Below, piece by piece: positions 1 through 64,000 of a DNA stretch of 64,000 nt. This stretch comes from a virus, in IMG/VR virus record IMGVR_UViG_3300030430_005376, positions 73,661-137,660 of that record. The stretch is one strand, 5' to 3'. The notes below the pieces were generated by a model, which worked only from the letters and a program-made list of their open reading frames with translations, had not been told where the DNA came from and did not search any database. Position 1 is the stretch's first letter. Every line of letters starts with the position of its first letter. Both the position numbers and the translations under genes were made by a program.

Positions 1-1614
1 ATTTTCATTTAGTATTTTTGAGATGGCAATTTTTTCAGATTCGGTGTCACCGTTGTTTGGTGCACCTACGTTTTCTAAACTCTCAGTAAAACTGTTAACA
101 GAGTTTAAGATAGAATTAGACACTGCGTGCCAGAAGCCTGGGGCGTCTGAAAAATCTAACCTGCGTTCTTGTCTTCCTTTGCTTGTAGAATTTTTAGTCA
201 GATTAGTCTCTGACAAGTCTTGATCTTCTTTGTTTCCAAACATTGATAGAAGACCTTCATTAAAACAGTCAAGGTAGTTAAAGTCTGTGACACTTAACAC
301 GTTTGTTAAAAAATAATTTTTTGCTACAAATCGTGTTGATTTTCTACTTTGGCCTAATATGAGCTTACCAGCTTGTGCCTTGTCTGTCAAAGTAGCAATT
401 TTAGGTATACTCTCAGAAATACTTTTAAACTCTGCTACATTTAATTCTTCTGTTATGGTTTCAAATAGTGTTTTTGCTGCGCTGACGACTGCAATTAGCC
501 TAAAAGCAGTTTTTAATCTCTGTGCTCTAGAGTAATCTCCAAATCTAATTGCACTGTTGTAGCTAGAACCAAATGAGGAAGAATTTTTAGAATTTTCTTC
601 TTCATAGTCTAAGTTTATACCTGTACCGGCTCTTACTGATTCTTCTCCGAAAGAAGCACCTAGCGCAGGAAAACCTGTTGCGTTCATACTTAATAATCGA
701 GTCATTACCTTTTTTTGAACATCTCGAGCTTCTTCTAAATCTCCTGCAGCAATGTTTTGAAGTGTTGATTCCACAAATGACAAGTCACCACCTGGCACGT
801 CTCTCACGTCATACCCAGTAGCCCTAAGTAGTAAAGATGATCCAATATTTTTTAGCTGATCAAAAGAAACGTCTGTAGTAATTCTTTGGTCTCTTCTTCC
901 GTCGTTGCCTACATCTGGCCCTGAATAGCCAGGTATTGTCAAGTTATCTTTTTCATCTATTTCTGATCCAAAAGGTAATGTTTCACTAGCATAACTATTG
1001 TCAACATTAAACCTGTTGTTTCTTTTTAGAGCCTCAATAGATGCAGCAACAAGAAAGTCTTTTGGGTCGCTAGCTTCTTCAGGGATTAAAACTTTGCCCA
1101 ACAAGTCATTTGCAGTTCTAGGACCGCCAGGTTGGCCGTCTCCTCTCTCTGCACCGTCAATTTTACTTATGAGTTGATCAAGCTCGTCAACTGGAGACGC
1201 AGCTGTTCCAGTTGAAGGATCGTCAAAATATCCGGTGTTGCTGTAACTCGACAACATTGAATCTTGAACAGATCCTTGTGTCACGAAAGGCTGACCTAAG
1301 ATAAAGCCACTAGGATCTTGCAGAGGCTCTCCTCTTTTACCTGCATATGTTTCATTGTTGCCTCTTCCAAAGACATAGAGGTTTTCTTCTCTCTCAGAGA
1401 TAAAGTTTAAGAACCTGCCTGTGAGGCCAGCGTCAGCGTCAGCTGCATCAAACCCAATTAGAGGTTGCCCGGTATTTGTCTCAAGTCCTAATCCTGAACT
1501 ATCACCAAACGCGGCCACACCGTCAACAGTATAGCTAACCATACCTTCAGGATTTTCAAACCCGGCAGGTAAAGTTTCACCTCTTAAAAAATCTTTGAAA
1601 GTTTCTCTTGCCAT
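1..1614 (-). CDS. Large hypothetical virion protein downstream of tape measure; 3'-truncated by window edge; missing from ORF track
   Basis: ATG at 1614 with AAGGA Shine-Dalgarno; hand translation MARETFKDFLRGETLPAGFENPEG..., open at every stretch checked down to base 1. Confidence 0.8.
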   Translation of the reverse strand, partial: MARETFKDFLRGETLPAGFENPEGMVSYTVDGVAAFGDSSGLGLETNTGQPLIGFDAADADAGLTGRFLNFISEREENLYVFGRGNNETYAGKRGEPLQDPSGFILGQPFVTQGSVQDSMLSSYSNTGYFDDPSTGTAASPVDELDQLISKIDGAERGDGQPGGPRTANDLLGKVLIPEEASDPKDFLVAASIEALKRNNRFNVDNSYASETLPFGSEIDEKDNLTIPGYSGPDVGNDGRRDQRITTDVSFDQLKNIGSSLLLRATGYDVRDVPGGDLSFVESTLQNIAAGDLEEARDVQKKVMTRLLSMNATGFPALGASFGEESVRAGTGINLDYEEENSKNSSSFGSSYNSAIRFGDYSRAQRLKTAFRLIAVVSAAKTLFETITEELNVAEFKSISESIPKIATLTDKAQAGKLILGQSRKSTRFVAKNYFLTNVLSVTDFNYLDCFNEGLLSMFGNKEDQDLSETNLTKNSTSKGRQERRLDFSDAPGFWHAVSNSILNSVNSFTESLENVGAPNNGDTESEKIAISKILNEN

Positions 1615-1832
1615 CCGAGTTCCTTAATCTGTTCTTTGAACAACTGACCTGCTCTTTTTCTTCTGACAGGATCGCTTGATATACTTTCCACGCTTTCAAA
1701 TAAAGGTTCAAGCTCTTTCACGACCTCATCTAAGTAAATATTAATCTCTTCAATTTCTTTTTCAGACATACCTTCGCAAAAAGCATCTTTTTGCCTTGCG
1801 AGTTCATCAATAATTTCTTGGTAGTGTTTCAT
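1584..1832 (-). CDS. Hypothetical protein, 82 aa
   Basis: ORF with AGGA RBS, co-oriented; overlaps the next gene by 31 bp. Confidence 0.7.
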   Translation of the reverse strand: MKHYQEIIDELARQKDAFCEGMSEKEIEEINIYLDEVVKELEPLFESVESISSDPVRRKRAGQLFKEQIKELGWQEKLSKIF

Positions 1833-1839
1833 ATTTTTC

Positions 1840-4065
1840 CTAAGAAGTCTTTACGTAAGCAAATGATCGATTATCTGATGTTCTTGTTGAAGGTTGAAGC
1901 AAGACTTCAGCAAGCATTTTCTTGTCAATTTCAAGTGTCACGTTAGTTGTCTGATCTATGTTTTCCATGCCATTTTGAATTGCATCTACAATTGCGACCT
2001 TAATCTCTTCAATTACTTCTGTCATAGAAAATTCTTCTTCATTTTCAGTAGCTAAATTTTTAGACAATTCTTCTAGCGCATTAATTTCTTCATTTAAGTT
2101 TACGTCAGCAGACAAAACAGTGTTGATTTCTTCAGGGGCGAGTCCCATCAAGTCTACGAGTGCTCCTTCCTGGGCACGTGTAAGTGCGTCTATTTCTAGG
2201 TTCTGTTCAGCAAGATAAGTTTTTAGAAACTCGCTTCCTTCTCCAACAGGTTTAAATACTTTAGGTAGCGATGCAGGTGACCATGACTCACTAGTCACAT
2301 CGTACAAATCTTCATAACCTTCTTTGTAGGGGTCAGATATGAACGGAGCAGTTTCTTGCATGTATCCAACAAGATATTTAGTGCCTTCTTCAATTGGTCT
2401 GTAAATTTTAGGCATCGATCTTGGCGAAAACAGATCTTGAATAAACTCAAACAGTTTATTTATTGCTTTTTCTGTCCCACCTGTCACAGAATTGATTGAT
2501 TTCTCGAGAGATCCAAGCATCTTCTCGCCAGCCTCAATACCTTTTGCTACTGTTGACAATTCTGTTTGAATAGCTCCTTCGACACCTGCTGTGTACGTTT
2601 TAAAGCTGCCCTTTGTTGCCTCGTTGAGCACTTTACCAAATGCTGATTGGTTACCAAGCGATTTTATCACTTCGCCAGAATAGCCTGCCATGGCTTCTGA
2701 GTGTTTGTTAATCTGAGATGCGATCGTAAGGAATCTTTGATCTTCTGCGATTTGAGCTAGTCGTTCACTTGACCTCTGGTACTTGAGAGTCGTCTGGTCT
2801 AGAGTTTTTTCTCTATCTTCCTGCGTTTGAGTTGCTGCTTCTCCGGACGCCTTAAGCATGTCTGCTTGACTAGTTAAGGTGTTGTTAGCGTTCATTAGCG
2901 TCTTGAGCTCGCTCATCGGTACGCCTATCGCCTGAGAGAGTGCTCTCTGTTTTGTATTTGACATCGTCTCAAAATCTTGACCTTGGGCTAAAAGATCCTC
3001 TCTGAGCCTTCTTGCAAATTCTTCTTCGTCTTCATTGGCTAGGTACATGTACTCTTGAGCATCGATTTGAATATCAAAAAGAGAACTCAGCAGATTTGCT
3101 TTTTCAACAGCACCCCCAAAGTCTCTAAATCCTGACACAACATTTTGGAATGTTCCGGTCTGCATACCTACTTCTTTAAGAGAAGCAGCTAATCGAGTAG
3201 CGCCAGCAACACCAATATTAGTGAAGAAGTCCATGTTCTTCACAAGTTTAGTTGTGTCATCAAGAAGATCTTGCATTGTCACACCAACTTCTCTACCTAC
3301 CATTTCTGCGTGACTTACAAGATCATCAAGAATCTCTGTGCTGACTTTTCCTGTCTGTGCAAACTGAACATTGATTAACTCTGCAACACCTTCAGCTTCA
3401 ATTCCTGTTGCTTTTGAAAATTTGACAACGTCTTTCATGTTGTCACCAGTTATTTGCTTCACTGCCTGGACGTTTTGGTTTGACAATGCTGAAGAGAAAT
3501 TTTGGAAATCTTCTACTAGGTCAGCTAAGTTACCAGAAGTTATCTGCATCATATCGCCGCCAGCATTAAAGTCGTCTCTTAAAGATGCAAATATCTGTAA
3601 TTGACTTTTAGCAAACTCATTTGTAATACTCGAAAAATCAACTTCTGCAGACATATCCTCTATGTCTTTAAGTCCTGCACCAAATGTTTGAATGAGACCG
3701 CGGTTCATTCTGGACATCTCGTTGTTTTGCAAGTTTGCGGCGTTATCAAAAGCTGCCTTGTTGACGGCTATCATCTGTGCACCGAGACCTATGACCTTGT
3801 TCATTATCACATTTGCTTGTGCGTCAACTTGAGCCGCAGGTACTGTCAGAGTATCTGATAAAGGCGTGAGTCCTTCAGGTGCACCACCTGCGTCACCAGT
3901 TCCGCCTAAACGAGTTCTGGGTGGCGGCGGAGACTCATCAATTCCTCCGCGGCGGCCTCTTGCCCCAGCACCTCTTCCTGAAGAAAAATAGTCGTCAAAA
4001 CCCCTTCTGATGCCTTTAGAAATAGCTTCAGTAAGATCTGCCATGTCTGAGCTGTCTAGAGCCAT
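1840..4065 (-). CDS. Probable tail tape measure protein
   Basis: 741 aa, helical Ala/Gln/Glu-rich; follows tube and chaperone genes, the canonical position; AGGAG RBS. Confidence 0.7.
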   Translation of the reverse strand: MALDSSDMADLTEAISKGIRRGFDDYFSSGRGAGARGRRGGIDESPPPPRTRLGGTGDAGGAPEGLTPLSDTLTVPAAQVDAQANVIMNKVIGLGAQMIAVNKAAFDNAANLQNNEMSRMNRGLIQTFGAGLKDIEDMSAEVDFSSITNEFAKSQLQIFASLRDDFNAGGDMMQITSGNLADLVEDFQNFSSALSNQNVQAVKQITGDNMKDVVKFSKATGIEAEGVAELINVQFAQTGKVSTEILDDLVSHAEMVGREVGVTMQDLLDDTTKLVKNMDFFTNIGVAGATRLAASLKEVGMQTGTFQNVVSGFRDFGGAVEKANLLSSLFDIQIDAQEYMYLANEDEEEFARRLREDLLAQGQDFETMSNTKQRALSQAIGVPMSELKTLMNANNTLTSQADMLKASGEAATQTQEDREKTLDQTTLKYQRSSERLAQIAEDQRFLTIASQINKHSEAMAGYSGEVIKSLGNQSAFGKVLNEATKGSFKTYTAGVEGAIQTELSTVAKGIEAGEKMLGSLEKSINSVTGGTEKAINKLFEFIQDLFSPRSMPKIYRPIEEGTKYLVGYMQETAPFISDPYKEGYEDLYDVTSESWSPASLPKVFKPVGEGSEFLKTYLAEQNLEIDALTRAQEGALVDLMGLAPEEINTVLSADVNLNEEINALEELSKNLATENEEEFSMTEVIEEIKVAIVDAIQNGMENIDQTTNVTLEIDKKMLAEVLLQPSTRTSDNRSFAYVKTS

Positions 4066-4093
4066 GTTTTCTCCTATTTTTAAATAGGTCTAC

Positions 4094-4285
4094 TTAAATT
4101 TTTTGATTAATCATTTTTTCAAACTTGTCTAAGCTTGACATGTCAGGTGAAGATTGAGAATTACTTGATCTGTTTTCCATTGCTTTTTTCTTGTCTTCAA
4201 AATGTTTTGACAGTCGTTTTACGTACCATGTTCTGTATCGAACTGGTAATCTTCGCAATTCTGTGTATGACATACCCAGGTGCAT
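4094..4285 (-). CDS. T4 gp51-like small hub/tail chaperone; probably expressed as a frameshift extension of the upstream gene
   Basis: MSYTELRRLPVRYRTWYVKRL resembles gp51/G-T C-terminal parts; frame is open back to 4354 with no SD before the ATG. Confidence 0.6.
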   Translation of the reverse strand: MHLGMSYTELRRLPVRYRTWYVKRLSKHFEDKKKAMENRSSNSQSSPDMSSLDKFEKMINQKI

Positions 4286-4325
4286 CTGGAGCAGGAAGCA
4301 CTCTTCTAAGAATGCTTCTCTCCAG

Positions 4326-5156
4326 TTATGTACTGGGCCAAAAAAACTCTGTAGTTATAGGAAGCGATATGTCACTAACTGTGCCGCAATTTTGGCATGT
4401 CATGCTATGCTTCATATTGATACCTGGTTCGTTTTCAACAATAAACGCTCTCAACTTTTTTGAGTCAAAAGCTGGCATATTCTTAATAAAGTGCTTAATT
4501 TTGAGTCTGTCTCTAATACCATCAACTGATGTGATTGTGCTTTCTAAGTAAGAAGTTATGTTGTTTTCTATCTTTGAACCTAGCGCTTTCGTTTTGTTTT
4601 TGCTTTCTATCCCTCTTCTTCTTTCCTCGCCGCCTGTCAAGTATTTAAAAGTTACTTTCTTCTTTGTCACAGGTAGAATATATTCAAAATCGTTAGTACC
4701 TGGCGCTGTTGGTTCTATTTTAAGCCTATTAATTTCAAGAGAAGATAAATCTGCTTCAAATTTATTGTTATGCCCACAGTTAGGACATGATGAAGAAGCC
4801 TTATAAGAAGGTCCGTATCCGGTGACTCTAATGCCTACCATTAAAGAAATTCTATCTCCAAGTATTAGATCTTCTGGGTTTATTGATTTATCAACAAGAC
4901 ATGACTTAATCAATTGTGAGATAACTGTGCCTTCTTTATGAAATGCGGGTGAAGCAAGAATATCTTCTTCATGAGCAGTCATTGACTTAATTTTCAGTGT
5001 TTCTCTATTGTACAAAACTGAGTCTGGATTGTATAGTGAACCACGTGAAGGAAGAGGAATAGCTTCGACTGGCACCTCCCATCCGAAATCTTCCTTCATA
5101 ATATTTTGACGCATCATACCGTCGGGTGTTTCACCCATTAACTCTGTTTTTGACAT
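4326..5156 (-). CDS. T4 gp26-like baseplate hub / tail assembly chaperone
   Basis: CPNC and CQNC Zn pairs, LPSRG...MTAHEEDIL motif, C-terminal EFFWP; lies between tube and tape measure. Confidence 0.7.
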   Translation of the reverse strand: MSKTELMGETPDGMMRQNIMKEDFGWEVPVEAIPLPSRGSLYNPDSVLYNRETLKIKSMTAHEEDILASPAFHKEGTVISQLIKSCLVDKSINPEDLILGDRISLMVGIRVTGYGPSYKASSSCPNCGHNNKFEADLSSLEINRLKIEPTAPGTNDFEYILPVTKKKVTFKYLTGGEERRRGIESKNKTKALGSKIENNITSYLESTITSVDGIRDRLKIKHFIKNMPAFDSKKLRAFIVENEPGINMKHSMTCQNCGTVSDISLPITTEFFWPST

Positions 5157-5170
5157 ACTTACTCCATAAA

Positions 5171-5199
5171 AAAGCGATCGTACTAAATATACGATCGCT
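5171..5199 (-). terminator. Intrinsic terminator-like hairpin after tail tube gene
   Basis: Minus strand AGCGATCGTA-TATTTAG-TACGATCGCT followed by T-run. Confidence 0.75.
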
Positions 5200-5226
5200 C
5201 AGTATGTCAGTAAAACTATTTTTAAA

Positions 5227-5715
5227 TCAGAATTGCAGGACGCAGTTATCAAACTTAATTGTCATGTCAATCATCTGAACATCATCACTGTTGTAATCAA
5301 GTGTCTGAAAATTGATGTTTGTGAGCAAGCAACCTTTAATGTCCCAGAGCTCAACAACTGTACCAATTGGATCTAGCATCTTAAGCTGAATGTCTCTCTT
5401 ATAAAAGTCAGCGTATCCTGCGCGACCAGAAACAGACTCGTAGTGAGTTCTAATCCATTCCATAACCTGCTGAGCACCTGAGGGAGCGATCGGATCGTGT
5501 ATGGTAACAGATAAATCGCCAAACTCAAGCTTACCTGATACTCGACGATAACTGTTGATAAAGTCTATTTTCTTATCTGTAAGCGTAATTGTAGGTCTGT
5601 TTGCCTTGGCAATTAAGAATGCGTCAATGCCTTCAATTGCAAGAACCCACCGATAATTTCTTTTAGGCTCAAATTTGTTTGGTAACATATCTGTGACTGA
5701 TAGTGTTTCTGCCAT
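5227..5715 (-). CDS. gp19: Tail tube protein (T4 gp19-like)
   Basis: 162 aa, FEPKRNYRW...QQVMEW...YKRDIQLKMLDP...ELWDIKG pattern; directly after sheath genes. Confidence 0.85.
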   Translation of the reverse strand: MAETLSVTDMLPNKFEPKRNYRWVLAIEGIDAFLIAKANRPTITLTDKKIDFINSYRRVSGKLEFGDLSVTIHDPIAPSGAQQVMEWIRTHYESVSGRAGYADFYKRDIQLKMLDPIGTVVELWDIKGCLLTNINFQTLDYNSDDVQMIDMTIKFDNCVLQF

Positions 5716-5746
5716 TTATAACTCCTCAATATAATATATAGGTTTT

Positions 5747-8700
5747 CTAGATAGTTGTTCCAGCATTTGTCACAACAAAGTCGAGAGCAACAAACTCGAT
5801 AGCTCTTGTAGGCTGCAAGAAGATTTTTCCTCTAATCGTGTTGTTTTCAACATCTGCTTGGGTTGTTGTTGTTGTGTCGATTATCACTCTGAACCTATCA
5901 ACACCTTGTTTCTCTTGAACTGATTGAAGAATTGGGTTGACAAGACGTGAGAATCTGTCAAGTGTTTCTGATCTGTTAGGTTCGAACAGAAGCGTGTTTG
6001 CAACGCCGCGGACCTTCCTTCTAACATCTATGAGTAATCTTCTGATGTTGACTCTATCGAGTGCAGAATTAGCTGCAAGTAGTGTCTTCTGTCCCCATAT
6101 TGCTAGAGGTCTTCCTGGATATTGAGCCAGTGGGTTAATGTCTGCATCATAGAGATCATCAAGGTTTGTTCTGTTCAAACTAACGCTTGTACTTTCTACA
6201 GCGTTTAGTGCACCACGTGTAAAGCCAGCTGGAGCAAACCAAGGATGCCCTATTCTATCGTTAAGAGAGAAAGCACCAATTGTCACAACTGACGGTGGAA
6301 CAGAGACAAGTGCACGAGTGTCGGGGTCGGTAACTGTTACGTCAGGGAAGTAAGCAGCTGCAAACGATGAATCAAGTGCTCTGTTCTTAAAAGCAGTAAC
6401 TGTGTTTGCGACGTGAGGATTTTGAACAGAAGAAGTAATGACAGAGTTGAACTGGTCTCTCTCTTCAATATCCATAATGAGCATTGCATCAAATCTATTT
6501 TCCATAGCGTCAATTGCAAAGTCTGTGACAGACGAGTGACGAATCCCTGGTACTGTGAGAAGTTGGATATCTACGTCAGACGTTGAAGCCATGATGTCAA
6601 TAGCTTTTCTGTAAGCAGCTACTGTAGGTCCTGCAGTACCGCCTTGGTTTGTAGAGTCATCAATTTCTCGCTTAGCAGCATTATTAGTTAAGTCACGCTT
6701 ATCTTTGTTGAATATTTCAACACCATTGAAGCCGCCCTGCATAGGAACTGTAAACTTAAGGTATTTTCTATTTCCGACTATTTTCAAGTCGTCCATGGTC
6801 AATCCTCTAGTTTTATTATCGTCGTTAGCAGATATTACTCCATTTCTAACGTATGATGCGCTTAACCACTGATCTGGGTCAGCAAAAGTATCTGATCCTG
6901 TTCTTACAAGAATCTTTTCTAAGCTGAATCTGTTGTTGTTAAAGCGATCACTGTCTAAAACTGCACCGTTCTGGTCGACAACACCTGGGTTGTTACCTAC
7001 CGAGAAGTTAATTGCATCTTTTCTGTGATTAGGGAAGTGCTTGACAAAAGTAAACAGTGATTGGTCGAAAGGTGTATTGGCATTTGGCGTAGTTGAATTT
7101 TCAACTCTATTGGGTTGCATGCCCCAGTAGAGTGAAGAGTCCGATCTTTTGCTCAAACCCGTGCCTTGTGCGACTGTGCTTCTGTATGGGAAAGGAGGCT
7201 CAACAATTCGTTGATGTTGACCAGAATCAGTATCTAGATCGTGCCTAGCCATTTTAACACCATTAAGAAGACTACCTGAAGTAACCAAGTGGTTGGGCCC
7301 TCTATAACCCATAGGCAAAGCATCATCAGGGACTTCGTTCTTTTTCAAAGCATCAGAAATTTGAACTCTAATAAATCTAGATCTAACAGGGTGCGTACCA
7401 TCCACTACTATTTTTTGTGATTCTGCATCAGCATCAAAATTGTAAAGTATTTCTTGATCACCAATTGCTCTTCCGACAAAGCGAGAAGACCCCGGATCTA
7501 AAGATAGGCCTCTAAAAGACTCGAAAACTTTTCTTTCATCATCAGTATCGTTAAAGTCTCTAACTAGCAGGTCAAATGTACCGTACTCGTCACTATCAGA
7601 AGTAGATTTTACTATGTTCTCTATTGATATTTTAAATCTAGAAGAAAGACCTTCACCTGCAGATAGTGCCTTAACTCTAAAAAGATTGTAGGGAACCGCA
7701 CCGTAACCTTGCGATATTATAAAAGGTGTCATTGCATGCGAGAAACGATCTTCAAAAGATTCATACACAGGAACTGTCGAAGAAGGCGCGCCTTCGCCGG
7801 CGGCAACTCTTTCAACTGAAGAGGTGAGCAGCATAGCAATTGGCTCCTCATCATTCTGATATTTTTCTGCAACCATAGCACCTGAACCTGTTACAGCTGC
7901 GATGTTTGGATGTATGTCGTAAGAGCCATAAAGGAAGTGACCTTTTTCTTCTATTTTAAGCGGATCTGTGTTGAAAACATTAGCAAAGTAATTGTTTGCA
8001 GTCATGTCAAATGAAGCCGTTATTACTGTCGGACTAGCAGTGGTACCCTTGTAGCCGTTCATGAGCAACACAAAGTCTTGTGCACCTGCAGTTAACTTAA
8101 CAGAACCAGACGTGAAACCTCTAACAGTTGAGGAATCTGCTGTGCTTGCCGGGGCACTGTTATCTACGCCGTTCTCGTTTCCACTTAAAGCTAAGACGAC
8201 ACCGCTTGGCGCAAGAAGAACACCACGAAGGATAGGTACAGCCCGAGGAGCTGTCACACCGCCAGACAGGCTTGATGCTGCAAGTGTGGCTGCAGAAGAC
8301 TCTGCCAAGGCAATGCTGTTTCCTATTGCACCTATGGACAATGCTGCTGTTAGTGTAATTGTCGTGGTTGTGGATCCTTCTGCTGCTGATAAGTTTGTTA
8401 TACCTGACGTTGCAGCACCTGAGATGTTTGATCCGTACTTTACCTTTAAGGTATCAGATGACCCGTTAATTGCCAACACAATGTTATCGGTTTGTTGTGT
8501 TGTTGAACCACCTGCCATAGATACAAAGATTTGATTTGCAGTTGGTGTTCCGCCCATAGCATTTTTTATGACTATTTCAATTGTCTTGCTACTGTCTGCA
8601 CCCATTCCAGCAGGAGTAGTTATCGTAATTGTTTCACCGTCTGAAAGACTACTTCCTATTGTAAGCGCATCTGTTAAAGAAGCAGCTGCTACAGCCTCTG

Positions 8701-9184
8701 GCGTAGTTTTCTGTATTCCAGCATCACTAAATATTGTCGAACCATTCGACTCAGACATGAAGCATCCGAGGAAGTATGTCCGGCCATGGCCGGCTCCACC
8801 AGTGTTAGCAAACGGGTTGTTACCAACAATTCCGTTATCTTGAACAATTGATTGTCCTACGACGAAACCTGCGTTTGTAACGTTTCCTGTCGCTGAATCT
8901 CTCTTTTTTCCGTCACCGGCTCCTAAAACTCTGACGTAAGTTACAGCTTGCGCATTTTTTAACCATTCGTTAACCGCGATAGGTCCAAATTTTGTACCAT
9001 CAGATGCACCATACGCTAACTTGAACTCACCGTAATTTGCAAAAGTAAGAGGCACGAAAGCAGGACCTTCGAGCGCCGTACCAACAATACCTGCAGGAAC
9101 ACCGGTAGGACCAGTAGGAGTAGGTCCAGAAAGATCTATTTCTCTTGTGCTTACACCTGCTGATTTAAAAGTTAATTCTGCCAT
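5747..9184 (-). CDS. gp18: Tail sheath protein 1 (gp18-like) with inserted domain
   Basis: SAGVSTREIDLS N-terminus; WFAPAGFTRG, INP, WGQKTL, DRVNIRRLL, GKIFLQPTRAIEFVALDF. Confidence 0.93.
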   Translation of the reverse strand: MAELTFKSAGVSTREIDLSGPTPTGPTGVPAGIVGTALEGPAFVPLTFANYGEFKLAYGASDGTKFGPIAVNEWLKNAQAVTYVRVLGAGDGKKRDSATGNVTNAGFVVGQSIVQDNGIVGNNPFANTGGAGHGRTYFLGCFMSESNGSTIFSDAGIQKTTPEAVAAASLTDALTIGSSLSDGETITITTPAGMGADSSKTIEIVIKNAMGGTPTANQIFVSMAGGSTTQQTDNIVLAINGSSDTLKVKYGSNISGAATSGITNLSAAEGSTTTTITLTAALSIGAIGNSIALAESSAATLAASSLSGGVTAPRAVPILRGVLLAPSGVVLALSGNENGVDNSAPASTADSSTVRGFTSGSVKLTAGAQDFVLLMNGYKGTTASPTVITASFDMTANNYFANVFNTDPLKIEEKGHFLYGSYDIHPNIAAVTGSGAMVAEKYQNDEEPIAMLLTSSVERVAAGEGAPSSTVPVYESFEDRFSHAMTPFIISQGYGAVPYNLFRVKALSAGEGLSSRFKISIENIVKSTSDSDEYGTFDLLVRDFNDTDDERKVFESFRGLSLDPGSSRFVGRAIGDQEILYNFDADAESQKIVVDGTHPVRSRFIRVQISDALKKNEVPDDALPMGYRGPNHLVTSGSLLNGVKMARHDLDTDSGQHQRIVEPPFPYRSTVAQGTGLSKRSDSSLYWGMQPNRVENSTTPNANTPFDQSLFTFVKHFPNHRKDAINFSVGNNPGVVDQNGAVLDSDRFNNNRFSLEKILVRTGSDTFADPDQWLSASYVRNGVISANDDNKTRGLTMDDLKIVGNRKYLKFTVPMQGGFNGVEIFNKDKRDLTNNAAKREIDDSTNQGGTAGPTVAAYRKAIDIMASTSDVDIQLLTVPGIRHSSVTDFAIDAMENRFDAMLIMDIEERDQFNSVITSSVQNPHVANTVTAFKNRALDSSFAAAYFPDVTVTDPDTRALVSVPPSVVTIGAFSLNDRIGHPWFAPAGFTRGALNAVESTSVSLNRTNLDDLYDADINPLAQYPGRPLAIWGQKTLLAANSALDRVNIRRLLIDVRRKVRGVANTLLFEPNRSETLDRFSRLVNPILQSVQEKQGVDRFRVIIDTTTTTQADVENNTIRGKIFLQPTRAIEFVALDFVVTNAGTTI

Positions 9185-9211
9185 TTAGTTTCTCCATATA
9201 TCCTTTTATAA

Positions 9212-12200
9212 TTATTCAAAACTTACGCCTGAATTGGTAATAATGAAATCTATTGCAATAAATTCTGCTGCTCTTGTTGGGACAAGCACAATTCTTCCAT
9301 TAAGTCTATTCTGTTCTGCGTCTTCTGCAGTGTTGTTTGAAGAATCCATTATGACTCTGAAAGAGTCAATTCCTTGATTAGATTGGATTCTTGCCAGGCG
9401 AGGCTTTGTTGAATCAATAAATCTTTGTCTAGTAACAGGTGTGTTCTGTTCAAAAATCAAACCGTTTGCAATATCTGACACAATTCTCTTAACTTCTAGC
9501 AACATTCTTCTGACGTTTACTCTATCTAGCGCAGACTTTGCTTGCTGTAGCGTTTTCTGTCCAAATATCACAAATCCTCCGTCTGGGAATGAAGCGATAG
9601 GATTAATTCTTGTTTCATACAAAACGTTTCTATCTTCTGCGTTTAACCGAACCTCAGTGTTTAAGACCGAATCTAGTGCGCCTCTGTTAAATCCTGCAGG
9701 TGCAAACCACGGGAAAGCTACCCTGTCGTTGAAACCAAGGGCTCCGAGAGCAGCCACACTAGCTGGTACGTTTACTGCATCACCGTTAACTTCATCATTG
9801 ATAATTACATCTGGGAAGTAAACAGCTGAGTAGTTACTGTCAAGAGCTCTTCCTTCAAACTGTTCAGCAGTTTTTCTTACGTTTGGCCGAGTCGAAGCTC
9901 CATCGTAAAGCCTAGTAAGATCATCGCTAAACGGAGGAATGTCCATTAAGTATATTGCTTGGCTGTACTCTTTTGTTTTCTCCATCGCATGATCGGTAAT
10001 GAAAGAACTTCTTAAACCTGGAAGTGTCACAATGTTAACTCTTGAAGCAAAAGGATCTGTAAGTATTGAGATTGCTGTTCTGTAAGAGCTCACAATGTTG
10101 TTTTCTTTTCCAGCGCCTGGCGAAGAGACAGCTGGCAAGTTTTCATACCCAGCAGCACCTCCAGTTGCTTTGCCTCCAGAGGCAACGTCAGAAGACTTAT
10201 CATTCATAAGTCTTTGGTCTCTATCGAGAATGTTTAATCCGTCAAAGCCGCCATACATCATGTTAGTAAACTTCATGTATTCTGTAAATTTATTGAAAGC
10301 AGTGGCGGACTTAGCAGCAGCCAAGCTAGCAAATGTTAACCTATCTAGAGCACCGTCCTTAATAGTGTATCTGGGCTTTTGAACTTTACCATTTCTGATG
10401 TACGCCGCCTCTACCATGTGTGCCGAGACAGAACCTGTTATTTGATTTTGCAAAGAAACTGCGTCATCTAGGTTTTGAGTCGCAGATGCTGGCTGATTGA
10501 AGAAGGCTACTCTTGAAAGTGTAAATTTATTGTCATTGAATAAGTCAACAGAAGAACCAGATAGTAATAAGTCTGATTTTTCTACTCCCAAGAACTTAGA
10601 GTAGGAATCTAATAATTTGTTTCTTTTACCAGATGCATTTGATTGCAAGACAGGGTTTGTAATGTCTTTTGATGAAGGAACAGTCTCAAATTTTACACCG
10701 AAGAAAAGCCTAGAGTCAGCTAGTTCTAAGATACCTGGGTCTCCTGTAAAGGAAGGAGAACTGTTAACTGCGCCTCTTGAAGCTTTAAACCTGAGAGGTA
10801 CTGGTGGAAGTATAGATCTCTGCAATGCTGAACTACCAACGCAACCTAATCTAAGAGTTGATGCGTGGTCACTTCCTCCTGCAAGAGTTGAAGTAGAGTC
10901 TGTAAGTGAAGTCGTTGTCTTAATCAGTGGAAGCCCTCTGAATCCGAAAGGAAGCGCGTCAGCCGGGACTTCGCCGTCTTCAACAGCAGCATTCATGACA
11001 ATTCTAACAAAAGAAGATCTGTTTGGTCTCTTACCCGAAACGTTCACTCTTCTTTCAGACTCAGTCTCTGCATCAAAATTAAACACGGCTTTGAAATCAC
11101 CAATCTTGGTACCGACATAATCATCATCACCTGGATTAAGTGTGCAAAGAGGATACTGCTCCAGAATTTTCATATCAGTGTCAGTATCTGTGTAGTCTCT
11201 TACTAAAACTGTAAAAGTTCCGTATGGATTCTTAGGATCTGTTGATCTTCTTAAGTTTGATATTGAAATTTTAACTCTTCTATTTCCTGCGACACCATCA
11301 TCAATTGACTCAAAGTGAAACAAGTCATACTCAGTATCTCCAAACGGCTGTGAGATAAACGAAGTGCTTCTCGAAGGACGATATCTTGTATCAAATCTTC
11401 CGTAGAGCTCTGTAAAGGGAGATCCTAATAATCCTCCAGACTGGACTTGAGCATCTGATCCAGATGTGATACCTACGCTACCTGCAGAAGTCTTTACTTT
11501 TGCAAGTTCTGATTCAATTGGAAAGTCTGCATAGAGCAAGTGCTGCTCAGTGCCGAATCTGTCTGGGTTGGTGTTGAGAATTTTTCCAACAAAGTGTTGG
11601 CTTGCTGGATCTAGAGAAGCTGTGTAGATCCTAAGACCTGCTTGACCTTCATCATTTCCGTACAAGGATCCCATTGAAGAAGAAAGTACTATCTTAAAAG
11701 TACCAGCCCCAGAGCTACCGTCGTAAGCACTTATTGTTGCAATATCGTCGCTCACATTCGAGGTTGAGTAAGACTGATCATGGTCCAGAACCATGACTCT
11801 GGATCCTGTAGCAGTAAGTATCATTGATCTTACAAAGTGCATGTCGCCTGTAGATGTTACAGAGCTGTTATCTGTAAGTACTGGATAACCTGCTGCCTCA
11901 TTTGTCCCCTGTGTATGAATTGCTGTTAAAAACTGAACTGTTCCGTTGTATCTACTATCTTCAGATGCTTCTGCTCTAGAACCTGAGAGTCTGAAGCCTG
12001 CGTTTTTAACAATACCTGCAGTTTGTGTTAGAGAAATTTCTGATGTCGTAGCGTTTGCACCTGCCCCCAACACTCTAATGTATGTAAGAGCTGTTCTGTT
12101 TTTTAACCACTCGTTAGCTGCATAAGGACCAAACCTATCAGGGTCTAGAGAACCAAATTTTGATTCAAAATCAGCAAATGATCCCACAGTAACTGGCACA

Positions 12201-12328
12201 AACGCAGGTCCTTTTATTGAAGTTCCAATTACTCCTGCCGGGGTGCCTACAATCTCTGTAGTACGCTGAGTGAGATCAATCTCTCTCTCAAAAAAGCCCG
12301 GAGATCTGAAAGTTTGTTCTGCCATCAA
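9212..12328 (-). CDS. gp18: Tail sheath protein 2 (gp18-like)
   Basis: SPGFFEREIDL N-terminus; WFAPAGFNRG, FGQKTL, DRVNVRRML, PTRAAEFIAIDF. Confidence 0.93.
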   Translation of the reverse strand: MMAEQTFRSPGFFEREIDLTQRTTEIVGTPAGVIGTSIKGPAFVPVTVGSFADFESKFGSLDPDRFGPYAANEWLKNRTALTYIRVLGAGANATTSEISLTQTAGIVKNAGFRLSGSRAEASEDSRYNGTVQFLTAIHTQGTNEAAGYPVLTDNSSVTSTGDMHFVRSMILTATGSRVMVLDHDQSYSTSNVSDDIATISAYDGSSGAGTFKIVLSSSMGSLYGNDEGQAGLRIYTASLDPASQHFVGKILNTNPDRFGTEQHLLYADFPIESELAKVKTSAGSVGITSGSDAQVQSGGLLGSPFTELYGRFDTRYRPSRSTSFISQPFGDTEYDLFHFESIDDGVAGNRRVKISISNLRRSTDPKNPYGTFTVLVRDYTDTDTDMKILEQYPLCTLNPGDDDYVGTKIGDFKAVFNFDAETESERRVNVSGKRPNRSSFVRIVMNAAVEDGEVPADALPFGFRGLPLIKTTTSLTDSTSTLAGGSDHASTLRLGCVGSSALQRSILPPVPLRFKASRGAVNSSPSFTGDPGILELADSRLFFGVKFETVPSSKDITNPVLQSNASGKRNKLLDSYSKFLGVEKSDLLLSGSSVDLFNDNKFTLSRVAFFNQPASATQNLDDAVSLQNQITGSVSAHMVEAAYIRNGKVQKPRYTIKDGALDRLTFASLAAAKSATAFNKFTEYMKFTNMMYGGFDGLNILDRDQRLMNDKSSDVASGGKATGGAAGYENLPAVSSPGAGKENNIVSSYRTAISILTDPFASRVNIVTLPGLRSSFITDHAMEKTKEYSQAIYLMDIPPFSDDLTRLYDGASTRPNVRKTAEQFEGRALDSNYSAVYFPDVIINDEVNGDAVNVPASVAALGALGFNDRVAFPWFAPAGFNRGALDSVLNTEVRLNAEDRNVLYETRINPIASFPDGGFVIFGQKTLQQAKSALDRVNVRRMLLEVKRIVSDIANGLIFEQNTPVTRQRFIDSTKPRLARIQSNQGIDSFRVIMDSSNNTAEDAEQNRLNGRIVLVPTRAAEFIAIDFIITNSGVSFE

Positions 12329-12383
12329 TTTCTCCTAAATTTTCTATTATAACTATGTTTCGAATTCTTAAACATCTCTTTAA

Positions 12384-13595
12384 TTATGAATCAATTGACT
12401 CAATTTCCTCTAATAATTCAGAAGAGGCGACGGTCTCGCCTGTTCTTTGATTTCTATGTCTTACTTTTGAAAATTCAGTCTTTGTGCTATTAGTAAAAGG
12501 ATTGACAATTTTGTTTTCAAGAACTTCTCTGCTTTGTCCTCTCTGCAGTTGATTTTCTTTTATGTTTGTAAGATCTTGAAGTACATGCCTTTTAACCTTG
12601 TCTCTCTTTCTCTCAGGCTGATAATCAATTACTTCTGCTTCTCCTTGAGTTACACCAAAACTAATTTCTGGTGCAGATATGTAGCTTCTCAATAGTTTTG
12701 GCATGCCCGGGTGTTTAGGATTGATAATGTAGCCCGGAATGGTAACTGTGAAGCTGTGTTTAATAATTCTTTCACTCTCAGTAAATTCATCTAAATTAGT
12801 GCCGGAATTTGAGAAAGGACCTGAAAAGAAAGCTACTAATTCATATCCTCCTTCTGTCAGCATTGGTATTTCTTCACCTTGCCCGGTAAAGTTAAGCAAA
12901 AGTGTTTCAATCATTTGGTTTGATTGCTTCATGTACTGTGTCCAAAAAATCACATCATAAGTCACTGCAACAAATTCTGGATAAGGTATTTCAATAATTT
13001 CAAACATGTTGCGACCTAAGTCTTCTTTTAGCGATACTTCAGCAACACTAGAAAATCCTAAATTTGCAGAAGATCTTCTAGTAGAGACAGATTCAGGTCT
13101 TGCTGCAAAGCCCGGAGTTGGGTTGTTTAGAATAAAGTTGTTTTTTGATGATACATTTTTTTGGCTTTTGAGCCCCTGCTTGTTAATAATATTTTGATAC
13201 TTTCTATCTCTTTCGCTAAGTCTATATTTGATTATATAACTTTCTTGTTCTCTAAAAGCAATAGCAGTTCTTTTGTTTGCTTGAGATGGTGAAAAGTCAA
13301 TATTTTGTCGCATTATTGAAACTAAAGGTAAAATTAGAGCGTTTTCACTGTCTCGAATTGGGTTCTTTCTTCTTGTAAGCGCGAATCTTTCACCTGACGC
13401 AAAAATAACAGGAACTTTCTGAACAGAACCTTTGTTTTTTACTTCAAAAGAAATTTTCTCATCAAATAATTTAAATATAGCTCTGTCAATATCAGCAATT
13501 CCTATTGATGGTATGTCAAAGTCTTCTGGTGCATTATTACCATCAAAACTTCTAATTATCTTTTCACCTTTTGGATCATTTGGATTGTGAGCCAT
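12384..13595 (-). CDS. Probable tail terminator / sheath stabiliser (gp15-like)
   Basis: VPVIFASGER, LILPLVSI, QMIETLL pattern; between neck and sheath genes. Confidence 0.55.
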   Translation of the reverse strand: MAHNPNDPKGEKIIRSFDGNNAPEDFDIPSIGIADIDRAIFKLFDEKISFEVKNKGSVQKVPVIFASGERFALTRRKNPIRDSENALILPLVSIMRQNIDFSPSQANKRTAIAFREQESYIIKYRLSERDRKYQNIINKQGLKSQKNVSSKNNFILNNPTPGFAARPESVSTRRSSANLGFSSVAEVSLKEDLGRNMFEIIEIPYPEFVAVTYDVIFWTQYMKQSNQMIETLLLNFTGQGEEIPMLTEGGYELVAFFSGPFSNSGTNLDEFTESERIIKHSFTVTIPGYIINPKHPGMPKLLRSYISAPEISFGVTQGEAEVIDYQPERKRDKVKRHVLQDLTNIKENQLQRGQSREVLENKIVNPFTNSTKTEFSKVRHRNQRTGETVASSELLEEIESIDS

Positions 13596-13597
13596 TT

Positions 13598-14263
13598 TCA
13601 GTCCTCATCATAGAATGCAGAACCTACGTTACTAGAATCGCCTTCAGGTGAAACTTCTTTTGGTCCTGTGATTGGGCCTTCAAGTACTCCTCTCTTCTGG
13701 AGCTCTCTGACATCGCCTGTTTCGCCAAGTTTGTTATTCTTAGCACCTCTTTGTTGTACAAATGTATCTTGAACAGCATCTTCGTCTGTAAACGATTCTG
13801 AAGTTGGACCAAACACCTTTGATATAAACTGGCCTTTTCTCGACTGTTTGCCTGTGATTGTAATATACTGCTTGTTCTCAATTTGTCCAAAAATAACATT
13901 TGTCGCAGGGCTTTTAATGACTTCAAAAAATACAGTGCCGTACGAAAAAAAGTCCCCCTCTAATATCTCTATCCCTTTGTCAATTAAGTCTCTAGACTGT
14001 ATGTACGCTTCAACCGTGTAGTACTCTTCTGAACCGAATCTATTTGTTCTAATTTCTTGAGGAAGGTACTTAACTAAACAGTCTATTTCGATCGGGTTTT
14101 CAAAGACTTTGTCTGGTGATTCTTCATACACATCATGAACTTTAGACTTAATTTCACTAATCGGAAAATAGTAGATTCTTTGTCCTATTACGTCTTTTAC
14201 AATTTCTTTAGCAACATCGTTGATGAAGTTAATTTCTCTTGGCGTTATAAAAACTCTACCCAT
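13598..14263 (-). CDS. Probable neck protein (gp14-like)
   Basis: EIVKDVIGQRIYYFP, VYEES, EGDFF pattern; synteny with gp13/gp15-like genes. Confidence 0.55.
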   Translation of the reverse strand: MGRVFITPREINFINDVAKEIVKDVIGQRIYYFPISEIKSKVHDVYEESPDKVFENPIEIDCLVKYLPQEIRTNRFGSEEYYTVEAYIQSRDLIDKGIEILEGDFFSYGTVFFEVIKSPATNVIFGQIENKQYITITGKQSRKGQFISKVFGPTSESFTDEDAVQDTFVQQRGAKNNKLGETGDVRELQKRGVLEGPITGPKEVSPEGDSSNVGSAFYDED

Positions 14264-14266
14264 GTA

Positions 14267-15442
14267 TTACCCCATAAATATTGCTTTACCTAGTGGCATA
14301 GGTACAAAGCGAAGTTGCTTGTTCATTTGTTCTGCCCGAGTAGACTGTATTTCTATCAGCTTGTCATATGTCATTGTTTCGAGCATTTCTTTCAGCTGTG
14401 TTTTCAACTCTTTCTGATCTTCACGCCCTTGTGATATCAAGTCTCCTCCGTTTAGTGTGACATCACCTCCAGGAATGGGTATGTTTCCAAATTTTGATCG
14501 AACGATACCTAGTTGTTCTCTGCTCAAAGCAAGAGTGTATTGCCTTATCCACTGTCTTCCTATCGAATTAATCTTCTTGTATTCAATGTTACCAAAAGGA
14601 AGATTTGACATGTTTGATACACCTGCAATAGTTGCGTCTTTATAGGCAGGTGATGTCGGGTCTGGATATTGTCGCACTCTTATGTAAAGTTTTTTCTCAG
14701 TAAGTGAAGTAGGCGTTGGAAATATCCTAATTTTTGTGCCGCTTATTTCGTAAGAGTAGTTTGATCTTCTTACGCGGTTAGACAAATCAAGCTGTCCTGC
14801 TCTAAGAATATCTTCGAAAACAGGTAGAACATAAAATATTGTTTCTGGAGTAAATGATTCAAAAGAAAATTCATTATTCAAGTAGTTGATTGCTGAAGTT
14901 GTGTCAAAAAATCTATAAGCAGCTTGTGGGTTAAAGTGAAAAACTTCAACTATTTTAAGTTTACCCTTAGCATCGTTGAATATGGCATTGTCATTAGAAT
15001 CTTTTAGCTCTGTGTACATGTCATAGTCTTGACGACCAGACTCTAGAGCAATTGAGCCTGACACTGTGTTATAAGATCCTCCGACACCTGCTTCCATTGC
15101 GTAAGGTTCAGCAAATCTAGATAAATACTCAAGGTTGTCTCTAATGAATTTTTCTTCGCTGCCGGACGCTATGTGAGGATTATCAGCGCTTCCTGTTGGA
15201 AAACCTAAATAATTTACAAGTTGAGACTTTGCCTGGTACTGATTTAAAATTGAACTATATTCTAGCGTTGACTCTTCAAAATTTGCAAAAATTTGTTTTT
15301 TTGTGAGTTCAACACTTAAAATATCATCGCCCATCTTTCGCTTAACAAATGTGACAAGATTATCAGCCTCGCTTGAAAAAGACGAATCATCGTCGAAAAT
15401 ACCAAACGGTGTTGCGTTAGAAGTATTTGCAAATGTTGTCAC
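14267..15442 (-). CDS. Probable neck/head-completion protein (gp13-like)
   Basis: KRKMG...VELT, WIRQYTLAL, GGDVTLNG motifs; GTG start with GGAG RBS. Confidence 0.7.
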   Translation of the reverse strand: MTTFANTSNATPFGIFDDDSSFSSEADNLVTFVKRKMGDDILSVELTKKQIFANFEESTLEYSSILNQYQAKSQLVNYLGFPTGSADNPHIASGSEEKFIRDNLEYLSRFAEPYAMEAGVGGSYNTVSGSIALESGRQDYDMYTELKDSNDNAIFNDAKGKLKIVEVFHFNPQAAYRFFDTTSAINYLNNEFSFESFTPETIFYVLPVFEDILRAGQLDLSNRVRRSNYSYEISGTKIRIFPTPTSLTEKKLYIRVRQYPDPTSPAYKDATIAGVSNMSNLPFGNIEYKKINSIGRQWIRQYTLALSREQLGIVRSKFGNIPIPGGDVTLNGGDLISQGREDQKELKTQLKEMLETMTYDKLIEIQSTRAEQMNKQLRFVPMPLGKAIFMG

Positions 15443-15503
15443 AAAAATCTCCGACTTTTTGGTTCATAATATATATCGTCGAAAGTTTTGTTTGTCTAGA
15501 ATC

Positions 15504-16826
15504 TTAAATAAGGTTTTCTATTTCAAAAAATATGTCGTCTTTCGTATCAATTCTAGACTCAAAAAGGTCAGCTAGTTTAAAATTGAGAATCATCTTTTTA
15601 ATTTTTTTTGTGTCTTCTTTTATTTGATTGCTAGATTTTTTATTTTTATCCTCTTGTTTTGAGTTTGCATCACTTATATTATAAAGGTCAAGCACATTTT
15701 TTTCAAAGTCGTCTATCAGATCACAAATTTTTTCATATTCTGCTTCTACGTTTCTATCACTCATCAGGTGCATCATCGCGGTGTCTCTGTTTTTCATCAA
15801 GTTTTGCAAAGAAACAAGATTTGTAATAATTTCGTTTTCTCGATTAATGTAGTAATCTAAACTATCTTTTGTGTCATTGTTCTGTATGCGGGCTTGCTCT
15901 ATATCATCTAACCCTTCCATTTCGCTAAAGTCGTCGTCAGGGTCTAATAGTCTTACAAGATTTGTTTCATTTATTTTTTGCTGAGGGGACACAGCGGACC
16001 AAGATTGAAACGGCGCATTAGTCGGCTCTTTATAGTCTAATATTATCACATCAATTACAGGTTTGATTTTGTCATTGTTTATAGTTTTGACGCCTTTAAA
16101 TTTTGATCGCCCTGGAATTGGCCTAAAATAAAATTTGTTATTTCCCGGGTCGATTGCTATTTGTGACCTTGTCTTGTAAGATGATAAGTTTCTGTGTGCA
16201 TCATACGCTGTGTGATTACCAAAGAGTTTATAATTTAGTCCATCGAGTATTTTTTCGATTGTTGCTCCTTGAGAAAACATAACTTCGCCGACTGCTTTTC
16301 TTGTTACCGAAGAGATGTAATCCATGTGATCGTCGTCTAGTGAGAAACCACCTCCGAGCAATTCAATGGAATGATTTGTTCGAACTGTAGGTGTTTTCTT
16401 TTTAGTCACATCTAAAATTTTTGGTTTGCCTCTTTTATCAAATTCTAGAAGTACTGCATTGTTCTCACTTATAATAATTGTATTGCCATATACTTCGTGA
16501 TTCGGTTCACACATTAAATTTGCAGCTTGAGATGGAGTTTTTGCTTGCATGAGAGCACGCAATATATTTTTACCTTCGTCCGATTTTTCTTTATTAAAAT
16601 CAGTACCGTTTTCTAAGGCGGAGTTTAATATTCCAATTCTTGTGTGTCCGTTATATCCTTCCATATAATTTGTGTCATAATCATAAAGAATAACATACTC
16701 TGCATCTTGACTAACTTTGTGCACAATTGAAACGCTAGGTGAATACACTCTATCTCTATTTTTTGCAATGACAAAACCGTTATCAATCTTTTTGCAGCCA
16801 ACAACGCATTCTTCTATGAGAGACAT
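15504..16826 (-). CDS. Ntn-hydrolase-fold protein (peptidase C45/NRDE-like)
   Basis: Cys7 followed by KNRD, later VRTNH and SSVTRK, matching Cys-nucleophile Ntn families. Confidence 0.55.
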   Translation of the reverse strand: MSLIEECVVGCKKIDNGFVIAKNRDRVYSPSVSIVHKVSQDAEYVILYDYDTNYMEGYNGHTRIGILNSALENGTDFNKEKSDEGKNILRALMQAKTPSQAANLMCEPNHEVYGNTIIISENNAVLLEFDKRGKPKILDVTKKKTPTVRTNHSIELLGGGFSLDDDHMDYISSVTRKAVGEVMFSQGATIEKILDGLNYKLFGNHTAYDAHRNLSSYKTRSQIAIDPGNNKFYFRPIPGRSKFKGVKTINNDKIKPVIDVIILDYKEPTNAPFQSWSAVSPQQKINETNLVRLLDPDDDFSEMEGLDDIEQARIQNNDTKDSLDYYINRENEIITNLVSLQNLMKNRDTAMMHLMSDRNVEAEYEKICDLIDDFEKNVLDLYNISDANSKQEDKNKKSSNQIKEDTKKIKKMILNFKLADLFESRIDTKDDIFFEIENLI

Positions 16827-16852
16827 TAGTTACAACCCATTTATCGTATAAG

Positions 16853-17638
16853 TTAAATATCTAGATGATCGTAAAACATCACTTGCTGATTGTATAAGTC
16901 ATCAATTGTCTTGATATTACTTTCATTTGTAGTTAACTTTTTGTATAGCTCAATATCTTTTGACCAAGCTCTGCCTGTCCACCACTCAAATCCGGCGTAA
17001 TTACTTTTACTTAATGCACTACACTCATAAGAAGAGCCGAGATAAATGTAATCAAAACCACTATTTTGTGCAACTTGCTGCTCTACGTAATAGCTTATTT
17101 TTCCTAAGTTGAGTTCAGGTGAAGCATAATCCCAAGAAAATTGAGTAGCTACAACCGAGTTGTTGACAACATCTAGCAGGGAAAAAGCGACAGGTTTTTT
17201 AAAATGATAAAAGACAATTGTTATACGATCGTCACCATAGTCAGATTTTGCAAACGGGTGATCAGCCCCGTACATATCTACAAAACCTCTGGCATTTAGA
17301 TAAAGGTTGTATATCTTTATCATGGTCTCGACATCAAAACTGTCATAGAGCTTATAAGATAAATTGTTATCTTTGTTTAAAAGCTTCCTGTGCCTTTTTT
17401 TAAAAACATAATCACTAGGTTTCAACCTGGCTGTCCTGCTTTGATACCACACAGGAGTTCCGCTTTCCTTACATTTTCTAAACCAACTACAGTTAGGGTT
17501 ATACCAAGTAGACGTAATTAACCACCCATTTTGTAAGGCGTAATCAAACTGATCACGCTCAAATATCGCAGATACAGGAGAATGTATTATTTCATACTCT
17601 TGAGTTTTACCAGCGACGTGATCAAAAAATAGCTGCAA
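16853..17638 (-). CDS. Aminoacyl-tRNA-protein transferase homolog (ATE1/Bpt family)
   Basis: ALQNGW, QSRTAR, WDY...LGKISYY...GFDYIYLG...SKSNY resemble the ATE domains. Confidence 0.7.
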   Translation of the reverse strand: MQLFFDHVAGKTQEYEIIHSPVSAIFERDQFDYALQNGWLITSTWYNPNCSWFRKCKESGTPVWYQSRTARLKPSDYVFKKRHRKLLNKDNNLSYKLYDSFDVETMIKIYNLYLNARGFVDMYGADHPFAKSDYGDDRITIVFYHFKKPVAFSLLDVVNNSVVATQFSWDYASPELNLGKISYYVEQQVAQNSGFDYIYLGSSYECSALSKSNYAGFEWWTGRAWSKDIELYKKLTTNESNIKTIDDLYNQQVMFYDHLDI

Positions 17639-17641
17639 GTA

Positions 17642-18244
17642 TTATTCCTGTTTTAACAAAGTAAATTCCCATCCGGCGCTTCCGGCTTCGACAGACTTAA
17701 GCTCAACTTGGACTTTTAGAGGTGGTGCTTTAAAGTCATCCGGGACAGGATCTCGCCAAATAATCCTGTTGGAGGGCTGGGCTGCGATTTGACCGTTGTC
17801 AAGCTGGATTAGATAAGCAGACTTTCTTATCTCTGGAGACTCTCCTCCCGAACCAATGGCCCAGTCAATAGTGCAATAGTATTTTCCGGCGAAGAAGCCT
17901 TTGCCTGGTACGTATACATTGCACCGGCGACCAAACAGCATGTTGTAAACTACTGAAGTACAGTGATAAGAAAAACAATCGTAAACTTGAAGTTGCGAGA
18001 GAGACAGTTGATCTCCTTCTGGTTGTTTCCACTTGATTGCATCAATCGGTAATCTCTCATATATTGCACCGTTTTCTAACTCTACATGAAAAGATAGCAC
18101 TCTGCACATAATTGAACAACCTGCAAAGATAACACCTTTAAAGTACGCTTGATCAGGATTATTTGCAATGACATTTGAATCAACAAGAACTGGAAGAGGA
18201 TCCAGATTAGTGAGTAAAAAGTTTTTTTGAACTAATCTGTCCAC
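17642..18244 (-). CDS. Conserved phage hypothetical protein
   Basis: GAIYERLPI, YDCFSY, YYCTIDW, LDNGQIAAQPSNRI; tightly coupled to neighbours. Confidence 0.7.
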   Translation of the reverse strand: MDRLVQKNFLLTNLDPLPVLVDSNVIANNPDQAYFKGVIFAGCSIMCRVLSFHVELENGAIYERLPIDAIKWKQPEGDQLSLSQLQVYDCFSYHCTSVVYNMLFGRRCNVYVPGKGFFAGKYYCTIDWAIGSGGESPEIRKSAYLIQLDNGQIAAQPSNRIIWRDPVPDDFKAPPLKVQVELKSVEAGSAGWEFTLLKQE

Positions 18245-18246
18245 AG

Positions 18247-19059
18247 CTATTCTCCTAAAGAATACAAGTCAAAAAGACTTTCTAGTCTTCTCTGATTTAA
18301 CCATTTTAGGGAGATTCCATCTTTTATTTTTCTCGTTATTCCTGGACCATTAGAAGCAGCTGTAAAATTTATAGACCCACCGTAACTTACGCAAGGTATT
18401 CCATATACTTCAATTTTTTTAAATCTCTTAGAAAATTTTTCAACCCATGTATAAGTCTGATTAGGACATAAGTCAAAGTTGTCTGACTGAGATATTATTA
18501 TTCCTCCTGGTTTGAGTAGACTAAAAATTGCGCTCATTACTTCATCTGACATTATACCTTCAGAGGGAGTATCATGTTGAGGGTCAGTAATGTCTAGAAA
18601 GATAGCGTCGTATTTTTCTTTACAGTGTAGCGCCCACTGACATGCATCTTCGACATGGAGAACGCACCTTTTATCATTAAAAGAGTCAAGGTTAAGAGAA
18701 GAGAGATACTTTTTAGAAGCTTCAATGACTTCTACGTCTATTTCTACAAGATCTACAACGATATCATCATACTTTAATATTTCTCTAACCAGGCATCCGT
18801 CTCCTCCACCGAGAACAAGAGTTCGGCTTGGTGAGTCCAGAGAGTTCAATACTGGGTGGACCATAGACTCGTGGTATTTTGCATCATCGAGTTCTGAAAG
18901 TTGAAGTATATTATCTAAAACTAATGTCTTGCCTAAAGAGCCTAATTCAACTACTTGAAGCTTTTGAAACTTGGTTAAACTCTCGTGTAAGACTTTAATC
19001 AGAGGAAATGTGTGTGCGTGTCCTTCGTTAGAGAGTACAAAAGTCATTTGATTTGTCAT
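18247..19059 (-). CDS. speE: Spermidine synthase / aminopropyltransferase
   Basis: YHESMVH, VLGGGDG, VEID, DITDP, LKPGG motifs. Confidence 0.9.
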   Translation of the reverse strand: MTNQMTFVLSNEGHAHTFPLIKVLHESLTKFQKLQVVELGSLGKTLVLDNILQLSELDDAKYHESMVHPVLNSLDSPSRTLVLGGGDGCLVREILKYDDIVVDLVEIDVEVIEASKKYLSSLNLDSFNDKRCVLHVEDACQWALHCKEKYDAIFLDITDPQHDTPSEGIMSDEVMSAIFSLLKPGGIIISQSDNFDLCPNQTYTWVEKFSKRFKKIEVYGIPCVSYGGSINFTAASNGPGITRKIKDGISLKWLNQRRLESLFDLYSLGE

Positions 19060-19067
19060 TTTAAAAC

Positions 19068-19532
19068 CTACGGTATTCTGCGAGATGCTACTTGAGTAGT
19101 TATCTCTCTTATGTCATAAAATTTACTTATGACGGATTTTACTTTTTCTACGTCAAAACTTTTGCATGAGTAACAGTCAAATGAAAAATACTCTAACTCA
19201 GGAAAGGTGTGGATACTCAAGTGAGATTCAGCGATCATGGCAAACGATGAGTAACCGTATGACTCATTTTTTCTTTCTTGTAGCTTATTTCTCAGGTCTT
19301 TTGCTGATTTGCTCTCGCCAAGACCTTCAGATTCAAGATCCTGCAACACTCTTTTCATTTCGCAAGTTGCGTGAGGAAACTTAACTGTCACAGGAGGCAA
19401 TATCATTGTCATGTCAATTTCTTCTATGATGGCTTCGAGCATGCTCACACCAACCTCAGGAGAAACTAAAGACTCTGGGTTCTTCACGACTGCGTCTATC
19501 ATCAAGTGTAAACCGTCGTATTCAAAACTCAT
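19068..19532 (-). CDS. speD: Pyruvoyl-dependent S-adenosylmethionine decarboxylase family proenzyme
   Basis: GYS, IAE-SHLSIHTFPE self-cleavage motif, DCYSCKSF. Confidence 0.9.
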   Translation of the reverse strand: MSFEYDGLHLMIDAVVKNPESLVSPEVGVSMLEAIIEEIDMTMILPPVTVKFPHATCEMKRVLQDLESEGLGESKSAKDLRNKLQERKNESYGYSSFAMIAESHLSIHTFPELEYFSFDCYSCKSFDVEKVKSVISKFYDIREITTQVASRRIP

Positions 19533-20137
19533 GTCTTAGCTCCTAACACTTTAAATAGGTTTTTTCTGCCCAAATTACCTGTCCAGTGACAAGAAGAACA
19601 GCCAAAGACCAAATCAAAACTAGGTAAGTTATCTAGATTGAAATCATAGACTTCTTCTGTTTCAAACTTTAAACTCATGCCTTTAGGAAAATTTTCAGAA
19701 TCTTTGTTTCTAAACCAAGTGTACTTTATAATAGGGCTGTCTTGTAAAAAGTAAACCCAGTTACCCTCGTCTAACTCATCAATTGAATGCCATCCTTCAT
19801 AGTACACGTCGTGATGATGATCAAAATTAAAAATGCTAAAAGGCTCATCTTTCGGCAAGAAAGGTAATATTTGATGGTGATGTTCTGCTATTACAACAGG
19901 GGTGTCTATGCTGGTTTTTTCTCTAATAACACTTTTCAACAATTCTATTTTTGATTGATTTACTTCGGGTGTTGGCAGATTATTTTCTTTAAAAATCTTC
20001 ATCTGCTCTAGCAGAGATATTTTACTGCCTTCAACATAGTCTTCGTAGACGGAAATTGTAGGACTATACGCATAATCAATGTCGATAGAGAGTATATTCA
20101 CGAAACGCTTCTTTTTAATTTTAAAATTCTGATACAA
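19529..20137 (-). CDS. UPF0489-like, arginase/deacetylase-fold metalloprotein
   Basis: LSIDIDY, EHHHQI, NFDHHHD, EGNW; true start may be GTG at 20101. Confidence 0.55.
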   Translation of the reverse strand: MYQNFKIKKKRFVNILSIDIDYAYSPTISVYEDYVEGSKISLLEQMKIFKENNLPTPEVNQSKIELLKSVIREKTSIDTPVVIAEHHHQILPFLPKDEPFSIFNFDHHHDVYYEGWHSIDELDEGNWVYFLQDSPIIKYTWFRNKDSENFPKGMSLKFETEEVYDFNLDNLPSFDLVFGCSSCHWTGNLGRKNLFKVLGAKT

Positions 20138-20450
20138 CAGAATATTGAGTGTTGCCTATTTTTTTATACTCAAGTGATTTTGTTCGCTTTAAAGTGCGGT
20201 TAACCAAATTAGGATTTTCCTCAAGATGGCGCACTATCTTTCCTCTGGCGTTAGAATCTGCAGCAGTCCTTGCCAAGCTTGTCATTCCAGGTGCAATAGG
20301 TGCACTTCCTAAAGCCATAAGCTTACCATCTTTCTCAACAACTTCATCGGGATCATGATCCCAAAAACCTGCGAGGTCTGCATTTTGTTCGTCAATCTTG
20401 TCTATTGTTTCAACAATAATCTGCCTTAATTGCCTACGTGTTATTTTCAT
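20121..20450 (-). CDS. Hypothetical protein with MKITRRQLRQII-x-E leader
   Basis: ORF track; shared N-terminus. Confidence 0.75.
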   Translation of the reverse strand: MKITRRQLRQIIVETIDKIDEQNADLAGFWDHDPDEVVEKDGKLMALGSAPIAPGMTSLARTAADSNARGKIVRHLEENPNLVNRTLKRTKSLEYKKIGNTQYSVVSEF

Positions 20451-20457
20451 TGTAAAA

Positions 20458-20877
20458 TTACTCTCCTCTCAAAGCTGATTTTTTAATCATGACTTTGACC
20501 ATATCTCTGTTGTCTAGACGACTTGGATGTATCAGGAAATCAATGTCGTCGTCTTTTAAGTTGTGTCTTCGAGCAACTTGCTTAAAAATAGCGCTGAGAC
20601 CTGATATGCCTCCGAGTCGGTCCCGCACTCTAGAGTCCAGTGCCCCCTGCTTTACAAAAGTTAACACAACTAATCCTCTTCCGCCAAGAAGCTTATTAGA
20701 AGGAGGTGATCCTTTCCTATAGTTGAGCTTAGGAAGAGCAGCATCGATGGTCTTGTAAAGATCGTCTATAATAGGTTCTGCTCTTTTTTCTAATTCTTCA
20801 TAGTCTGCTACACCTGTCAATCGAGTAGGGAGTGCTTCGGAAATTATCTGCCTTAATTGTCTACGTGTGATCTTCAT
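20458..20877 (-). CDS. Hypothetical protein with MKITRRQLRQII-x-E leader
   Basis: ORF track; shared N-terminus. Confidence 0.75.
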   Translation of the reverse strand: MKITRRQLRQIISEALPTRLTGVADYEELEKRAEPIIDDLYKTIDAALPKLNYRKGSPPSNKLLGGRGLVVLTFVKQGALDSRVRDRLGGISGLSAIFKQVARRHNLKDDDIDFLIHPSRLDNRDMVKVMIKKSALRGE

Positions 20878-21191
20878 TTTATTTCTGGTCCAATATGCAT
20901 TCTAATTTGAGTTACAATACCGTTGAGTCTACCTCTAACTCTTTTGCTCATTTCTTCTCTTCTTAACATAGAATCAATATCCCGCGCAATCATTTCAAGT
21001 CGCATTCTGTCGTCAACTGGAGGCTTGCGAGGTCTATCTGATTTAAAAGCTGGATCATCCAATCCGAACTGGCCACCTGGTGGAATTGCTCCGGTGTCGC
21101 TCGACAGTGGCGCTTTGTATCCAGGTCCCGGGCCGTCTCCTGGAAAAGATTCTTCAATGATCTTTCTCAACTCTTCACGCGTGATTTTCAT
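20874..21191 (-). CDS. Hypothetical protein with MKITREELRKIIEE leader
   Basis: ORF track; 4-bp overlaps with neighbours. Confidence 0.75.
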   Translation of the reverse strand: MKITREELRKIIEESFPGDGPGPGYKAPLSSDTGAIPPGGQFGLDDPAFKSDRPRKPPVDDRMRLEMIARDIDSMLRREEMSKRVRGRLNGIVTQIRMHIGPEIK

Positions 21192-21421
21192 TTTTTACAT
21201 CCTTTAGGTAGTTGTGATTTAAGTTCTTTTTTGTAAACTTCTAGTTTTGGTTGTTCCCACTTGAGACGCGGACAGTACTCCTTGTGATCTTCTTTGTCTT
21301 GCAGAAAAAGTTCGAGCGCTTTAGCAGATCGCTCGAGGTCGTTGGCTTGTTGAGCAAAAGTGTATGTAGCTCCAAAAAGTGTGCCTGTTAAAACACACGT
21401 TACAAAAGTCACAGCCCTCAT
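21188..21421 (-). CDS. Small protein with signal peptide/TM segment
   Basis: Hydrophobic N-terminus ending in AQQA; ATGA overlaps. Confidence 0.65.
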   Translation of the reverse strand: MRAVTFVTCVLTGTLFGATYTFAQQANDLERSAKALELFLQDKEDHKEYCPRLKWEQPKLEVYKKELKSQLPKGCKK

Positions 21422-21687
21422 TCTGTCACCAGCCTTTCAATTCTACTCAGAATTTCTCTAACGTGTCCAAGATCGCTCTGAACTTTAATAAGAGTCTTTG
21501 TTGCTTCTTCTTGCTCTTCTACAGCTTCTTCTAATTCTGCAACGTGGCGCTCAAGATCACCTAAATCATTTCTAAGCTGAGCTACTTCTACGTTGACAGT
21601 CCACACCCAACCTGCAAGAGGCAAGACAAGTGCTGACATGAGAAGTGATACTGCCTTCCAAACATCGTCTTTAGTTATAGCTGCCAT
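21418..21687 (-). CDS. Single-TM coiled-coil protein (holin/XhlA-like architecture)
   Basis: TM AVSLLMSALVLPLAGWVW followed by heptad coiled coil. Confidence 0.55.
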   Translation of the reverse strand: MAAITKDDVWKAVSLLMSALVLPLAGWVWTVNVEVAQLRNDLGDLERHVAELEEAVEEQEEATKTLIKVQSDLGHVREILSRIERLVTE

Positions 21688-21688
21688 C

Positions 21689-21901
21689 TTATTCTCCTTT
21701 TAATGCTTTGCTTCTCTCAACAGCCCGAAGCTGTTTGAGAGCTTTTTTATAAGACATAGGTTTCTTAGAAAGTGCTTTTCGAGTCTTTCTACCCTTTTGT
21801 GGTTTCTTAGGGTAGACTTTGTAACCGCCCTTGACCTTTCTTATTTCTTCATCAACAATGTTTCTTATAAGTTCCCTTAAAAGGGCTGCTGGGACCTTCA
21901 C
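21689..21901 (-). CDS. Small highly basic protein with leader
   Basis: LLRELIRNIVDEE followed by a Lys/Arg-rich tail; GGAG RBS. Confidence 0.7.
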   Translation of the reverse strand: MKVPAALLRELIRNIVDEEIRKVKGGYKVYPKKPQKGRKTRKALSKKPMSYKKALKQLRAVERSKALKGE

Positions 21902-21972
21902 AGATGACTCCTGGTGAACTTAAAAACCTTTCTAATATAGATAGGCGGCAGAGATTTAAAGTACCTTGGAAA

Positions 21973-22002
21973 ACAAATCAAGCAGCCTAAAGGGCTGCTT
22001 GA
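21973..22002 (-). terminator. Intrinsic terminator
   Basis: Minus strand TCAAGCAGCC-CTTTA-GGCTGCTTGA followed by TTTGTTTT. Confidence 0.8.
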
Positions 22003-22029
22003 AGTTGCGAAATTTAAGTAATTCAGAGA

Positions 22030-22365
22030 TTACGTTAAAGATCTTCCTACAATCCACTTATCAGTTTGATAAACGCAGACGGCCATGTCACCGATGTTAG
22101 TTAAAGTAAGATCTCCTGTAGATGCGTTTGTACCCTTAAGTAGAACGTTATCTGCAGTTGTTGTTATAATAATTTTAACTGCGCCGTCTTCGGCTGTTGC
22201 TGGCAAAACTAATCCGCCGCCGGCGATGGCTGCTGTAGCGATAGTTAAAAATGTTGTAGCATCTAAGTTACCTGGGGCTGCAACTGAAGTAATGCTGTTG
22301 AGCTCGACACCCGCACCAGAGGCTTGAACCAGACCTTTGGCAGCTGTATAAGTTACTTTTGGCAT
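22030..22365 (-). CDS. Probable capsid decoration / small virion protein
   Basis: 111 aa Ala/Thr/Gly-rich beta-type sequence near MCP; AGGAGG RBS, own promoter motif and terminator. Confidence 0.5.
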   Translation of the reverse strand: MPKVTYTAAKGLVQASGAGVELNSITSVAAPGNLDATTFLTIATAAIAGGGLVLPATAEDGAVKIIITTTADNVLLKGTNASTGDLTLTNIGDMAVCVYQTDKWIVGRSLT

Positions 22366-22453
22366 AATATCCTCCTAAATTGTTCGCAAGATTCCGATAC
22401 GCTGGCGAGATCAGCTTATTATGCTTGTACCGGGCCTGCTTTAAATAGGCTTT

Positions 22454-22669
22454 CTATTTTAATTTTTCATTAATAGTTTGTGCCCAAGACCAACCTGGGT
22501 TTTTTGTCAACGCTTCTATAAGTACGTCAACTCTTGGATCTCCTCCTGATGCAGGCCTCTTTGCCAATGCTGCTTTCAGAGCAGCAACTTCTTTTCTGAG
22601 TGCTGCAACATCTCTTTCACATTTTGCGCAGCACTCCTCGGCGCTCGCTGCTTGACTTTTTCTTGGCAT
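22454..22669 (-). CDS. Small coiled-coil hypothetical protein
   Basis: CCAKC followed by heptads; GGAGG RBS. Confidence 0.7.
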   Translation of the reverse strand: MPRKSQAASAEECCAKCERDVAALRKEVAALKAALAKRPASGGDPRVDVLIEALTKNPGWSWAQTINEKLK

Positions 22670-22684
22670 TTTTTCCTCCGATAT

Positions 22685-22713
22685 TTGAAATGCTTCGTTA
22701 TAAGTATCATACT
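22685..22713 (+). promoter_or_regulatory. Sigma70-like promoter for the plus-strand gene
   Basis: TTGAAA-17 bp-CATACT. Confidence 0.55.
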
Positions 22714-22737
22714 AACCACTATTTTTCCGGAGTTAAA

Positions 22738-23067
22738 ATGATCATAAGAAACAGCAGAGTTCCCCAATGGCTTTCAATCGTGATAGATGTTTACGCAATA
22801 GCTTTGTGGCCTTTTATATTCATAAGAGACGAAGGAGATGTGACGACAGTTAACCATGAAAAAATCCACTTGCGTCAACAAGTGGAGTTATTAATCGTTG
22901 GATTTTATCTTCTGTATGCTTTTTATTGGCTTAGAAGTTATCTTAAGCAAGGTGACAAAGCCCAAGCTTACTACGACATACCTTTTGAAAAAGAAGCGTA
23001 CGCTTATGACAATGATCTAAAGTACCTTGAAAAGAGAAAAAACTACGCTTGGCTTAACTTCCTGTAG
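22738..23067 (+). CDS. Membrane-associated HExxH protein, 109 aa
   Basis: GGAG RBS before ATG 22738 (track start 22600 is probably too long); LWPFIF, NHEKIHLRQQ, PFEKEAY. Confidence 0.75.
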   Translation: MIIRNSRVPQWLSIVIDVYAIALWPFIFIRDEGDVTTVNHEKIHLRQQVELLIVGFYLLYAFYWLRSYLKQGDKAQAYYDIPFEKEAYAYDNDLKYLEKRKNYAWLNFL

Positions 23068-23482
23068 AGCCAAAACCACCAGTTCCGCGGTCTGATTCTG
23101 AAAGTTCTTCAACTTCTTCAAGTTCGATTTGAGGTCTCTCTACTATCATGATCTGCCCAATTTTATTACCAGATACGTAACTTGGTAAACTTTTCGCCTC
23201 TTCTAACTCAAGAAATTTTAGCATTATCTCGCCTCGATAATTACTGTCAATTACGCCCACGCTGTTTCTCAAGCTTAAATTTGTTTTGGACACTGAACTT
23301 CGAGGGAAGACTAATCCTACATGCCCAGCAGGTATCTCTATTGCGATACCTGTTCCGTACACGAAATTGCCTAAATCATCTATCTTTAACCAAGCTGCGT
23401 AAAGATCTAAACACGCATCACCCTCTAAAGAGTAGTGCGGTGTTTTTGCATTTGGGTGTAGCTTCTTAAATTTAACTTTCAT
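23054..23482 (-). CDS. dut: Trimeric dUTPase
   Basis: ACLDL, PRSS, GVIDSNYRGE, GQ, RGTGGFGSTG motifs. Confidence 0.95.
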   Translation of the reverse strand: MKVKFKKLHPNAKTPHYSLEGDACLDLYAAWLKIDDLGNFVYGTGIAIEIPAGHVGLVFPRSSVSKTNLSLRNSVGVIDSNYRGEIMLKFLELEEAKSLPSYVSGNKIGQIMIVERPQIELEEVEELSESDRGTGGFGSTGS

Positions 23483-23711
23483 TTCGACCCATTACAAAGT
23501 TGAACATACGGTCTGCTTCTTCGATAATCTGCTGAATTGAAACATTATCGTATTGTTTGTGTGTTTCCCACTTCATAGCTGCTTTGCCTAGAAGTATGTC
23601 CTTAGACAAGTTAAGAAGTTCCATTCTTAATGACTCTTCTGGTGTGAGAGAAGGTGGCCCAGGAACAACAACAACTTGACTTTCTTCATTTTCTATTTGA
23701 TCAATTAACAT
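23472..23711 (-). CDS. Small hypothetical protein, paralog of 23805..24008
   Basis: LRMELL...IIEEADRMFNFV; AGGAG RBS. Confidence 0.75.
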   Translation of the reverse strand: MLIDQIENEESQVVVVPGPPSLTPEESLRMELLNLSKDILLGKAAMKWETHKQYDNVSIQQIIEEADRMFNFVMGRNES

Positions 23712-23727
23712 TTAAACTCCTAAGATA

Positions 23728-23756
23728 ATAGTAACAAGATTTTGTGACAAATACAC
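23728..23756 (-). promoter_or_regulatory. Sigma70-like promoter
   Basis: GTGTAT-17 bp-TACTAT overlapping the terminator U-tract. Confidence 0.45.
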
Positions 23757-23783
23757 AAAAAAAAGGCACCTAAAAGGGTGCCT
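23756..23783 (-). terminator. Intrinsic terminator
   Basis: AGGCACC-CTTTTA-GGTGCCT followed by long T-run. Confidence 0.85.
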
Positions 23784-23804
23784 ACAAAAGAAAAGTAAAT
23801 TGTT

Positions 23805-24008
23805 CTACTTCTTTTGAACGAATGCATAAAGCTTTTCAGCTTCAGCAATAATATCCTCAGTTGTGAAAGGTGCCACTGGTTGACGTGTACCTTCTGGCTT
23901 TAGATGTTCATTTTCAAACTGACGTTGAACTCTTTCTGAGACAATTCCCATTGCCATACCGAGCAGATCTGTGCGGAGCTCGAAACCGTTTCTGTTTGCA
24001 TCACCCAT
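23805..24008 (-). CDS. Small hypothetical protein
   Basis: GFELRTDLL...DIIAEAEKLYAFV; AAGGAGA RBS. Confidence 0.8.
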   Translation of the reverse strand: MGDANRNGFELRTDLLGMAMGIVSERVQRQFENEHLKPEGTRQPVAPFTTEDIIAEAEKLYAFVQKK

Positions 24009-24058
24009 TTTATTCTCCTTTGTGTGTGTATGTGTGACGAAGCCTAAGCTTCAAAAAA

Positions 24059-24087
24059 ATTATATTAATCATTCTTAAGCTCGTAAA
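24059..24087 (-). promoter_or_regulatory. Sigma70-like promoter
   Basis: TTTACG-17 bp-TATAAT. Confidence 0.6.
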
Positions 24088-24116
24088 ACAAAAAAGGCAC
24101 CCCGAAGGGTGCCTTT
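24085..24116 (-). terminator. Intrinsic terminator after MCP with UUCG tetraloop
   Basis: AAAGGCACCC-TTCG-GGGTGCCTTT followed by TTTGTTTT. Confidence 0.9.
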
Positions 24117-24135
24117 ATAAGACCTAGAAGTTATC

Positions 24136-26073
24136 TCAGATAACGTCCATGTCGAGGCAGGTAACAGTACCGTAGAAGTCAGCGCGAACCATCTTCTTCC
24201 CGTAGCGGGTCATCACGCCCTTACGGGGTGTGAAGTCTTCGGGAGCGAAGATCGTCGGTGTGACGATGAGTGGTACGTAAGGAGCGTAGACGTAACCAGT
24301 CTCGAGGTAGGAACCTCCCTTGTAACCAACAAGAATCTTGTTGCGGGGGAAGTATGGGTCCTTGTAGACTGTGAAACGGTTGCTCAAGCTACCGATTGCT
24401 GCTGCACCGAGTGAGAACTCAGAACCGACCTGACCCTGACCATCGATCTTGATGGAGGGCTTGTAGAGGACAGAAGCTTCGAAGATTGTAGCAACTTCAG
24501 GTGAGCACACGATGAAGTTTGCTGAACCACGAAGTGTCTTTCTGTGGATCTCGTTTGCAACGTCGATGATGGTTTCAACGAGAGTCTCGTACCATTCGCG
24601 GACGGTACCAGTAAACTGAGGACCTGTTGCGAGTGAAGATGCGAGCTCAACGGATGCACCGCTTCTCTTGTTAACGAACTTACCGGGTGAACGTGACCAG
24701 AAGAAGTTCGCGCCACGAGCTTCAACGAGAAGGTCGTTGAGGATCTCACGGTCAATTTCAAGAGCGATCTGCTCAGAGAGGATCTGAGTGAGCTCGACCT
24801 CAGCGTCCATGCTGTGGTAAGCGTTCAGGTCCTGAGCGAGTTCTGGTGACCAACGAGCACGAAGCTTACGTGTGGTAGCTGTGACCGCGATGGACTCGAT
24901 CTTGATGTCAATCTCAGGGATGACAGGCTGTGGTGAAGACTCAAAGTTCGACTCAAAGGTAGGAATGGTGAGTGTTCCACCAGTGCCACCTTCTGCCTCA
25001 ACTCTATCAGCGACAGCGAACGAAGCTGTAAGGTTTGTCGCCGCGTTGTGAAGAGCGCTTTCGACACCCTGCATAACGAAGAGCACACCGGTGTCAAGGT
25101 TGCCTGCAGCAGTGCTGGCAAGTGGGTTTGGAGTGAACTTAACAGAGCCTGCTGCACCAGTCATGGTACCAAGCTGGTTGAGACGACGAACGTTAAGAAT
25201 ACCGCTACCACCCTGCACGTTTGATGCAGGAACTGAGTAGTCTGCAACTGCGCCATCATCTGTGGCAGAGAAGAGAGCGATTGACTTAACAGCAGTAGGA
25301 TCAAGTCTCTTGCCAGTGCCGCCAGTAAGAACAGAAGCTGAAACGATTAAGAACTGGTAGTCGAAGTCGCGATCAACGATGTGTTGTGTAACCTGTGGGT
25401 CGAACTGGATAAGCTTTCCGTCTGAACCACTAGTGGTAATTCTACCAGTAGAATCAACAACCTGCTGTGATCCACCACCATATGCACCGTTGTAAACAAC
25501 GAACTCTGCTGATGTACCTGTCAGTCTGACTCCTTCGTGAACGCGTGAGTAGGTAGTGCCAACGAGGTCGTACTGGCCACCTGTAGCATCAGAACCTGTG
25601 CGAACGGAAGAACCTGCTGGGTTGTTGTAAAGTGAGTCGCCCTTGTTGAAAGTAGCATCAGTACCTGCGAGGTCGCGGGAGGATCCTGACTCAAGAACGT
25701 CATCACCACCAACGTCTGAACCGTAGGTGTAGTCAAGGTAGAAGAGCAGACCGGAAGGAAGGCTCATGGGCTGAATTGAGACGAGCTCGTTTGCAACCAG
25801 ACCGCCGAAAACGCGACGAACGATTGGGAACGCGATGTTTGAGAAGCCGTCAATCTGACCGGCTGATCCGCCGCTGCCGAGAACGTTAGCTTCACGAAGA
25901 ACCTGGGCTGCCTGGTTCTCGAGAAGACGTGACATAGTCTCGCGACCTTGATCGCCGAGACCACGAAGTAGACCGGTACGGGTCCACTTCTCCATCAGTC
26001 TGTTACTTTCAGCACCAACGTGACGATCACGGATGCCTTCAGTTAACTGGTTTAAAGTAAATGAACGTGACAT
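24136..26073 (-). CDS. gp23: Major capsid protein (T4 gp23 family)
   Basis: FPIVRRVF, VSIQPMSLPSGLLFYLDY, RKLRARWSPELAQDL, EIDREIL, YAPYVPL, PRKGVMTRYG. Confidence 0.95.
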   Translation of the reverse strand: MSRSFTLNQLTEGIRDRHVGAESNRLMEKWTRTGLLRGLGDQGRETMSRLLENQAAQVLREANVLGSGGSAGQIDGFSNIAFPIVRRVFGGLVANELVSIQPMSLPSGLLFYLDYTYGSDVGGDDVLESGSSRDLAGTDATFNKGDSLYNNPAGSSVRTGSDATGGQYDLVGTTYSRVHEGVRLTGTSAEFVVYNGAYGGGSQQVVDSTGRITTSGSDGKLIQFDPQVTQHIVDRDFDYQFLIVSASVLTGGTGKRLDPTAVKSIALFSATDDGAVADYSVPASNVQGGSGILNVRRLNQLGTMTGAAGSVKFTPNPLASTAAGNLDTGVLFVMQGVESALHNAATNLTASFAVADRVEAEGGTGGTLTIPTFESNFESSPQPVIPEIDIKIESIAVTATTRKLRARWSPELAQDLNAYHSMDAEVELTQILSEQIALEIDREILNDLLVEARGANFFWSRSPGKFVNKRSGASVELASSLATGPQFTGTVREWYETLVETIIDVANEIHRKTLRGSANFIVCSPEVATIFEASVLYKPSIKIDGQGQVGSEFSLGAAAIGSLSNRFTVYKDPYFPRNKILVGYKGGSYLETGYVYAPYVPLIVTPTIFAPEDFTPRKGVMTRYGKKMVRADFYGTVTCLDMDVI

Positions 26074-26120
26074 GTTTTAACTCCTTTATGTAAAATTATG
26101 TCTATAAGTTTGTGAACAGT

Positions 26121-27554
26121 TTATTTAAGACCTGCAAGTCTCTGCCAGCGGTCGAGCTCTGGAGCACCGTTTGCTCCTTTCTTCGGCGCTGAAGATGTTG
26201 TGGGTCTGGATGATGAACCGCGGGTTCTTGACTCAGCGAGAGTCTTTTTGTTACCGCGAGTAAATGTCTCTGTGAGCGACTTGTACAATGACTTAGCCTC
26301 TCTAAGACTGTTAGCTTCGTCAAGAGCCTTGATAACAGATTTCTTTTCAGATTCGTTAAGGTTCTTATTTTGAAGAAGCTTATTGACGTAAAGCAACTTG
26401 GCATTAAAGAGATTGAGATCTTCCAACTGTTCACGAAGAGTATCAACAGCACTTCTGTATTTCTTCAGTTTCTCATCAAGCGCGCGATTCTTACGGCGCT
26501 CAGTGCGGAATGCCTCCGCAAGTTTGTTCATGTCGGGTGGGTTAGTAAAGGGATCTTGCCCTTCTGCACCACCACCGAAAGATTTGCTGGCGTCGCCCTT
26601 GCCGCCGCCTTTACCACCGAAAGCACCATCGACACCTTGGTGAGGACCTTTGCCTCCAAAGTGGTGATCCATCTTGCCTTCGCGGACCATTTTTCTAATA
26701 CGAAGAATTTCTTCAGCGAGCATGGTTTCATCGATTTCTACCATCTCTTCCATGCCTTCTTCTTGGTACATTTCACCGAGTGCTTGGAAGTCAACTTCTT
26801 CTTCTTCACCAGCTTCGCCTTCTGCTTCTTCACCAGCTTCTTCGGCGTCGTCAGCTTCTTCGTCTTCAAGCTCGACTTCTTCTTCGTCTTCATCATCGTC
26901 GTCAAGCATACCACGAAGCTCTTCAGGGATCTGGTCTTCTTCGATGTCATCTCCTAAGTCAAGAACTAATCTAAGCTCTTGAAGCATCTCTTCGATGCTA
27001 GGCTCCTGCTGCTCGTCGGCGCTTTCTCCATCTTGTTGTAAAGTTTCTGAAAGCTCGGCTTCAACAGCTTCTCTAAGAGCTTTGAGATCTACTTCGTAGT
27101 ATTTGTCATCCATCACTGAATTCTCCTTTAAATTCGTATCTTTATTACTTATGTTATCAGCAGACAAAGTTCTTTTTCTGCTATTAATTTTGTTTGCTAA
27201 ATTTTTTAATTCTGCTTTTTGATCTTCGTCAAGCTGCTGAAAAGCATCTCGAGTAGACTCAGATATTGCTACCTTAGAAACATCTGACACATCAGATGAC
27301 ACGTCAATACCTAACAGCGTAGATAATTTTCTAAGTGAGGTTTCATCTAACGTAATTTCTTCATCTTCAGAAGAAACGTCTTCGTTAATTTCTTCTTCAA
27401 CTGAATCATCTTTGCTTTCAAGAAGCTCAGATTCAATAAAATCTCTAATTTTTGGTGTAACTGCTTCGAGAATCGCTTTTTTTGCATTTTCTTCAGCAAC
27501 TTCTCTCAGTTTTTTTGCATCGGCTATTGCTTCTTCAAAAACTTTGTTTGACAT
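26121..27554 (-). CDS. Prohead scaffold/core protein (gp22-like)
   Basis: Acidic, coiled-coil; LNLFNAKLLYVNKLL; directly upstream of MCP. Confidence 0.75.
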   Translation of the reverse strand: MSNKVFEEAIADAKKLREVAEENAKKAILEAVTPKIRDFIESELLESKDDSVEEEINEDVSSEDEEITLDETSLRKLSTLLGIDVSSDVSDVSKVAISESTRDAFQQLDEDQKAELKNLANKINSRKRTLSADNISNKDTNLKENSVMDDKYYEVDLKALREAVEAELSETLQQDGESADEQQEPSIEEMLQELRLVLDLGDDIEEDQIPEELRGMLDDDDEDEEEVELEDEEADDAEEAGEEAEGEAGEEEEVDFQALGEMYQEEGMEEMVEIDETMLAEEILRIRKMVREGKMDHHFGGKGPHQGVDGAFGGKGGGKGDASKSFGGGAEGQDPFTNPPDMNKLAEAFRTERRKNRALDEKLKKYRSAVDTLREQLEDLNLFNAKLLYVNKLLQNKNLNESEKKSVIKALDEANSLREAKSLYKSLTETFTRGNKKTLAESRTRGSSSRPTTSSAPKKGANGAPELDRWQRLAGLK

Positions 27555-27610
27555 TGATTACCTCTTAAACTTAATAAATATAGCTGTTTTTTGCTAATGT
27601 TCCTTTTTAA

Positions 27611-28258
27611 TTATTCTTTTTCAATTAAATTGACCATATTTTTAACGTTGTTGACTCTTTTTTGTTGATTTAAAAAAGCGCGCTCCATTGGATCCTTTAA
27701 ATCCATGAGAGAAAATATGTTATCATCATACTCGTCGTGTCTAGGTAAGGGTGCACGAGATGATCCATACTCAGTTCCACCTTTTCTACCTGGAGCACTT
27801 CTAATGTATTTTGCATTCGACTGTGTTCCAAAAGCTGGGCCTTTTGTGTTACGTGGTACCGGGCCTGTTGTTCTTTTCTGTCGATAAGTTATTCTTGGCG
27901 ATATTCCTTGAACGACAGGAGTCGTGTAATAAGAATCTTCAGATATACCGAGTCGTGTCGCGTTACGACCGGTCAACGAACCTCTGTCAGCCCTGCCTGA
28001 TTTATTAGGATTCGTGTAAACAAGGGTGTCTGTGGCGGCGTGAATAGCTCTAACTAGAGGAACATCCATGTCGTCTAGAATATCAAAATCATCGCCGTCT
28101 TCGTCTTCAGGTTCACCAAGCTCAGAGTACTGATACATAGGACGAGACTCACCTTGAGTTGCTCCCTGCGTCGGGTGCCCTGTTGATATTCTCGCATAAC
28201 CACGTCCAAGATTGCCATCATGGGCTTTAGCAATTCTTATTGTGGTTTCATAACCCAT
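27611..28258 (-). CDS. Hypothetical protein in head module
   Basis: ORF track; AGGT RBS. Confidence 0.7.
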   Translation of the reverse strand: MGYETTIRIAKAHDGNLGRGYARISTGHPTQGATQGESRPMYQYSELGEPEDEDGDDFDILDDMDVPLVRAIHAATDTLVYTNPNKSGRADRGSLTGRNATRLGISEDSYYTTPVVQGISPRITYRQKRTTGPVPRNTKGPAFGTQSNAKYIRSAPGRKGGTEYGSSRAPLPRHDEYDDNIFSLMDLKDPMERAFLNQQKRVNNVKNMVNLIEKE

Positions 28259-28270
28259 TATTACCTACTT

Positions 28271-28828
28271 TTATCCAGCTGAGCCTAAGTATGATCTTCC
28301 TGAAATTAGACCTGCTACTGTGTCCTGAGATGCTACCTCAGGTGAAGTTTCGTGTGGTGAAGCTTGTCCGCCCAAACCTGATCCGAATTCGCTCTGCTGG
28401 GCAGGGTCTGGTGTGACTCCTGTAAATGCAGGTTGGTCATTAGCTGATACTGAGCCCGGACCAGGTGAAGTCAAAGGTGGAATGTAGGGAGTTGTTGGCG
28501 CCCCTTGACCTGCACCAAACTCTTTTTCATCTATTGTCTTGTCGTTGCTTCCAATATCAGGTGCGTCTACAAAATCGACATTAAAACCATCTAACATTCT
28601 ATTGCCTGTACCGCTATCAACAGCGCCGCCGTATGCTTCAAATGCTGCAGTGACGTCGCCCGACTGCACATTTTGAGACCAGACTTCTCTAATAGCGTCA
28701 TCTGTCATGTCGCCAGCGTGTATAGGAGAAGCTGCATATGCTGATCTTAAATTCTCATTGAATCTTTTGCCAGGGCCTCCCTCGGTCACGACGTCTGGTG
28801 TAACTAAAATATCTCCTTTTCCTGACAT
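28271..28828 (-). CDS. Gly/Pro-rich hypothetical protein in head module
   Basis: ORF track; GAGGAG RBS. Confidence 0.7.
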   Translation of the reverse strand: MSGKGDILVTPDVVTEGGPGKRFNENLRSAYAASPIHAGDMTDDAIREVWSQNVQSGDVTAAFEAYGGAVDSGTGNRMLDGFNVDFVDAPDIGSNDKTIDEKEFGAGQGAPTTPYIPPLTSPGPGSVSANDQPAFTGVTPDPAQQSEFGSGLGGQASPHETSPEVASQDTVAGLISGRSYLGSAG

Positions 28829-29058
28829 TATTGCTCCTCATTCTTTTTTTGGATTAATTTAATTCTTTCAAAAAGAAATTTTTGTTGTTTCTTTAACTGG
28901 AGAAGTGCCTTTAGTTCTTTTCTAACTTCGTAAAACCGCCTAATGTCTTTAGAGTTTTTAGCTTTTTGGACCCTATCTTTTTGGTCAGCTATTTTTTGAC
29001 GTTCTTCTTCTATTATTTTTTTTAACAAATCCTTTGTAAGTTTAGTAGGTCTAGACAT
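28828..29058 (-). CDS. Small basic protein with LLKKIIEEE leader
   Basis: ORF track; GGAG RBS; promoter motif upstream. Confidence 0.7.
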   Translation of the reverse strand: MSRPTKLTKDLLKKIIEEERQKIADQKDRVQKAKNSKDIRRFYEVRKELKALLQLKKQQKFLFERIKLIQKKNEEQ

Positions 29059-29108
29059 GACAGCTCCAGAAAAAATGTTTGCAATTTAAATATCTTGCAA
29101 TTATTTTT

Positions 29109-29648
29109 TTATCTATTTATTTTTGGAGCGAATGCCATATCTGCCCAGTTTCTTGCTGAGTCTCCAAATAGTTCCATAGGGTCTGACGCTTCTACAATTC
29201 TAGCAGCTTCATCTGCAGGTGTCGAAGGCACAGCAGTGCCTCTTCTACCTTCAGCTCCTGCTTGAGCTTTTAAAGTTGAAGCAGCTGTGTCTGCAAAAAT
29301 CTCACTCATAATCGGATCTTTAGTTACACTCGATATTAATTGATTTGCTCTGTTGTCTTGCTGAGGCTGTGTTCTATACACGTCTTCGTTGCTATTTTGA
29401 CCATAGCTTACTTGATCTAAGTAACTTCCTCGATTTTGTCGAGCAGCAGGTGGACTTTCGTTTGTTTTGCCCATTCTTGGGTCAAGTCTTTGTCTGCCTA
29501 TAACTCTACCTCGGCTTTCAACTGCTTCTTTTAGACTTCTCTTTTTTTCAATCGAGCTGCCCGGGCTCTGTATTAAACCTTCTGCCAAAATTTCAACTAA
29601 ACATTCCTTAACAATTGATTTAAGTACTTTTTTATTTACTTTGCTCAT
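29109..29648 (-). CDS. Hypothetical protein with VLKSIVKECLVEILAE leader
   Basis: Start reassigned to MSKVNKK at 29648, inside the protease 3' end. Confidence 0.7.
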   Translation of the reverse strand: MSKVNKKVLKSIVKECLVEILAEGLIQSPGSSIEKKRSLKEAVESRGRVIGRQRLDPRMGKTNESPPAARQNRGSYLDQVSYGQNSNEDVYRTQPQQDNRANQLISSVTKDPIMSEIFADTAASTLKAQAGAEGRRGTAVPSTPADEAARIVEASDPMELFGDSARNWADMAFAPKINR

Positions 29649-30255
29649 CTTTATCCCATGTAAGAATCTCATTAAAGATTCTATCAATCCTGTCGGTCCT
29701 GTTAAAAAAATTATTTAACTCTCTCGGTCTTATAGTTTTGCCCTCTTGAAGTCCCATAAAAGCACCAGGAGTTGATGGTTCGCTAACCATGTCAAAACAA
29801 ATTAATTGAAAATCATCTTGAACAACTTGTGTGTTACCTTGAGACGAAGTTGAACCAACACCCCTAGAGCTAATTCCTAAAGTTACACCGCTCTCGATGA
29901 GTGATTGAATAATCTTACCGCTAGGTGTATCTAAAACTTCAATTGTCCCATAAACATCGTCACCTTGCATGTAAGCTTCTCTAACAATGTGAGATGCATT
30001 CTTTAGTTCAATTACAGAAGAATCTGGGTGATCACACTCTCCTAGCGCTCTGTTTTCTCTTATCAATTTTTGATAGTTTTCAACTTCTCTTTGAAGAATT
30101 GATCTCGGGTAAACTCTTCCATTTTGATTTAGAGTGTTAGCTCTTTGAATTATGCCTTTAAGCATAATTTTTCCGTATTTTTCTCTATTTTCTTTGATTA
30201 TTTCTTTATCACAGGTGATGGGCAACCACTCTCTAAGAACTTTAAGCTCAGACAT
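29632..30255 (-). CDS. gp21: Prohead protease (T4 gp21 family)
   Basis: NQNGRVY, ALGECDHP, SHIV, GISSRGVGS, DMVSEPSTPGAF; start reassigned to MSELKVLREW. Confidence 0.92.
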   Translation of the reverse strand: MSELKVLREWLPITCDKEIIKENREKYGKIMLKGIIQRANTLNQNGRVYPRSILQREVENYQKLIRENRALGECDHPDSSVIELKNASHIVREAYMQGDDVYGTIEVLDTPSGKIIQSLIESGVTLGISSRGVGSTSSQGNTQVVQDDFQLICFDMVSEPSTPGAFMGLQEGKTIRPRELNNFFNRTDRIDRIFNEILTWDKDEQSK

Positions 30256-31111
30256 TTTCTTTCTCCGCACTCTTAAGCTCATTAATAAGCTTAGTAATTG
30301 TTAAAAACTTAACTATTGACTCATCGTTTACATCTTGATTCTCTAATTTTTGTATCGAATTTCTAACTCTATCAACTTTCTCTATGAGTATCTTATTGCT
30401 CTCATTTTCTTCAAAATTTTCCAACAAATCTAACGCAACTTGTCTTTTTTCTGCAAGGTAACTTGTCAGATATTCATCATTTTGAGATGAATAAAAAACA
30501 TAATTGCTGATGATTTCTCTTTCTGAGTTTGATAAATTAGAATATTTGCTATTAATTTTCTCAGTCATAAGTTTTAAAATTAGCTTATCTGATTTTGAAG
30601 CATCGAGCTCGCGCTGCATGTCGTTCACGGTTTTTGTGGATTTTTCAGTAAGTAAATTTTCTCCAACTTTCTTCTCAAATTCAATCAACCTACCAAGATC
30701 AGGTGATTCTTTGCGCCACTCGTTAATGACTATTTGAATTGATCCGAGTTGTCTGTAGTTTGGAATGTTTTGATAGAAAAAATCTTTTCTGTTAATTTTA
30801 TAGTTTATATCTCTAATCAGTTTTGATTTTTCTATTGAAAGCTTTTTAGTATCAATTTTTCTAGCAGCTCTTTTAGCTTCAGTGAGCACTGACGCAACTA
30901 TGTGTGTGTCGCTTACAGTTGCATTTGCGAGAGCGTTAAAAAGTCTAAACTCTTTGTGAAGTTCACTACCTTTAGCAAAGTGTTTTTCAATTAATTTAGT
31001 ACCTACGCGGGCGTCGCTTTTTCTTCCTTCGACTATGCAACTAGTAATGTGCTGTATTAATAGTTCGTACACTAAGCCTACGTTTCTTTTTTTATTGTGT
31101 TTGATGCTCAT
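30248..31111 (-). CDS. Conserved hypothetical protein between portal and protease
   Basis: KHNKKRNVGLVYELL N-terminus; operon position. Confidence 0.75.
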   Translation of the reverse strand: MSIKHNKKRNVGLVYELLIQHITSCIVEGRKSDARVGTKLIEKHFAKGSELHKEFRLFNALANATVSDTHIVASVLTEAKRAARKIDTKKLSIEKSKLIRDINYKINRKDFFYQNIPNYRQLGSIQIVINEWRKESPDLGRLIEFEKKVGENLLTEKSTKTVNDMQRELDASKSDKLILKLMTEKINSKYSNLSNSEREIISNYVFYSSQNDEYLTSYLAEKRQVALDLLENFEENESNKILIEKVDRVRNSIQKLENQDVNDESIVKFLTITKLINELKSAEKENV

Positions 31112-33078
31112 TTTTCCTCCTCTGATGAATTAATCTCAGAGATAACTCCTGTATAACTTTTAGGTTTTCCATAGACATTATCAAGCCTAGAGAGTGTTGA
31201 TTTAATACTGTTAGTCATCTTAGTATTTTGAATAATTTTGTTATCCAAATACTCATCTATATTTATATCTTCAAACTTAAGGTTTCCTGCAGATTTTAAA
31301 TTATCCATCTCTCGAGGAATACCTGTTACGTCATTTTGTCTTCGAGAGCCTGCGTCTCTTCTCAGAGAAGTAAAATCTTCAGCAAAATTAGCGTCTGATT
31401 TTCTCTGACGCTTTCTCCTTTTTTCTTCATACTCGTGTCTAAGCTCTTCTCTCTTTTCGTCGTCTGTTAGTTCATCTTTCTCGTCATCTTCAGAGAGGAT
31501 AGAAGTTATGCTATCAATTTTGTTTTTGACCCGAATCGGAACATTTACATCTTCAACTGAGTCAGATTCCGAGAGACCTGCGTCTCCTTCCGGAGGTGTT
31601 ATACCTAAGTCTATAGACTGTTCAATCTCTGCGCCTCCGCCACCCGGGAGGGGATCAGAAGGTCCTTCAGCTTGCGTAATCTGAGTTGACTCAATTTCAA
31701 GTTCAGAAATTTTGTCAAGTTTCTGTCCTTTCTTAATTAATCTAATCGCATCATCTGTGAGCCTGAGAATGTTTTTCTGAACCCAACTTTTATCAACAAG
31801 CCCTGGTGTTTGCAGTGCAGCCCCAGCTGTTTCAAATTTTGATCTAAAAAGCTCTAATTTTTGTTGTTGAGCAATTGTTGAAGGGTTAGACAAAGACAAT
31901 GTGAAATCAAGCAAATCAGTGTCAGTAAATCCGTGACAGTATAAGTGAATAATTGCTATTTTGTTCATCTCTGCGATAACAGTTCTCTGAATTCTTGAAA
32001 TAGTTCTTGAGAATCTTATATCTTCCATAGAGAGAGTTGCCTTAGCACCAAGACCTTCATCATAACCTAAGTACGCTTTTGGTATTTTGAGGGCTGCAAA
32101 AAGTTTTTTCTGTATGTATTCAACATCGTTAGTTTCGCCTGCAACTGTGCCACCCGCAAGTGTAACAATATCTGTGCCTGACTCAGAACCTCTAACTGGA
32201 ATAAAATAATCTTCATCGACAGACAGCGGATTGTATCTTAAATCTACCTTACCTGTGTTTTGGTCCGTAATTGATGCCCTCTTCAATGAAGACTGTGCAC
32301 GCTCCATGTATGCAGGAATTTCTTCAGGTGGCACATTACCTACATCGATCTTGAAAACTCTTCTTTCTGGCGCTCTAACAATTCTGTAAACAAGCATCGC
32401 GTCTTCTAATAAGATTAACTGGCGCCAAATTCTTCTTGCAGGTTCTAAAACAGAAGACCCATATGGGATAAAGGCATCGTTACCTAAAAGACGCATGTGT
32501 GAAATCTGCCAATTTTCTAAAACTTGATTACCTTGTGTCACCCATCTGAAGCGTACTGCCATCGGGTCCTTTGGATCAAAACCTTCTTCTCTTTCAACTT
32601 CAGAAATAGGAAGAGGATAGGCGTTTATGACACCAAGTTCTGGACTTACATCGTTAAACAGAAAGTGATCTCCATACTTGCACAAATTTCTGACCCAACT
32701 AGTCATGTTAAATTCTACATTTAGTGTGTCATAAAATAAGTCATCTAGTAATTTTTTAATCTTCACATTATCTGAGTGAATATGAAGAACTCTCCCATTC
32801 TCATCTGCAGAAGCAGTTTCTTCGGCGTATATATCGAGAGCACTACCAACCTCAGGAGTGTACTCCATTTCTGAGAAATCCGAATATCTCGCCATTCTAT
32901 CATAAGTTCCATAAGCCGACATAGCGTTGCTGTAGACTTTGCTCTGATTCTTTCTAAACATTTCAAATGCTGATGAAGTATACTTGTCATCTGGATTTAT
33001 AATGTTTCTTTTGACAACAGGCCCAGAACGAAAAAGCCTAGTAAGCCGCTGAAATATGTTTGATCTACTCTCTGCCAT
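31108..33078 (-). CDS. gp20: Portal protein (T4 gp20 family)
   Basis: LEDAMLVYRIVRAPERRVFKIDVGN, EDYFIPVRG, YIQKKLFAALKIP. Confidence 0.95.
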   Translation of the reverse strand: MAESRSNIFQRLTRLFRSGPVVKRNIINPDDKYTSSAFEMFRKNQSKVYSNAMSAYGTYDRMARYSDFSEMEYTPEVGSALDIYAEETASADENGRVLHIHSDNVKIKKLLDDLFYDTLNVEFNMTSWVRNLCKYGDHFLFNDVSPELGVINAYPLPISEVEREEGFDPKDPMAVRFRWVTQGNQVLENWQISHMRLLGNDAFIPYGSSVLEPARRIWRQLILLEDAMLVYRIVRAPERRVFKIDVGNVPPEEIPAYMERAQSSLKRASITDQNTGKVDLRYNPLSVDEDYFIPVRGSESGTDIVTLAGGTVAGETNDVEYIQKKLFAALKIPKAYLGYDEGLGAKATLSMEDIRFSRTISRIQRTVIAEMNKIAIIHLYCHGFTDTDLLDFTLSLSNPSTIAQQQKLELFRSKFETAGAALQTPGLVDKSWVQKNILRLTDDAIRLIKKGQKLDKISELEIESTQITQAEGPSDPLPGGGGAEIEQSIDLGITPPEGDAGLSESDSVEDVNVPIRVKNKIDSITSILSEDDEKDELTDDEKREELRHEYEEKRRKRQRKSDANFAEDFTSLRRDAGSRRQNDVTGIPREMDNLKSAGNLKFEDINIDEYLDNKIIQNTKMTNSIKSTLSRLDNVYGKPKSYTGVISEINSSEEEK

Positions 33079-33087
33079 TAAAATTTC

Positions 33088-34713
33088 CTACTTTATTACC
33101 CACATGTAATCTTGAGGTATTATACTTCGATTTTTTGTTTTATTTAGGTCTTGCTTCACGTTACTGCCTACACTAGAGTTCTTCCCGCTATAAACTCCTG
33201 TAGGAGAAAAAACCTGATCAGGTGTATCGTTGTAATTTCTTTGATTTTTTGATATTGCGTTTAGCATTGCTTCATTTAGTCCAGAATTTGATTTTGCGTA
33301 CTCTGAAGCGCCGTCGTACAACCACGACCCTATTGCTAAACTCATAACTAGGTCGTCATTGAAACCTGATCTTGCTTGCGCTCGACCTGTATTCCAAGTA
33401 AAGACTTTTAATTCTTCATAGAATCTTGAAGAATAAGACATAAGTGTTCTGTTTCTCAGAACTTCTTCCAGTTTAGCAAGAATTGTAGCACGAGACTTAC
33501 CAGAAGTTGTAAACCCGCCGACGTCGGCAGAGGCTGGTGGGACGTAATCACCTAAATACGCTTGTTTCTTTCTTCTATAGTATATTTTTGGATACTGTAG
33601 TTCTTGCAACTTTAGTATAGTTGCGTAACCATAGCTGTTGTTCTCTGGACAAACAAGTGCTTTGTTGTATTTCAATCCAAATTCATTTATAAGCTCAGCA
33701 AAAGTATCGGGTCTAATCTTACCTTTGTATTCAGCTACAATTTCACTTTTTGTCGTATCTATGATATGGAAAGTTGAGTAATCCTTTGAGTCACCTCTCG
33801 ATACATCTGCAGATAAGATATACTCGTGTGAACTCATTGGGTATTTCCATATCCAGACATTTCTATCAAGCCCAGCTCTTTCTACAGGTTTTTCAACGCA
33901 ACTTCGAAGCCATTCTAGTGTGTTATTATCAAGAAAAGTTTCGCCGCTCGTAGCGAAATCGCACAAGTATTCTTGAGCAATCTGTCGCTTGTTCATATTT
34001 CGAGTTGTCTTCTCAAACCAGTCGTCGTCTCTCTCCGGATGAACATTCCAGGGTAGGTTTATTGCGTTAAATTCATTCAATCCTGCTTCTGCGTCGACAT
34101 ACAATTTATGATACTGGCCTCCGACACCGTTGGGGGTTGACAAAATTATAACTCTACCGCCAGTAGAAATAGTCGGATATATACCAGTCCATATGGTGTC
34201 AAAGTTTCTAACAAAAGCAGCCTCATCAACAATTAGCAGAGAAAGTGCTTCAGATCTACCTGCGTCTTCTGATGTTGGTACGGCTTTTATTTCTGATCCG
34301 TGGCTAAATCTAATTTTTTGCTTATTGTTTTCAACTATCTCTGGTAACAACAGCCACTTTGGAAGTGCTCTTATCATAGTCTTTACTTTTGTGATAAAGT
34401 TTTGTGCAACTGTCAGTTTAGTTGCAATGATAAGAATGTTCTTCTCTTTTTGAAAGATAGCCATCCAAACAGCGTATGCAGCTACCAAAGTTGATAAGCC
34501 TAACTGTCTAGACTTTAATATAATATTAAATCTGTGTTCTAGAAATTCTTCGACACAATCATCCTGAAAAGGATAAGTGTCAAAAGAAATAAGCCCTCTT
34601 ACAGGATGTTGTATTTTCAAGTAATTCTTAAAGAAATAGTTAGGATCTTTGCCGCATTTGATTATTTCTTTTACTTGGAGCTGTTTGTTGTATTTCGCCA
34701 TAGCAAAATACAT
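33088..34713 (-). CDS. gp17: Terminase large subunit (T4 gp17 family)
   Basis: KSRQLGLST Walker A, LIVDEAAF Walker B, STPNG, ADVSRG, DDLVMS. Confidence 0.95.
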   Translation of the reverse strand: MYFAMAKYNKQLQVKEIIKCGKDPNYFFKNYLKIQHPVRGLISFDTYPFQDDCVEEFLEHRFNIILKSRQLGLSTLVAAYAVWMAIFQKEKNILIIATKLTVAQNFITKVKTMIRALPKWLLLPEIVENNKQKIRFSHGSEIKAVPTSEDAGRSEALSLLIVDEAAFVRNFDTIWTGIYPTISTGGRVIILSTPNGVGGQYHKLYVDAEAGLNEFNAINLPWNVHPERDDDWFEKTTRNMNKRQIAQEYLCDFATSGETFLDNNTLEWLRSCVEKPVERAGLDRNVWIWKYPMSSHEYILSADVSRGDSKDYSTFHIIDTTKSEIVAEYKGKIRPDTFAELINEFGLKYNKALVCPENNSYGYATILKLQELQYPKIYYRRKKQAYLGDYVPPASADVGGFTTSGKSRATILAKLEEVLRNRTLMSYSSRFYEELKVFTWNTGRAQARSGFNDDLVMSLAIGSWLYDGASEYAKSNSGLNEAMLNAISKNQRNYNDTPDQVFSPTGVYSGKNSSVGSNVKQDLNKTKNRSIIPQDYMWVIK

Positions 34714-34723
34714 AGGTCTTAAG

Positions 34724-35104
34724 TCAGCTTATTTCAAATATATGGACCTGTCTTACAAGAGCTGTACCCTTGTCAGAGTAAATGTTCATGTTAATTAGCT
34801 CAACAGACGTATCGCTTGACACTTTTTTAGTCTTCAGAGCTCTGCCAGCCATTGCCTTGAAATCTTTTTTAATTCTCTTCAAGCATTCATTTGTAAGCTT
34901 TTGAAGCTCGGACTCAGATTCTTTGGCAGCAACTTGCATGTTAGAACGTGTCAGTAGGTTTACGACTGACATTGAAGTCATCTGCATTCTATCTTCACCT
35001 ACTATCTGAACTGAGCATTTCATAAAACCAGGCTGTGCTTCATAAGTCTGACCAAATGTGTCATTAATAACAGTGCTTAATGTATTGTAGTCTTGAAAGT
35101 TCAT
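34724..35104 (-). CDS. Hypothetical protein
   Basis: ORF track; GGAG RBS; ATGA overlap. Confidence 0.7.
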   Translation of the reverse strand: MNFQDYNTLSTVINDTFGQTYEAQPGFMKCSVQIVGEDRMQMTSMSVVNLLTRSNMQVAAKESESELQKLTNECLKRIKKDFKAMAGRALKTKKVSSDTSVELINMNIYSDKGTALVRQVHIFEIS

Positions 35105-35370
35105 TTAACTCTCCCTTTAGTAGTAATTAGACGTTTCCTTCTATTTATGTACTTATTGACATCAACTTTTTTTGGACGCCAACCTTTTTTCCATTTTTCT
35201 TTTCTAGATTCTGCAAATTCTAAATAACACTCGTGGCAGCAAAAGTACTCAGAATTAAGCAGAAAGTCTTCTTGGCTTTTTAACATAAAACCACATAAGT
35301 CACAAAAGAACTTATCACCTGCAGCCTTCTGGGTATCTCTGTTTGTCTTTATGCTATACGTTTTTAACAT
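35101..35370 (-). CDS. Small Zn-finger protein
   Basis: CDLC...CCHEC. Confidence 0.6.
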   Translation of the reverse strand: MLKTYSIKTNRDTQKAAGDKFFCDLCGFMLKSQEDFLLNSEYFCCHECYLEFAESRKEKWKKGWRPKKVDVNKYINRRKRLITTKGRVK

Positions 35371-38300
35371 GTGAATCTACGCCTGTTTTAGTAATTTCTA
35401 TTGTATTGTCAACAATGTCTTTGATTGCGTCAATATGGGATATAATGATGATGTTTTTAAACCACTTTTTAAGTGACTGTAATAGTCTACCGCAAGCTTC
35501 TAGATTTGTTTCATCTAGAGATCCAAACCCTTCGTCAATTATCAACATAGAAGATTTAGGCAAAGAAGAAACGTTAATAAGCGCTACTCTAATTGCTAAA
35601 GAAGAGATCATTTTTTCCATGCCTGACGCTAACTCAATGATTCTCTTTGAATCACCATAGTCAATAAACACGTCCATGGCGTTTGACTCAAGATCAGCTT
35701 CTAAGACAACTGTGAATGGTACGACTCCCTTTAAAATTTTTGCAATCTCTCTGTTGATTTTAGGCAACAAAGAATTGATTATTTGAACCGGAATACCCCG
35801 CTTAGAAGTTGCTTGTATGAACAAGTCTTGAACTTTTAGTTGTGTGTTTAAAGTGTCAAACTTTTCTTTTGATTTCTCTGACTGCTCTATTGAAAGCCTC
35901 GCACCTTCGACTATTTTAATTTTGCTAATTCTTTTTTCGTCATTTTCTTTTAGAGATCTCTTTTTTGAGTCTAAAAGACGTGCTACACCAGAAGTGTCGC
36001 TGTCTTTATCTTGCCCTTCGTACTTTTGCTTAAGATCGCTGTACTCTCTTTCTAATTTCAAGAGATCGTTTTTGTGATTGGAAATATCATTGTTTAAAGA
36101 TTGTATTTCAACTCGATTCTCTGAAATGCTGGAAATTAGTTTTGACTTTTTTTGGATGATGGCGTTATACTTTTCTATTTTCTCACTGTACTTTTCTTTC
36201 TCTATTTTTCGCCAAGAAGATTTTAAGTCAGATACATTTGTACTAAGCTGATTTACTTTTTCTCTCTTAGATTCGATCCTAGCCTTATCCTTGTGAGAAT
36301 CTTTTATAAATTTGCAAGTAGGGAACTCATCGCCGCAGGGTACCTCTAAGAGCTTCTTTATTGACTTTTCCATGGCATTGAGCTCAGTATTTTCTGCCTT
36401 TAGGTGTCCCTCAAGCTTCCATAAGGTTTGCACTAGTTCTTTTGCAGCATCATTTTTAAGCTTTACTTCCTCTATGTCAAAAGAATCTACAAAGTCTTCG
36501 ATTTTTTTAATTTTTGTTTCTGACTCAAAAATTGCATCTTTAAGAATATCTAGGCTTTCTTGCTCATCATCAATTTTCTCTCTTACAGAGTTAACTTTTC
36601 TTTCTGCACTTTCAAGATCAGTCATTGTTACAAAATTAGAGCCTGACTTTTCAAGAACTTCTTTAGTTAGTCTTTCAACATCTTTTTGCAAGTCTTCTCT
36701 TTCTTCATTAATCTTGTCTAGAAGATTCTGACTAGTGTTCATTTTTCTTTTTAGATCACTTATTTTTTTGTTCCAGCTAGTTTCTGGGGCAAACCTTTTT
36801 AATTCTGCCCTGAGTTCTGCAGTTTGTTTTTTAGCGTGATCGTTCATTAATTCAAAGACACTCATGTCTAGAAAGCTAGAAAGAATATTTTTTCTTGCTG
36901 TCGCTTTTTCTTTGATAAAGACATTCATCTCACCTTGTGATGCAAGACCTGTCATTTGAAATTCTTCAGAAGTACCAATCATAGATCTCAATATCTTTTC
37001 TGATTCTCTGCGCTGCTCTTCTGTTTTATCCTCAACTATGTTTCCTGCGTCATCAATTCTGTAAATGCTTAGATTAGTAGGTGCCCACACATTGTTTTTT
37101 GTGACTTTCTTTTTTGTTTCTCTTACTATTCTAAAAAGCGTTCCGTTTACAGATATGTCTATTTCTGTTCTACAGAAATTTTTTCTAGAGTTAATGATGT
37201 GAATATTTTTTATAGCGCCTCTATCAGAAGAATTGAAAAGACCGTATGCTATGGTGCCGATTATTGAAGATTTTCCTCGAGCATTTTTTCCAAATATACC
37301 TGTAATACCTGGAAGTTTATCTAGATTTATTTCATTGTCTTCACCGTAACAAAAAGTGTTATCAAACTTTATTTTATTGACACCCCACTTAATGTTTCTC
37401 AAGTCAACATTTTCTTGAGTAACTTCTGATAAGTAAGCTGAAGTCGTATTGTCAAGCTCGCACCACTCTTCTTCTAAAATATTGCTTCCAGCATAATACT
37501 GACGCATCAATTCTTTTAGTACTTTAGGGTCTCTCAAGTTCAAAGTTGTGACTTCATTTTCTTTAATCATGTCAGAAGAAAATGAATTGTCTATCTTAAA
37601 GACTACCTCTGTAGCATTTTTTGATTTTTTAAGAGCTTTTTGAAGAGATTTTGTTTGTGCTGGCGTGATGTAGTCATTGACAGCACTTATTCTAAATCTT
37701 GACATTCTTGGGTGTGCTGAACATGCTCTGACAGTTTTCTCAACATCGCCTTTCCACTCAACAGTCACAAACTTGTAATCGTTCTTTACAGGATAAAATT
37801 CTACATCAAAATCGTCTTTGGATCTTATGTCCCACACTAAAAATCCTTTTTCTTCATCTTCTCCGTAGTTTTGTTGAATGGTGCTGCCGCAGTAAGCGAC
37901 TGTAGATTTTTGATTTAAAAACTGTCTTTTGTGTATATCACCTAACAAACCAAAGTCAAATGCATCAAAAAAGCTGACAGGGACTTCTCCATCAAGAACC
38001 CAGTCAATGTCTGTTAAGGATCCTGTTACTGCTCCATGATACAGAGCTATAGATACATTTTTTCCTGGTTTGACTTTGCTCCAGTTTTCTTCATCGAAAC
38101 AAGAAAAGACACACCAGTCAAAACCTGGTATGCCTGTCGGATAAACACCTGAATCTTTGTACAGAAATATCCTATCGTTATTTATTGCTTCAATAATAGG
38201 GGTAACTGCGTCCTGCCTATCTTTATTATGAATAAGTCCGTCGTGATTTCCAAGAATAACATGAGTAGGCGCAATCGATGCCATTTCATTAAACCACCAC

Positions 38301-38485
38301 ACTAAGTTTTCTACTAGTTCTGGTGATATACCTTGGGTCTTTGAATGTACAATGTCTCCACCGACGTATATGACATCAGGTTTAATTTTTTTTGCTTGCT
38401 TAAAAAGGTCTTTAAAAGCTAAAACATATTCTTGATGTCTGGATAAGCCTCGCCAGTGAACATCAGCGATATGAAGTATTTTCAT
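35354..38485 (-). CDS. sbcCD: Fused Mre11/SbcD nuclease - Rad50/SbcC ATPase (T4 gp47-gp46 equivalent)
   Basis: ADVH, GDIVH, GNHD, LGDIH nuclease motifs; GKNARGKSS, ASGMEK, IIDEGFGSLD, ISH ATPase motifs; coiled coil. Confidence 0.9.
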   Translation of the reverse strand: MKILHIADVHWRGLSRHQEYVLAFKDLFKQAKKIKPDVIYVGGDIVHSKTQGISPELVENLVWWFNEMASIAPTHVILGNHDGLIHNKDRQDAVTPIIEAINNDRIFLYKDSGVYPTGIPGFDWCVFSCFDEENWSKVKPGKNVSIALYHGAVTGSLTDIDWVLDGEVPVSFFDAFDFGLLGDIHKRQFLNQKSTVAYCGSTIQQNYGEDEEKGFLVWDIRSKDDFDVEFYPVKNDYKFVTVEWKGDVEKTVRACSAHPRMSRFRISAVNDYITPAQTKSLQKALKKSKNATEVVFKIDNSFSSDMIKENEVTTLNLRDPKVLKELMRQYYAGSNILEEEWCELDNTTSAYLSEVTQENVDLRNIKWGVNKIKFDNTFCYGEDNEINLDKLPGITGIFGKNARGKSSIIGTIAYGLFNSSDRGAIKNIHIINSRKNFCRTEIDISVNGTLFRIVRETKKKVTKNNVWAPTNLSIYRIDDAGNIVEDKTEEQRRESEKILRSMIGTSEEFQMTGLASQGEMNVFIKEKATARKNILSSFLDMSVFELMNDHAKKQTAELRAELKRFAPETSWNKKISDLKRKMNTSQNLLDKINEEREDLQKDVERLTKEVLEKSGSNFVTMTDLESAERKVNSVREKIDDEQESLDILKDAIFESETKIKKIEDFVDSFDIEEVKLKNDAAKELVQTLWKLEGHLKAENTELNAMEKSIKKLLEVPCGDEFPTCKFIKDSHKDKARIESKREKVNQLSTNVSDLKSSWRKIEKEKYSEKIEKYNAIIQKKSKLISSISENRVEIQSLNNDISNHKNDLLKLEREYSDLKQKYEGQDKDSDTSGVARLLDSKKRSLKENDEKRISKIKIVEGARLSIEQSEKSKEKFDTLNTQLKVQDLFIQATSKRGIPVQIINSLLPKINREIAKILKGVVPFTVVLEADLESNAMDVFIDYGDSKRIIELASGMEKMISSLAIRVALINVSSLPKSSMLIIDEGFGSLDETNLEACGRLLQSLKKWFKNIIIISHIDAIKDIVDNTIEITKTGVDSHVKNV

Positions 38486-39729
38486 GAATATCCCTTGTTC
38501 ATTTTAATCACATAATCTTTACGATCAGGAGTAAATTGCAGTGATCCATTTGGACATATTACCCAGCATCTCTTAGATGTACAAGACTTAGGCTTGGGAG
38601 CGTAACCGTCAGTCATGATAATGCATCCGTCAAAATCTTTCTTGACTTTTCTAAAGTGATCTTCAACAGCATCAAAGCAGGTACCACCTGTAAGTGATCT
38701 TCTAAAATCCGCAGTTTTTCCTTTTTTCCAAACTGTTTTAGAATCATCCTCAACTCTAGAGTCAAAATAGTAAAAGGTGAATGTGTGTGTCTTAGAAAGC
38801 TCTGCTAACCAACCTTGAAACATTGTCAGCGCTGTGCCGCCAACAGAGCCGCTTTGGTCTATGTACACAGCGAGGCTAGATGTCTTCTTGGACTTTTTAC
38901 CAGCGTGAATGTAAGGATACTTTCTGTTAATTTTGCGCTGAGTCTTAAAATACCCGCTTCTCATTTTCATTCCACAGAAGTATTTAATCGCTCGCTTGGG
39001 GTCATATTCAGCCTGAGTTGCTTTTTCTATTTCTTGCCGTGTCGAGTGTGACACAGATCCCCAGCCTCTGTTATTTGCAACTTCTTTTGCATTCTTGAGG
39101 ATAGTTTTTACTTGTTGTTCTGCAAGAGCTTGCTCAGATTCGGAAAGCTCGGATTCGTCGTGTTCATCTAAGATTGCAACTACTTTGTTACCGTAAAGGT
39201 CTTCGATAATGTCTTTAATCTCTTTGTTTTCTTGAATTCTTTCCATATACCACTCAGATGATTTCTTCGGAGGCATACTTTCAATGAAATTACTAAACTT
39301 TTCAATAGACTTCACTCTATCTTCTGTTAACTTTTCTTTGTCTTCTACAGTTAGTGTGTTTTTTCTTCCTGGAATAAGGCCACACTCAGGCAATTCATCG
39401 AGTGGAATATCACTGTTGATTGCAAGATCTGTTGCGATATTCCAATCTAGGTGAGGCTTTTGCTTTCTTGAAGTCACGTGCTTCCTGATAAGATGGTAGC
39501 ATTCGTGCTTTAAAAGTCCAAACTTCTTTTTTGTGCTTAGAGAATGCATGAACTTAGGGTTCCAGTAAAGTGTCATTGTGCCTTTTTCGTAGTTGACACC
39601 AGCAGTAGGTAAATCTTCAGACCTAACTTTACGCATAGCCCTAATAATCGTAGCAAAGAAGGGCTCGTCAAGTAGAAACTTTAAAAGAACACTATCGAAA
39701 GATTTTTGTGAAAGCTCTTCCATGATCAT
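38482..39729 (-). CDS. VWA-domain protein with HExxH metallopeptidase-like N-terminus (DUF2201-like)
   Basis: KHECYHL, WNIATDLAIN, DQSGS MIDAS, GGT, MTDGY. Confidence 0.8.
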   Translation of the reverse strand: MIMEELSQKSFDSVLLKFLLDEPFFATIIRAMRKVRSEDLPTAGVNYEKGTMTLYWNPKFMHSLSTKKKFGLLKHECYHLIRKHVTSRKQKPHLDWNIATDLAINSDIPLDELPECGLIPGRKNTLTVEDKEKLTEDRVKSIEKFSNFIESMPPKKSSEWYMERIQENKEIKDIIEDLYGNKVVAILDEHDESELSESEQALAEQQVKTILKNAKEVANNRGWGSVSHSTRQEIEKATQAEYDPKRAIKYFCGMKMRSGYFKTQRKINRKYPYIHAGKKSKKTSSLAVYIDQSGSVGGTALTMFQGWLAELSKTHTFTFYYFDSRVEDDSKTVWKKGKTADFRRSLTGGTCFDAVEDHFRKVKKDFDGCIIMTDGYAPKPKSCTSKRCWVICPNGSLQFTPDRKDYVIKMNKGYS

Positions 39730-40781
39730 ACTCCAATTGCTGATCGTGTGGCCTCTAGAACTCTTGTCTTTAAGACTTTATGAATTGTTTTGATATTATG
39801 CTTATTTTTAGTAGCCAAAATATTCTGCATAAAATCAACTACAACTTCATCTGACATGTGCTTCATAAACTTTTCAATGTTTAAAGCTTGACTAACATTG
39901 ACTTCTGCTTCTTTCAAATAAAGAATAACTTGATCAACCGCTTCGTTTTTCTTGTCTGAAGGGAGCTCAGCAATGTCTGCCTCTACTTCTTCAAAGTTGT
40001 TTAGAATTTCATCTGCCCCAATCTTTAGACGGTAGTTTCTCACATAATCAAGAAATGCTGCCGTTGTAGCGCTGCCAACAAAACCAGCACAAAAGTAAAA
40101 AGCATTATCAGGTGTATCTTTGCCAGCGAAAGAAGAAGGCTTCAAGCCTGCGTGAGCTAAAGACGCGTTAAGTCGATCCCAAGAAGCTGGATAAGGGTAG
40201 ACCTCACCTGGCGTCCTTTGCCCTTCGTGCATCAAGTGAGCCGGATATTTCTTGATAAACTTTTTAATCATGGGGTCAATATTGTTTTTATCAGCCCAAG
40301 ATAACCAAGGCTTTGCACCAACAGAAAGTTCTGTTACCCAGAACCTTCTAGTCAATGCTGGGTCCATTTCATTTACGTCAAAGTCATTACCTTCGTTAAT
40401 TGCCATAAAGATTCTGGTTTCTGGATGAAGCTTGTGACCATTAAGCTCTCTATCAAGAACGATCTGAAATGCAATTTGTTGAACTTCGTTTGTAGCTCTG
40501 TTTCCTTCGTCTAAGAAAAGCAAGTGAGGTTTGTGACAAGCAGATAAAAATCGTGCATTTGGAGCAAAGCGTGTTGTACCATCGACGAGCTCTGGAAGTC
40601 CTAAAATATCGCCTTCGCTAAAAGTGCTAAGCCTCCAGTCTAGCACTGGCAAATCTAGCATCTCGCCAATCTGCTTTACCACATCAGATTTTCCAATACC
40701 TGTATCACCTTTGACAAGGACCGATATGTTGGCGGGTAGATTAGTAGTTACTTCAATAAATTTGTTAATGTTCATTTGCAT
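39726..40781 (-). CDS. MoxR-type AAA+ ATPase
   Basis: GDTGIGKS, LFLDEGNRA, MDPALTRRF; adjacent to VWA gene. Confidence 0.85.
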   Translation of the reverse strand: MQMNINKFIEVTTNLPANISVLVKGDTGIGKSDVVKQIGEMLDLPVLDWRLSTFSEGDILGLPELVDGTTRFAPNARFLSACHKPHLLFLDEGNRATNEVQQIAFQIVLDRELNGHKLHPETRIFMAINEGNDFDVNEMDPALTRRFWVTELSVGAKPWLSWADKNNIDPMIKKFIKKYPAHLMHEGQRTPGEVYPYPASWDRLNASLAHAGLKPSSFAGKDTPDNAFYFCAGFVGSATTAAFLDYVRNYRLKIGADEILNNFEEVEADIAELPSDKKNEAVDQVILYLKEAEVNVSQALNIEKFMKHMSDEVVVDFMQNILATKNKHNIKTIHKVLKTRVLEATRSAIGV

Positions 40782-40802
40782 GTGTTTGTTTTCCTCTTTA
40801 CT

Positions 40803-40831
40803 TTTATATTTTAAACTTTTTTATTTGCAAA
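40803..40831 (-). promoter_or_regulatory. Sigma70-like promoter for MoxR-VWA
   Basis: TTTGCA-17 bp-TATAAA. Confidence 0.45.
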
Positions 40832-40836
40832 TGCAC

Positions 40837-41277
40837 TCATAATTTTTCAATAACTTCAATAGGCTTAATTTCAATTCTGCCTACCGAGGACAAGAGTGTC
40901 ACAACACCAGAGTTCTTAGCCTGTTCCCTTGTCGCACACTCATTTGGGACCCACATTGACACAATCAAACCCATCTCTTCTGATCCTTTGTAATTAAAGC
41001 TAACCGTGTCGCCTGCCTCAAAAGAAAATATTGCTTGACTTTTTTGTGTACTAGAAAAATCTTCTTTTATATTTTTGAGGTTTTGTCTAGCTATTTTTTT
41101 CAACTCTTTTGGTGTATGTCCAGTTTCACTTATTTTTGACTCTTTGCCAGCTATTTTTGCTTTTCTTATTTCTTGAGCTCTGTTGGGAATTCCGTCAGGC
41201 TCAGACAAAGCTCGTTCTTCCTTGTAGCTCTTTCTTATTTTTCTTAAATCAGAAGCTGATATTTTCCTTTTTGCCAT
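40837..41277 (-). CDS. Basic hypothetical protein
   Basis: ORF track; GAGGT RBS. Confidence 0.7.
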   Translation of the reverse strand: MAKRKISASDLRKIRKSYKEERALSEPDGIPNRAQEIRKAKIAGKESKISETGHTPKELKKIARQNLKNIKEDFSSTQKSQAIFSFEAGDTVSFNYKGSEEMGLIVSMWVPNECATREQAKNSGVVTLLSSVGRIEIKPIEVIEKL

Positions 41278-41294
41278 AAATTACCTCTTTTATT

Positions 41295-41323
41295 ATTATA
41301 GCAAGAAGATTTTTTAATTACAC
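41295..41323 (-). promoter_or_regulatory. Sigma70-like promoter with extended -10
   Basis: GTGTAA-17 bp-TATAAT, with TGn before the -10. Confidence 0.6.
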
Positions 41324-41324
41324 A

Positions 41325-42575
41325 CTACAAAATTAGCTTTTCTATCTTGTTTTCATGATAAAAATTTTCTAACATATAATCTAATTCATCCATGATTATT
41401 TGATTTGCTATGTCAAAGTTAAAATTTGTTTCTTTTAAGAAGACAAGATTAGTTATCTTTTTATTGCCTTTTTCAAAAGGCGCTAACCAACTCATAGTTG
41501 CTAATTTAAGAAAAGGCTTGTCACGAATATCGCAGACTTTCGGTGCATACTCAACTATTTTGTTGGCAGGCGCATAAGATACACCTGACAATGTTGATCT
41601 GTGATCGCTTCTTATTTTTGAGTGCGACTCAAGAATCTTATTCAATCTAGCGAAGTCTGAGAAAGATTCTTGCTTGACAAAGAATATGTGTGTCATTCCT
41701 TCTAGAAGTCTTTTGATTTCAACTTCTTTTGTGCAATATTCTATCGGGTATCCTTCAATGAATGACTCGCTAGCACTTTTACATTCTGCTATCGAAATAC
41801 CTGTACATTCTTTCAAGAATGATGCCATGTCTTCAGTAAAAAAGTTTATTGCTTGTGTCTTCTTGAAAGATGACCTAGATTTAAGTGCTCGCTTTCTTAA
41901 AAATTTAACAAAAATCTTTTGATTTTGCCTACTAATGCAGTTTTCATTTAAGCTGCTCTCTTTCAGCAAAAAATTTGCTGCTTGTTCCCCTAAAAATCTT
42001 CCGGCTGATATATCTGACGGGAAGTGCACACCGTTTTCTATTCTTGATTGCGCAATCATTTCTGCTATTGTTTGAAGCTGCATAGCTTTTTCAGGAAAAA
42101 GGTCAGAAAGATAGTTGCTTATCAAATAAGCAAAAGCTGTGTGACCACTTGGATAAGATGGTGAACCGGCTTCTGCAGTTTCAATATCTTCTCCCCTGTC
42201 TTTAAAATACTCAAAAGGGCGAGGTCTATCATATTTGAATTTCTGTCTAAGCATAATGCTGTCAAACTCTTTTAGCATGTCATCAATACTTGACCAGTCA
42301 AATTCTTCCTTTCCTAAAAATTTTTTAAATATATCTTCAGCGTCTCGGTCAGATAGTTCTAAAAATTTTTCTGAAAGAGAAGGATCTTTTACACAGCGTC
42401 TGACTTCGTCTAAGTCTTCTTCAAACTTTTCTGTGCCAAGTTCAGGGTAAGGCATCTCAGGAATTGTTGCCTCAAAACCTTCAAAGATTTTACATTTTCT
42501 AGTCAGCCTTTTTTTGTATTTTTTAGGTACACTAGTAATGTCGACATCTTCAAAAAGACGTTGAAGCGAAATCAT
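41325..42575 (-). CDS. PAP2/class A acid phosphatase with C-terminal degenerate Fic-like region
   Basis: KFKYDRPRP, PSYPSGH, SRIENGVHFPSD; C-terminal LAPFEKGNKK. Confidence 0.8.
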   Translation of the reverse strand: MISLQRLFEDVDITSVPKKYKKRLTRKCKIFEGFEATIPEMPYPELGTEKFEEDLDEVRRCVKDPSLSEKFLELSDRDAEDIFKKFLGKEEFDWSSIDDMLKEFDSIMLRQKFKYDRPRPFEYFKDRGEDIETAEAGSPSYPSGHTAFAYLISNYLSDLFPEKAMQLQTIAEMIAQSRIENGVHFPSDISAGRFLGEQAANFLLKESSLNENCISRQNQKIFVKFLRKRALKSRSSFKKTQAINFFTEDMASFLKECTGISIAECKSASESFIEGYPIEYCTKEVEIKRLLEGMTHIFFVKQESFSDFARLNKILESHSKIRSDHRSTLSGVSYAPANKIVEYAPKVCDIRDKPFLKLATMSWLAPFEKGNKKITNLVFLKETNFNFDIANQIIMDELDYMLENFYHENKIEKLIL

Positions 42576-42589
42576 AATTTCCTCTTAGT

Positions 42590-43156
42590 TTATTCTTGCT
42601 CGTGCATGTAGTCTAATTTGTGATAAACTTCACCAATATCATCTGCAGCTTGTGAAATGTGACTTCTCATCCAGTCGTCAAGGTCATGATCTTCTGGTAT
42701 CATGTGCTGAAGTTTTTGAGCGTACTGGGCGATTTTGTGAAGTTGAGACTTTGCCATATATGCACCTGACTTGTGACCTTCTTCTTCGTCTTCTAAAGAA
42801 AATGTGCCGACTATAGATTCGGCGCTAGGATACATTAGCATAGGTTCGTAGTCTGAATAACTTGAAGGGGGTGAATCTCCACATCCACAGCCGCCTTCCA
42901 TCATCAGAGGTCCGCCGCAAGAAGAGCAAGTTAATTTCATTACATGCTTGCTCACGCTAGGAGGTAGGGGATAATCTTCGTCATCACTGGGGCAGTCACA
43001 AGGGTCATGCTGGTGAACTGAGCATGGAGTAGATCGAGCACTAACGCTTCGGTCTCGCTTAAAACTATCGGGCACGTCTGCTGGGTTTACGAGCAAATCT
43101 TCTTTTACTCTTGATATTTCTTGTTGGATAATTTTTCTTAAGCTTTCTCTTTTCAT
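42590..43156 (-). CDS. Hypothetical protein with leader, Cys cluster and helical C-terminal domain
   Basis: MKRESLRKIIQQEI...VKE; CSSCGG...CGCG; MAKSQLHKIAQYA. Confidence 0.7.
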   Translation of the reverse strand: MKRESLRKIIQQEISRVKEDLLVNPADVPDSFKRDRSVSARSTPCSVHQHDPCDCPSDDEDYPLPPSVSKHVMKLTCSSCGGPLMMEGGCGCGDSPPSSYSDYEPMLMYPSAESIVGTFSLEDEEEGHKSGAYMAKSQLHKIAQYAQKLQHMIPEDHDLDDWMRSHISQAADDIGEVYHKLDYMHEQE

Positions 43157-43168
43157 GTCAACATGTCC

Positions 43169-44128
43169 TTAATACATGGAACCAGATTTAATTCCGCTTA
43201 TTAAATATCTCATTCTTTCCATATTGTCAAAAGGTTTGGCATTCAAAATGCAATTTTGTGCTTCTTTTTTGGTCATGTCTCCTAAATCTTTCTGGATATT
43301 AGAAACGTAACTTACGTTTATTCCGTAGTTTATTAGCCTCTTTGCTATTTTCATTTGTTTTTCTTGAACATCAGGATCAAGAGCCAAAACAACACTAGCG
43401 TTGGACTCGATAATTTTCCTAAACAATTTGTATTTTTCATCAATCCAACTACCAAGAATTGGAACAGAATTACTACCTGCTTTTAATGAATCAAATATTC
43501 CTTCAACAATTATGACCGGTCTGTCCCATTCTATGATGTGTTCATTAAAAATAATATCTCTTTTAGAAGCCTTGCAATTTTTGTACTGTTGATACTTTGT
43601 TTTCTCGCACACACGAGTCAAGTAAAAGTTTAAATTCAAGTTTTCGTCAAACGAAGGAAATATGACTCTGTTTTCAAAACCTGGTTCAAAACTAAAACCA
43701 GCCTTGAATCGAAATAAGTCGTCTTCGTTAAACCCGCGTTTAAAAAGATAGTCTTTTATAAAATTAGATTGTTTAGATCTGCTCGTTGCAAGCAATTTAA
43801 AATCATCAGGTAGTTTTAGAGAAATTTCTTGTTGTAATACTTCTTCCCTAAAACCTCCAAAATATTCTTTGAATCTATCTATCTGTTTATTGTTGGGGTA
43901 GTTAACCTGCACAAAACGTGCAATATTTTTGCCTTTGGTTTCGCAAACCCAACAGTGATACACGCCTGTTTCAATGCAAATCGAAAGCTTCTTTTTTTTC
44001 TTAACTTTTGGCGACTTTAAGCAAACAGGACAATGGACAGCAACGTCTTTTCCGTTGCTTGACACAATACCTTCACCAAAAGCAGAACTTAAAAGTTCTC
44101 TTTTTTGTTTTAAAGTTATAATGCTCAC
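43169..44128 (-). CDS. DNA primase (gp61/DnaG-like)
   Basis: HCPVC...HCWVC Zn domain; TOPRIM VEGIFD and LDPD. Confidence 0.85.
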   Translation of the reverse strand: MSIITLKQKRELLSSAFGEGIVSSNGKDVAVHCPVCLKSPKVKKKKKLSICIETGVYHCWVCETKGKNIARFVQVNYPNNKQIDRFKEYFGGFREEVLQQEISLKLPDDFKLLATSRSKQSNFIKDYLFKRGFNEDDLFRFKAGFSFEPGFENRVIFPSFDENLNLNFYLTRVCEKTKYQQYKNCKASKRDIIFNEHIIEWDRPVIIVEGIFDSLKAGSNSVPILGSWIDEKYKLFRKIIESNASVVLALDPDVQEKQMKIAKRLINYGINVSYVSNIQKDLGDMTKKEAQNCILNAKPFDNMERMRYLISGIKSGSMY

Positions 44129-44137
44129 ATTTAGATA

Positions 44138-44701
44138 TTATGAAGCTTTTTTACTTTTTTCAATCCAAGCAGCTTTTGCTATGACAAAAGCGTCAGCCAT
44201 ATCGTAAGAAACCTTGTTAGTCACTTCTTGCCCTTTGCGTGGGCCTGACTTGAGTATTTTAGTTGGAAATTCGAAAATATCACCTACGCGTTCTTTTACC
44301 TGTCTCAAGACTTGTTCTTTTGTAGGCTCTGCAGTTTTCTTTTTGGATAAAACGATAATGTTGTTTGCTTTTCGAGCGTTATTAACATTTATGGGCGACG
44401 CCTCTATGTCTAAGTCATTATAACATATCCACTGTATGATGCCATTAAACTTTGCTAATTTAAATAAAGTTCCAGACGAAGATCTTCCGCGAGCAAAACT
44501 CGTCAAATAATCTTCCACAGAAATATTATCGATAGGATATTTGATTATTAGACCTAGAATGTGATTCTTTACTTTTTTAGCTTTTTCAAAAAAGTTCTTC
44601 TCTTTTGTCAATTCAACATAAGAAAAGTGAACAGGTGTGCCTGAGTCGTTCACAACACAGAAACCTGTGCAGCTAGTAGATATGTCAATACCTAAAATCA
44701 T
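44138..44701 (-). CDS. RuvC-like Holliday junction resolvase
   Basis: LGIDISTSCTG, VED, DMADA acidic catalytic set. Confidence 0.8.
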   Translation of the reverse strand: MILGIDISTSCTGFCVVNDSGTPVHFSYVELTKEKNFFEKAKKVKNHILGLIIKYPIDNISVEDYLTSFARGRSSSGTLFKLAKFNGIIQWICYNDLDIEASPINVNNARKANNIIVLSKKKTAEPTKEQVLRQVKERVGDIFEFPTKILKSGPRKGQEVTNKVSYDMADAFVIAKAAWIEKSKKAS

Positions 44702-47076
44702 TAAAAGTCCTGTTTAAGTCTTATGACAAATTCGTCTTCTTCAGTTTTATTTATAGGTTGCGCAAAGTTAGCCTGCATGATCACATTAAAGTTATCATCA
44801 TGAATATTGACAGTCGATATGTGAACCGTGCTTAGTTTTTCGTTGTTGGGCGCACTGTTGGGAGGATATTTTTCATACGTCTTGTTAGAAGAAGACATGA
44901 AGAATCCGGCAAAGGCAGGAATGTTCATCACAAGACTGTGGAGTTGCTGCTCGCCTCTAAGCTTCATATCAAGCTTGTCCTTGCCGTAAAAGAAAAGATT
45001 AGGTGTCTTGATGACCGCCAAACCTTCTTCGTAGAGAAGCGTCCCTATGTTGTTCCAGTCTGCTTGTTTTGTTAGGCAATCTGCTCTAAACAAACCTCCG
45101 CGCTTGTTGTCTTTTATGTTTATAGAAATTCCGCCGCCAGAGCCTGTTAGATTTTCTTCAAATAGATGAAAAGACCCAGGGTGTATTTTAGAACCGTAGT
45201 ACAGGTTGGATATGTCAAGCACACTAATTTCATTAGAGCTAACGTCTCTTGTTCTTTGTGCGATAGTCAAAACAGAACCCGGGGCAACACCTGGGTTTTC
45301 CGGGGATGATCCTACTATTTTCTCGAAGATAGATCCACCAGTAAAGACTAACCCTGGAAAAAGCGAAGATGTAGGTATTAAATTCTCCAAGCTAATTATG
45401 GAGTAATCAAACGCCTTGCCGTCTTTTTTAAACATGTCACTTGATGACATGAGAGAATTTTCTAGTATGTCGTAGACAGGTCTGTGAAGACCGTTATCGT
45501 TCGGTAAGATTGAGAAGTTTCTTTTTAAATTAGAAGCTGAGTGATAAACAAATTCATCAGCAGTTATGTTTTGAACTGTGGTGTTGATAGTTTTTGGAAA
45601 CAATCCGAAATGTCTAGGCTGCTCCATGTGAACAAAATCTAGTGTATAGTTTTCTAAATTAAGTAGCTTACCTCCCACACCAAACGAAAACTGAACACTG
45701 AACGGGTCGTTTGTAGTTGCTTCAATTGCTTGAAATGGTGTAACAAGGACATCTCTTTTTGATGAAGAAGGAAAGAAATACGCAGGAACATAAAACACCA
45801 TGCCCGCAGTCGTAGTTGGACTAGTGTCAGATATCTTTTCAAATTTTAATAAATTCTTGTTAATAAAACTATCGTAGAGCCTCACATCGTGTATTTCAGC
45901 ATTTAACGGGTGAGACAATTGATCAATCTTGTAATTGTCAGTAGTTGTAGTGACATTTTCTGCATTATACCCTTCGATAATATCTTTCTGACCTGTGCTT
46001 GTTACTTCTTGATTTACCATGCTCGCCCAAGACTCGTTTCCGTCGTAGACTGCGTCAAGGTAATTGCCCAGGAGCAGGCAGGGCGGGCTTAAATTTCTAT
46101 TAGCGGAAACAGAAGCAGAAGGGATATTAAAGAGAGTTTCTTTTTTATCAATAAAAATAGAACCGGTACTGTTATTTGTAGAATTAGACCACGCAACAAG
46201 CACGTTGTGCCAATTATTTTTATTGAGTGTATGCGAAGAAGTGAATATTAAATCTCTTGGGTACGGCCCTGAGGGTGAATTTAAGTCAATAGAAGAGGGA
46301 GGAATATCAGCACTTTGGCTAAGCTGAAGAAGTAGTTTAAAGGTATTTTCTGCACCAAATTCATCAACTGTTGACCCGGATACGAGTGACAGAGAAATAG
46401 AAGAAGAGATGTGTAAAATTGTTCCTGCTCGATAGTCTCTATCAGCACTTGAGTATCTAGGATTAATCCAGAAGTTAAAAGAAAAGCTATCGGGTAGGTG
46501 GTATCTTTCTCCTACACTTGGATATGCTAACACAGACCCAGTCGGTATTTTTTCATTGTCAAAAAAGTTGAGCGTGTTGTAATTTGTATACCAAAATCCA
46601 CAATTTTCGTATTTGTGTCTATGGTAAGGCATCAAAACGTTTCTAATTACGTTTTTTTCTGTGGTGTTTTTTGTAAACTTGAAAGGAGGATCAAATCTAA
46701 AAGCATCAATTTGCTTTGAGAACCTAACATCTTTCGGCGCTTCATCAATAAGACTCAAATATCTTTCTAGTGAAACAGAAAGATCTGTTATTCCTTCTTC
46801 TGCGTCTGTGTTCGCTTTCTGCAAACTTATTGCTCTTACATAGTTGTCTATGTTATAATCGCTAACATTAGAGTCGCCATCAAGAACATCTTCGACTAAG
46901 TTGTCAGCGGCTGTTGATAAATCTATGACTTGTTTAATTGCAGGAGATCTAACCGGGCTTACAAACTGCGACCCGGTGACTCCTGCACCTACTGAAGAAG
47001 AAACAAAATGAACACTGGGCCTTAATAAAATTGAAGTGTGTTCAAGGTTTCTATTGTCAAGTTTGACAAAAGACAT
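44701..47076 (-). CDS. Baseplate/virion protein with LamG-like domain
   Basis: FSFNFWI, WHNVLVAW, EIHDVRLY; C-terminus shared with the 47089 gene. Confidence 0.65.
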   Translation of the reverse strand: MSFVKLDNRNLEHTSILLRPSVHFVSSSVGAGVTGSQFVSPVRSPAIKQVIDLSTAADNLVEDVLDGDSNVSDYNIDNYVRAISLQKANTDAEEGITDLSVSLERYLSLIDEAPKDVRFSKQIDAFRFDPPFKFTKNTTEKNVIRNVLMPYHRHKYENCGFWYTNYNTLNFFDNEKIPTGSVLAYPSVGERYHLPDSFSFNFWINPRYSSADRDYRAGTILHISSSISLSLVSGSTVDEFGAENTFKLLLQLSQSADIPPSSIDLNSPSGPYPRDLIFTSSHTLNKNNWHNVLVAWSNSTNNSTGSIFIDKKETLFNIPSASVSANRNLSPPCLLLGNYLDAVYDGNESWASMVNQEVTSTGQKDIIEGYNAENVTTTTDNYKIDQLSHPLNAEIHDVRLYDSFINKNLLKFEKISDTSPTTTAGMVFYVPAYFFPSSSKRDVLVTPFQAIEATTNDPFSVQFSFGVGGKLLNLENYTLDFVHMEQPRHFGLFPKTINTTVQNITADEFVYHSASNLKRNFSILPNDNGLHRPVYDILENSLMSSSDMFKKDGKAFDYSIISLENLIPTSSLFPGLVFTGGSIFEKIVGSSPENPGVAPGSVLTIAQRTRDVSSNEISVLDISNLYYGSKIHPGSFHLFEENLTGSGGGISINIKDNKRGGLFRADCLTKQADWNNIGTLLYEEGLAVIKTPNLFFYGKDKLDMKLRGEQQLHSLVMNIPAFAGFFMSSSNKTYEKYPPNSAPNNEKLSTVHISTVNIHDDNFNVIMQANFAQPINKTEEDEFVIRLKQDF

Positions 47077-47088
47077 GGATTCTCCATT

Positions 47089-48279
47089 CTAGAAGTCTAA
47101 TCTGACTCTGAATGTCAAATCTTTTTCATCGTTCTTTTCAACAGGCCTGGAAAGCTTTGCTGTTGCCAAAAGTTCTTCGTTTGCGTCGTAAAGACCGACT
47201 GATGTCACGAAAGCAAATGACTTTTGTTCACCTTGTTGTGACTCATCAATTACCAAAATCCTACCCTCAGAGTCTGTGTAAGTTGGATTTGAAGAGTAGT
47301 TAAATTCGTCTGCAGTTGCTCTACAGAAAACTAAAGTTGAGTTAATCTTTGTGTTGTTTTGAAATGTTAAGAAAGTATTACTTCCAGAACCAAACCTCTC
47401 TGTTGAAATATGCTTGATTATATCGTCCATGGAGGCAGAATTGACAAAGTTAGGTATGAAAGAAGCACTAATAGGCACAGTTGATCCGGCGCCTACACAC
47501 TCAATTGTCCCACTCATAACTTGGTCTGATTGTAGTGCTCTATTAAGATCAAGTATGGCAATACCTTTTTGGTAAAACATTAAGCCGACTGTTTGGCTAG
47601 TATCTGAAGCCAAGACAATGTTTCCTACATCCCCTCCAAACTGTGACCTTTCTATGCTTGATGCAGCACCAACGTCTGTAAAGATAACTGACCCAGTGGA
47701 TGGGTGTAGGGCCGTCTGACCAAATATATTATCAAAAGTGTCTCCAGGTTCAGGATTTGAGCACGACTGGAAGAATCTCATTGCAAAAGTTTCTCTTTTG
47801 ATGCCGTCTCTAACAAACAACCTCTTGAAACATAAGAACAGGGCGTTATCCACGTTGTCTGTTGCTGTCGTGCTTGAGAAGGGTGCTCTAAATCTAGACT
47901 CTGCATCACCTAAAAGAGTTTGTGCAAACTGTCGATATATGTTTATCTTTTCTCTCATCATCAGTGACTGTGAAGGGAAAAGTAATTTCCCATTAGTGTC
48001 AATATTGGGCGAAAGTGCTGACACTGTGGTGGACCCTGAAAAGACCCCGTAAGTTACGTCAAAGAGTTCGTTCGCTGTCTGCAAGTTAAAGTTTTGATCA
48101 AATACTGTCTGGAAAAGCGAAGAGGTTATTGAGTTTGCTCCGCTGCCTGTCACAAAAACTTGATAGCTTTTTCTAGATGTAGAACCTGATACGTCTTCTT
48201 CGACAAAGTCAATTAGCTGGTTGAGCACTGTTCTAGTTGTCTTTATGTCAGCACTCGATATTGTTTTAAAAGTTGCCAT
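47089..48279 (-). CDS. Probable baseplate protein
   Basis: C-terminal VGLYDANEELLATAKLSRP resembles tail-collar/baseplate strands. Confidence 0.55.
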   Translation of the reverse strand: MATFKTISSADIKTTRTVLNQLIDFVEEDVSGSTSRKSYQVFVTGSGANSITSSLFQTVFDQNFNLQTANELFDVTYGVFSGSTTVSALSPNIDTNGKLLFPSQSLMMREKINIYRQFAQTLLGDAESRFRAPFSSTTATDNVDNALFLCFKRLFVRDGIKRETFAMRFFQSCSNPEPGDTFDNIFGQTALHPSTGSVIFTDVGAASSIERSQFGGDVGNIVLASDTSQTVGLMFYQKGIAILDLNRALQSDQVMSGTIECVGAGSTVPISASFIPNFVNSASMDDIIKHISTERFGSGSNTFLTFQNNTKINSTLVFCRATADEFNYSSNPTYTDSEGRILVIDESQQGEQKSFAFVTSVGLYDANEELLATAKLSRPVEKNDEKDLTFRVRLDF

Positions 48280-48291
48280 TTTTCCCTCTTA

Positions 48292-48990
48292 TTATGATAT
48301 CTGCAGTTCAATGTTTTTAGTTAAGCCTGAGTTAACTCCTGTCACTTTCACAAAAGTTCTAATGAAAGAGCCTCCTGAAACGCTATAAGTTGCAAAAGTT
48401 GTATCAGAAAAACTTTTTAAGTTGAGCGTGATAGATGCAGAAACTTCATCTCCCTGAGTGTTGAAATCTGCAGGGATTCTGTACACAGCAATGTTGTCTG
48501 TGTATACAACATCTGGTTGCTCGCCTGCAATAGTTAGAAAAAGATTGTTGACTTCTACACGAAATTCACCGTCTAGAATATCAGGATCTATTCCGATGCC
48601 TGTCTTTGAGCTAATTGCAGCATTAACAGTCTGAGAAGTTGTTGCTGTTCTAGTAAAGTTCACAACAGTGCTAGTTAAATCTGTACCAGCAAGTGTCATG
48701 TCTAAGACAGGCAAGTGAGTTAAAAACTCATTTGATATACTAAGTAATTTATGTTTGAGACCTAAACTTCCTGCTGTAAAAGCTTCAAGCAGAGGAGTGT
48801 TTTTTTCTATTTTTTCTCTACCTACTGTTCTGCCAAACTGTCTAATAACGTTGTAGTCAACTTCGTCGTCACCTAAGGCAAATTGAAATATTTGAAATGA
48901 GCCGTCGTTTCTAGCTAACGAACGGCGGCCTAAATCTGTCAAAACTGCATCAACGATGATGTTGTTTGTACTATGATCTAAAAATCCCAT
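48292..48990 (-). CDS. Probable baseplate/virion protein
   Basis: IVDAVLTDLGRRSLA, FALGDDEVDY; promoter motif and GAGGAG RBS. Confidence 0.6.
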   Translation of the reverse strand: MGFLDHSTNNIIVDAVLTDLGRRSLARNDGSFQIFQFALGDDEVDYNVIRQFGRTVGREKIEKNTPLLEAFTAGSLGLKHKLLSISNEFLTHLPVLDMTLAGTDLTSTVVNFTRTATTSQTVNAAISSKTGIGIDPDILDGEFRVEVNNLFLTIAGEQPDVVYTDNIAVYRIPADFNTQGDEVSASITLNLKSFSDTTFATYSVSGGSFIRTFVKVTGVNSGLTKNIELQIS

Positions 48991-49038
48991 TATAGTCTCC
49001 TCGTATCTAAATATACACTAAAAAAAAATATTGTAATT

Positions 49039-51057
49039 CTATAAGTCAATAGAAGTAAAAGAAAATGTTGATTTACTGACGCCATCGAGCGGGGAACCGC
49101 TAAAGTCTCCCACTCGAATGTTTAAAATTTTGTCTTTTTGCAAATCAAGATTTAAGATATGTATCTTATAAGTATCGTTATCTTTGTCAATACTTATAAA
49201 ATTTTGATCTTGTTCAATCTCGCCTCTGCCTGGTATGTTTTTTGTAACTTTATAGTACTCAGGATCAAAATAAACTCTCATTCTCTCGTACCCACTAACT
49301 TTAATTGCATCTTCAAATGAATCTTTATTTAAGAGTATGTTGGGATAAGGTTTTGGAGCGTTTGGAAAACTAATAAGTGTATTTTTAATTTTATTAAGTC
49401 TCGCAATGTATTCAAATTGAATTTGAGAACTTAAGTTTGATGACAATCCGTGTGCATCCACACACGCGACTGCATAAATTGGTTTTTGGCCACTTTCCCA
49501 AGTATTGTCAGTAAATGAAATTCTTGGCGAGCTAAATCTTACCAGATTCTCTTCTTGCGCTACTTCTGAAACTGATGTTCTTATAGTCGAATTATCAAAA
49601 TCATACTCTTTAATAAGAGTAAAAGGTTCACTTGTGCTATGCCTCTTAAATATTTGAAATCTTTTTATGTCGCGCTGGGGGTTTACAGGAAACTGCCATG
49701 TCACAAAAGGCTTTCTTGACTTGTATTCAAAGGATATTTTTAAGTTTGTAGGAGGAGGTGGAGGGATGTTTTCAACGCACCTGACAGACGTGCTTGTACC
49801 TTCAGATGCTATCAAAACAGTTACGACCGAAACTGTATCTAATGAAGCGTCATTTTCGTTTCTAGTTTCAGCAATCATCTCTACTTGATATATCGACCTA
49901 ATTTCGTAAGAATAGACACCGCCGTATCTTACGTTTTTATCAATTATGAAAAGACCGTCTGGGTTGTCTGATATTAAAAATCCTCGTTCTTCATATCTGT
50001 CATCATCAAAAACTTCAAGTTTTTTAATAATGTATCCTGCGTGTTTAATATTTGGATAACTTTTGCCTTTTGAAACAGTAGACTTTTTCTTAGCAAACTT
50101 CTTGCCTTTTCCACTTTGCTGAATTGGTTTTATGCTGATTGGATTTACTTTTGTCACATACAAACTTTCGTTCATAGAATTTGAAGCATTACGCCTCTTC
50201 GCTCTACCTGATATTCTTGGTGACTTAGTTTTAATGAATCCAAATTCATCTTGGAAAAGTGAGTCAGGTACTCTAATTCCACTACTTATGACCTGGTCGA
50301 ATAATAAGTTGTTAATTTGCATTGAAAAATTCTGTCGCCCAGCGAGGTCATCAGCAGTTTCTGCCGCGGCGTCTCCGACATCTGATGATGCGACATTGTA
50401 TCCTTTAGACTGTATTCCTTTCAGTGCTGAAGAAACAAGTTTCTTTTCTTGTCCTGTAAGTTCACCGTCAGACAGCGCTTCTAAAAGTTTGTTGTACCCA
50501 TCTTGTGGAGAGTCTTCTTCCGCGCCTGTTTCGGTAATTATTAAAGAGCTATTCATCATTTCATAAAGGTGTTTTTCAGCGCCTGTGTCAACTAATTCAA
50601 AACTAGTGAACTCACTGCTTACACTTCCTCCCTCTACAAGTATTTTATCTAAGTTATTAGAAACTATCTGAGTGTTTCTAAGCTCTTTGATTCTTCCAAA
50701 TTTTTTAGGAGGTTTAAAACTAAACTCGACGAACCTGGGTATTTTGTCGTTACTTAATTCAAAAAATATTTCATTACTTGTAGACACAGAAACGTCTATG
50801 ACTTCACCGACATTATTAATAATTTCTCTTTCATTTGGTAAAAAGTAGTTGTACTTAAATGTAGCTTTTGCCTCTTGAACTTCAGGCACATTCACCCTGA
50901 GTGCAGGAATCGACGGAAATGAATCTATTACTTTTACCTCTTCGTCACCTTCGTGGTAGCTACCTTCATCTATAACGTCTTTGAGACCTGAAAGTTCTTG
51001 AGCTTCATATTGTATATCTTCAATTACTATGTACTTATCATCAGATTCTTCAGGCAT
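49039..51057 (-). CDS. Virion protein with Fn3/Ig-like segments
   Basis: PPPPPTNLKI, YSYEIR, YAVACVD patterns. Confidence 0.55.
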   Translation of the reverse strand: MPEESDDKYIVIEDIQYEAQELSGLKDVIDEGSYHEGDEEVKVIDSFPSIPALRVNVPEVQEAKATFKYNYFLPNEREIINNVGEVIDVSVSTSNEIFFELSNDKIPRFVEFSFKPPKKFGRIKELRNTQIVSNNLDKILVEGGSVSSEFTSFELVDTGAEKHLYEMMNSSLIITETGAEEDSPQDGYNKLLEALSDGELTGQEKKLVSSALKGIQSKGYNVASSDVGDAAAETADDLAGRQNFSMQINNLLFDQVISSGIRVPDSLFQDEFGFIKTKSPRISGRAKRRNASNSMNESLYVTKVNPISIKPIQQSGKGKKFAKKKSTVSKGKSYPNIKHAGYIIKKLEVFDDDRYEERGFLISDNPDGLFIIDKNVRYGGVYSYEIRSIYQVEMIAETRNENDASLDTVSVVTVLIASEGTSTSVRCVENIPPPPPTNLKISFEYKSRKPFVTWQFPVNPQRDIKRFQIFKRHSTSEPFTLIKEYDFDNSTIRTSVSEVAQEENLVRFSSPRISFTDNTWESGQKPIYAVACVDAHGLSSNLSSQIQFEYIARLNKIKNTLISFPNAPKPYPNILLNKDSFEDAIKVSGYERMRVYFDPEYYKVTKNIPGRGEIEQDQNFISIDKDNDTYKIHILNLDLQKDKILNIRVGDFSGSPLDGVSKSTFSFTSIDL

Positions 51058-54000
51058 TACTTTGTCCTATCAGGTAAAATTGTTATTGTCACATATGTGC
51101 TGAAAACTTCTGGAAAATCTTGCCTACAATTCTTTTTGTATTTTTCAACTGTTGAAGTTTCAAGAAGTGCTGATCTAAAATTTTTTGTTGTGTCGTTCGA
51201 AGTAGAAGGTTTAAAGTCTGGTCTAATTATTTTAGAAGTGTAGCTGAAATTAGGCTTTGTTTGAAATATGTCTTCAAACTCTTGATCATAAATGGGTGTG
51301 TAAAGCACAAAGTCTTTGTCGTTATACGGTATTGATAAAACTCTATCAAACTTCTTAGGAAGAAAAACTCTTTTTGTTTTTGTACCTAGCGAATAGATAG
51401 GTGTGGCGCCTATCGTCTTAATACCTCTAAAAAGTTCCGAAGCTAACACTTCATCGATGTTTGCCGCCGGGTATTTTGCAACTATTCGATTTATAAGATC
51501 ATCATAGTTTTGTGCCATTTCTGTCCTAGCAGTACTAAAACCTCCGTCTGGCTTTCTAAAATCTATACTTCTGCCGCGAAGAACAAAACTGTATGTATCA
51601 AAGTCAAGCCCGAGACCAAAACGATAATAGTGTTTAAGTGCATAGTCGTTTATGTGATTAATTAACAATTCTTTTGTTATGTTTCTTTTAGACAGTAGAT
51701 CTGACCCTAGTTGTCGTCTCGCCCTGTATGCTTCTTTCAGTTGGTCGTAAGGGTCTCCCGGTTCATCTTCTGTCTCTGCTCTTTTGTCTGTCCATCGAGT
51801 AAACTCCATATTATTTACCACGTTGTCAAAAGTCCAACTGTCAGAGTAGTTTGCTAAGTGGTTGAGCAATTCTCCTTTCTGGTTGTAATCATTTAGCTGC
51901 AACTTTGAATCAAAAAGAAAAGTCTTTGGATAAACTACTTCTTCGGCATCAATTTCATTTCTCTTAAAAATATTTACACAAAACCTCTTACTCTCAAGAA
52001 ATTCTAAATTACCTGTCATTTTAAAAGCTTCAAATCGCATTGTAGCGAGCATAGAGTTTGTGATACCGACGTGACTTACTACTAAATTACCTCTTTTCTC
52101 AGAAGACAAAAATCCATAGCCAGGATTACTTAGTATCTTAAACATAAGTTTGACTTGCTTTGGACCTATTTTGTCTTCTACAGTAAACATGCTATTTTTA
52201 ACTGGTACAAACGTGTTGATGTAACTGTGATACATTTCTGACACCGATTCTTCTGAAATTAAAGACACGGTGTCTTCGAAGGCTCTGATCTTGCGATCTT
52301 TTAACAAGTCAATGGCTGCCAAAGATCTATCTGATCCATCACCCCGCTGTACGTAATCAACAATCCTGTCTCTCTGCTTTTTTAAATTAGCAGCATGCAT
52401 AGCAGGAATTGATATAAGAGAACCTATTCTTTTTGCTCTTTCCTTTATTAATATTTGAGCCGCAATCAAGTCGTTTTTGGCGCTATTGTAAGCGTTTCTA
52501 AAAGCGTCAGATCTCTGGTTTAAATTTTCTGGCTGGGCATTTTGACCGTAAACACCTACAAACTTAAACGCGTTTGCAACACCTAGCAATTTATCTTTGT
52601 CAAATATTATTTCTATTCTTGCGTTGTTAGATCTTTTTGGGTTGAAAGATTTTGCTTTCACTGTTAGGTGCCGTTGTAATATTTTTGCAACAAAAGCATA
52701 CAAGATAAACGCCCTGTGGTGTTCTGACAGCTTTAATATTGCACCTTGATTTTTAAGAGATCTTGGAAACTTTCTATTAAATCCTTCAAGTTCTACAGTT
52801 TCACCTTTAACAAGTCCGGGTCTTTTGTTATTGAAACTATTTAGTTCACTTCTCTTGCTATCAAATAAAGTGTCTAAAAAGTGCTCATTATTAAGGAAAT
52901 CACTAAGCGAATTTTTCCCGTATCTCAATCCCCTGTCGAGCAAAGCTTGTTCCTTGTTGATGTCACCCGGGCCGTCGTAACTGTATTTTTTACCACTTTG
53001 CTTTTTAATCGTATATGTCCTCTTTTTGGACATCGATCCTGCTGATCCCGCATTAATGACTTTTGCTGACTTACCTAATTTATTAAAATTTTTATCTTTT
53101 TCTGTGTATTCTTTTTGTTTAAGTGCATCAAACTTATCGCCTCCGAGAGTTCTAAAGTCTTTATCTCTTTTCTTCTTCACTTTGGCTACATTCAACGTGT
53201 TATCAATAAAGTCTTTAAGAAATACATCTGTTTTGTATCTTACAGCTCTTCGAAGTGCCTCAGGACGTGTAATCGAACGATCATTTTGCAAAAAAGGATC
53301 TCCTCTTTTCTTGCCGGTACCTCGGCCTGTACTCTTGTTTTTTGAGTTAAGCTTATCTCCCAAGTAACCTGACTTAAAAGCTCTTACTATTCCTTTTCTA
53401 GTTTTTGACTGCTTGACTAGCAGCGCAAGTCTTAACAGTGTATTGCTCATGTCACCCTGGGCTTGATCAAATAAATCATCTGAAATCATTCTGCACAAAG
53501 CAAGAAACGAATCTTCAACTTCATAAATACCCAACCTGTTATCAACATCTTCTACGTAAGCGTTTGCAAAATTTTTATAATTACTCACTAGATTTGTAAA
53601 CTCAGTAAATTCTTCATCTCCTCTTTGAAGCGCAACATCAATTAAAAATTCAGGCCCAGTCAAGTAGCTTTCATCAGTAGGATACTTTTGTGTAGATTCA
53701 AAAGGTATGTATTTAGTGTTTAAACCTGTATCTGTTTTTGCTTCTAGTAGCTTAAAAATAGGCGGTGGCGCTGCTGCGCTCACTAACGGGTCGAACTGGA
53801 CATCGCCGCCTAAAGCTCCTTTAATTTTCATAGATGTTCGAGGACCTAAAAGTTTGTCGTAGTAATCTTTTATGCTGCCTCTTGGTACGTTCGACCCGTC
53901 TAGATAGCGAAAAGCATTTGCTGTTTGTGAATTCCGATGTTCTTGGATCGCCATGGCATCGTTAAATAAGCAAGCGGCCAGAAGTTCAGAGTAGATAGTC

Positions 54001-55301
54001 ATGTCATCAAGTGAATCTGGGAACTTGTTCATTATTCGACCTATTTTATTGTCTCCAAAAAAGCCATCAACACCCGGCTCTGATAAAACATCCCGAACAT
54101 CTTCTTGCTTTATTTTTTTACCATCATTGTAATAAGGATTTTTTCTCCTATCTTTATCATCCATAGCATCGATGTAAGTTGATATGAGCCACGTTTGCTG
54201 CAATTCTTCTAAAGCATCGTAGAGGGTCCCGTTATCATCAATGTCTGCATTCAGGCCGACACGGCCAATTTTTCGATTGTCTTCGTCAAATCGTCTTTGT
54301 GAAAGCGGGTAATTTAAATGAATTGTTTCATAAGCGTTGACAAAGGATTCAATTATCAAAGATGTGTCAGTGCCCATATATTTTGACGATACGTCCAAAA
54401 CTTTAGCAAATTTATCAGAAGCAGGATCTCGGAAGAACTCTTGAACGTTACCACCAAGCAAACCAGAATCTTTTATGAATTGTTGAACGTTGCTAGGAAA
54501 ATCAGAGTCGCCTTCGTTTATATTCTGAAGCGTTGTGTAAGATACTGACTCAAGAATTGACCAAGATTTTAGTGCTGACTCTTTTATTCTCAATATTCCG
54601 CTTAGATACTCTATGGCTTCTTGAACTAGTACTTCGTAAATAGCATACTCAATGAGCGTCCTGTAGTATGGGTCTTCTGATCTCTCGCTATTAATGTTTT
54701 CTAGCGTAGGTTTTCTAGGTATTTGTGAAGCGAGCGTTTTATTAGCATCTGGATTTTTTTTCTTAGTTTTTCTACCTGAATTTTGTTTTCTAGACACAAC
54801 ATTGACAAAATTCTCTATTGCTACATTAATATCTTTGTCAATTATGTCGTCGAAGACACTCTCTACTTTTTCTCTAATGGCACTGAGTATTTCTGAATTG
54901 TTATAACCTTTCGCGTCGTTGAGTAAGCTTTCTGCATTTGCTAGATTGACTTTTCTTATCTGTCGCTGTATTTCAAAAAGCTTGGCAACGCTGTTGATGT
55001 CAAGAAGGTTGCCTTCACCGAATTGCGCTTTTAAACCTGTCGAGTCAGGTGAAGTGTTGCCCTTAGCAATAGGAACAAACTCTGTGTTTGCAATCACAAC
55101 AGGTTTCATGGGGTTTAACGCTTCTCTGTTAATAATTTTAAATTTGTTTGAAGCATTCACATTATTTAGTGTATCTTGCTCTTCCTCTGACAAAGCTTCT
55201 TTTGGCGTTGTAATTGAGACAACAGCAGGGCTATTTGATGACTCTTTTGTGAGCGTATCTATTCTAAATTTTGATTTTGTAGTGTTAATAGCCACAATCA
55301 A
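51057..55301 (-). CDS. Very large hypothetical protein, 1414 aa
   Basis: ORF track; translationally coupled to neighbours. Confidence 0.75.
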   Translation of the reverse strand: MIVAINTTKSKFRIDTLTKESSNSPAVVSITTPKEALSEEEQDTLNNVNASNKFKIINREALNPMKPVVIANTEFVPIAKGNTSPDSTGLKAQFGEGNLLDINSVAKLFEIQRQIRKVNLANAESLLNDAKGYNNSEILSAIREKVESVFDDIIDKDINVAIENFVNVVSRKQNSGRKTKKKNPDANKTLASQIPRKPTLENINSERSEDPYYRTLIEYAIYEVLVQEAIEYLSGILRIKESALKSWSILESVSYTTLQNINEGDSDFPSNVQQFIKDSGLLGGNVQEFFRDPASDKFAKVLDVSSKYMGTDTSLIIESFVNAYETIHLNYPLSQRRFDEDNRKIGRVGLNADIDDNGTLYDALEELQQTWLISTYIDAMDDKDRRKNPYYNDGKKIKQEDVRDVLSEPGVDGFFGDNKIGRIMNKFPDSLDDMTIYSELLAACLFNDAMAIQEHRNSQTANAFRYLDGSNVPRGSIKDYYDKLLGPRTSMKIKGALGGDVQFDPLVSAAAPPPIFKLLEAKTDTGLNTKYIPFESTQKYPTDESYLTGPEFLIDVALQRGDEEFTEFTNLVSNYKNFANAYVEDVDNRLGIYEVEDSFLALCRMISDDLFDQAQGDMSNTLLRLALLVKQSKTRKGIVRAFKSGYLGDKLNSKNKSTGRGTGKKRGDPFLQNDRSITRPEALRRAVRYKTDVFLKDFIDNTLNVAKVKKKRDKDFRTLGGDKFDALKQKEYTEKDKNFNKLGKSAKVINAGSAGSMSKKRTYTIKKQSGKKYSYDGPGDINKEQALLDRGLRYGKNSLSDFLNNEHFLDTLFDSKRSELNSFNNKRPGLVKGETVELEGFNRKFPRSLKNQGAILKLSEHHRAFILYAFVAKILQRHLTVKAKSFNPKRSNNARIEIIFDKDKLLGVANAFKFVGVYGQNAQPENLNQRSDAFRNAYNSAKNDLIAAQILIKERAKRIGSLISIPAMHAANLKKQRDRIVDYVQRGDGSDRSLAAIDLLKDRKIRAFEDTVSLISEESVSEMYHSYINTFVPVKNSMFTVEDKIGPKQVKLMFKILSNPGYGFLSSEKRGNLVVSHVGITNSMLATMRFEAFKMTGNLEFLESKRFCVNIFKRNEIDAEEVVYPKTFLFDSKLQLNDYNQKGELLNHLANYSDSWTFDNVVNNMEFTRWTDKRAETEDEPGDPYDQLKEAYRARRQLGSDLLSKRNITKELLINHINDYALKHYYRFGLGLDFDTYSFVLRGRSIDFRKPDGGFSTARTEMAQNYDDLINRIVAKYPAANIDEVLASELFRGIKTIGATPIYSLGTKTKRVFLPKKFDRVLSIPYNDKDFVLYTPIYDQEFEDIFQTKPNFSYTSKIIRPDFKPSTSNDTTKNFRSALLETSTVEKYKKNCRQDFPEVFSTYVTITILPDRTK

Positions 55302-58153
55302 CCTCCAAGTACAACAGTCCCTAAGTCTTTTACAGGTCCGCGTGTTCCAATCTTAGATATAGGAACCACATAATATCTTATTATGCCTACAGATGAACTT
55401 ATACTAGATAAGTATTCGTATCTTATAAATTTTCTATCATCAGACAAGTCAGTACTGTGTATTGCACCGTCAATAATAATCTTACCATTCTGATTTTCTT
55501 GCCTAAGAACTACATAAAAGTCAACAAAGTTGTCTGACTCTCCTACAGAAAAGTTTACACGAACAATGTTCTTAGGAATAGAATTTGCACCAGAAAGATC
55601 TGTATCTAAAGTTTTTACAAGAGTTAAGCTGCTTCTTCTGATGTTAAACTGATCAAAAATTGTTTCGGACTTTGAAGCAGAGACAATTTCATATTCTATA
55701 TCGCCTGTCACACCTTCTAAAAATAAATCATTTTTATTTTTTTCTACAAAAGATTTTCTACTAGAAATAGATCCTTTTCTTGTTGACGCGCTAGCATATT
55801 TTGTTCCAATACTTGAAACTTTTTGCTGATTCAAGATCTTTTGCTTCGAAACTAAAAGCTTATTTAAAGTAGATCTAGACCTATTTTTATTTTTTATCAG
55901 ATTTTCTAAAGTCGCAGATACCTTGTCAAGTATCTGAGCCGGTGGTATCAAGTAAGGCTCAATTTTGTATATTTGATCATTTGCAGCAGGTGCACTGTCA
56001 GTAAATTTCGCTTCATATGTCTTAGGTAAATCAGTGCTCGGTTGATCTTCTGTTGACTTTTGACTAAATGCTCTAAAAGAACCCACAAATACATAGTCGC
56101 CTGTAGTTGTATCAATTCTATGTACTCTAATTCCGTAATTTAGATTTGAGGCGTCTTTTATTTCCTTCAGGTCTTCTGAAAAAAGTTGTCGATTATCACC
56201 AAAAAGTGAGTTAAGAATTTTATCAACATCGTCTTCAAGTCTGTTTAAAGTTACATCAAAGCTAATTGTAGCAAAACTCTCTTCATCTGAGGTTGTGAAA
56301 CCTTCTGTTTCACTTTCAATTTCTAAGCTTATGAGCCCTTCTCTTTCTACATTCTTTTCAAGAAATCTACTTCCTGACTTTTGAGGAGATCCTGATTTGC
56401 CGTAGAGAATAACTGCATACTCGTATATCTGATCATTTTCTAGATCATCATCAAAAAATGTTAAAACTGGATCTGGATCGTTGGGGTCAAGAAAAGTTTT
56501 ATTATTTTCTACCAGCGTGTTGTTTGATAGAAATTTAACAATTTCAAAGTTATTACCTCTCATGCCTCTCGCTTTTCTCTTGACAGGTATAACGGCTGCA
56601 ACGTCTTCTGATAAGTTTGAAATAGTTATTTCTCCGCGTCCATCGATCATAGATACATACACAGCGCATGAAAGTTGATTTGATGCTGCTGCCATCCCAG
56701 AAACACCTGCAGATTTTGTGTTAGAAATTTCTCTATCTTCAAAGTTGGCAGTAACTCTCTGAAAGACTGATTTTGTTTTTGGTATTAGCGGATCACTTAT
56801 TGGGCCGTCTAGACCATCGACTAGCCGTTTTTTGTTTTTCCCTTGCACTTCGACTTCTCTTGCAAGATTAGAAAAATTTCTTCTTTTATAGTTGTTTGTT
56901 TTAGAAAATATTTTTTGATATACATTAAATTCACCTGATTCTAATTCTCTATTTGAAATCGAAGAAATAATCTGGCCCCTGTTAATTCTACTCATAGATA
57001 AATCAAAATCGATTGTAAAATTCTGCATGGTCTTAAAAAGCTGATTCAAGTTTATATTTTGACCGAAAGAGTCTATCTTAATACCATGCTGGTCATAGGC
57101 AAAAAATACAAGTCGAAGTGCACCATTACTAGACAATCTTCTGAGTCTTCTCATCGAAATCTCAAAAGTAGTTTTGTAAACTTCGTTTCTTCTAGACTCT
57201 TTTCTTTTAATTATTCTGATGTCATTAACATCAGGCGCTGATTCAACTTCTTCTTGTGCAGCTTTTCTAAATACTTCTCTCAATTTGTCATGAGGTCTTT
57301 TATCAATACTTGAAACACCCTTTATACTCTCTTGAAGAGAAGTGCTAACATCCTGATATTCGAATGAAGAAAGTGGGTCTTTTCCTATTTTTACTTTTTC
57401 AAAGTAAGCATTTTTAAAAGCTTTTGCAGATATGGACTCAACTGGAGGAACGTTTAAAACCGGAATGTTAACTTCTCTTTGTCTTCTGCGACCACTTCTT
57501 TTTCTTCTTGATCCAAACTGCCTTCTTCTTGAAACTTGAAAAACTTCTCTTTCTCCAAAAAGATCAATATCGTTTTGCACAACGCCCTGTATATTTTTAA
57601 TCTTAGAGGCACTCAAATTTTGATTAACACTTACCTTAGTTAAAAATTTTAGCTTTTCAAACCTAGAAGCGCTTACATCTTGGCTAATTTTGTTAATGTC
57701 AGTAACAACATTAATGTATCTTTTTTGTCTATTTGTGCTCTTACTTTTTTGTTTTTCTCTCTTTGCTGATCTTGATCTAGGCCCTCGAGATTTTTGAGAA
57801 TCTTTTTGCGCTGAAGCAACACCCCTGGTAGTTTGTAGCTGCTGTCCTGGAGTAAATTCTTCTCTTGAAGCTGCAGGAAGATCATGTTTAGCAAGTACGT
57901 TTTGTCTTATTTTAAGCGTGTTTAAAGAGACGTTACAAGAAAAAACTTTTATATCTGTTATTTCTTCTTCTAGTATCACTCTTTGATCAACAGGGCAGCT
58001 AATTTCGACTGTTACAAGCTCCTCAAATCTATTCTCTAGGGGTACTTTAGGACCTCTGCCTTTTTCAATTTTTCTTTTGCTAATTATTCTAGGTCGAGTG
58101 TCAAATCTGTTTGATCTGATAAATACTTTTTTATTTTTTACATTTGCTATCAT
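55298..58153 (-). CDS. Large hypothetical virion-associated protein, 951 aa
   Basis: ORF track; YEYAVILY and YYVVP Fn3-like strands; basic N-terminal third. Confidence 0.7.
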   Translation of the reverse strand: MIANVKNKKVFIRSNRFDTRPRIISKRKIEKGRGPKVPLENRFEELVTVEISCPVDQRVILEEEITDIKVFSCNVSLNTLKIRQNVLAKHDLPAASREEFTPGQQLQTTRGVASAQKDSQKSRGPRSRSAKREKQKSKSTNRQKRYINVVTDINKISQDVSASRFEKLKFLTKVSVNQNLSASKIKNIQGVVQNDIDLFGEREVFQVSRRRQFGSRRKRSGRRRQREVNIPVLNVPPVESISAKAFKNAYFEKVKIGKDPLSSFEYQDVSTSLQESIKGVSSIDKRPHDKLREVFRKAAQEEVESAPDVNDIRIIKRKESRRNEVYKTTFEISMRRLRRLSSNGALRLVFFAYDQHGIKIDSFGQNINLNQLFKTMQNFTIDFDLSMSRINRGQIISSISNRELESGEFNVYQKIFSKTNNYKRRNFSNLAREVEVQGKNKKRLVDGLDGPISDPLIPKTKSVFQRVTANFEDREISNTKSAGVSGMAAASNQLSCAVYVSMIDGRGEITISNLSEDVAAVIPVKRKARGMRGNNFEIVKFLSNNTLVENNKTFLDPNDPDPVLTFFDDDLENDQIYEYAVILYGKSGSPQKSGSRFLEKNVEREGLISLEIESETEGFTTSDEESFATISFDVTLNRLEDDVDKILNSLFGDNRQLFSEDLKEIKDASNLNYGIRVHRIDTTTGDYVFVGSFRAFSQKSTEDQPSTDLPKTYEAKFTDSAPAANDQIYKIEPYLIPPAQILDKVSATLENLIKNKNRSRSTLNKLLVSKQKILNQQKVSSIGTKYASASTRKGSISSRKSFVEKNKNDLFLEGVTGDIEYEIVSASKSETIFDQFNIRRSSLTLVKTLDTDLSGANSIPKNIVRVNFSVGESDNFVDFYVVLRQENQNGKIIIDGAIHSTDLSDDRKFIRYEYLSSISSSVGIIRYYVVPISKIGTRGPVKDLGTVVLGG

Positions 58154-58156
58154 TTT

Positions 58157-59215
58157 TTACTCTAAGACTATCGTAAACAAATTAATAAAAGTTGGCACGT
58201 TTAAGTCGTCCATGTAAATTTTGCCTGCGTAAAATATTCTTTTTTCAGGGTACATTTGACTCTTATTGTCGTGAAAAGAGCCTGCGTCAATCAAATCAAG
58301 TTTTAGCATTTTTGATTTAGGTCCGTCTTCAAATATCTGCATGATCAGATTGTTTTGATCTGAAGTTTTATCAAAATATACTGTCTTAAATTGCCTAATG
58401 TCTCTAGTCCCGCGTGGCGGTCGTTTACTTTTTCTATTGATCACATCGAAATCACCGACTTTATCTGTTCTAAAACCTGAAGTCGACCTCCTTCTTCTTG
58501 TCCCATCTTGTGGCGCTGAATCTTCAAATCCTTCTGGACCTAATTGATCCTTAATCTGATCTAGTGTTTCTCTCTTTAGACTTCTAATATCTTCAAAAAC
58601 TCCGTACGGTGAGCCGTCCATGTTTACTGGAGGTAAAAAGTCAAAAGCGCCTAAATGAGTTAGTTTTGAGTCCAAGAAAAAAGGTTCCGCGTCGTTAACA
58701 TTGATTGTTTCCTTTTCTGGTCCTCGTTTAAAAGGTACGCTGTTTGATATCGCAAAATTTATTCTCTCAGTACTTAGCTCAAATTCGTTACCGTCTCTCT
58801 CAAAAGTGCTTAAAACTTGCTGTGCCCCAAAATGCTCTGTAAATGACTGCATTATTGATGTCGAGGTAGAAGTGAAAGCAGAGCCTGTCACTGCTTTTAA
58901 TTTCAGTTTATTTGTAGAAGTGGCGTCCTTGTCAAATATGTCATTGCCAACAATGCTTCCTGTGGGTGAAAAGTTAAACTCTATTAATTTACCACTATCA
59001 TCTTTTTCTAAAACAATGACATTGTTAGGCGAATCCATTACCTGAAAGTAAATTCTATTAGACACTTCATCGACTTCAGACTTGTCGTAAAACACTTGAG
59101 AATCACTTAAAGAAGCATACTCAGCTCTCAGCTTTCCTGACGCTATTTGCCTCTTACCTTCTTGTGTGACTATTAAGTCAATGAAGCGAGTCTTACTATC
59201 TAATATTCCTGCCAT
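58157..59215 (-). CDS. Probable baseplate protein, paralogous N-terminus to 48292 gene
   Basis: GILDSKTRFIDLIVTQEGKRQIA...SDSQVFY. Confidence 0.55.
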   Translation of the reverse strand: MAGILDSKTRFIDLIVTQEGKRQIASGKLRAEYASLSDSQVFYDKSEVDEVSNRIYFQVMDSPNNVIVLEKDDSGKLIEFNFSPTGSIVGNDIFDKDATSTNKLKLKAVTGSAFTSTSTSIMQSFTEHFGAQQVLSTFERDGNEFELSTERINFAISNSVPFKRGPEKETINVNDAEPFFLDSKLTHLGAFDFLPPVNMDGSPYGVFEDIRSLKRETLDQIKDQLGPEGFEDSAPQDGTRRRRSTSGFRTDKVGDFDVINRKSKRPPRGTRDIRQFKTVYFDKTSDQNNLIMQIFEDGPKSKMLKLDLIDAGSFHDNKSQMYPEKRIFYAGKIYMDDLNVPTFINLFTIVLE

Positions 59216-59309
59216 TTTTCCTCTCTAATAAGTATCTTCATTAAAAATTTATTTTTAAATAGTTTAAATTGAACTGGCTTGCATCTTTCAAGAGGCAGCT
59301 ATAAATTGA

Positions 59310-62300
59310 TTAAGTGTCTTCGTTGACTGCCAAAGACGGGTCAGTAAATGGAGATGTTAGCTCAGAAGTTTGCGTTTTGTTTTGAGATAGCTCAGGAGGT
59401 TTGGGCACGTAAGTTTTTACTCCAATTGAGTCATCATTTGTACCGCTAACAAAATTTATTCGGATAGGTGCTTGGAGTGCAGACCCCCGGGCTTCTCGTC
59501 TAAGTCGGCCTTTTCCTGTTGCAAATTTTGAATCTTTGCCCTGGTCAATGAAGTCAATAAAGTTTCCGTATTTTTTTGAACTAAAGTAGTACCTGGGGGA
59601 CAAACCTCCTCTCTGTGCTTGCATCAAGCCAAAAGTTGAATTTTCGTCGAAGAAAGCGCCTGCCGAACCCGTACTATCTGTAAAAACTCTTAACTCGTCT
59701 GTTAAGCGTACATCTCTAGAAAATGTGTTTCCCAAAATAACTTCCCCATCCGCGCCTTCAGTAAAATCTTCAGTTTCGATTGCAAAAGTTCCACCTGGTT
59801 GGCTTAAAGTAATTGGCAAATTACCTGCGGTTCCGCCGTGTTTTTGAGTTACTCTTAAACTGATGCTGTACACATTACCAAATCTAAGATTTACAGTTAC
59901 GGCACCTGAGCTTGGTATCGTTTCAAAAAAGCCGCTAGAGTTAATAGAAGCTATTAGAAAAAAGATTGTAGCTACTGCGTCGTTGTAAGTTGTGGCTGTC
60001 CCTACGACCCGAAACCTGGTTGAGTCTGTTGTTGTAGCATGTGCTGTGAAAGTTTTGATACTGGTAGACCCGTCGGCGAGGAGAGCTGTTATTTTGATCT
60101 GGTCACCTACTTCAATCCCACCTGTCTTGCCGTCGGATCGATAAGTCGTTCTAAATTTAATGAATCCACGTGCAGCTCCAGGGTCGCCTAAAATTGTTTC
60201 TTGTTTACTTAAAGTTTCACTTCCAATTCTTAACGAGGGTGTGATTGCTTCACTAGACACTCTAGTGTCGTAAAAATTACCAACATTTTCACCCATTCTA
60301 GATACTGCAAATTGATCGACTAGAGGTTCAGCGCCTATGATCTCGTGAACAGAATCAGATGATAAATTTTGATTAGGGCCTTCATGAAACTCTGCATTGT
60401 CCTTAATTAGTGAACCGATTAGACGAAGTTTTGACTTACCGAAAGGTGTCATCGTGTTGAAAAAGTTGTCACTTTTACCCGGGGCAGCATCTAAGATTTC
60501 TGAGGTCATGGGGTACTGCCAGCCGAATACAATCTCATCATCTGGCATAATTATGTAAGGCGAAGCTGTGTCTATAAATCGAGCATCTGTGGGTGATACA
60601 AGTATTGGTTTCCCGCCGGTTGCTGAAGTGTAATGATCAAGTTCTTCACCTTTCTGTGTTGAGCCAAAACCATTAACGATTGATCTATTAGTAGAAGATA
60701 CAGATCCATCTCCTCTGCCTCCCATCGTATTGTTTAAAGAAAGAAATGCTAAGTTTCTTCGAGTTGGGCCGTGCGTGTATGAAACTGCCAACCTTGTAAA
60801 CGAGAGCCTATCAATTCTTGGAGACAAACGACAAGGAAAGTTCATCACAAAGCTACCTGTGAGAGAGCTAAGTTGAGAATTTGCAACATTAAAAGATGTC
60901 TGTCCTGTCGCCTTGAGAACATCAACGTTTAAGTCTCTACCAATACCGTTGTCTATTATTTCATCAATATTAACTTGAGCATTTGTGTCTCCACGACCCT
61001 CAGTGTTAGTTGCAGCTGTGTTAGCTACGCCGCTAACAAAGAGCGTCATTTGACCGTAAGTAACTAACTCTCTTGTTTTTTCTACAACTGAAAATTCTGA
61101 TCCTGTTGAAAGAAGAACTTGATTGTCAGGAATAGAAATTGATTGCTGAAAAGGAATTTCACTTTGATTAGCAAAAATTTCAGAATTTATGATTGTTTCA
61201 AATTTGTCTTCACACTGCTTGAGAATAAAAAAAGTTGGAATATAAACTTTTTGATTATCACAGTTAGTGTGCCCAGACGGGTTAGTGCCATCATTTCTAG
61301 CAGCTCTTAATGAATATGCTCTAGAACCTGAATCGAACTGATTTGATGCAAACTCAAATTTAGAACTAAAATCTAAAGAACATTTTTCAAGCAAAAAAGG
61401 TTTCGTGATTCCTACATCTCTTGCTCTGATAAATTGACTTGAAGTTGCCTCATATTTGCCTTGAAACGGAAATCCAAAAGTAGAAGTAGGTCTGACGTAT
61501 GATAAGAGAGTATCCTGATTAACAGTATTTTGATTTGTAAGTGTTGCGTCGGAGCCAGTTGACACCATACCTATAGAAGAAAAACCTAAAGCGCCGCTAC
61601 TAACCATCTGAGTTAGTGATGGGTTGACACTTGTTGTTGAAGTGTCTGTTAATCCGAGCGCACCATTTCCACAAACACCGTTTGCAATCTTTTCCCACCT
61701 TTTAATATCGTTGTTCCAATAGACCATTAGCATTTGTTTGACGTCAACGTTGTCTTCTATTCTTGGTCCGCGCTCGTCTTCATCAGGGCCAATGTTGTCG
61801 TTAGTTGCTGGCGTGTTCATTCCAAAAGTTGTCTCAGAGTTTGGAGATAGATCTACTTCGAAAATAGTCTTACTAGAAACCGGAGCGCTAAATCCCGGAA
61901 TGATTTCAGGATCAACACCCTGGTCAAAGAAAACGCTTGAAGGATTAGTAAATACCACACTCTCGTCAAAAGGTGAGACATCTTCGCCAGGTGTAAAAGT
62001 TAAGTGAGTGTCACTTATGCCTGATATGCTTCTACCTGGCCCTACCAATTCTGGAACAATATGAGGAGAATTGACAGATGATGATAGTATTTTTTTCCCA
62101 ACAACGGTGTTCGCATCTACACCTAAAGGATAAGTAATATTGTCTGACTTGTGATAGTCAATCTGCATTTCACTTATTGCCCAAACTGATTCGCTGGCAT
62201 CACTAATGCTGTCTTGAACTACTCGCAAATAGAAAGGATCCATGCCTCCTGGAAAATCGCTTGGGTGGAGATTTACCTCAATAACCTTTCTTTTTGGGAA

Positions 62301-63743
62301 CCGAGGACTGTCAAAATTTCTTACAAAAAGCTGACTCAAAATATTAGCTTCATCGTTCTGTATCGTCTTGATAGTAATCGGGCTGGTAAAGTCTTGATTT
62401 GTGTCAATTTGGATCTTTAAGACGTCAGTCACTTTACCTAATGAGAGCCCTAAGCCAAACTTAAGTATAGTTCTGTCCTCGTTGTAGGGCCCTTTAATTA
62501 TTTTAAGTCTAACTCTTGGGTTTTTAATCTTTTCTTTTGTTCTAACCCATCTTATACCCCGCGCCAGCCTCCCGGGTGAAGAAAAGACAAGTGCTGTAGG
62601 TGCTTTCTCGTTTTTACTGCTAACAATCTCAGTTCTTATCTGCATACCTGAAGAAAAATCTAGACCTAACCTGGGTACACTTGTTGAAGCACCCACTGCT
62701 TCAAAACCAAAGAATCCGTTGCCAGCTCGATTTTTTAGTTCAAAAACTTCTCTAATTCTTCTACCAAAATTTATGACATTGTTGTCGCTGAAAGACACGT
62801 TATAGTTGCCTTTTCTGTCTCTGTCTCCTGCTCTAAGAACAGTTGGGTAGGATCCAGTTGCATTATCTCTCTCGCGAAGTAATAGTCTGGGAGGTGTAGA
62901 AAGTGTTCCCGACCCCCTTCTTGAAAAGCCGTGTTCAGCTTCGTAAAGTGCTCTAATTTCTTCACTTGAGAGAATTGAACTCCACACAGCAACGTCTGCC
63001 AACTGCCCTGAAAAAGTCCTAGTCCCAGCGCTATTGTTGCCTATATGGCATGTTTCTGAGCTTATCCCTTGAAAATTACCAGTTGGCGTTTCATACTCTA
63101 CTAATAGAGACTCAACACCGTTAATGTACATAACAGGATCGTTAGATGGAGAGTTCGCATCGAATGTCACAGCAACATGAGACCACTCGTTTAGACTTAT
63201 GCTTGACCGAGTATACCATGTACCTTGGTCAGCGCCGGTGAAGATCGAGCCGAATTTGATTGAAAAAAGAACTCTGACGGTGCCGTTAAACGTCCCTACA
63301 AACATTGCAACGTCTTGATCGCCGAAATCTAAAATTCTTCCAAAATTATTATGCCCATCACTAAACGGTCTTATCCAAGAACTAAATGTCATTTTTTCTT
63401 GACTGCCAGTTCCGTTGCCAATAATCACATCCCACTCTGAAGCTGTTCCTATTTGTACAGAATCGTTTTCACCGGTATCACCGTCAAACTCAGCGCTTGC
63501 GTCTTGTATAAATCTGCTAGGCGTTACTCCATCTTTGAAACTAGGTCTTTCATCGGGAGCATTAAAATCTCCTGTTCTGCCGTTTCCACTACTATCAGTA
63601 ACAGTTCCTGCGCTAGACACGTTTTCGTTAAATCGCCACCAACCTACCAGTGACCCGACACTTTTGTAAACATTACCTGTTCTACTACTAAATTCTCTAT
63701 TTAGAGAGTAAATTATACTTTCATCTGGTATCAATCTTGGCAT
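59310..63743 (-). CDS. Large LamG/concanavalin-like domain virion protein (possible receptor-binding/baseplate)
   Basis: GWWRFNE, DSSGNG, FSSWI, WSHVAVTFD, YING, ADVAVWS, EEIRALY. Confidence 0.8.
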   Translation of the reverse strand: MPRLIPDESIIYSLNREFSSRTGNVYKSVGSLVGWWRFNENVSSAGTVTDSSGNGRTGDFNAPDERPSFKDGVTPSRFIQDASAEFDGDTGENDSVQIGTASEWDVIIGNGTGSQEKMTFSSWIRPFSDGHNNFGRILDFGDQDVAMFVGTFNGTVRVLFSIKFGSIFTGADQGTWYTRSSISLNEWSHVAVTFDANSPSNDPVMYINGVESLLVEYETPTGNFQGISSETCHIGNNSAGTRTFSGQLADVAVWSSILSSEEIRALYEAEHGFSRRGSGTLSTPPRLLLRERDNATGSYPTVLRAGDRDRKGNYNVSFSDNNVINFGRRIREVFELKNRAGNGFFGFEAVGASTSVPRLGLDFSSGMQIRTEIVSSKNEKAPTALVFSSPGRLARGIRWVRTKEKIKNPRVRLKIIKGPYNEDRTILKFGLGLSLGKVTDVLKIQIDTNQDFTSPITIKTIQNDEANILSQLFVRNFDSPRFPKRKVIEVNLHPSDFPGGMDPFYLRVVQDSISDASESVWAISEMQIDYHKSDNITYPLGVDANTVVGKKILSSSVNSPHIVPELVGPGRSISGISDTHLTFTPGEDVSPFDESVVFTNPSSVFFDQGVDPEIIPGFSAPVSSKTIFEVDLSPNSETTFGMNTPATNDNIGPDEDERGPRIEDNVDVKQMLMVYWNNDIKRWEKIANGVCGNGALGLTDTSTTSVNPSLTQMVSSGALGFSSIGMVSTGSDATLTNQNTVNQDTLLSYVRPTSTFGFPFQGKYEATSSQFIRARDVGITKPFLLEKCSLDFSSKFEFASNQFDSGSRAYSLRAARNDGTNPSGHTNCDNQKVYIPTFFILKQCEDKFETIINSEIFANQSEIPFQQSISIPDNQVLLSTGSEFSVVEKTRELVTYGQMTLFVSGVANTAATNTEGRGDTNAQVNIDEIIDNGIGRDLNVDVLKATGQTSFNVANSQLSSLTGSFVMNFPCRLSPRIDRLSFTRLAVSYTHGPTRRNLAFLSLNNTMGGRGDGSVSSTNRSIVNGFGSTQKGEELDHYTSATGGKPILVSPTDARFIDTASPYIIMPDDEIVFGWQYPMTSEILDAAPGKSDNFFNTMTPFGKSKLRLIGSLIKDNAEFHEGPNQNLSSDSVHEIIGAEPLVDQFAVSRMGENVGNFYDTRVSSEAITPSLRIGSETLSKQETILGDPGAARGFIKFRTTYRSDGKTGGIEVGDQIKITALLADGSTSIKTFTAHATTTDSTRFRVVGTATTYNDAVATIFFLIASINSSGFFETIPSSGAVTVNLRFGNVYSISLRVTQKHGGTAGNLPITLSQPGGTFAIETEDFTEGADGEVILGNTFSRDVRLTDELRVFTDSTGSAGAFFDENSTFGLMQAQRGGLSPRYYFSSKKYGNFIDFIDQGKDSKFATGKGRLRREARGSALQAPIRINFVSGTNDDSIGVKTYVPKPPELSQNKTQTSELTSPFTDPSLAVNEDT

Positions 63744-63751
63744 GTTTTTTC

Positions 63752-64000
63752 CTAGCTTCTACTCATTCCTAAGAATGCAATTGAATCTGTCCCGGCGTTT
63801 ATGAAACTACCGCTAGCGATTATAACATAATTAGGCGAACCAATAAAACCGGCATTTGCTGATCTAGATCTTGTGCCTAACTCTGGAATAGAATCTTCTG
63901 AGTTTATAGCTCCGATGTAGCTAGATCCCAAAAATTGTCTTAGATGTTGCTGAAATTTGACACCTGAGTTTTTTATGTCTTCAGTATACGGAGACATTCT
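63752..64000 (-). CDS. C-terminal part of a virion protein, probably 5'-truncated by window edge
   Basis: Frame is open to 64000; ends GTDSIAFLGMSRS. Confidence 0.55.
   Translation of the reverse strand, partial: RMSPYTEDIKNSGVKFQQHLRQFLGSSYIGAINSEDSIPELGTRSRSANAGFIGSPNYVIIASGSFINAGTDSIAFLGMSRS

Follow-up and report, generated by a model that had tools for sequence, protein, structure and literature searches.

A short basic N-terminal leader on unrelated proteins of an uncultured T4-like large phage as a candidate capsid-targeting propeptide

We found that a short N-terminal leader (14-16 residues; consensus M-K-I-T-R-R-Q-L-R-(K/Q)-(L/I)-I-x-E-(A/S)-hydrophobic) heads otherwise unrelated proteins of an uncultured marine T4-like large phage, and we hold with moderate confidence that this leader, judged from its sequence features, is a capsid-targeting propeptide that resembles the capsid-targeting sequence (CTS) of T4 without being homologous to it. 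The window analysed here is a stretch of 64,000 nucleotides included in a 137.7-kb contig of this phage, and positions within it are given with the prefix w. The original prediction had proposed a modular signal of the T4-CTS type from seven N-termini in the window, and the features of such a signal that can be tested on sequence agree with the results below.

A leader profile of 16 residues was run on the six-frame translation of the complete 137.7-kb contig and gave 11 matches at 22-31 bits (E 1e-8 to 1e-5), all 11 of them at a start codon and on the coding strand, while the best match below these scored 9.7 bits, a gap of 12 bits. Three of the strong leaders (w20450, w20877 and w21191; canonical and highly significant) lie in the window and the remaining eight beyond it, at contig positions 3985, 5051, 5341, 5662, 7785, 8458, 21107 and 38738. 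Most of the starts examined are preceded by a Shine-Dalgarno-like GGAG/AGGAG, including both GTG starts. When N-terminal 13-mers were clustered de novo as an independent approach, the leader again came out as the largest cluster (10 members), with 46 pairs compared with 3 in a reversed-sequence control, and the T4 CTS cluster was recovered as a positive control. Related contigs hold 24-35 leader genes. The original prediction was an undercount, given the 11 canonical copies in the contig, the dozens in its relatives and the occurrence of the leader in at least 120 IMG/VR stretches. The lineage also includes one published 484-kb genome. Close relatives are all uncultured; a short form of the tag is present on four proteins of the cultured Flavobacterium phage immuto. 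A literature search for six leader-start strings found none of them in any paper.

All seven N-termini of the original prediction were located on the minus strand, at the starts of genes A to G (Table 1), but they differ in strength. Those of genes A, B and C are significant alone; the other four are not, and are supported mainly through orthologues, which back w21901, w29648 and w43156, and w29058 just in the six closest relatives. The gene A cargo is an ORFan with no Pfam or PHROG family and no homologue in the relatives, and the gene B cargo is likewise an ORFan, unrelated to the other cargos. The starts of genes D and F are missing from the profile matches listed. Gene D heads the D-C-B-A gene run, and members of its family open with clearer leaders that have an (I/L)-x-E end, a canonical one in genome G001 (13.3 bits) and a related variant in L028/L030. 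The leaders of genes E and G score 8.5 and 5.1 bits by themselves; the gene E family keeps a leader-like N-terminus, L-x-K-x-I-I-x-E-E, only in the six closest loci, and gene G has seven orthologues with a canonical leader start, six of which reach 16.6-22.8 bits on the profile. Protein F opens with a leader-like helix bearing three successive (I/L/V)-x-E sites; a leader-like N-terminus is found on this protein in 77 of 80 related loci and is its best-conserved part, and no match to protein F was found among GenBank phages. Two shorter forms that had also been proposed do not rise above chance: MSLIEE (w16826) is without an orthologue, and conservation of the N-terminus at w42575 is no more than loose, one relative having LFD there.

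Table 1 Leader genes and head-module features of the window (window coordinates).
Feature	Position	Strand	Description
Hypervariable slot, capsid gene to neck gene	15443..24135	-	Genes D, C, B, A and a six-gene cassette
Leader gene A	20121..20450	-	109 aa; canonical leader in codons 1-16 (w20403-20450); 29.9 bits at start codon
Leader gene B	20458..20877	-	139 aa; canonical leader; 31.3 bits (35 bits in second search)
Leader gene C	20874..21191	-	105 aa; canonical leader, 27.6 bits; Gly/Pro-rich cargo
Gene D	21689..21901	-	70 aa, GTG start; degenerate leader, then very basic small protein
Major capsid protein, gp23 family	24136..26073	-	645 aa; Pfam Gp23 263 bits
Scaffold candidate in gp22 position	26121..27554	-	477 aa, acidic coiled-coil, long Asp/Glu tracts
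Gene E	28828..29058	-	76 aa; basic coiled-coil, leader-like N-terminus; within head module
Gene F	29109..29648	-	179 aa, ATG at 29648; small scaffold-like head protein directly after protease
Prohead protease, T4 gp21 family (Peptidase_S77)	29632..30282	-	Pfam PF03420 96 bits; PHROG 207
T4-type portal protein, gp20 family	31108..33078	-	Pfam Portal_T4 245 bits
Gene G	42590..43156	-	188 aa, Cys-rich; shortened leader

Selection on the leader is at the level of the peptide and not of the DNA. Half (50%) of identical leader residues are encoded by different codons, with Leu8 spelled by six codons, and the DNA flanking the leaders is 28% identical, which equals the background. Information content drops from 2.5-3 bits within the leader to about 0.3 bits past residue 16, and residues 1-11 are conserved to the same extent as the cleavage end. 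The leader is basic and amphipathic, and its amphipathic moment (0.45) is close to that of the T4 CTS (0.44) and above that of other N-termini (0.26).

The proteins behind the leader were confirmed to be unrelated, as had been claimed, with every E-value of BLASTP between cargos being >1; these comparisons also yielded no second shared element able to direct packaging. Cargos of the 52 profile matches range from 49 to 764 aa, 45 of the 47 scanned have no Pfam family, and almost all are genome-specific. One genome has up to 35 tagged proteins with sizes up to about 815 aa. Two cargos have a known domain: a LysM domain is directly appended to the leader in one, and a deoxyribonucleotidase, an enzyme of nucleotide metabolism, stands directly behind the leader in G003. 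Some leader genes (contig 38738, 21107) lie among replication and metabolism genes, away from head genes, and that at contig 38738 adjoins a DnaE-like gene. Many cargos are acidic, in contrast to the basic internal proteins of T4. The placing of these genes, the metabolic enzyme and the acidic cargos were counted against the CTS-like reading, as was the number of up to 35 tagged proteins per genome, which is far above any documented CTS repertoire.

The leader ends in a site of the type cut by T4-type prohead proteases. The Pfam scores for Peptidase_S77, Portal_T4 and Gp23 in Table 1 all exceed the family cut-offs. Across three genomes, (I/L/V)-x-E ending at residues 12-20 is present in 52/52 leaders; 49 of them have I/L/V as residue 12 and 42 have Glu as residue 14, a tally that is partly circular because Glu14 belongs to the profile; the independent cases are the leaders without Glu14, which have a shifted (I/L/V)-x-E in 10/10, versus 16% of other N-termini. 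The claim that the major capsid protein and the protease carry the same site type also held. The predicted maturation site of the capsid protein is V-L-R-E61/A, near w25891, and (V/L)-L-(R/K)-E is found there in all 66 aligned orthologues; capsid-protein residue 65 aligned with residue 14 of mature T4 gp23*. At residue 9 of its likely start the protease has (V/L)-L-(R/T)-E, a site shared by 21 of the 22 relatives listed, and T4 gp21 has L-I-E-9 near its own N-terminus (PMC9026906). This S77 protease is the predicted remover of the leaders. Peptidase_S77 was found in 10 of 13 long contigs recruited by the leader DNA pattern alone, a figure to be read against the S77 frequency among large IMG/VR contigs, and in 3/3 of those at least 90% complete. 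The 477-aa acidic protein, for which Pfam and PHROG gave no match, is conserved in 71 loci, has a C-terminal R-W-x-x-L-A-G motif and is the candidate to which the basic leader would bind. A C-terminal W-x-x-(L/M)-A of scaffold type is present in 71/71 orthologues of protein F and in 69/71 of the scaffold.

From these features we infer that the tagged proteins may bind the scaffold, be cleaved, packaged and ejected, and act as effectors. The leader would fold as a basic amphipathic helix, which would let any bearer co-assemble with the acidic scaffold or core during prohead formation on the portal. The S77 protease of T4 type would then cut behind the invariant Glu of (I/L/V)-x-E, setting the cargo free within the shell, from which the fragments of leader and scaffold would depart. 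The cargo would stay in the DNA-filled head and would probably be delivered to the next host cell along with the DNA.

In T4, the CTS is carried by IPI, IPII, IPIII and the Alt propeptide and is removed by the prohead protease gp21 (Mullaney and Black 1996; PMC9026906, PMC5694885). Like the leader here, it is a short (10-19 aa) propeptide that stands at the very start of proteins otherwise unrelated to each other, it is amphipathic and ends in the gp21 motif (L/I)-x-E, and the phage studied here encodes homologues of T4 gp20, gp21 and gp23. A search with the leader profile, however, gave no match in T4 or cyanophage Syn9, and members of the T4 cluster begin with M-K-T-Y-Q-E-F; the leader thus has no sequence relation to the T4 CTS and is analogous to it through properties that the two have in common. 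The leader also differs in being 14-16 aa long, strongly basic and carried by 11 to about 35 proteins per genome, compared with 3-5 proteins in T4. Its copies differ from each other at synonymous sites, in contrast to the leaders of T4 IPII and IPIII, which have the same DNA sequence. While CTS function is established in T4, we infer it here from sequence alone.

The genomic setting of the leader genes recalls that of T-even internal-protein genes, which are poorly conserved, with basic proteins that have CTS-like N-termini replacing each other between close relatives (PMC9026906). Similarly, non-homologous leader genes swap at one place between conserved flanks here. Leader genes in the capsid-to-neck slot differ among G000, G011, G001 and G003, with 2 in G011, 7 in G001 and 8 in G003 and non-homologous cargo throughout. 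The flanks of the slot are conserved, and the structural proteins of close relatives are 74-92% identical. The six-gene cassette of the slot is absent in the closest relative. In contrast to the T-even genes, this slot lies inside the late head-neck block and takes up to 8 genes. Further leader-gene islands stand outside it, for example 13 tandem genes in G001.

Many inner-head or ejection proteins of phiKZ, 201phi2-1 and SPN3US also have N-terminal propeptides that are cut after Glu by a gp21-related protease, and the SPN3US paralogues gp53 and gp54 have an identical 15-residue N-terminus that is CTS-like according to the authors (PMC5694885, PMC7411985, PMC10052503). Giant-phage propeptides are mostly >100 residues with a small P3 residue (A/S/G-x-E) (PMC5694885). 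They are not common to unrelated proteins, whereas one short leader with I/L/V at P3 stands on dozens of proteins here; a long propeptide of the phiKZ/SPN3US type was ruled out by the leader length of 14-16 residues and by I/L/V at P3. Encapsulin cargo-loading peptides, and with them the C-terminal helices by which scaffolds bind coat, offer a further comparison, in that short portable tags load arbitrary cargo into an HK97-fold shell. Encapsulin tags mostly stand at the C-terminus, and no protease is known to remove them. The common C-terminal motif of protein F and the scaffold is comparable to such coat-binding helices, and unlike in encapsulin systems no encapsulin is involved here.

The leader could instead be a helix for addressing or docking that something other than the prohead recognizes, for example an N-terminal Clp degron, a handle for phage chaperones (chaperonin, Hsp20, J-protein) or a membrane-binding helix, with (I/L/V)-x-E being part of what is recognized. 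The basic and amphipathic nature of the leader would suit such a role, as would the tagged genes outside structural regions and the one cargo that is a metabolic enzyme, and the contig encodes proteins read from their ORF sequences as ClpP-like (55549-56151), GroEL-like (15752-17350) and Hsp20-like (4037-4465). We regard this as rather unlikely: it leaves unexplained that shifted variants always restore (I/L/V)-x-E, that the scaffold-like protein F beside the protease has the same N-terminal design, and that leader genes fill the capsid-neck slot in four genomes, and a membrane-like segment occurs in just 3 of the 52 cargos. There is likewise an outside chance that the tag is the address of a separate sorting or timing system (phage proteostasis or another assembly) on 10-35 fast-evolving proteins per genome and merely mimics the T4 CTS. 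If true, an uncultured lineage of large phages would share a code of a new kind for sorting phage proteins.

It is quite unlikely that the leader is a propeptide cut by the prohead protease whose main role is masking, inactivation or marking of a substrate, with packaging brought about by other parts of the protein. The protease-type end supports this as much as it supports capsid targeting, targeting and processing by the T4 CTS map to different residues (PMC9026906), and two of three relatives of the cargo at contig 3985 keep just a short N-terminus with an L-S-E end right before the conserved domain. However, residues 1-11 are conserved like the cleavage end and would be needless for a mere cut site, because the capsid-protein and scaffold sites share only (I/L/V)-x-E, and the unrelated cargos have no other common element to direct packaging.

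It is very improbable that the tag serves to be recognized by a modifying enzyme (radical-SAM/SPASM) encoded alongside it: Radical_SAM (PF04055) is absent from G000, G001, G003, G005 and G011, an absence that is not absolute at a record completeness of 28-77%, and the control search was positive in 14/14 genomes. A chance pattern, a repeated DNA element or recombination cassette, or a single diverged paralogue family could be suggested by the T4 IPII and IPIII leaders, whose identity in DNA means that duplication is able to yield shared N-termini, but is already refuted by the E-values reaching 1e-8 with all matches at start codons, by the reversed control, by varying synonymous codons and unrelated flanks, and by the spread of cargo lengths with two unrelated known domains among them.

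Among the few T4 proteins of this class, one inhibits a host restriction system and another is an enzyme rewiring the host RNA polymerase, and the tagged set is therefore a natural hunting ground for counter-defence and host-takeover proteins. If the leader is CTS-like, sequence alone would list the head-packed proteins for a lineage of uncultured marine and aquatic large phages, amounting to 10-35 proteins per genome that are almost all of no known function and differ between close relatives. It would also add a second peptide, short and portable, with which foreign proteins could be brought into phage capsids, and the CTS principle would be a general and independently diversified feature of T4-type head design, extending beyond the T-evens.

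We scanned a six-frame translation of the whole contig holding the window (G000) with a 16-residue profile of the proposed leader and found 11 matches of 22–31 bits, with the runner-up at 9.7 bits and a second search in agreement. All 11 begin at an ATG or GTG heading a coding-strand ORF; three are in the window (genes A, B and C) and eight outside it (contig positions 3985, 5051, 5341, 5662, 7785, 8458, 21107 and 38738). By clustering all ORF starts on their N-terminal 13-mers without reference to the motif, we found that the leader forms the biggest cluster in G000 (10 members; 46 pairs versus 3 in the reversed control), and as a positive control the same procedure recovered the capsid targeting sequence (CTS) cluster of phage T4 (IPII, IPIII and also gp61.1). 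The seven N-termini described in the original prediction as carrying a shared leader are all present at their positions. The four weaker cases among them are not significant alone, and three are backed by orthologues: those of gene G, encoding a Cys-rich 188-aa protein, begin with the canonical leader in relatives, the family of gene D carries it in the related record G001, and in 77 of 80 loci F has kept an N-terminus resembling the leader. For gene E the leader-like N-terminus is kept in six close loci only, and the two short forms proposed at w42575 and w16826 found no support.

Conservation acts on the peptide, not on the DNA. The 11 copies in G000 use different codons in half of the identical residue pairs, with Leu8 encoded by six codons, and their 40 nt upstream and downstream codons are 28% identical, which is background. 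Across 52 leaders from three genomes, information content is 2.5–4.3 bits at most of positions 1–14 (lower at 6, 10 and 13), 1.3 bits at positions 15 and 16, and ~0.3 bits from 17 onward. The consensus, M-K-I-T-R-R-Q-L-R-(K/Q)-(L/I)-I-x-E-(A/S)-hydrophobic, is by sequence an amphipathic, basic helix (moment 0.45, versus 0.26 for other N-termini and 0.44 for the T4 CTS). Behind the leader, the cargo parts are mutually dissimilar (every BLASTP E-value >1). The profile, BLASTP, codon and motif-blind clustering results exclude chance, a DNA repeat and a paralogue family as the source of the pattern.

Cargo length has a median of 197 aa (range 49–764), a membrane-like segment occurs in 3 of 52 cargos, and 45 of the 47 scanned have no Pfam family. 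A PHROG and Pfam search of all leader proteins in the window found no family; the sole match was PAP2, in the non-leader protein at w42575. Where a known domain is present the leader simply precedes it, as in a LysM protein and in the 5'(3')-deoxyribonucleotidase (PHROG 2643) of the related record G003, where it stands immediately before the D-M-D-G-V motif. Flavobacterium phage immuto has a homologue of this enzyme with the same starting point; it lacks the canonical leader and has another N-terminal extension, 20 residues long and ending in L-L-E-E. Avoidance of the (I/L/V)-x-E site was not seen within the cargo, where its density (1.26 per 100 residues) is near the composition-based expectation (1.30). 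In a second leader island on the minus strand, a leader-tagged LysM protein adjoins a 296-aa protein resembling a peptidoglycan-binding lysin, which raises the possibility that one tagged cargo targets the cell wall. Upstream of the leader gene at contig 7785, which starts with GTG, a run of 10 N marks an assembly gap, followed right before the RBS by four tandem copies of the 9-nt unit C-T-G-C-A-A-T-A-T.

A single virus contig of 137,660 bp has the window as its final 64 kb; CheckV puts its completeness at 53%, and 146 of its 149 called genes are on the minus strand. Gene calls are our own ORF calls, G000 and its relatives are incomplete, and all results are computational. The predicted head module is T4-type (see table), and a similar core gene list has been described for aquatic T4-like jumbo phages in the moraphage paper (PMC12619734). 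The phage has no cultured close relative, and the nearest deposited phages by portal, all distant, are Microcystis phage Mel-JY01 (42%), Flavobacterium phage immuto (37%) and RM378 (31%). A relative of the protease is encoded on 489 IMG/VR contig stretches, the best 80 of which are 66–91% identical. The capsid gene has a G+C content of 51% versus ~38% in the remaining window, and ~150 aa of its product, lying past the N-terminal region and ahead of the gp23 core, failed to align to T4 gp23. The two big sheath-like paralogues (1145 and 1038 aa) adjoin each other, share their N-termini and are both kept in G011, the closest relative, whose structural proteins are 74–92% identical to those of G000.

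Positions of the features discussed (w, window coordinate; contig position = w + 73,660; L-numbers, loci)
Feature	Position	Strand	Remark
Large terminase	w33088-34713		head module
Portal	w31108-33078	minus	gp20 family
Conserved 287-aa protein			listed between portal and protease
Prohead protease, Peptidase_S77	w29632-30282	minus	gp21 family; start probably second Met, w30255
Gene F	w29109-29648		small protein; start codon w29648
Gene E	w29058		small protein; start codon
Two conserved proteins			listed after F and E, before scaffold position
Acidic coiled-coil 477-aa protein	w26121-27554	minus	scaffold position
Capsid protein, 645 aa	w24136-26073	minus	gp23 family
Gene D	w21901		start codon
Gene C	w21191		start codon; canonical leader
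Gene B	w20877		start codon; canonical leader
Gene A	w20450		start codon; canonical leader
Six-gene block	w15504-20137		in capsid-to-neck slot
Sheath-like paralogues	w5747-12328
Gene G	w43156		start codon
Second leader island	contig 3.4-8.5 kb	minus
Leader-tagged LysM protein	L001:5051-5341	minus
Lysin-like 296-aa protein	L001:5659-6549	minus
Region with assembly gap	contig 7786-8224 (L001)		upstream of leader gene 7785
Intergenic direct repeats	contig 15002-15081 (L001)
Intergenic direct repeats	contig 63129-63224 (L004)
G003 deoxyribonucleotidase	L100:18792-19460	minus	leader-bearing
T4 gp61.1	L143 18966-19130	minus	54 aa

The motif (I/L/V)-x-E ends at residues 12–20 in 52 of 52 leaders (three genomes); since the profile includes Glu14, this count is in part circular. 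All 10 leaders without Glu14 have the motif displaced (-1, +1 or a few residues), versus 16% of other N-termini with one in that range. The original prediction also placed this motif in the capsid protein and the protease, and both assignments hold: 66 orthologues as well as immuto and Mel-JY01 keep it at the maturation site of the capsid protein, close to the point aligning with the mature N-terminus of T4 gp23, and it lies at residue 9 of the protease. Counted from the second Met, the protease orthologues share M-x-x-L-x-(V/L)-L-(R/T)-E at residue 9, comparable to L-I-E-9 of T4 gp21 (PMC9026906), a candidate self-processing site.

Gene F directly follows the protease gene and occurs in 77 of 80 loci, and the most conserved part of its product is an N-terminus built like the leader. 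The C-terminus of F reads W-x-x-(L/M)-A-F in 71 of 71 orthologues and that of the scaffold protein R-W-x-x-L-A-G in 69 of 71, which suggests that the two may have one common binding site on the shell or portal. With its leader-like N-terminus and the scaffold C-terminal motif, F would be a scaffold-like head protein using the N-terminal design of the leader. A GenBank phage search with F gave no match, and a Protein Atlas search returned viral hypothetical clusters only.

The slot between the capsid and neck genes holds leader genes with unrelated cargo: D, C, B and A in G000, a different set of two in G011, seven in G001 and eight in G003. Nearly every cargo is limited to one genome. The six-gene block within this slot is missing from G011, whose two leader genes adjoin the neck gene, and thus looks like a recent insertion; its genes are tentatively read as UPF0489-like, SpeD, SpeE, an unknown gene, ATE/Bpt-like and Ntn-hydrolase-like. 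Peptidase_S77 was found on 10 of 13 long contigs reached via the leader pattern alone, a raw proportion. It is missing from three contigs that are 45–68% complete and present in each of the three records with a completeness of at least 90%; an earlier check of five leader-pattern contigs (18–37% complete) found no S77 and was repeated on longer contigs. Intergenic 8-mers hint at a T-A-T-A-T-T-T-A-like element ahead of several structural genes and gene D, a signal too weak to class genes as late. Two intergenic regions preceding a sigma-factor-like gene and a 263-aa gene contain direct repeats (3–4 copies of 13–14-nt A-A-A-C-A-T-T-rich units) that may be regulatory sites.

We consider it reasonably probable that the leader acts in the manner of a CTS. 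The basic amphipathic leader would dock cargo on the acidic scaffold or core during prohead assembly, the S77 protease would then cut after the leader Glu, and the cut cargo would remain in the head, probably to be ejected with the DNA. The leader is unlikely to be a non-capsid address (for example a Clp degron, chaperone handle or membrane helix): although ClpP-like, chaperonin-like and Hsp20-like proteins are encoded on the contig, some of the tagged genes sit amid replication genes and the cargos include one metabolic enzyme, such an address leaves the protease-type end, protein F, the hypervariable slot and the co-occurrence with S77 unexplained. That the leader is a cleaved propeptide with no part in targeting is quite improbable; short L-S-E N-termini in two of three orthologues of one cargo would fit, but the strong conservation of residues 1–11 is not explained. 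A tag for a radical-SAM enzyme was rejected, with none in five incomplete records and a working positive control.

The T4 CTS is the closest known system to the leader, a 10–19-residue propeptide ending in (L/I)-x-E on IPI–III that gp21 removes and that suffices to package foreign proteins. The two are alike in every feature that sequence can test, and it is from sequence that we infer function here. They share no homology, the leader being longer and more basic and occurring on 11 to ~35 proteins per genome versus a handful; its copies have diverged at synonymous sites, whereas the T4 IPII and IPIII leaders have identical DNA. The leader also differs from the propeptides of phiKZ and SPN3US, which are mostly long, are not common to unrelated proteins and have a small residue at P3. 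T4 gp61.1, which starts M-K-T-F-K-E-F-I-K-E and clusters with the CTS of IPII and IPIII, may be an unrecognised CTS-bearing protein.

Among related records, leader-bearing ORFs number 24 in G001 (202 kb, 70% complete), 32–35 in G003 (237 kb, 77%), 12 in G005 (141 kb, 54%), 8 in G016 (190 kb, 100%), 19 in G020 (289 kb, 96%) and 11 in the uncultured GenBank record LR756508.1 (484 kb). The cultured phage immuto (160 kb) has four in a shorter form, one of them between the portal and protease genes; immuto35A_190 bears this form as M-K-K-S-Q-L-R-Q-I-I-K-E|A, and the other three proteins include immuto35A_198 of the head module. None were found in cultured T4, cyanophage Syn9, RM378 and Mel-JY01. 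Our literature search found no published virion proteome of immuto and no paper containing any of six variants of the first eight leader residues, and a GenBank phage search with a 24-residue leader query, too insensitive to be informative, gave no match. A loose DNA pattern of the leader occurs in at least 120 IMG/VR stretches versus a rough chance expectation of a few, and in 80 loci taken from the matches listed, 107 of 110 complete ORFs have a length of at least 50 aa. Positions left free by the pattern are strongly biased among the matches listed (Gln7 in 79, Lys13 in 80 and Glu15 in 98 of 122), which argues for a genuine family with Lys instead of Arg in its commonest form. In uncultured large phages the leader defines a family that spans the lineage.
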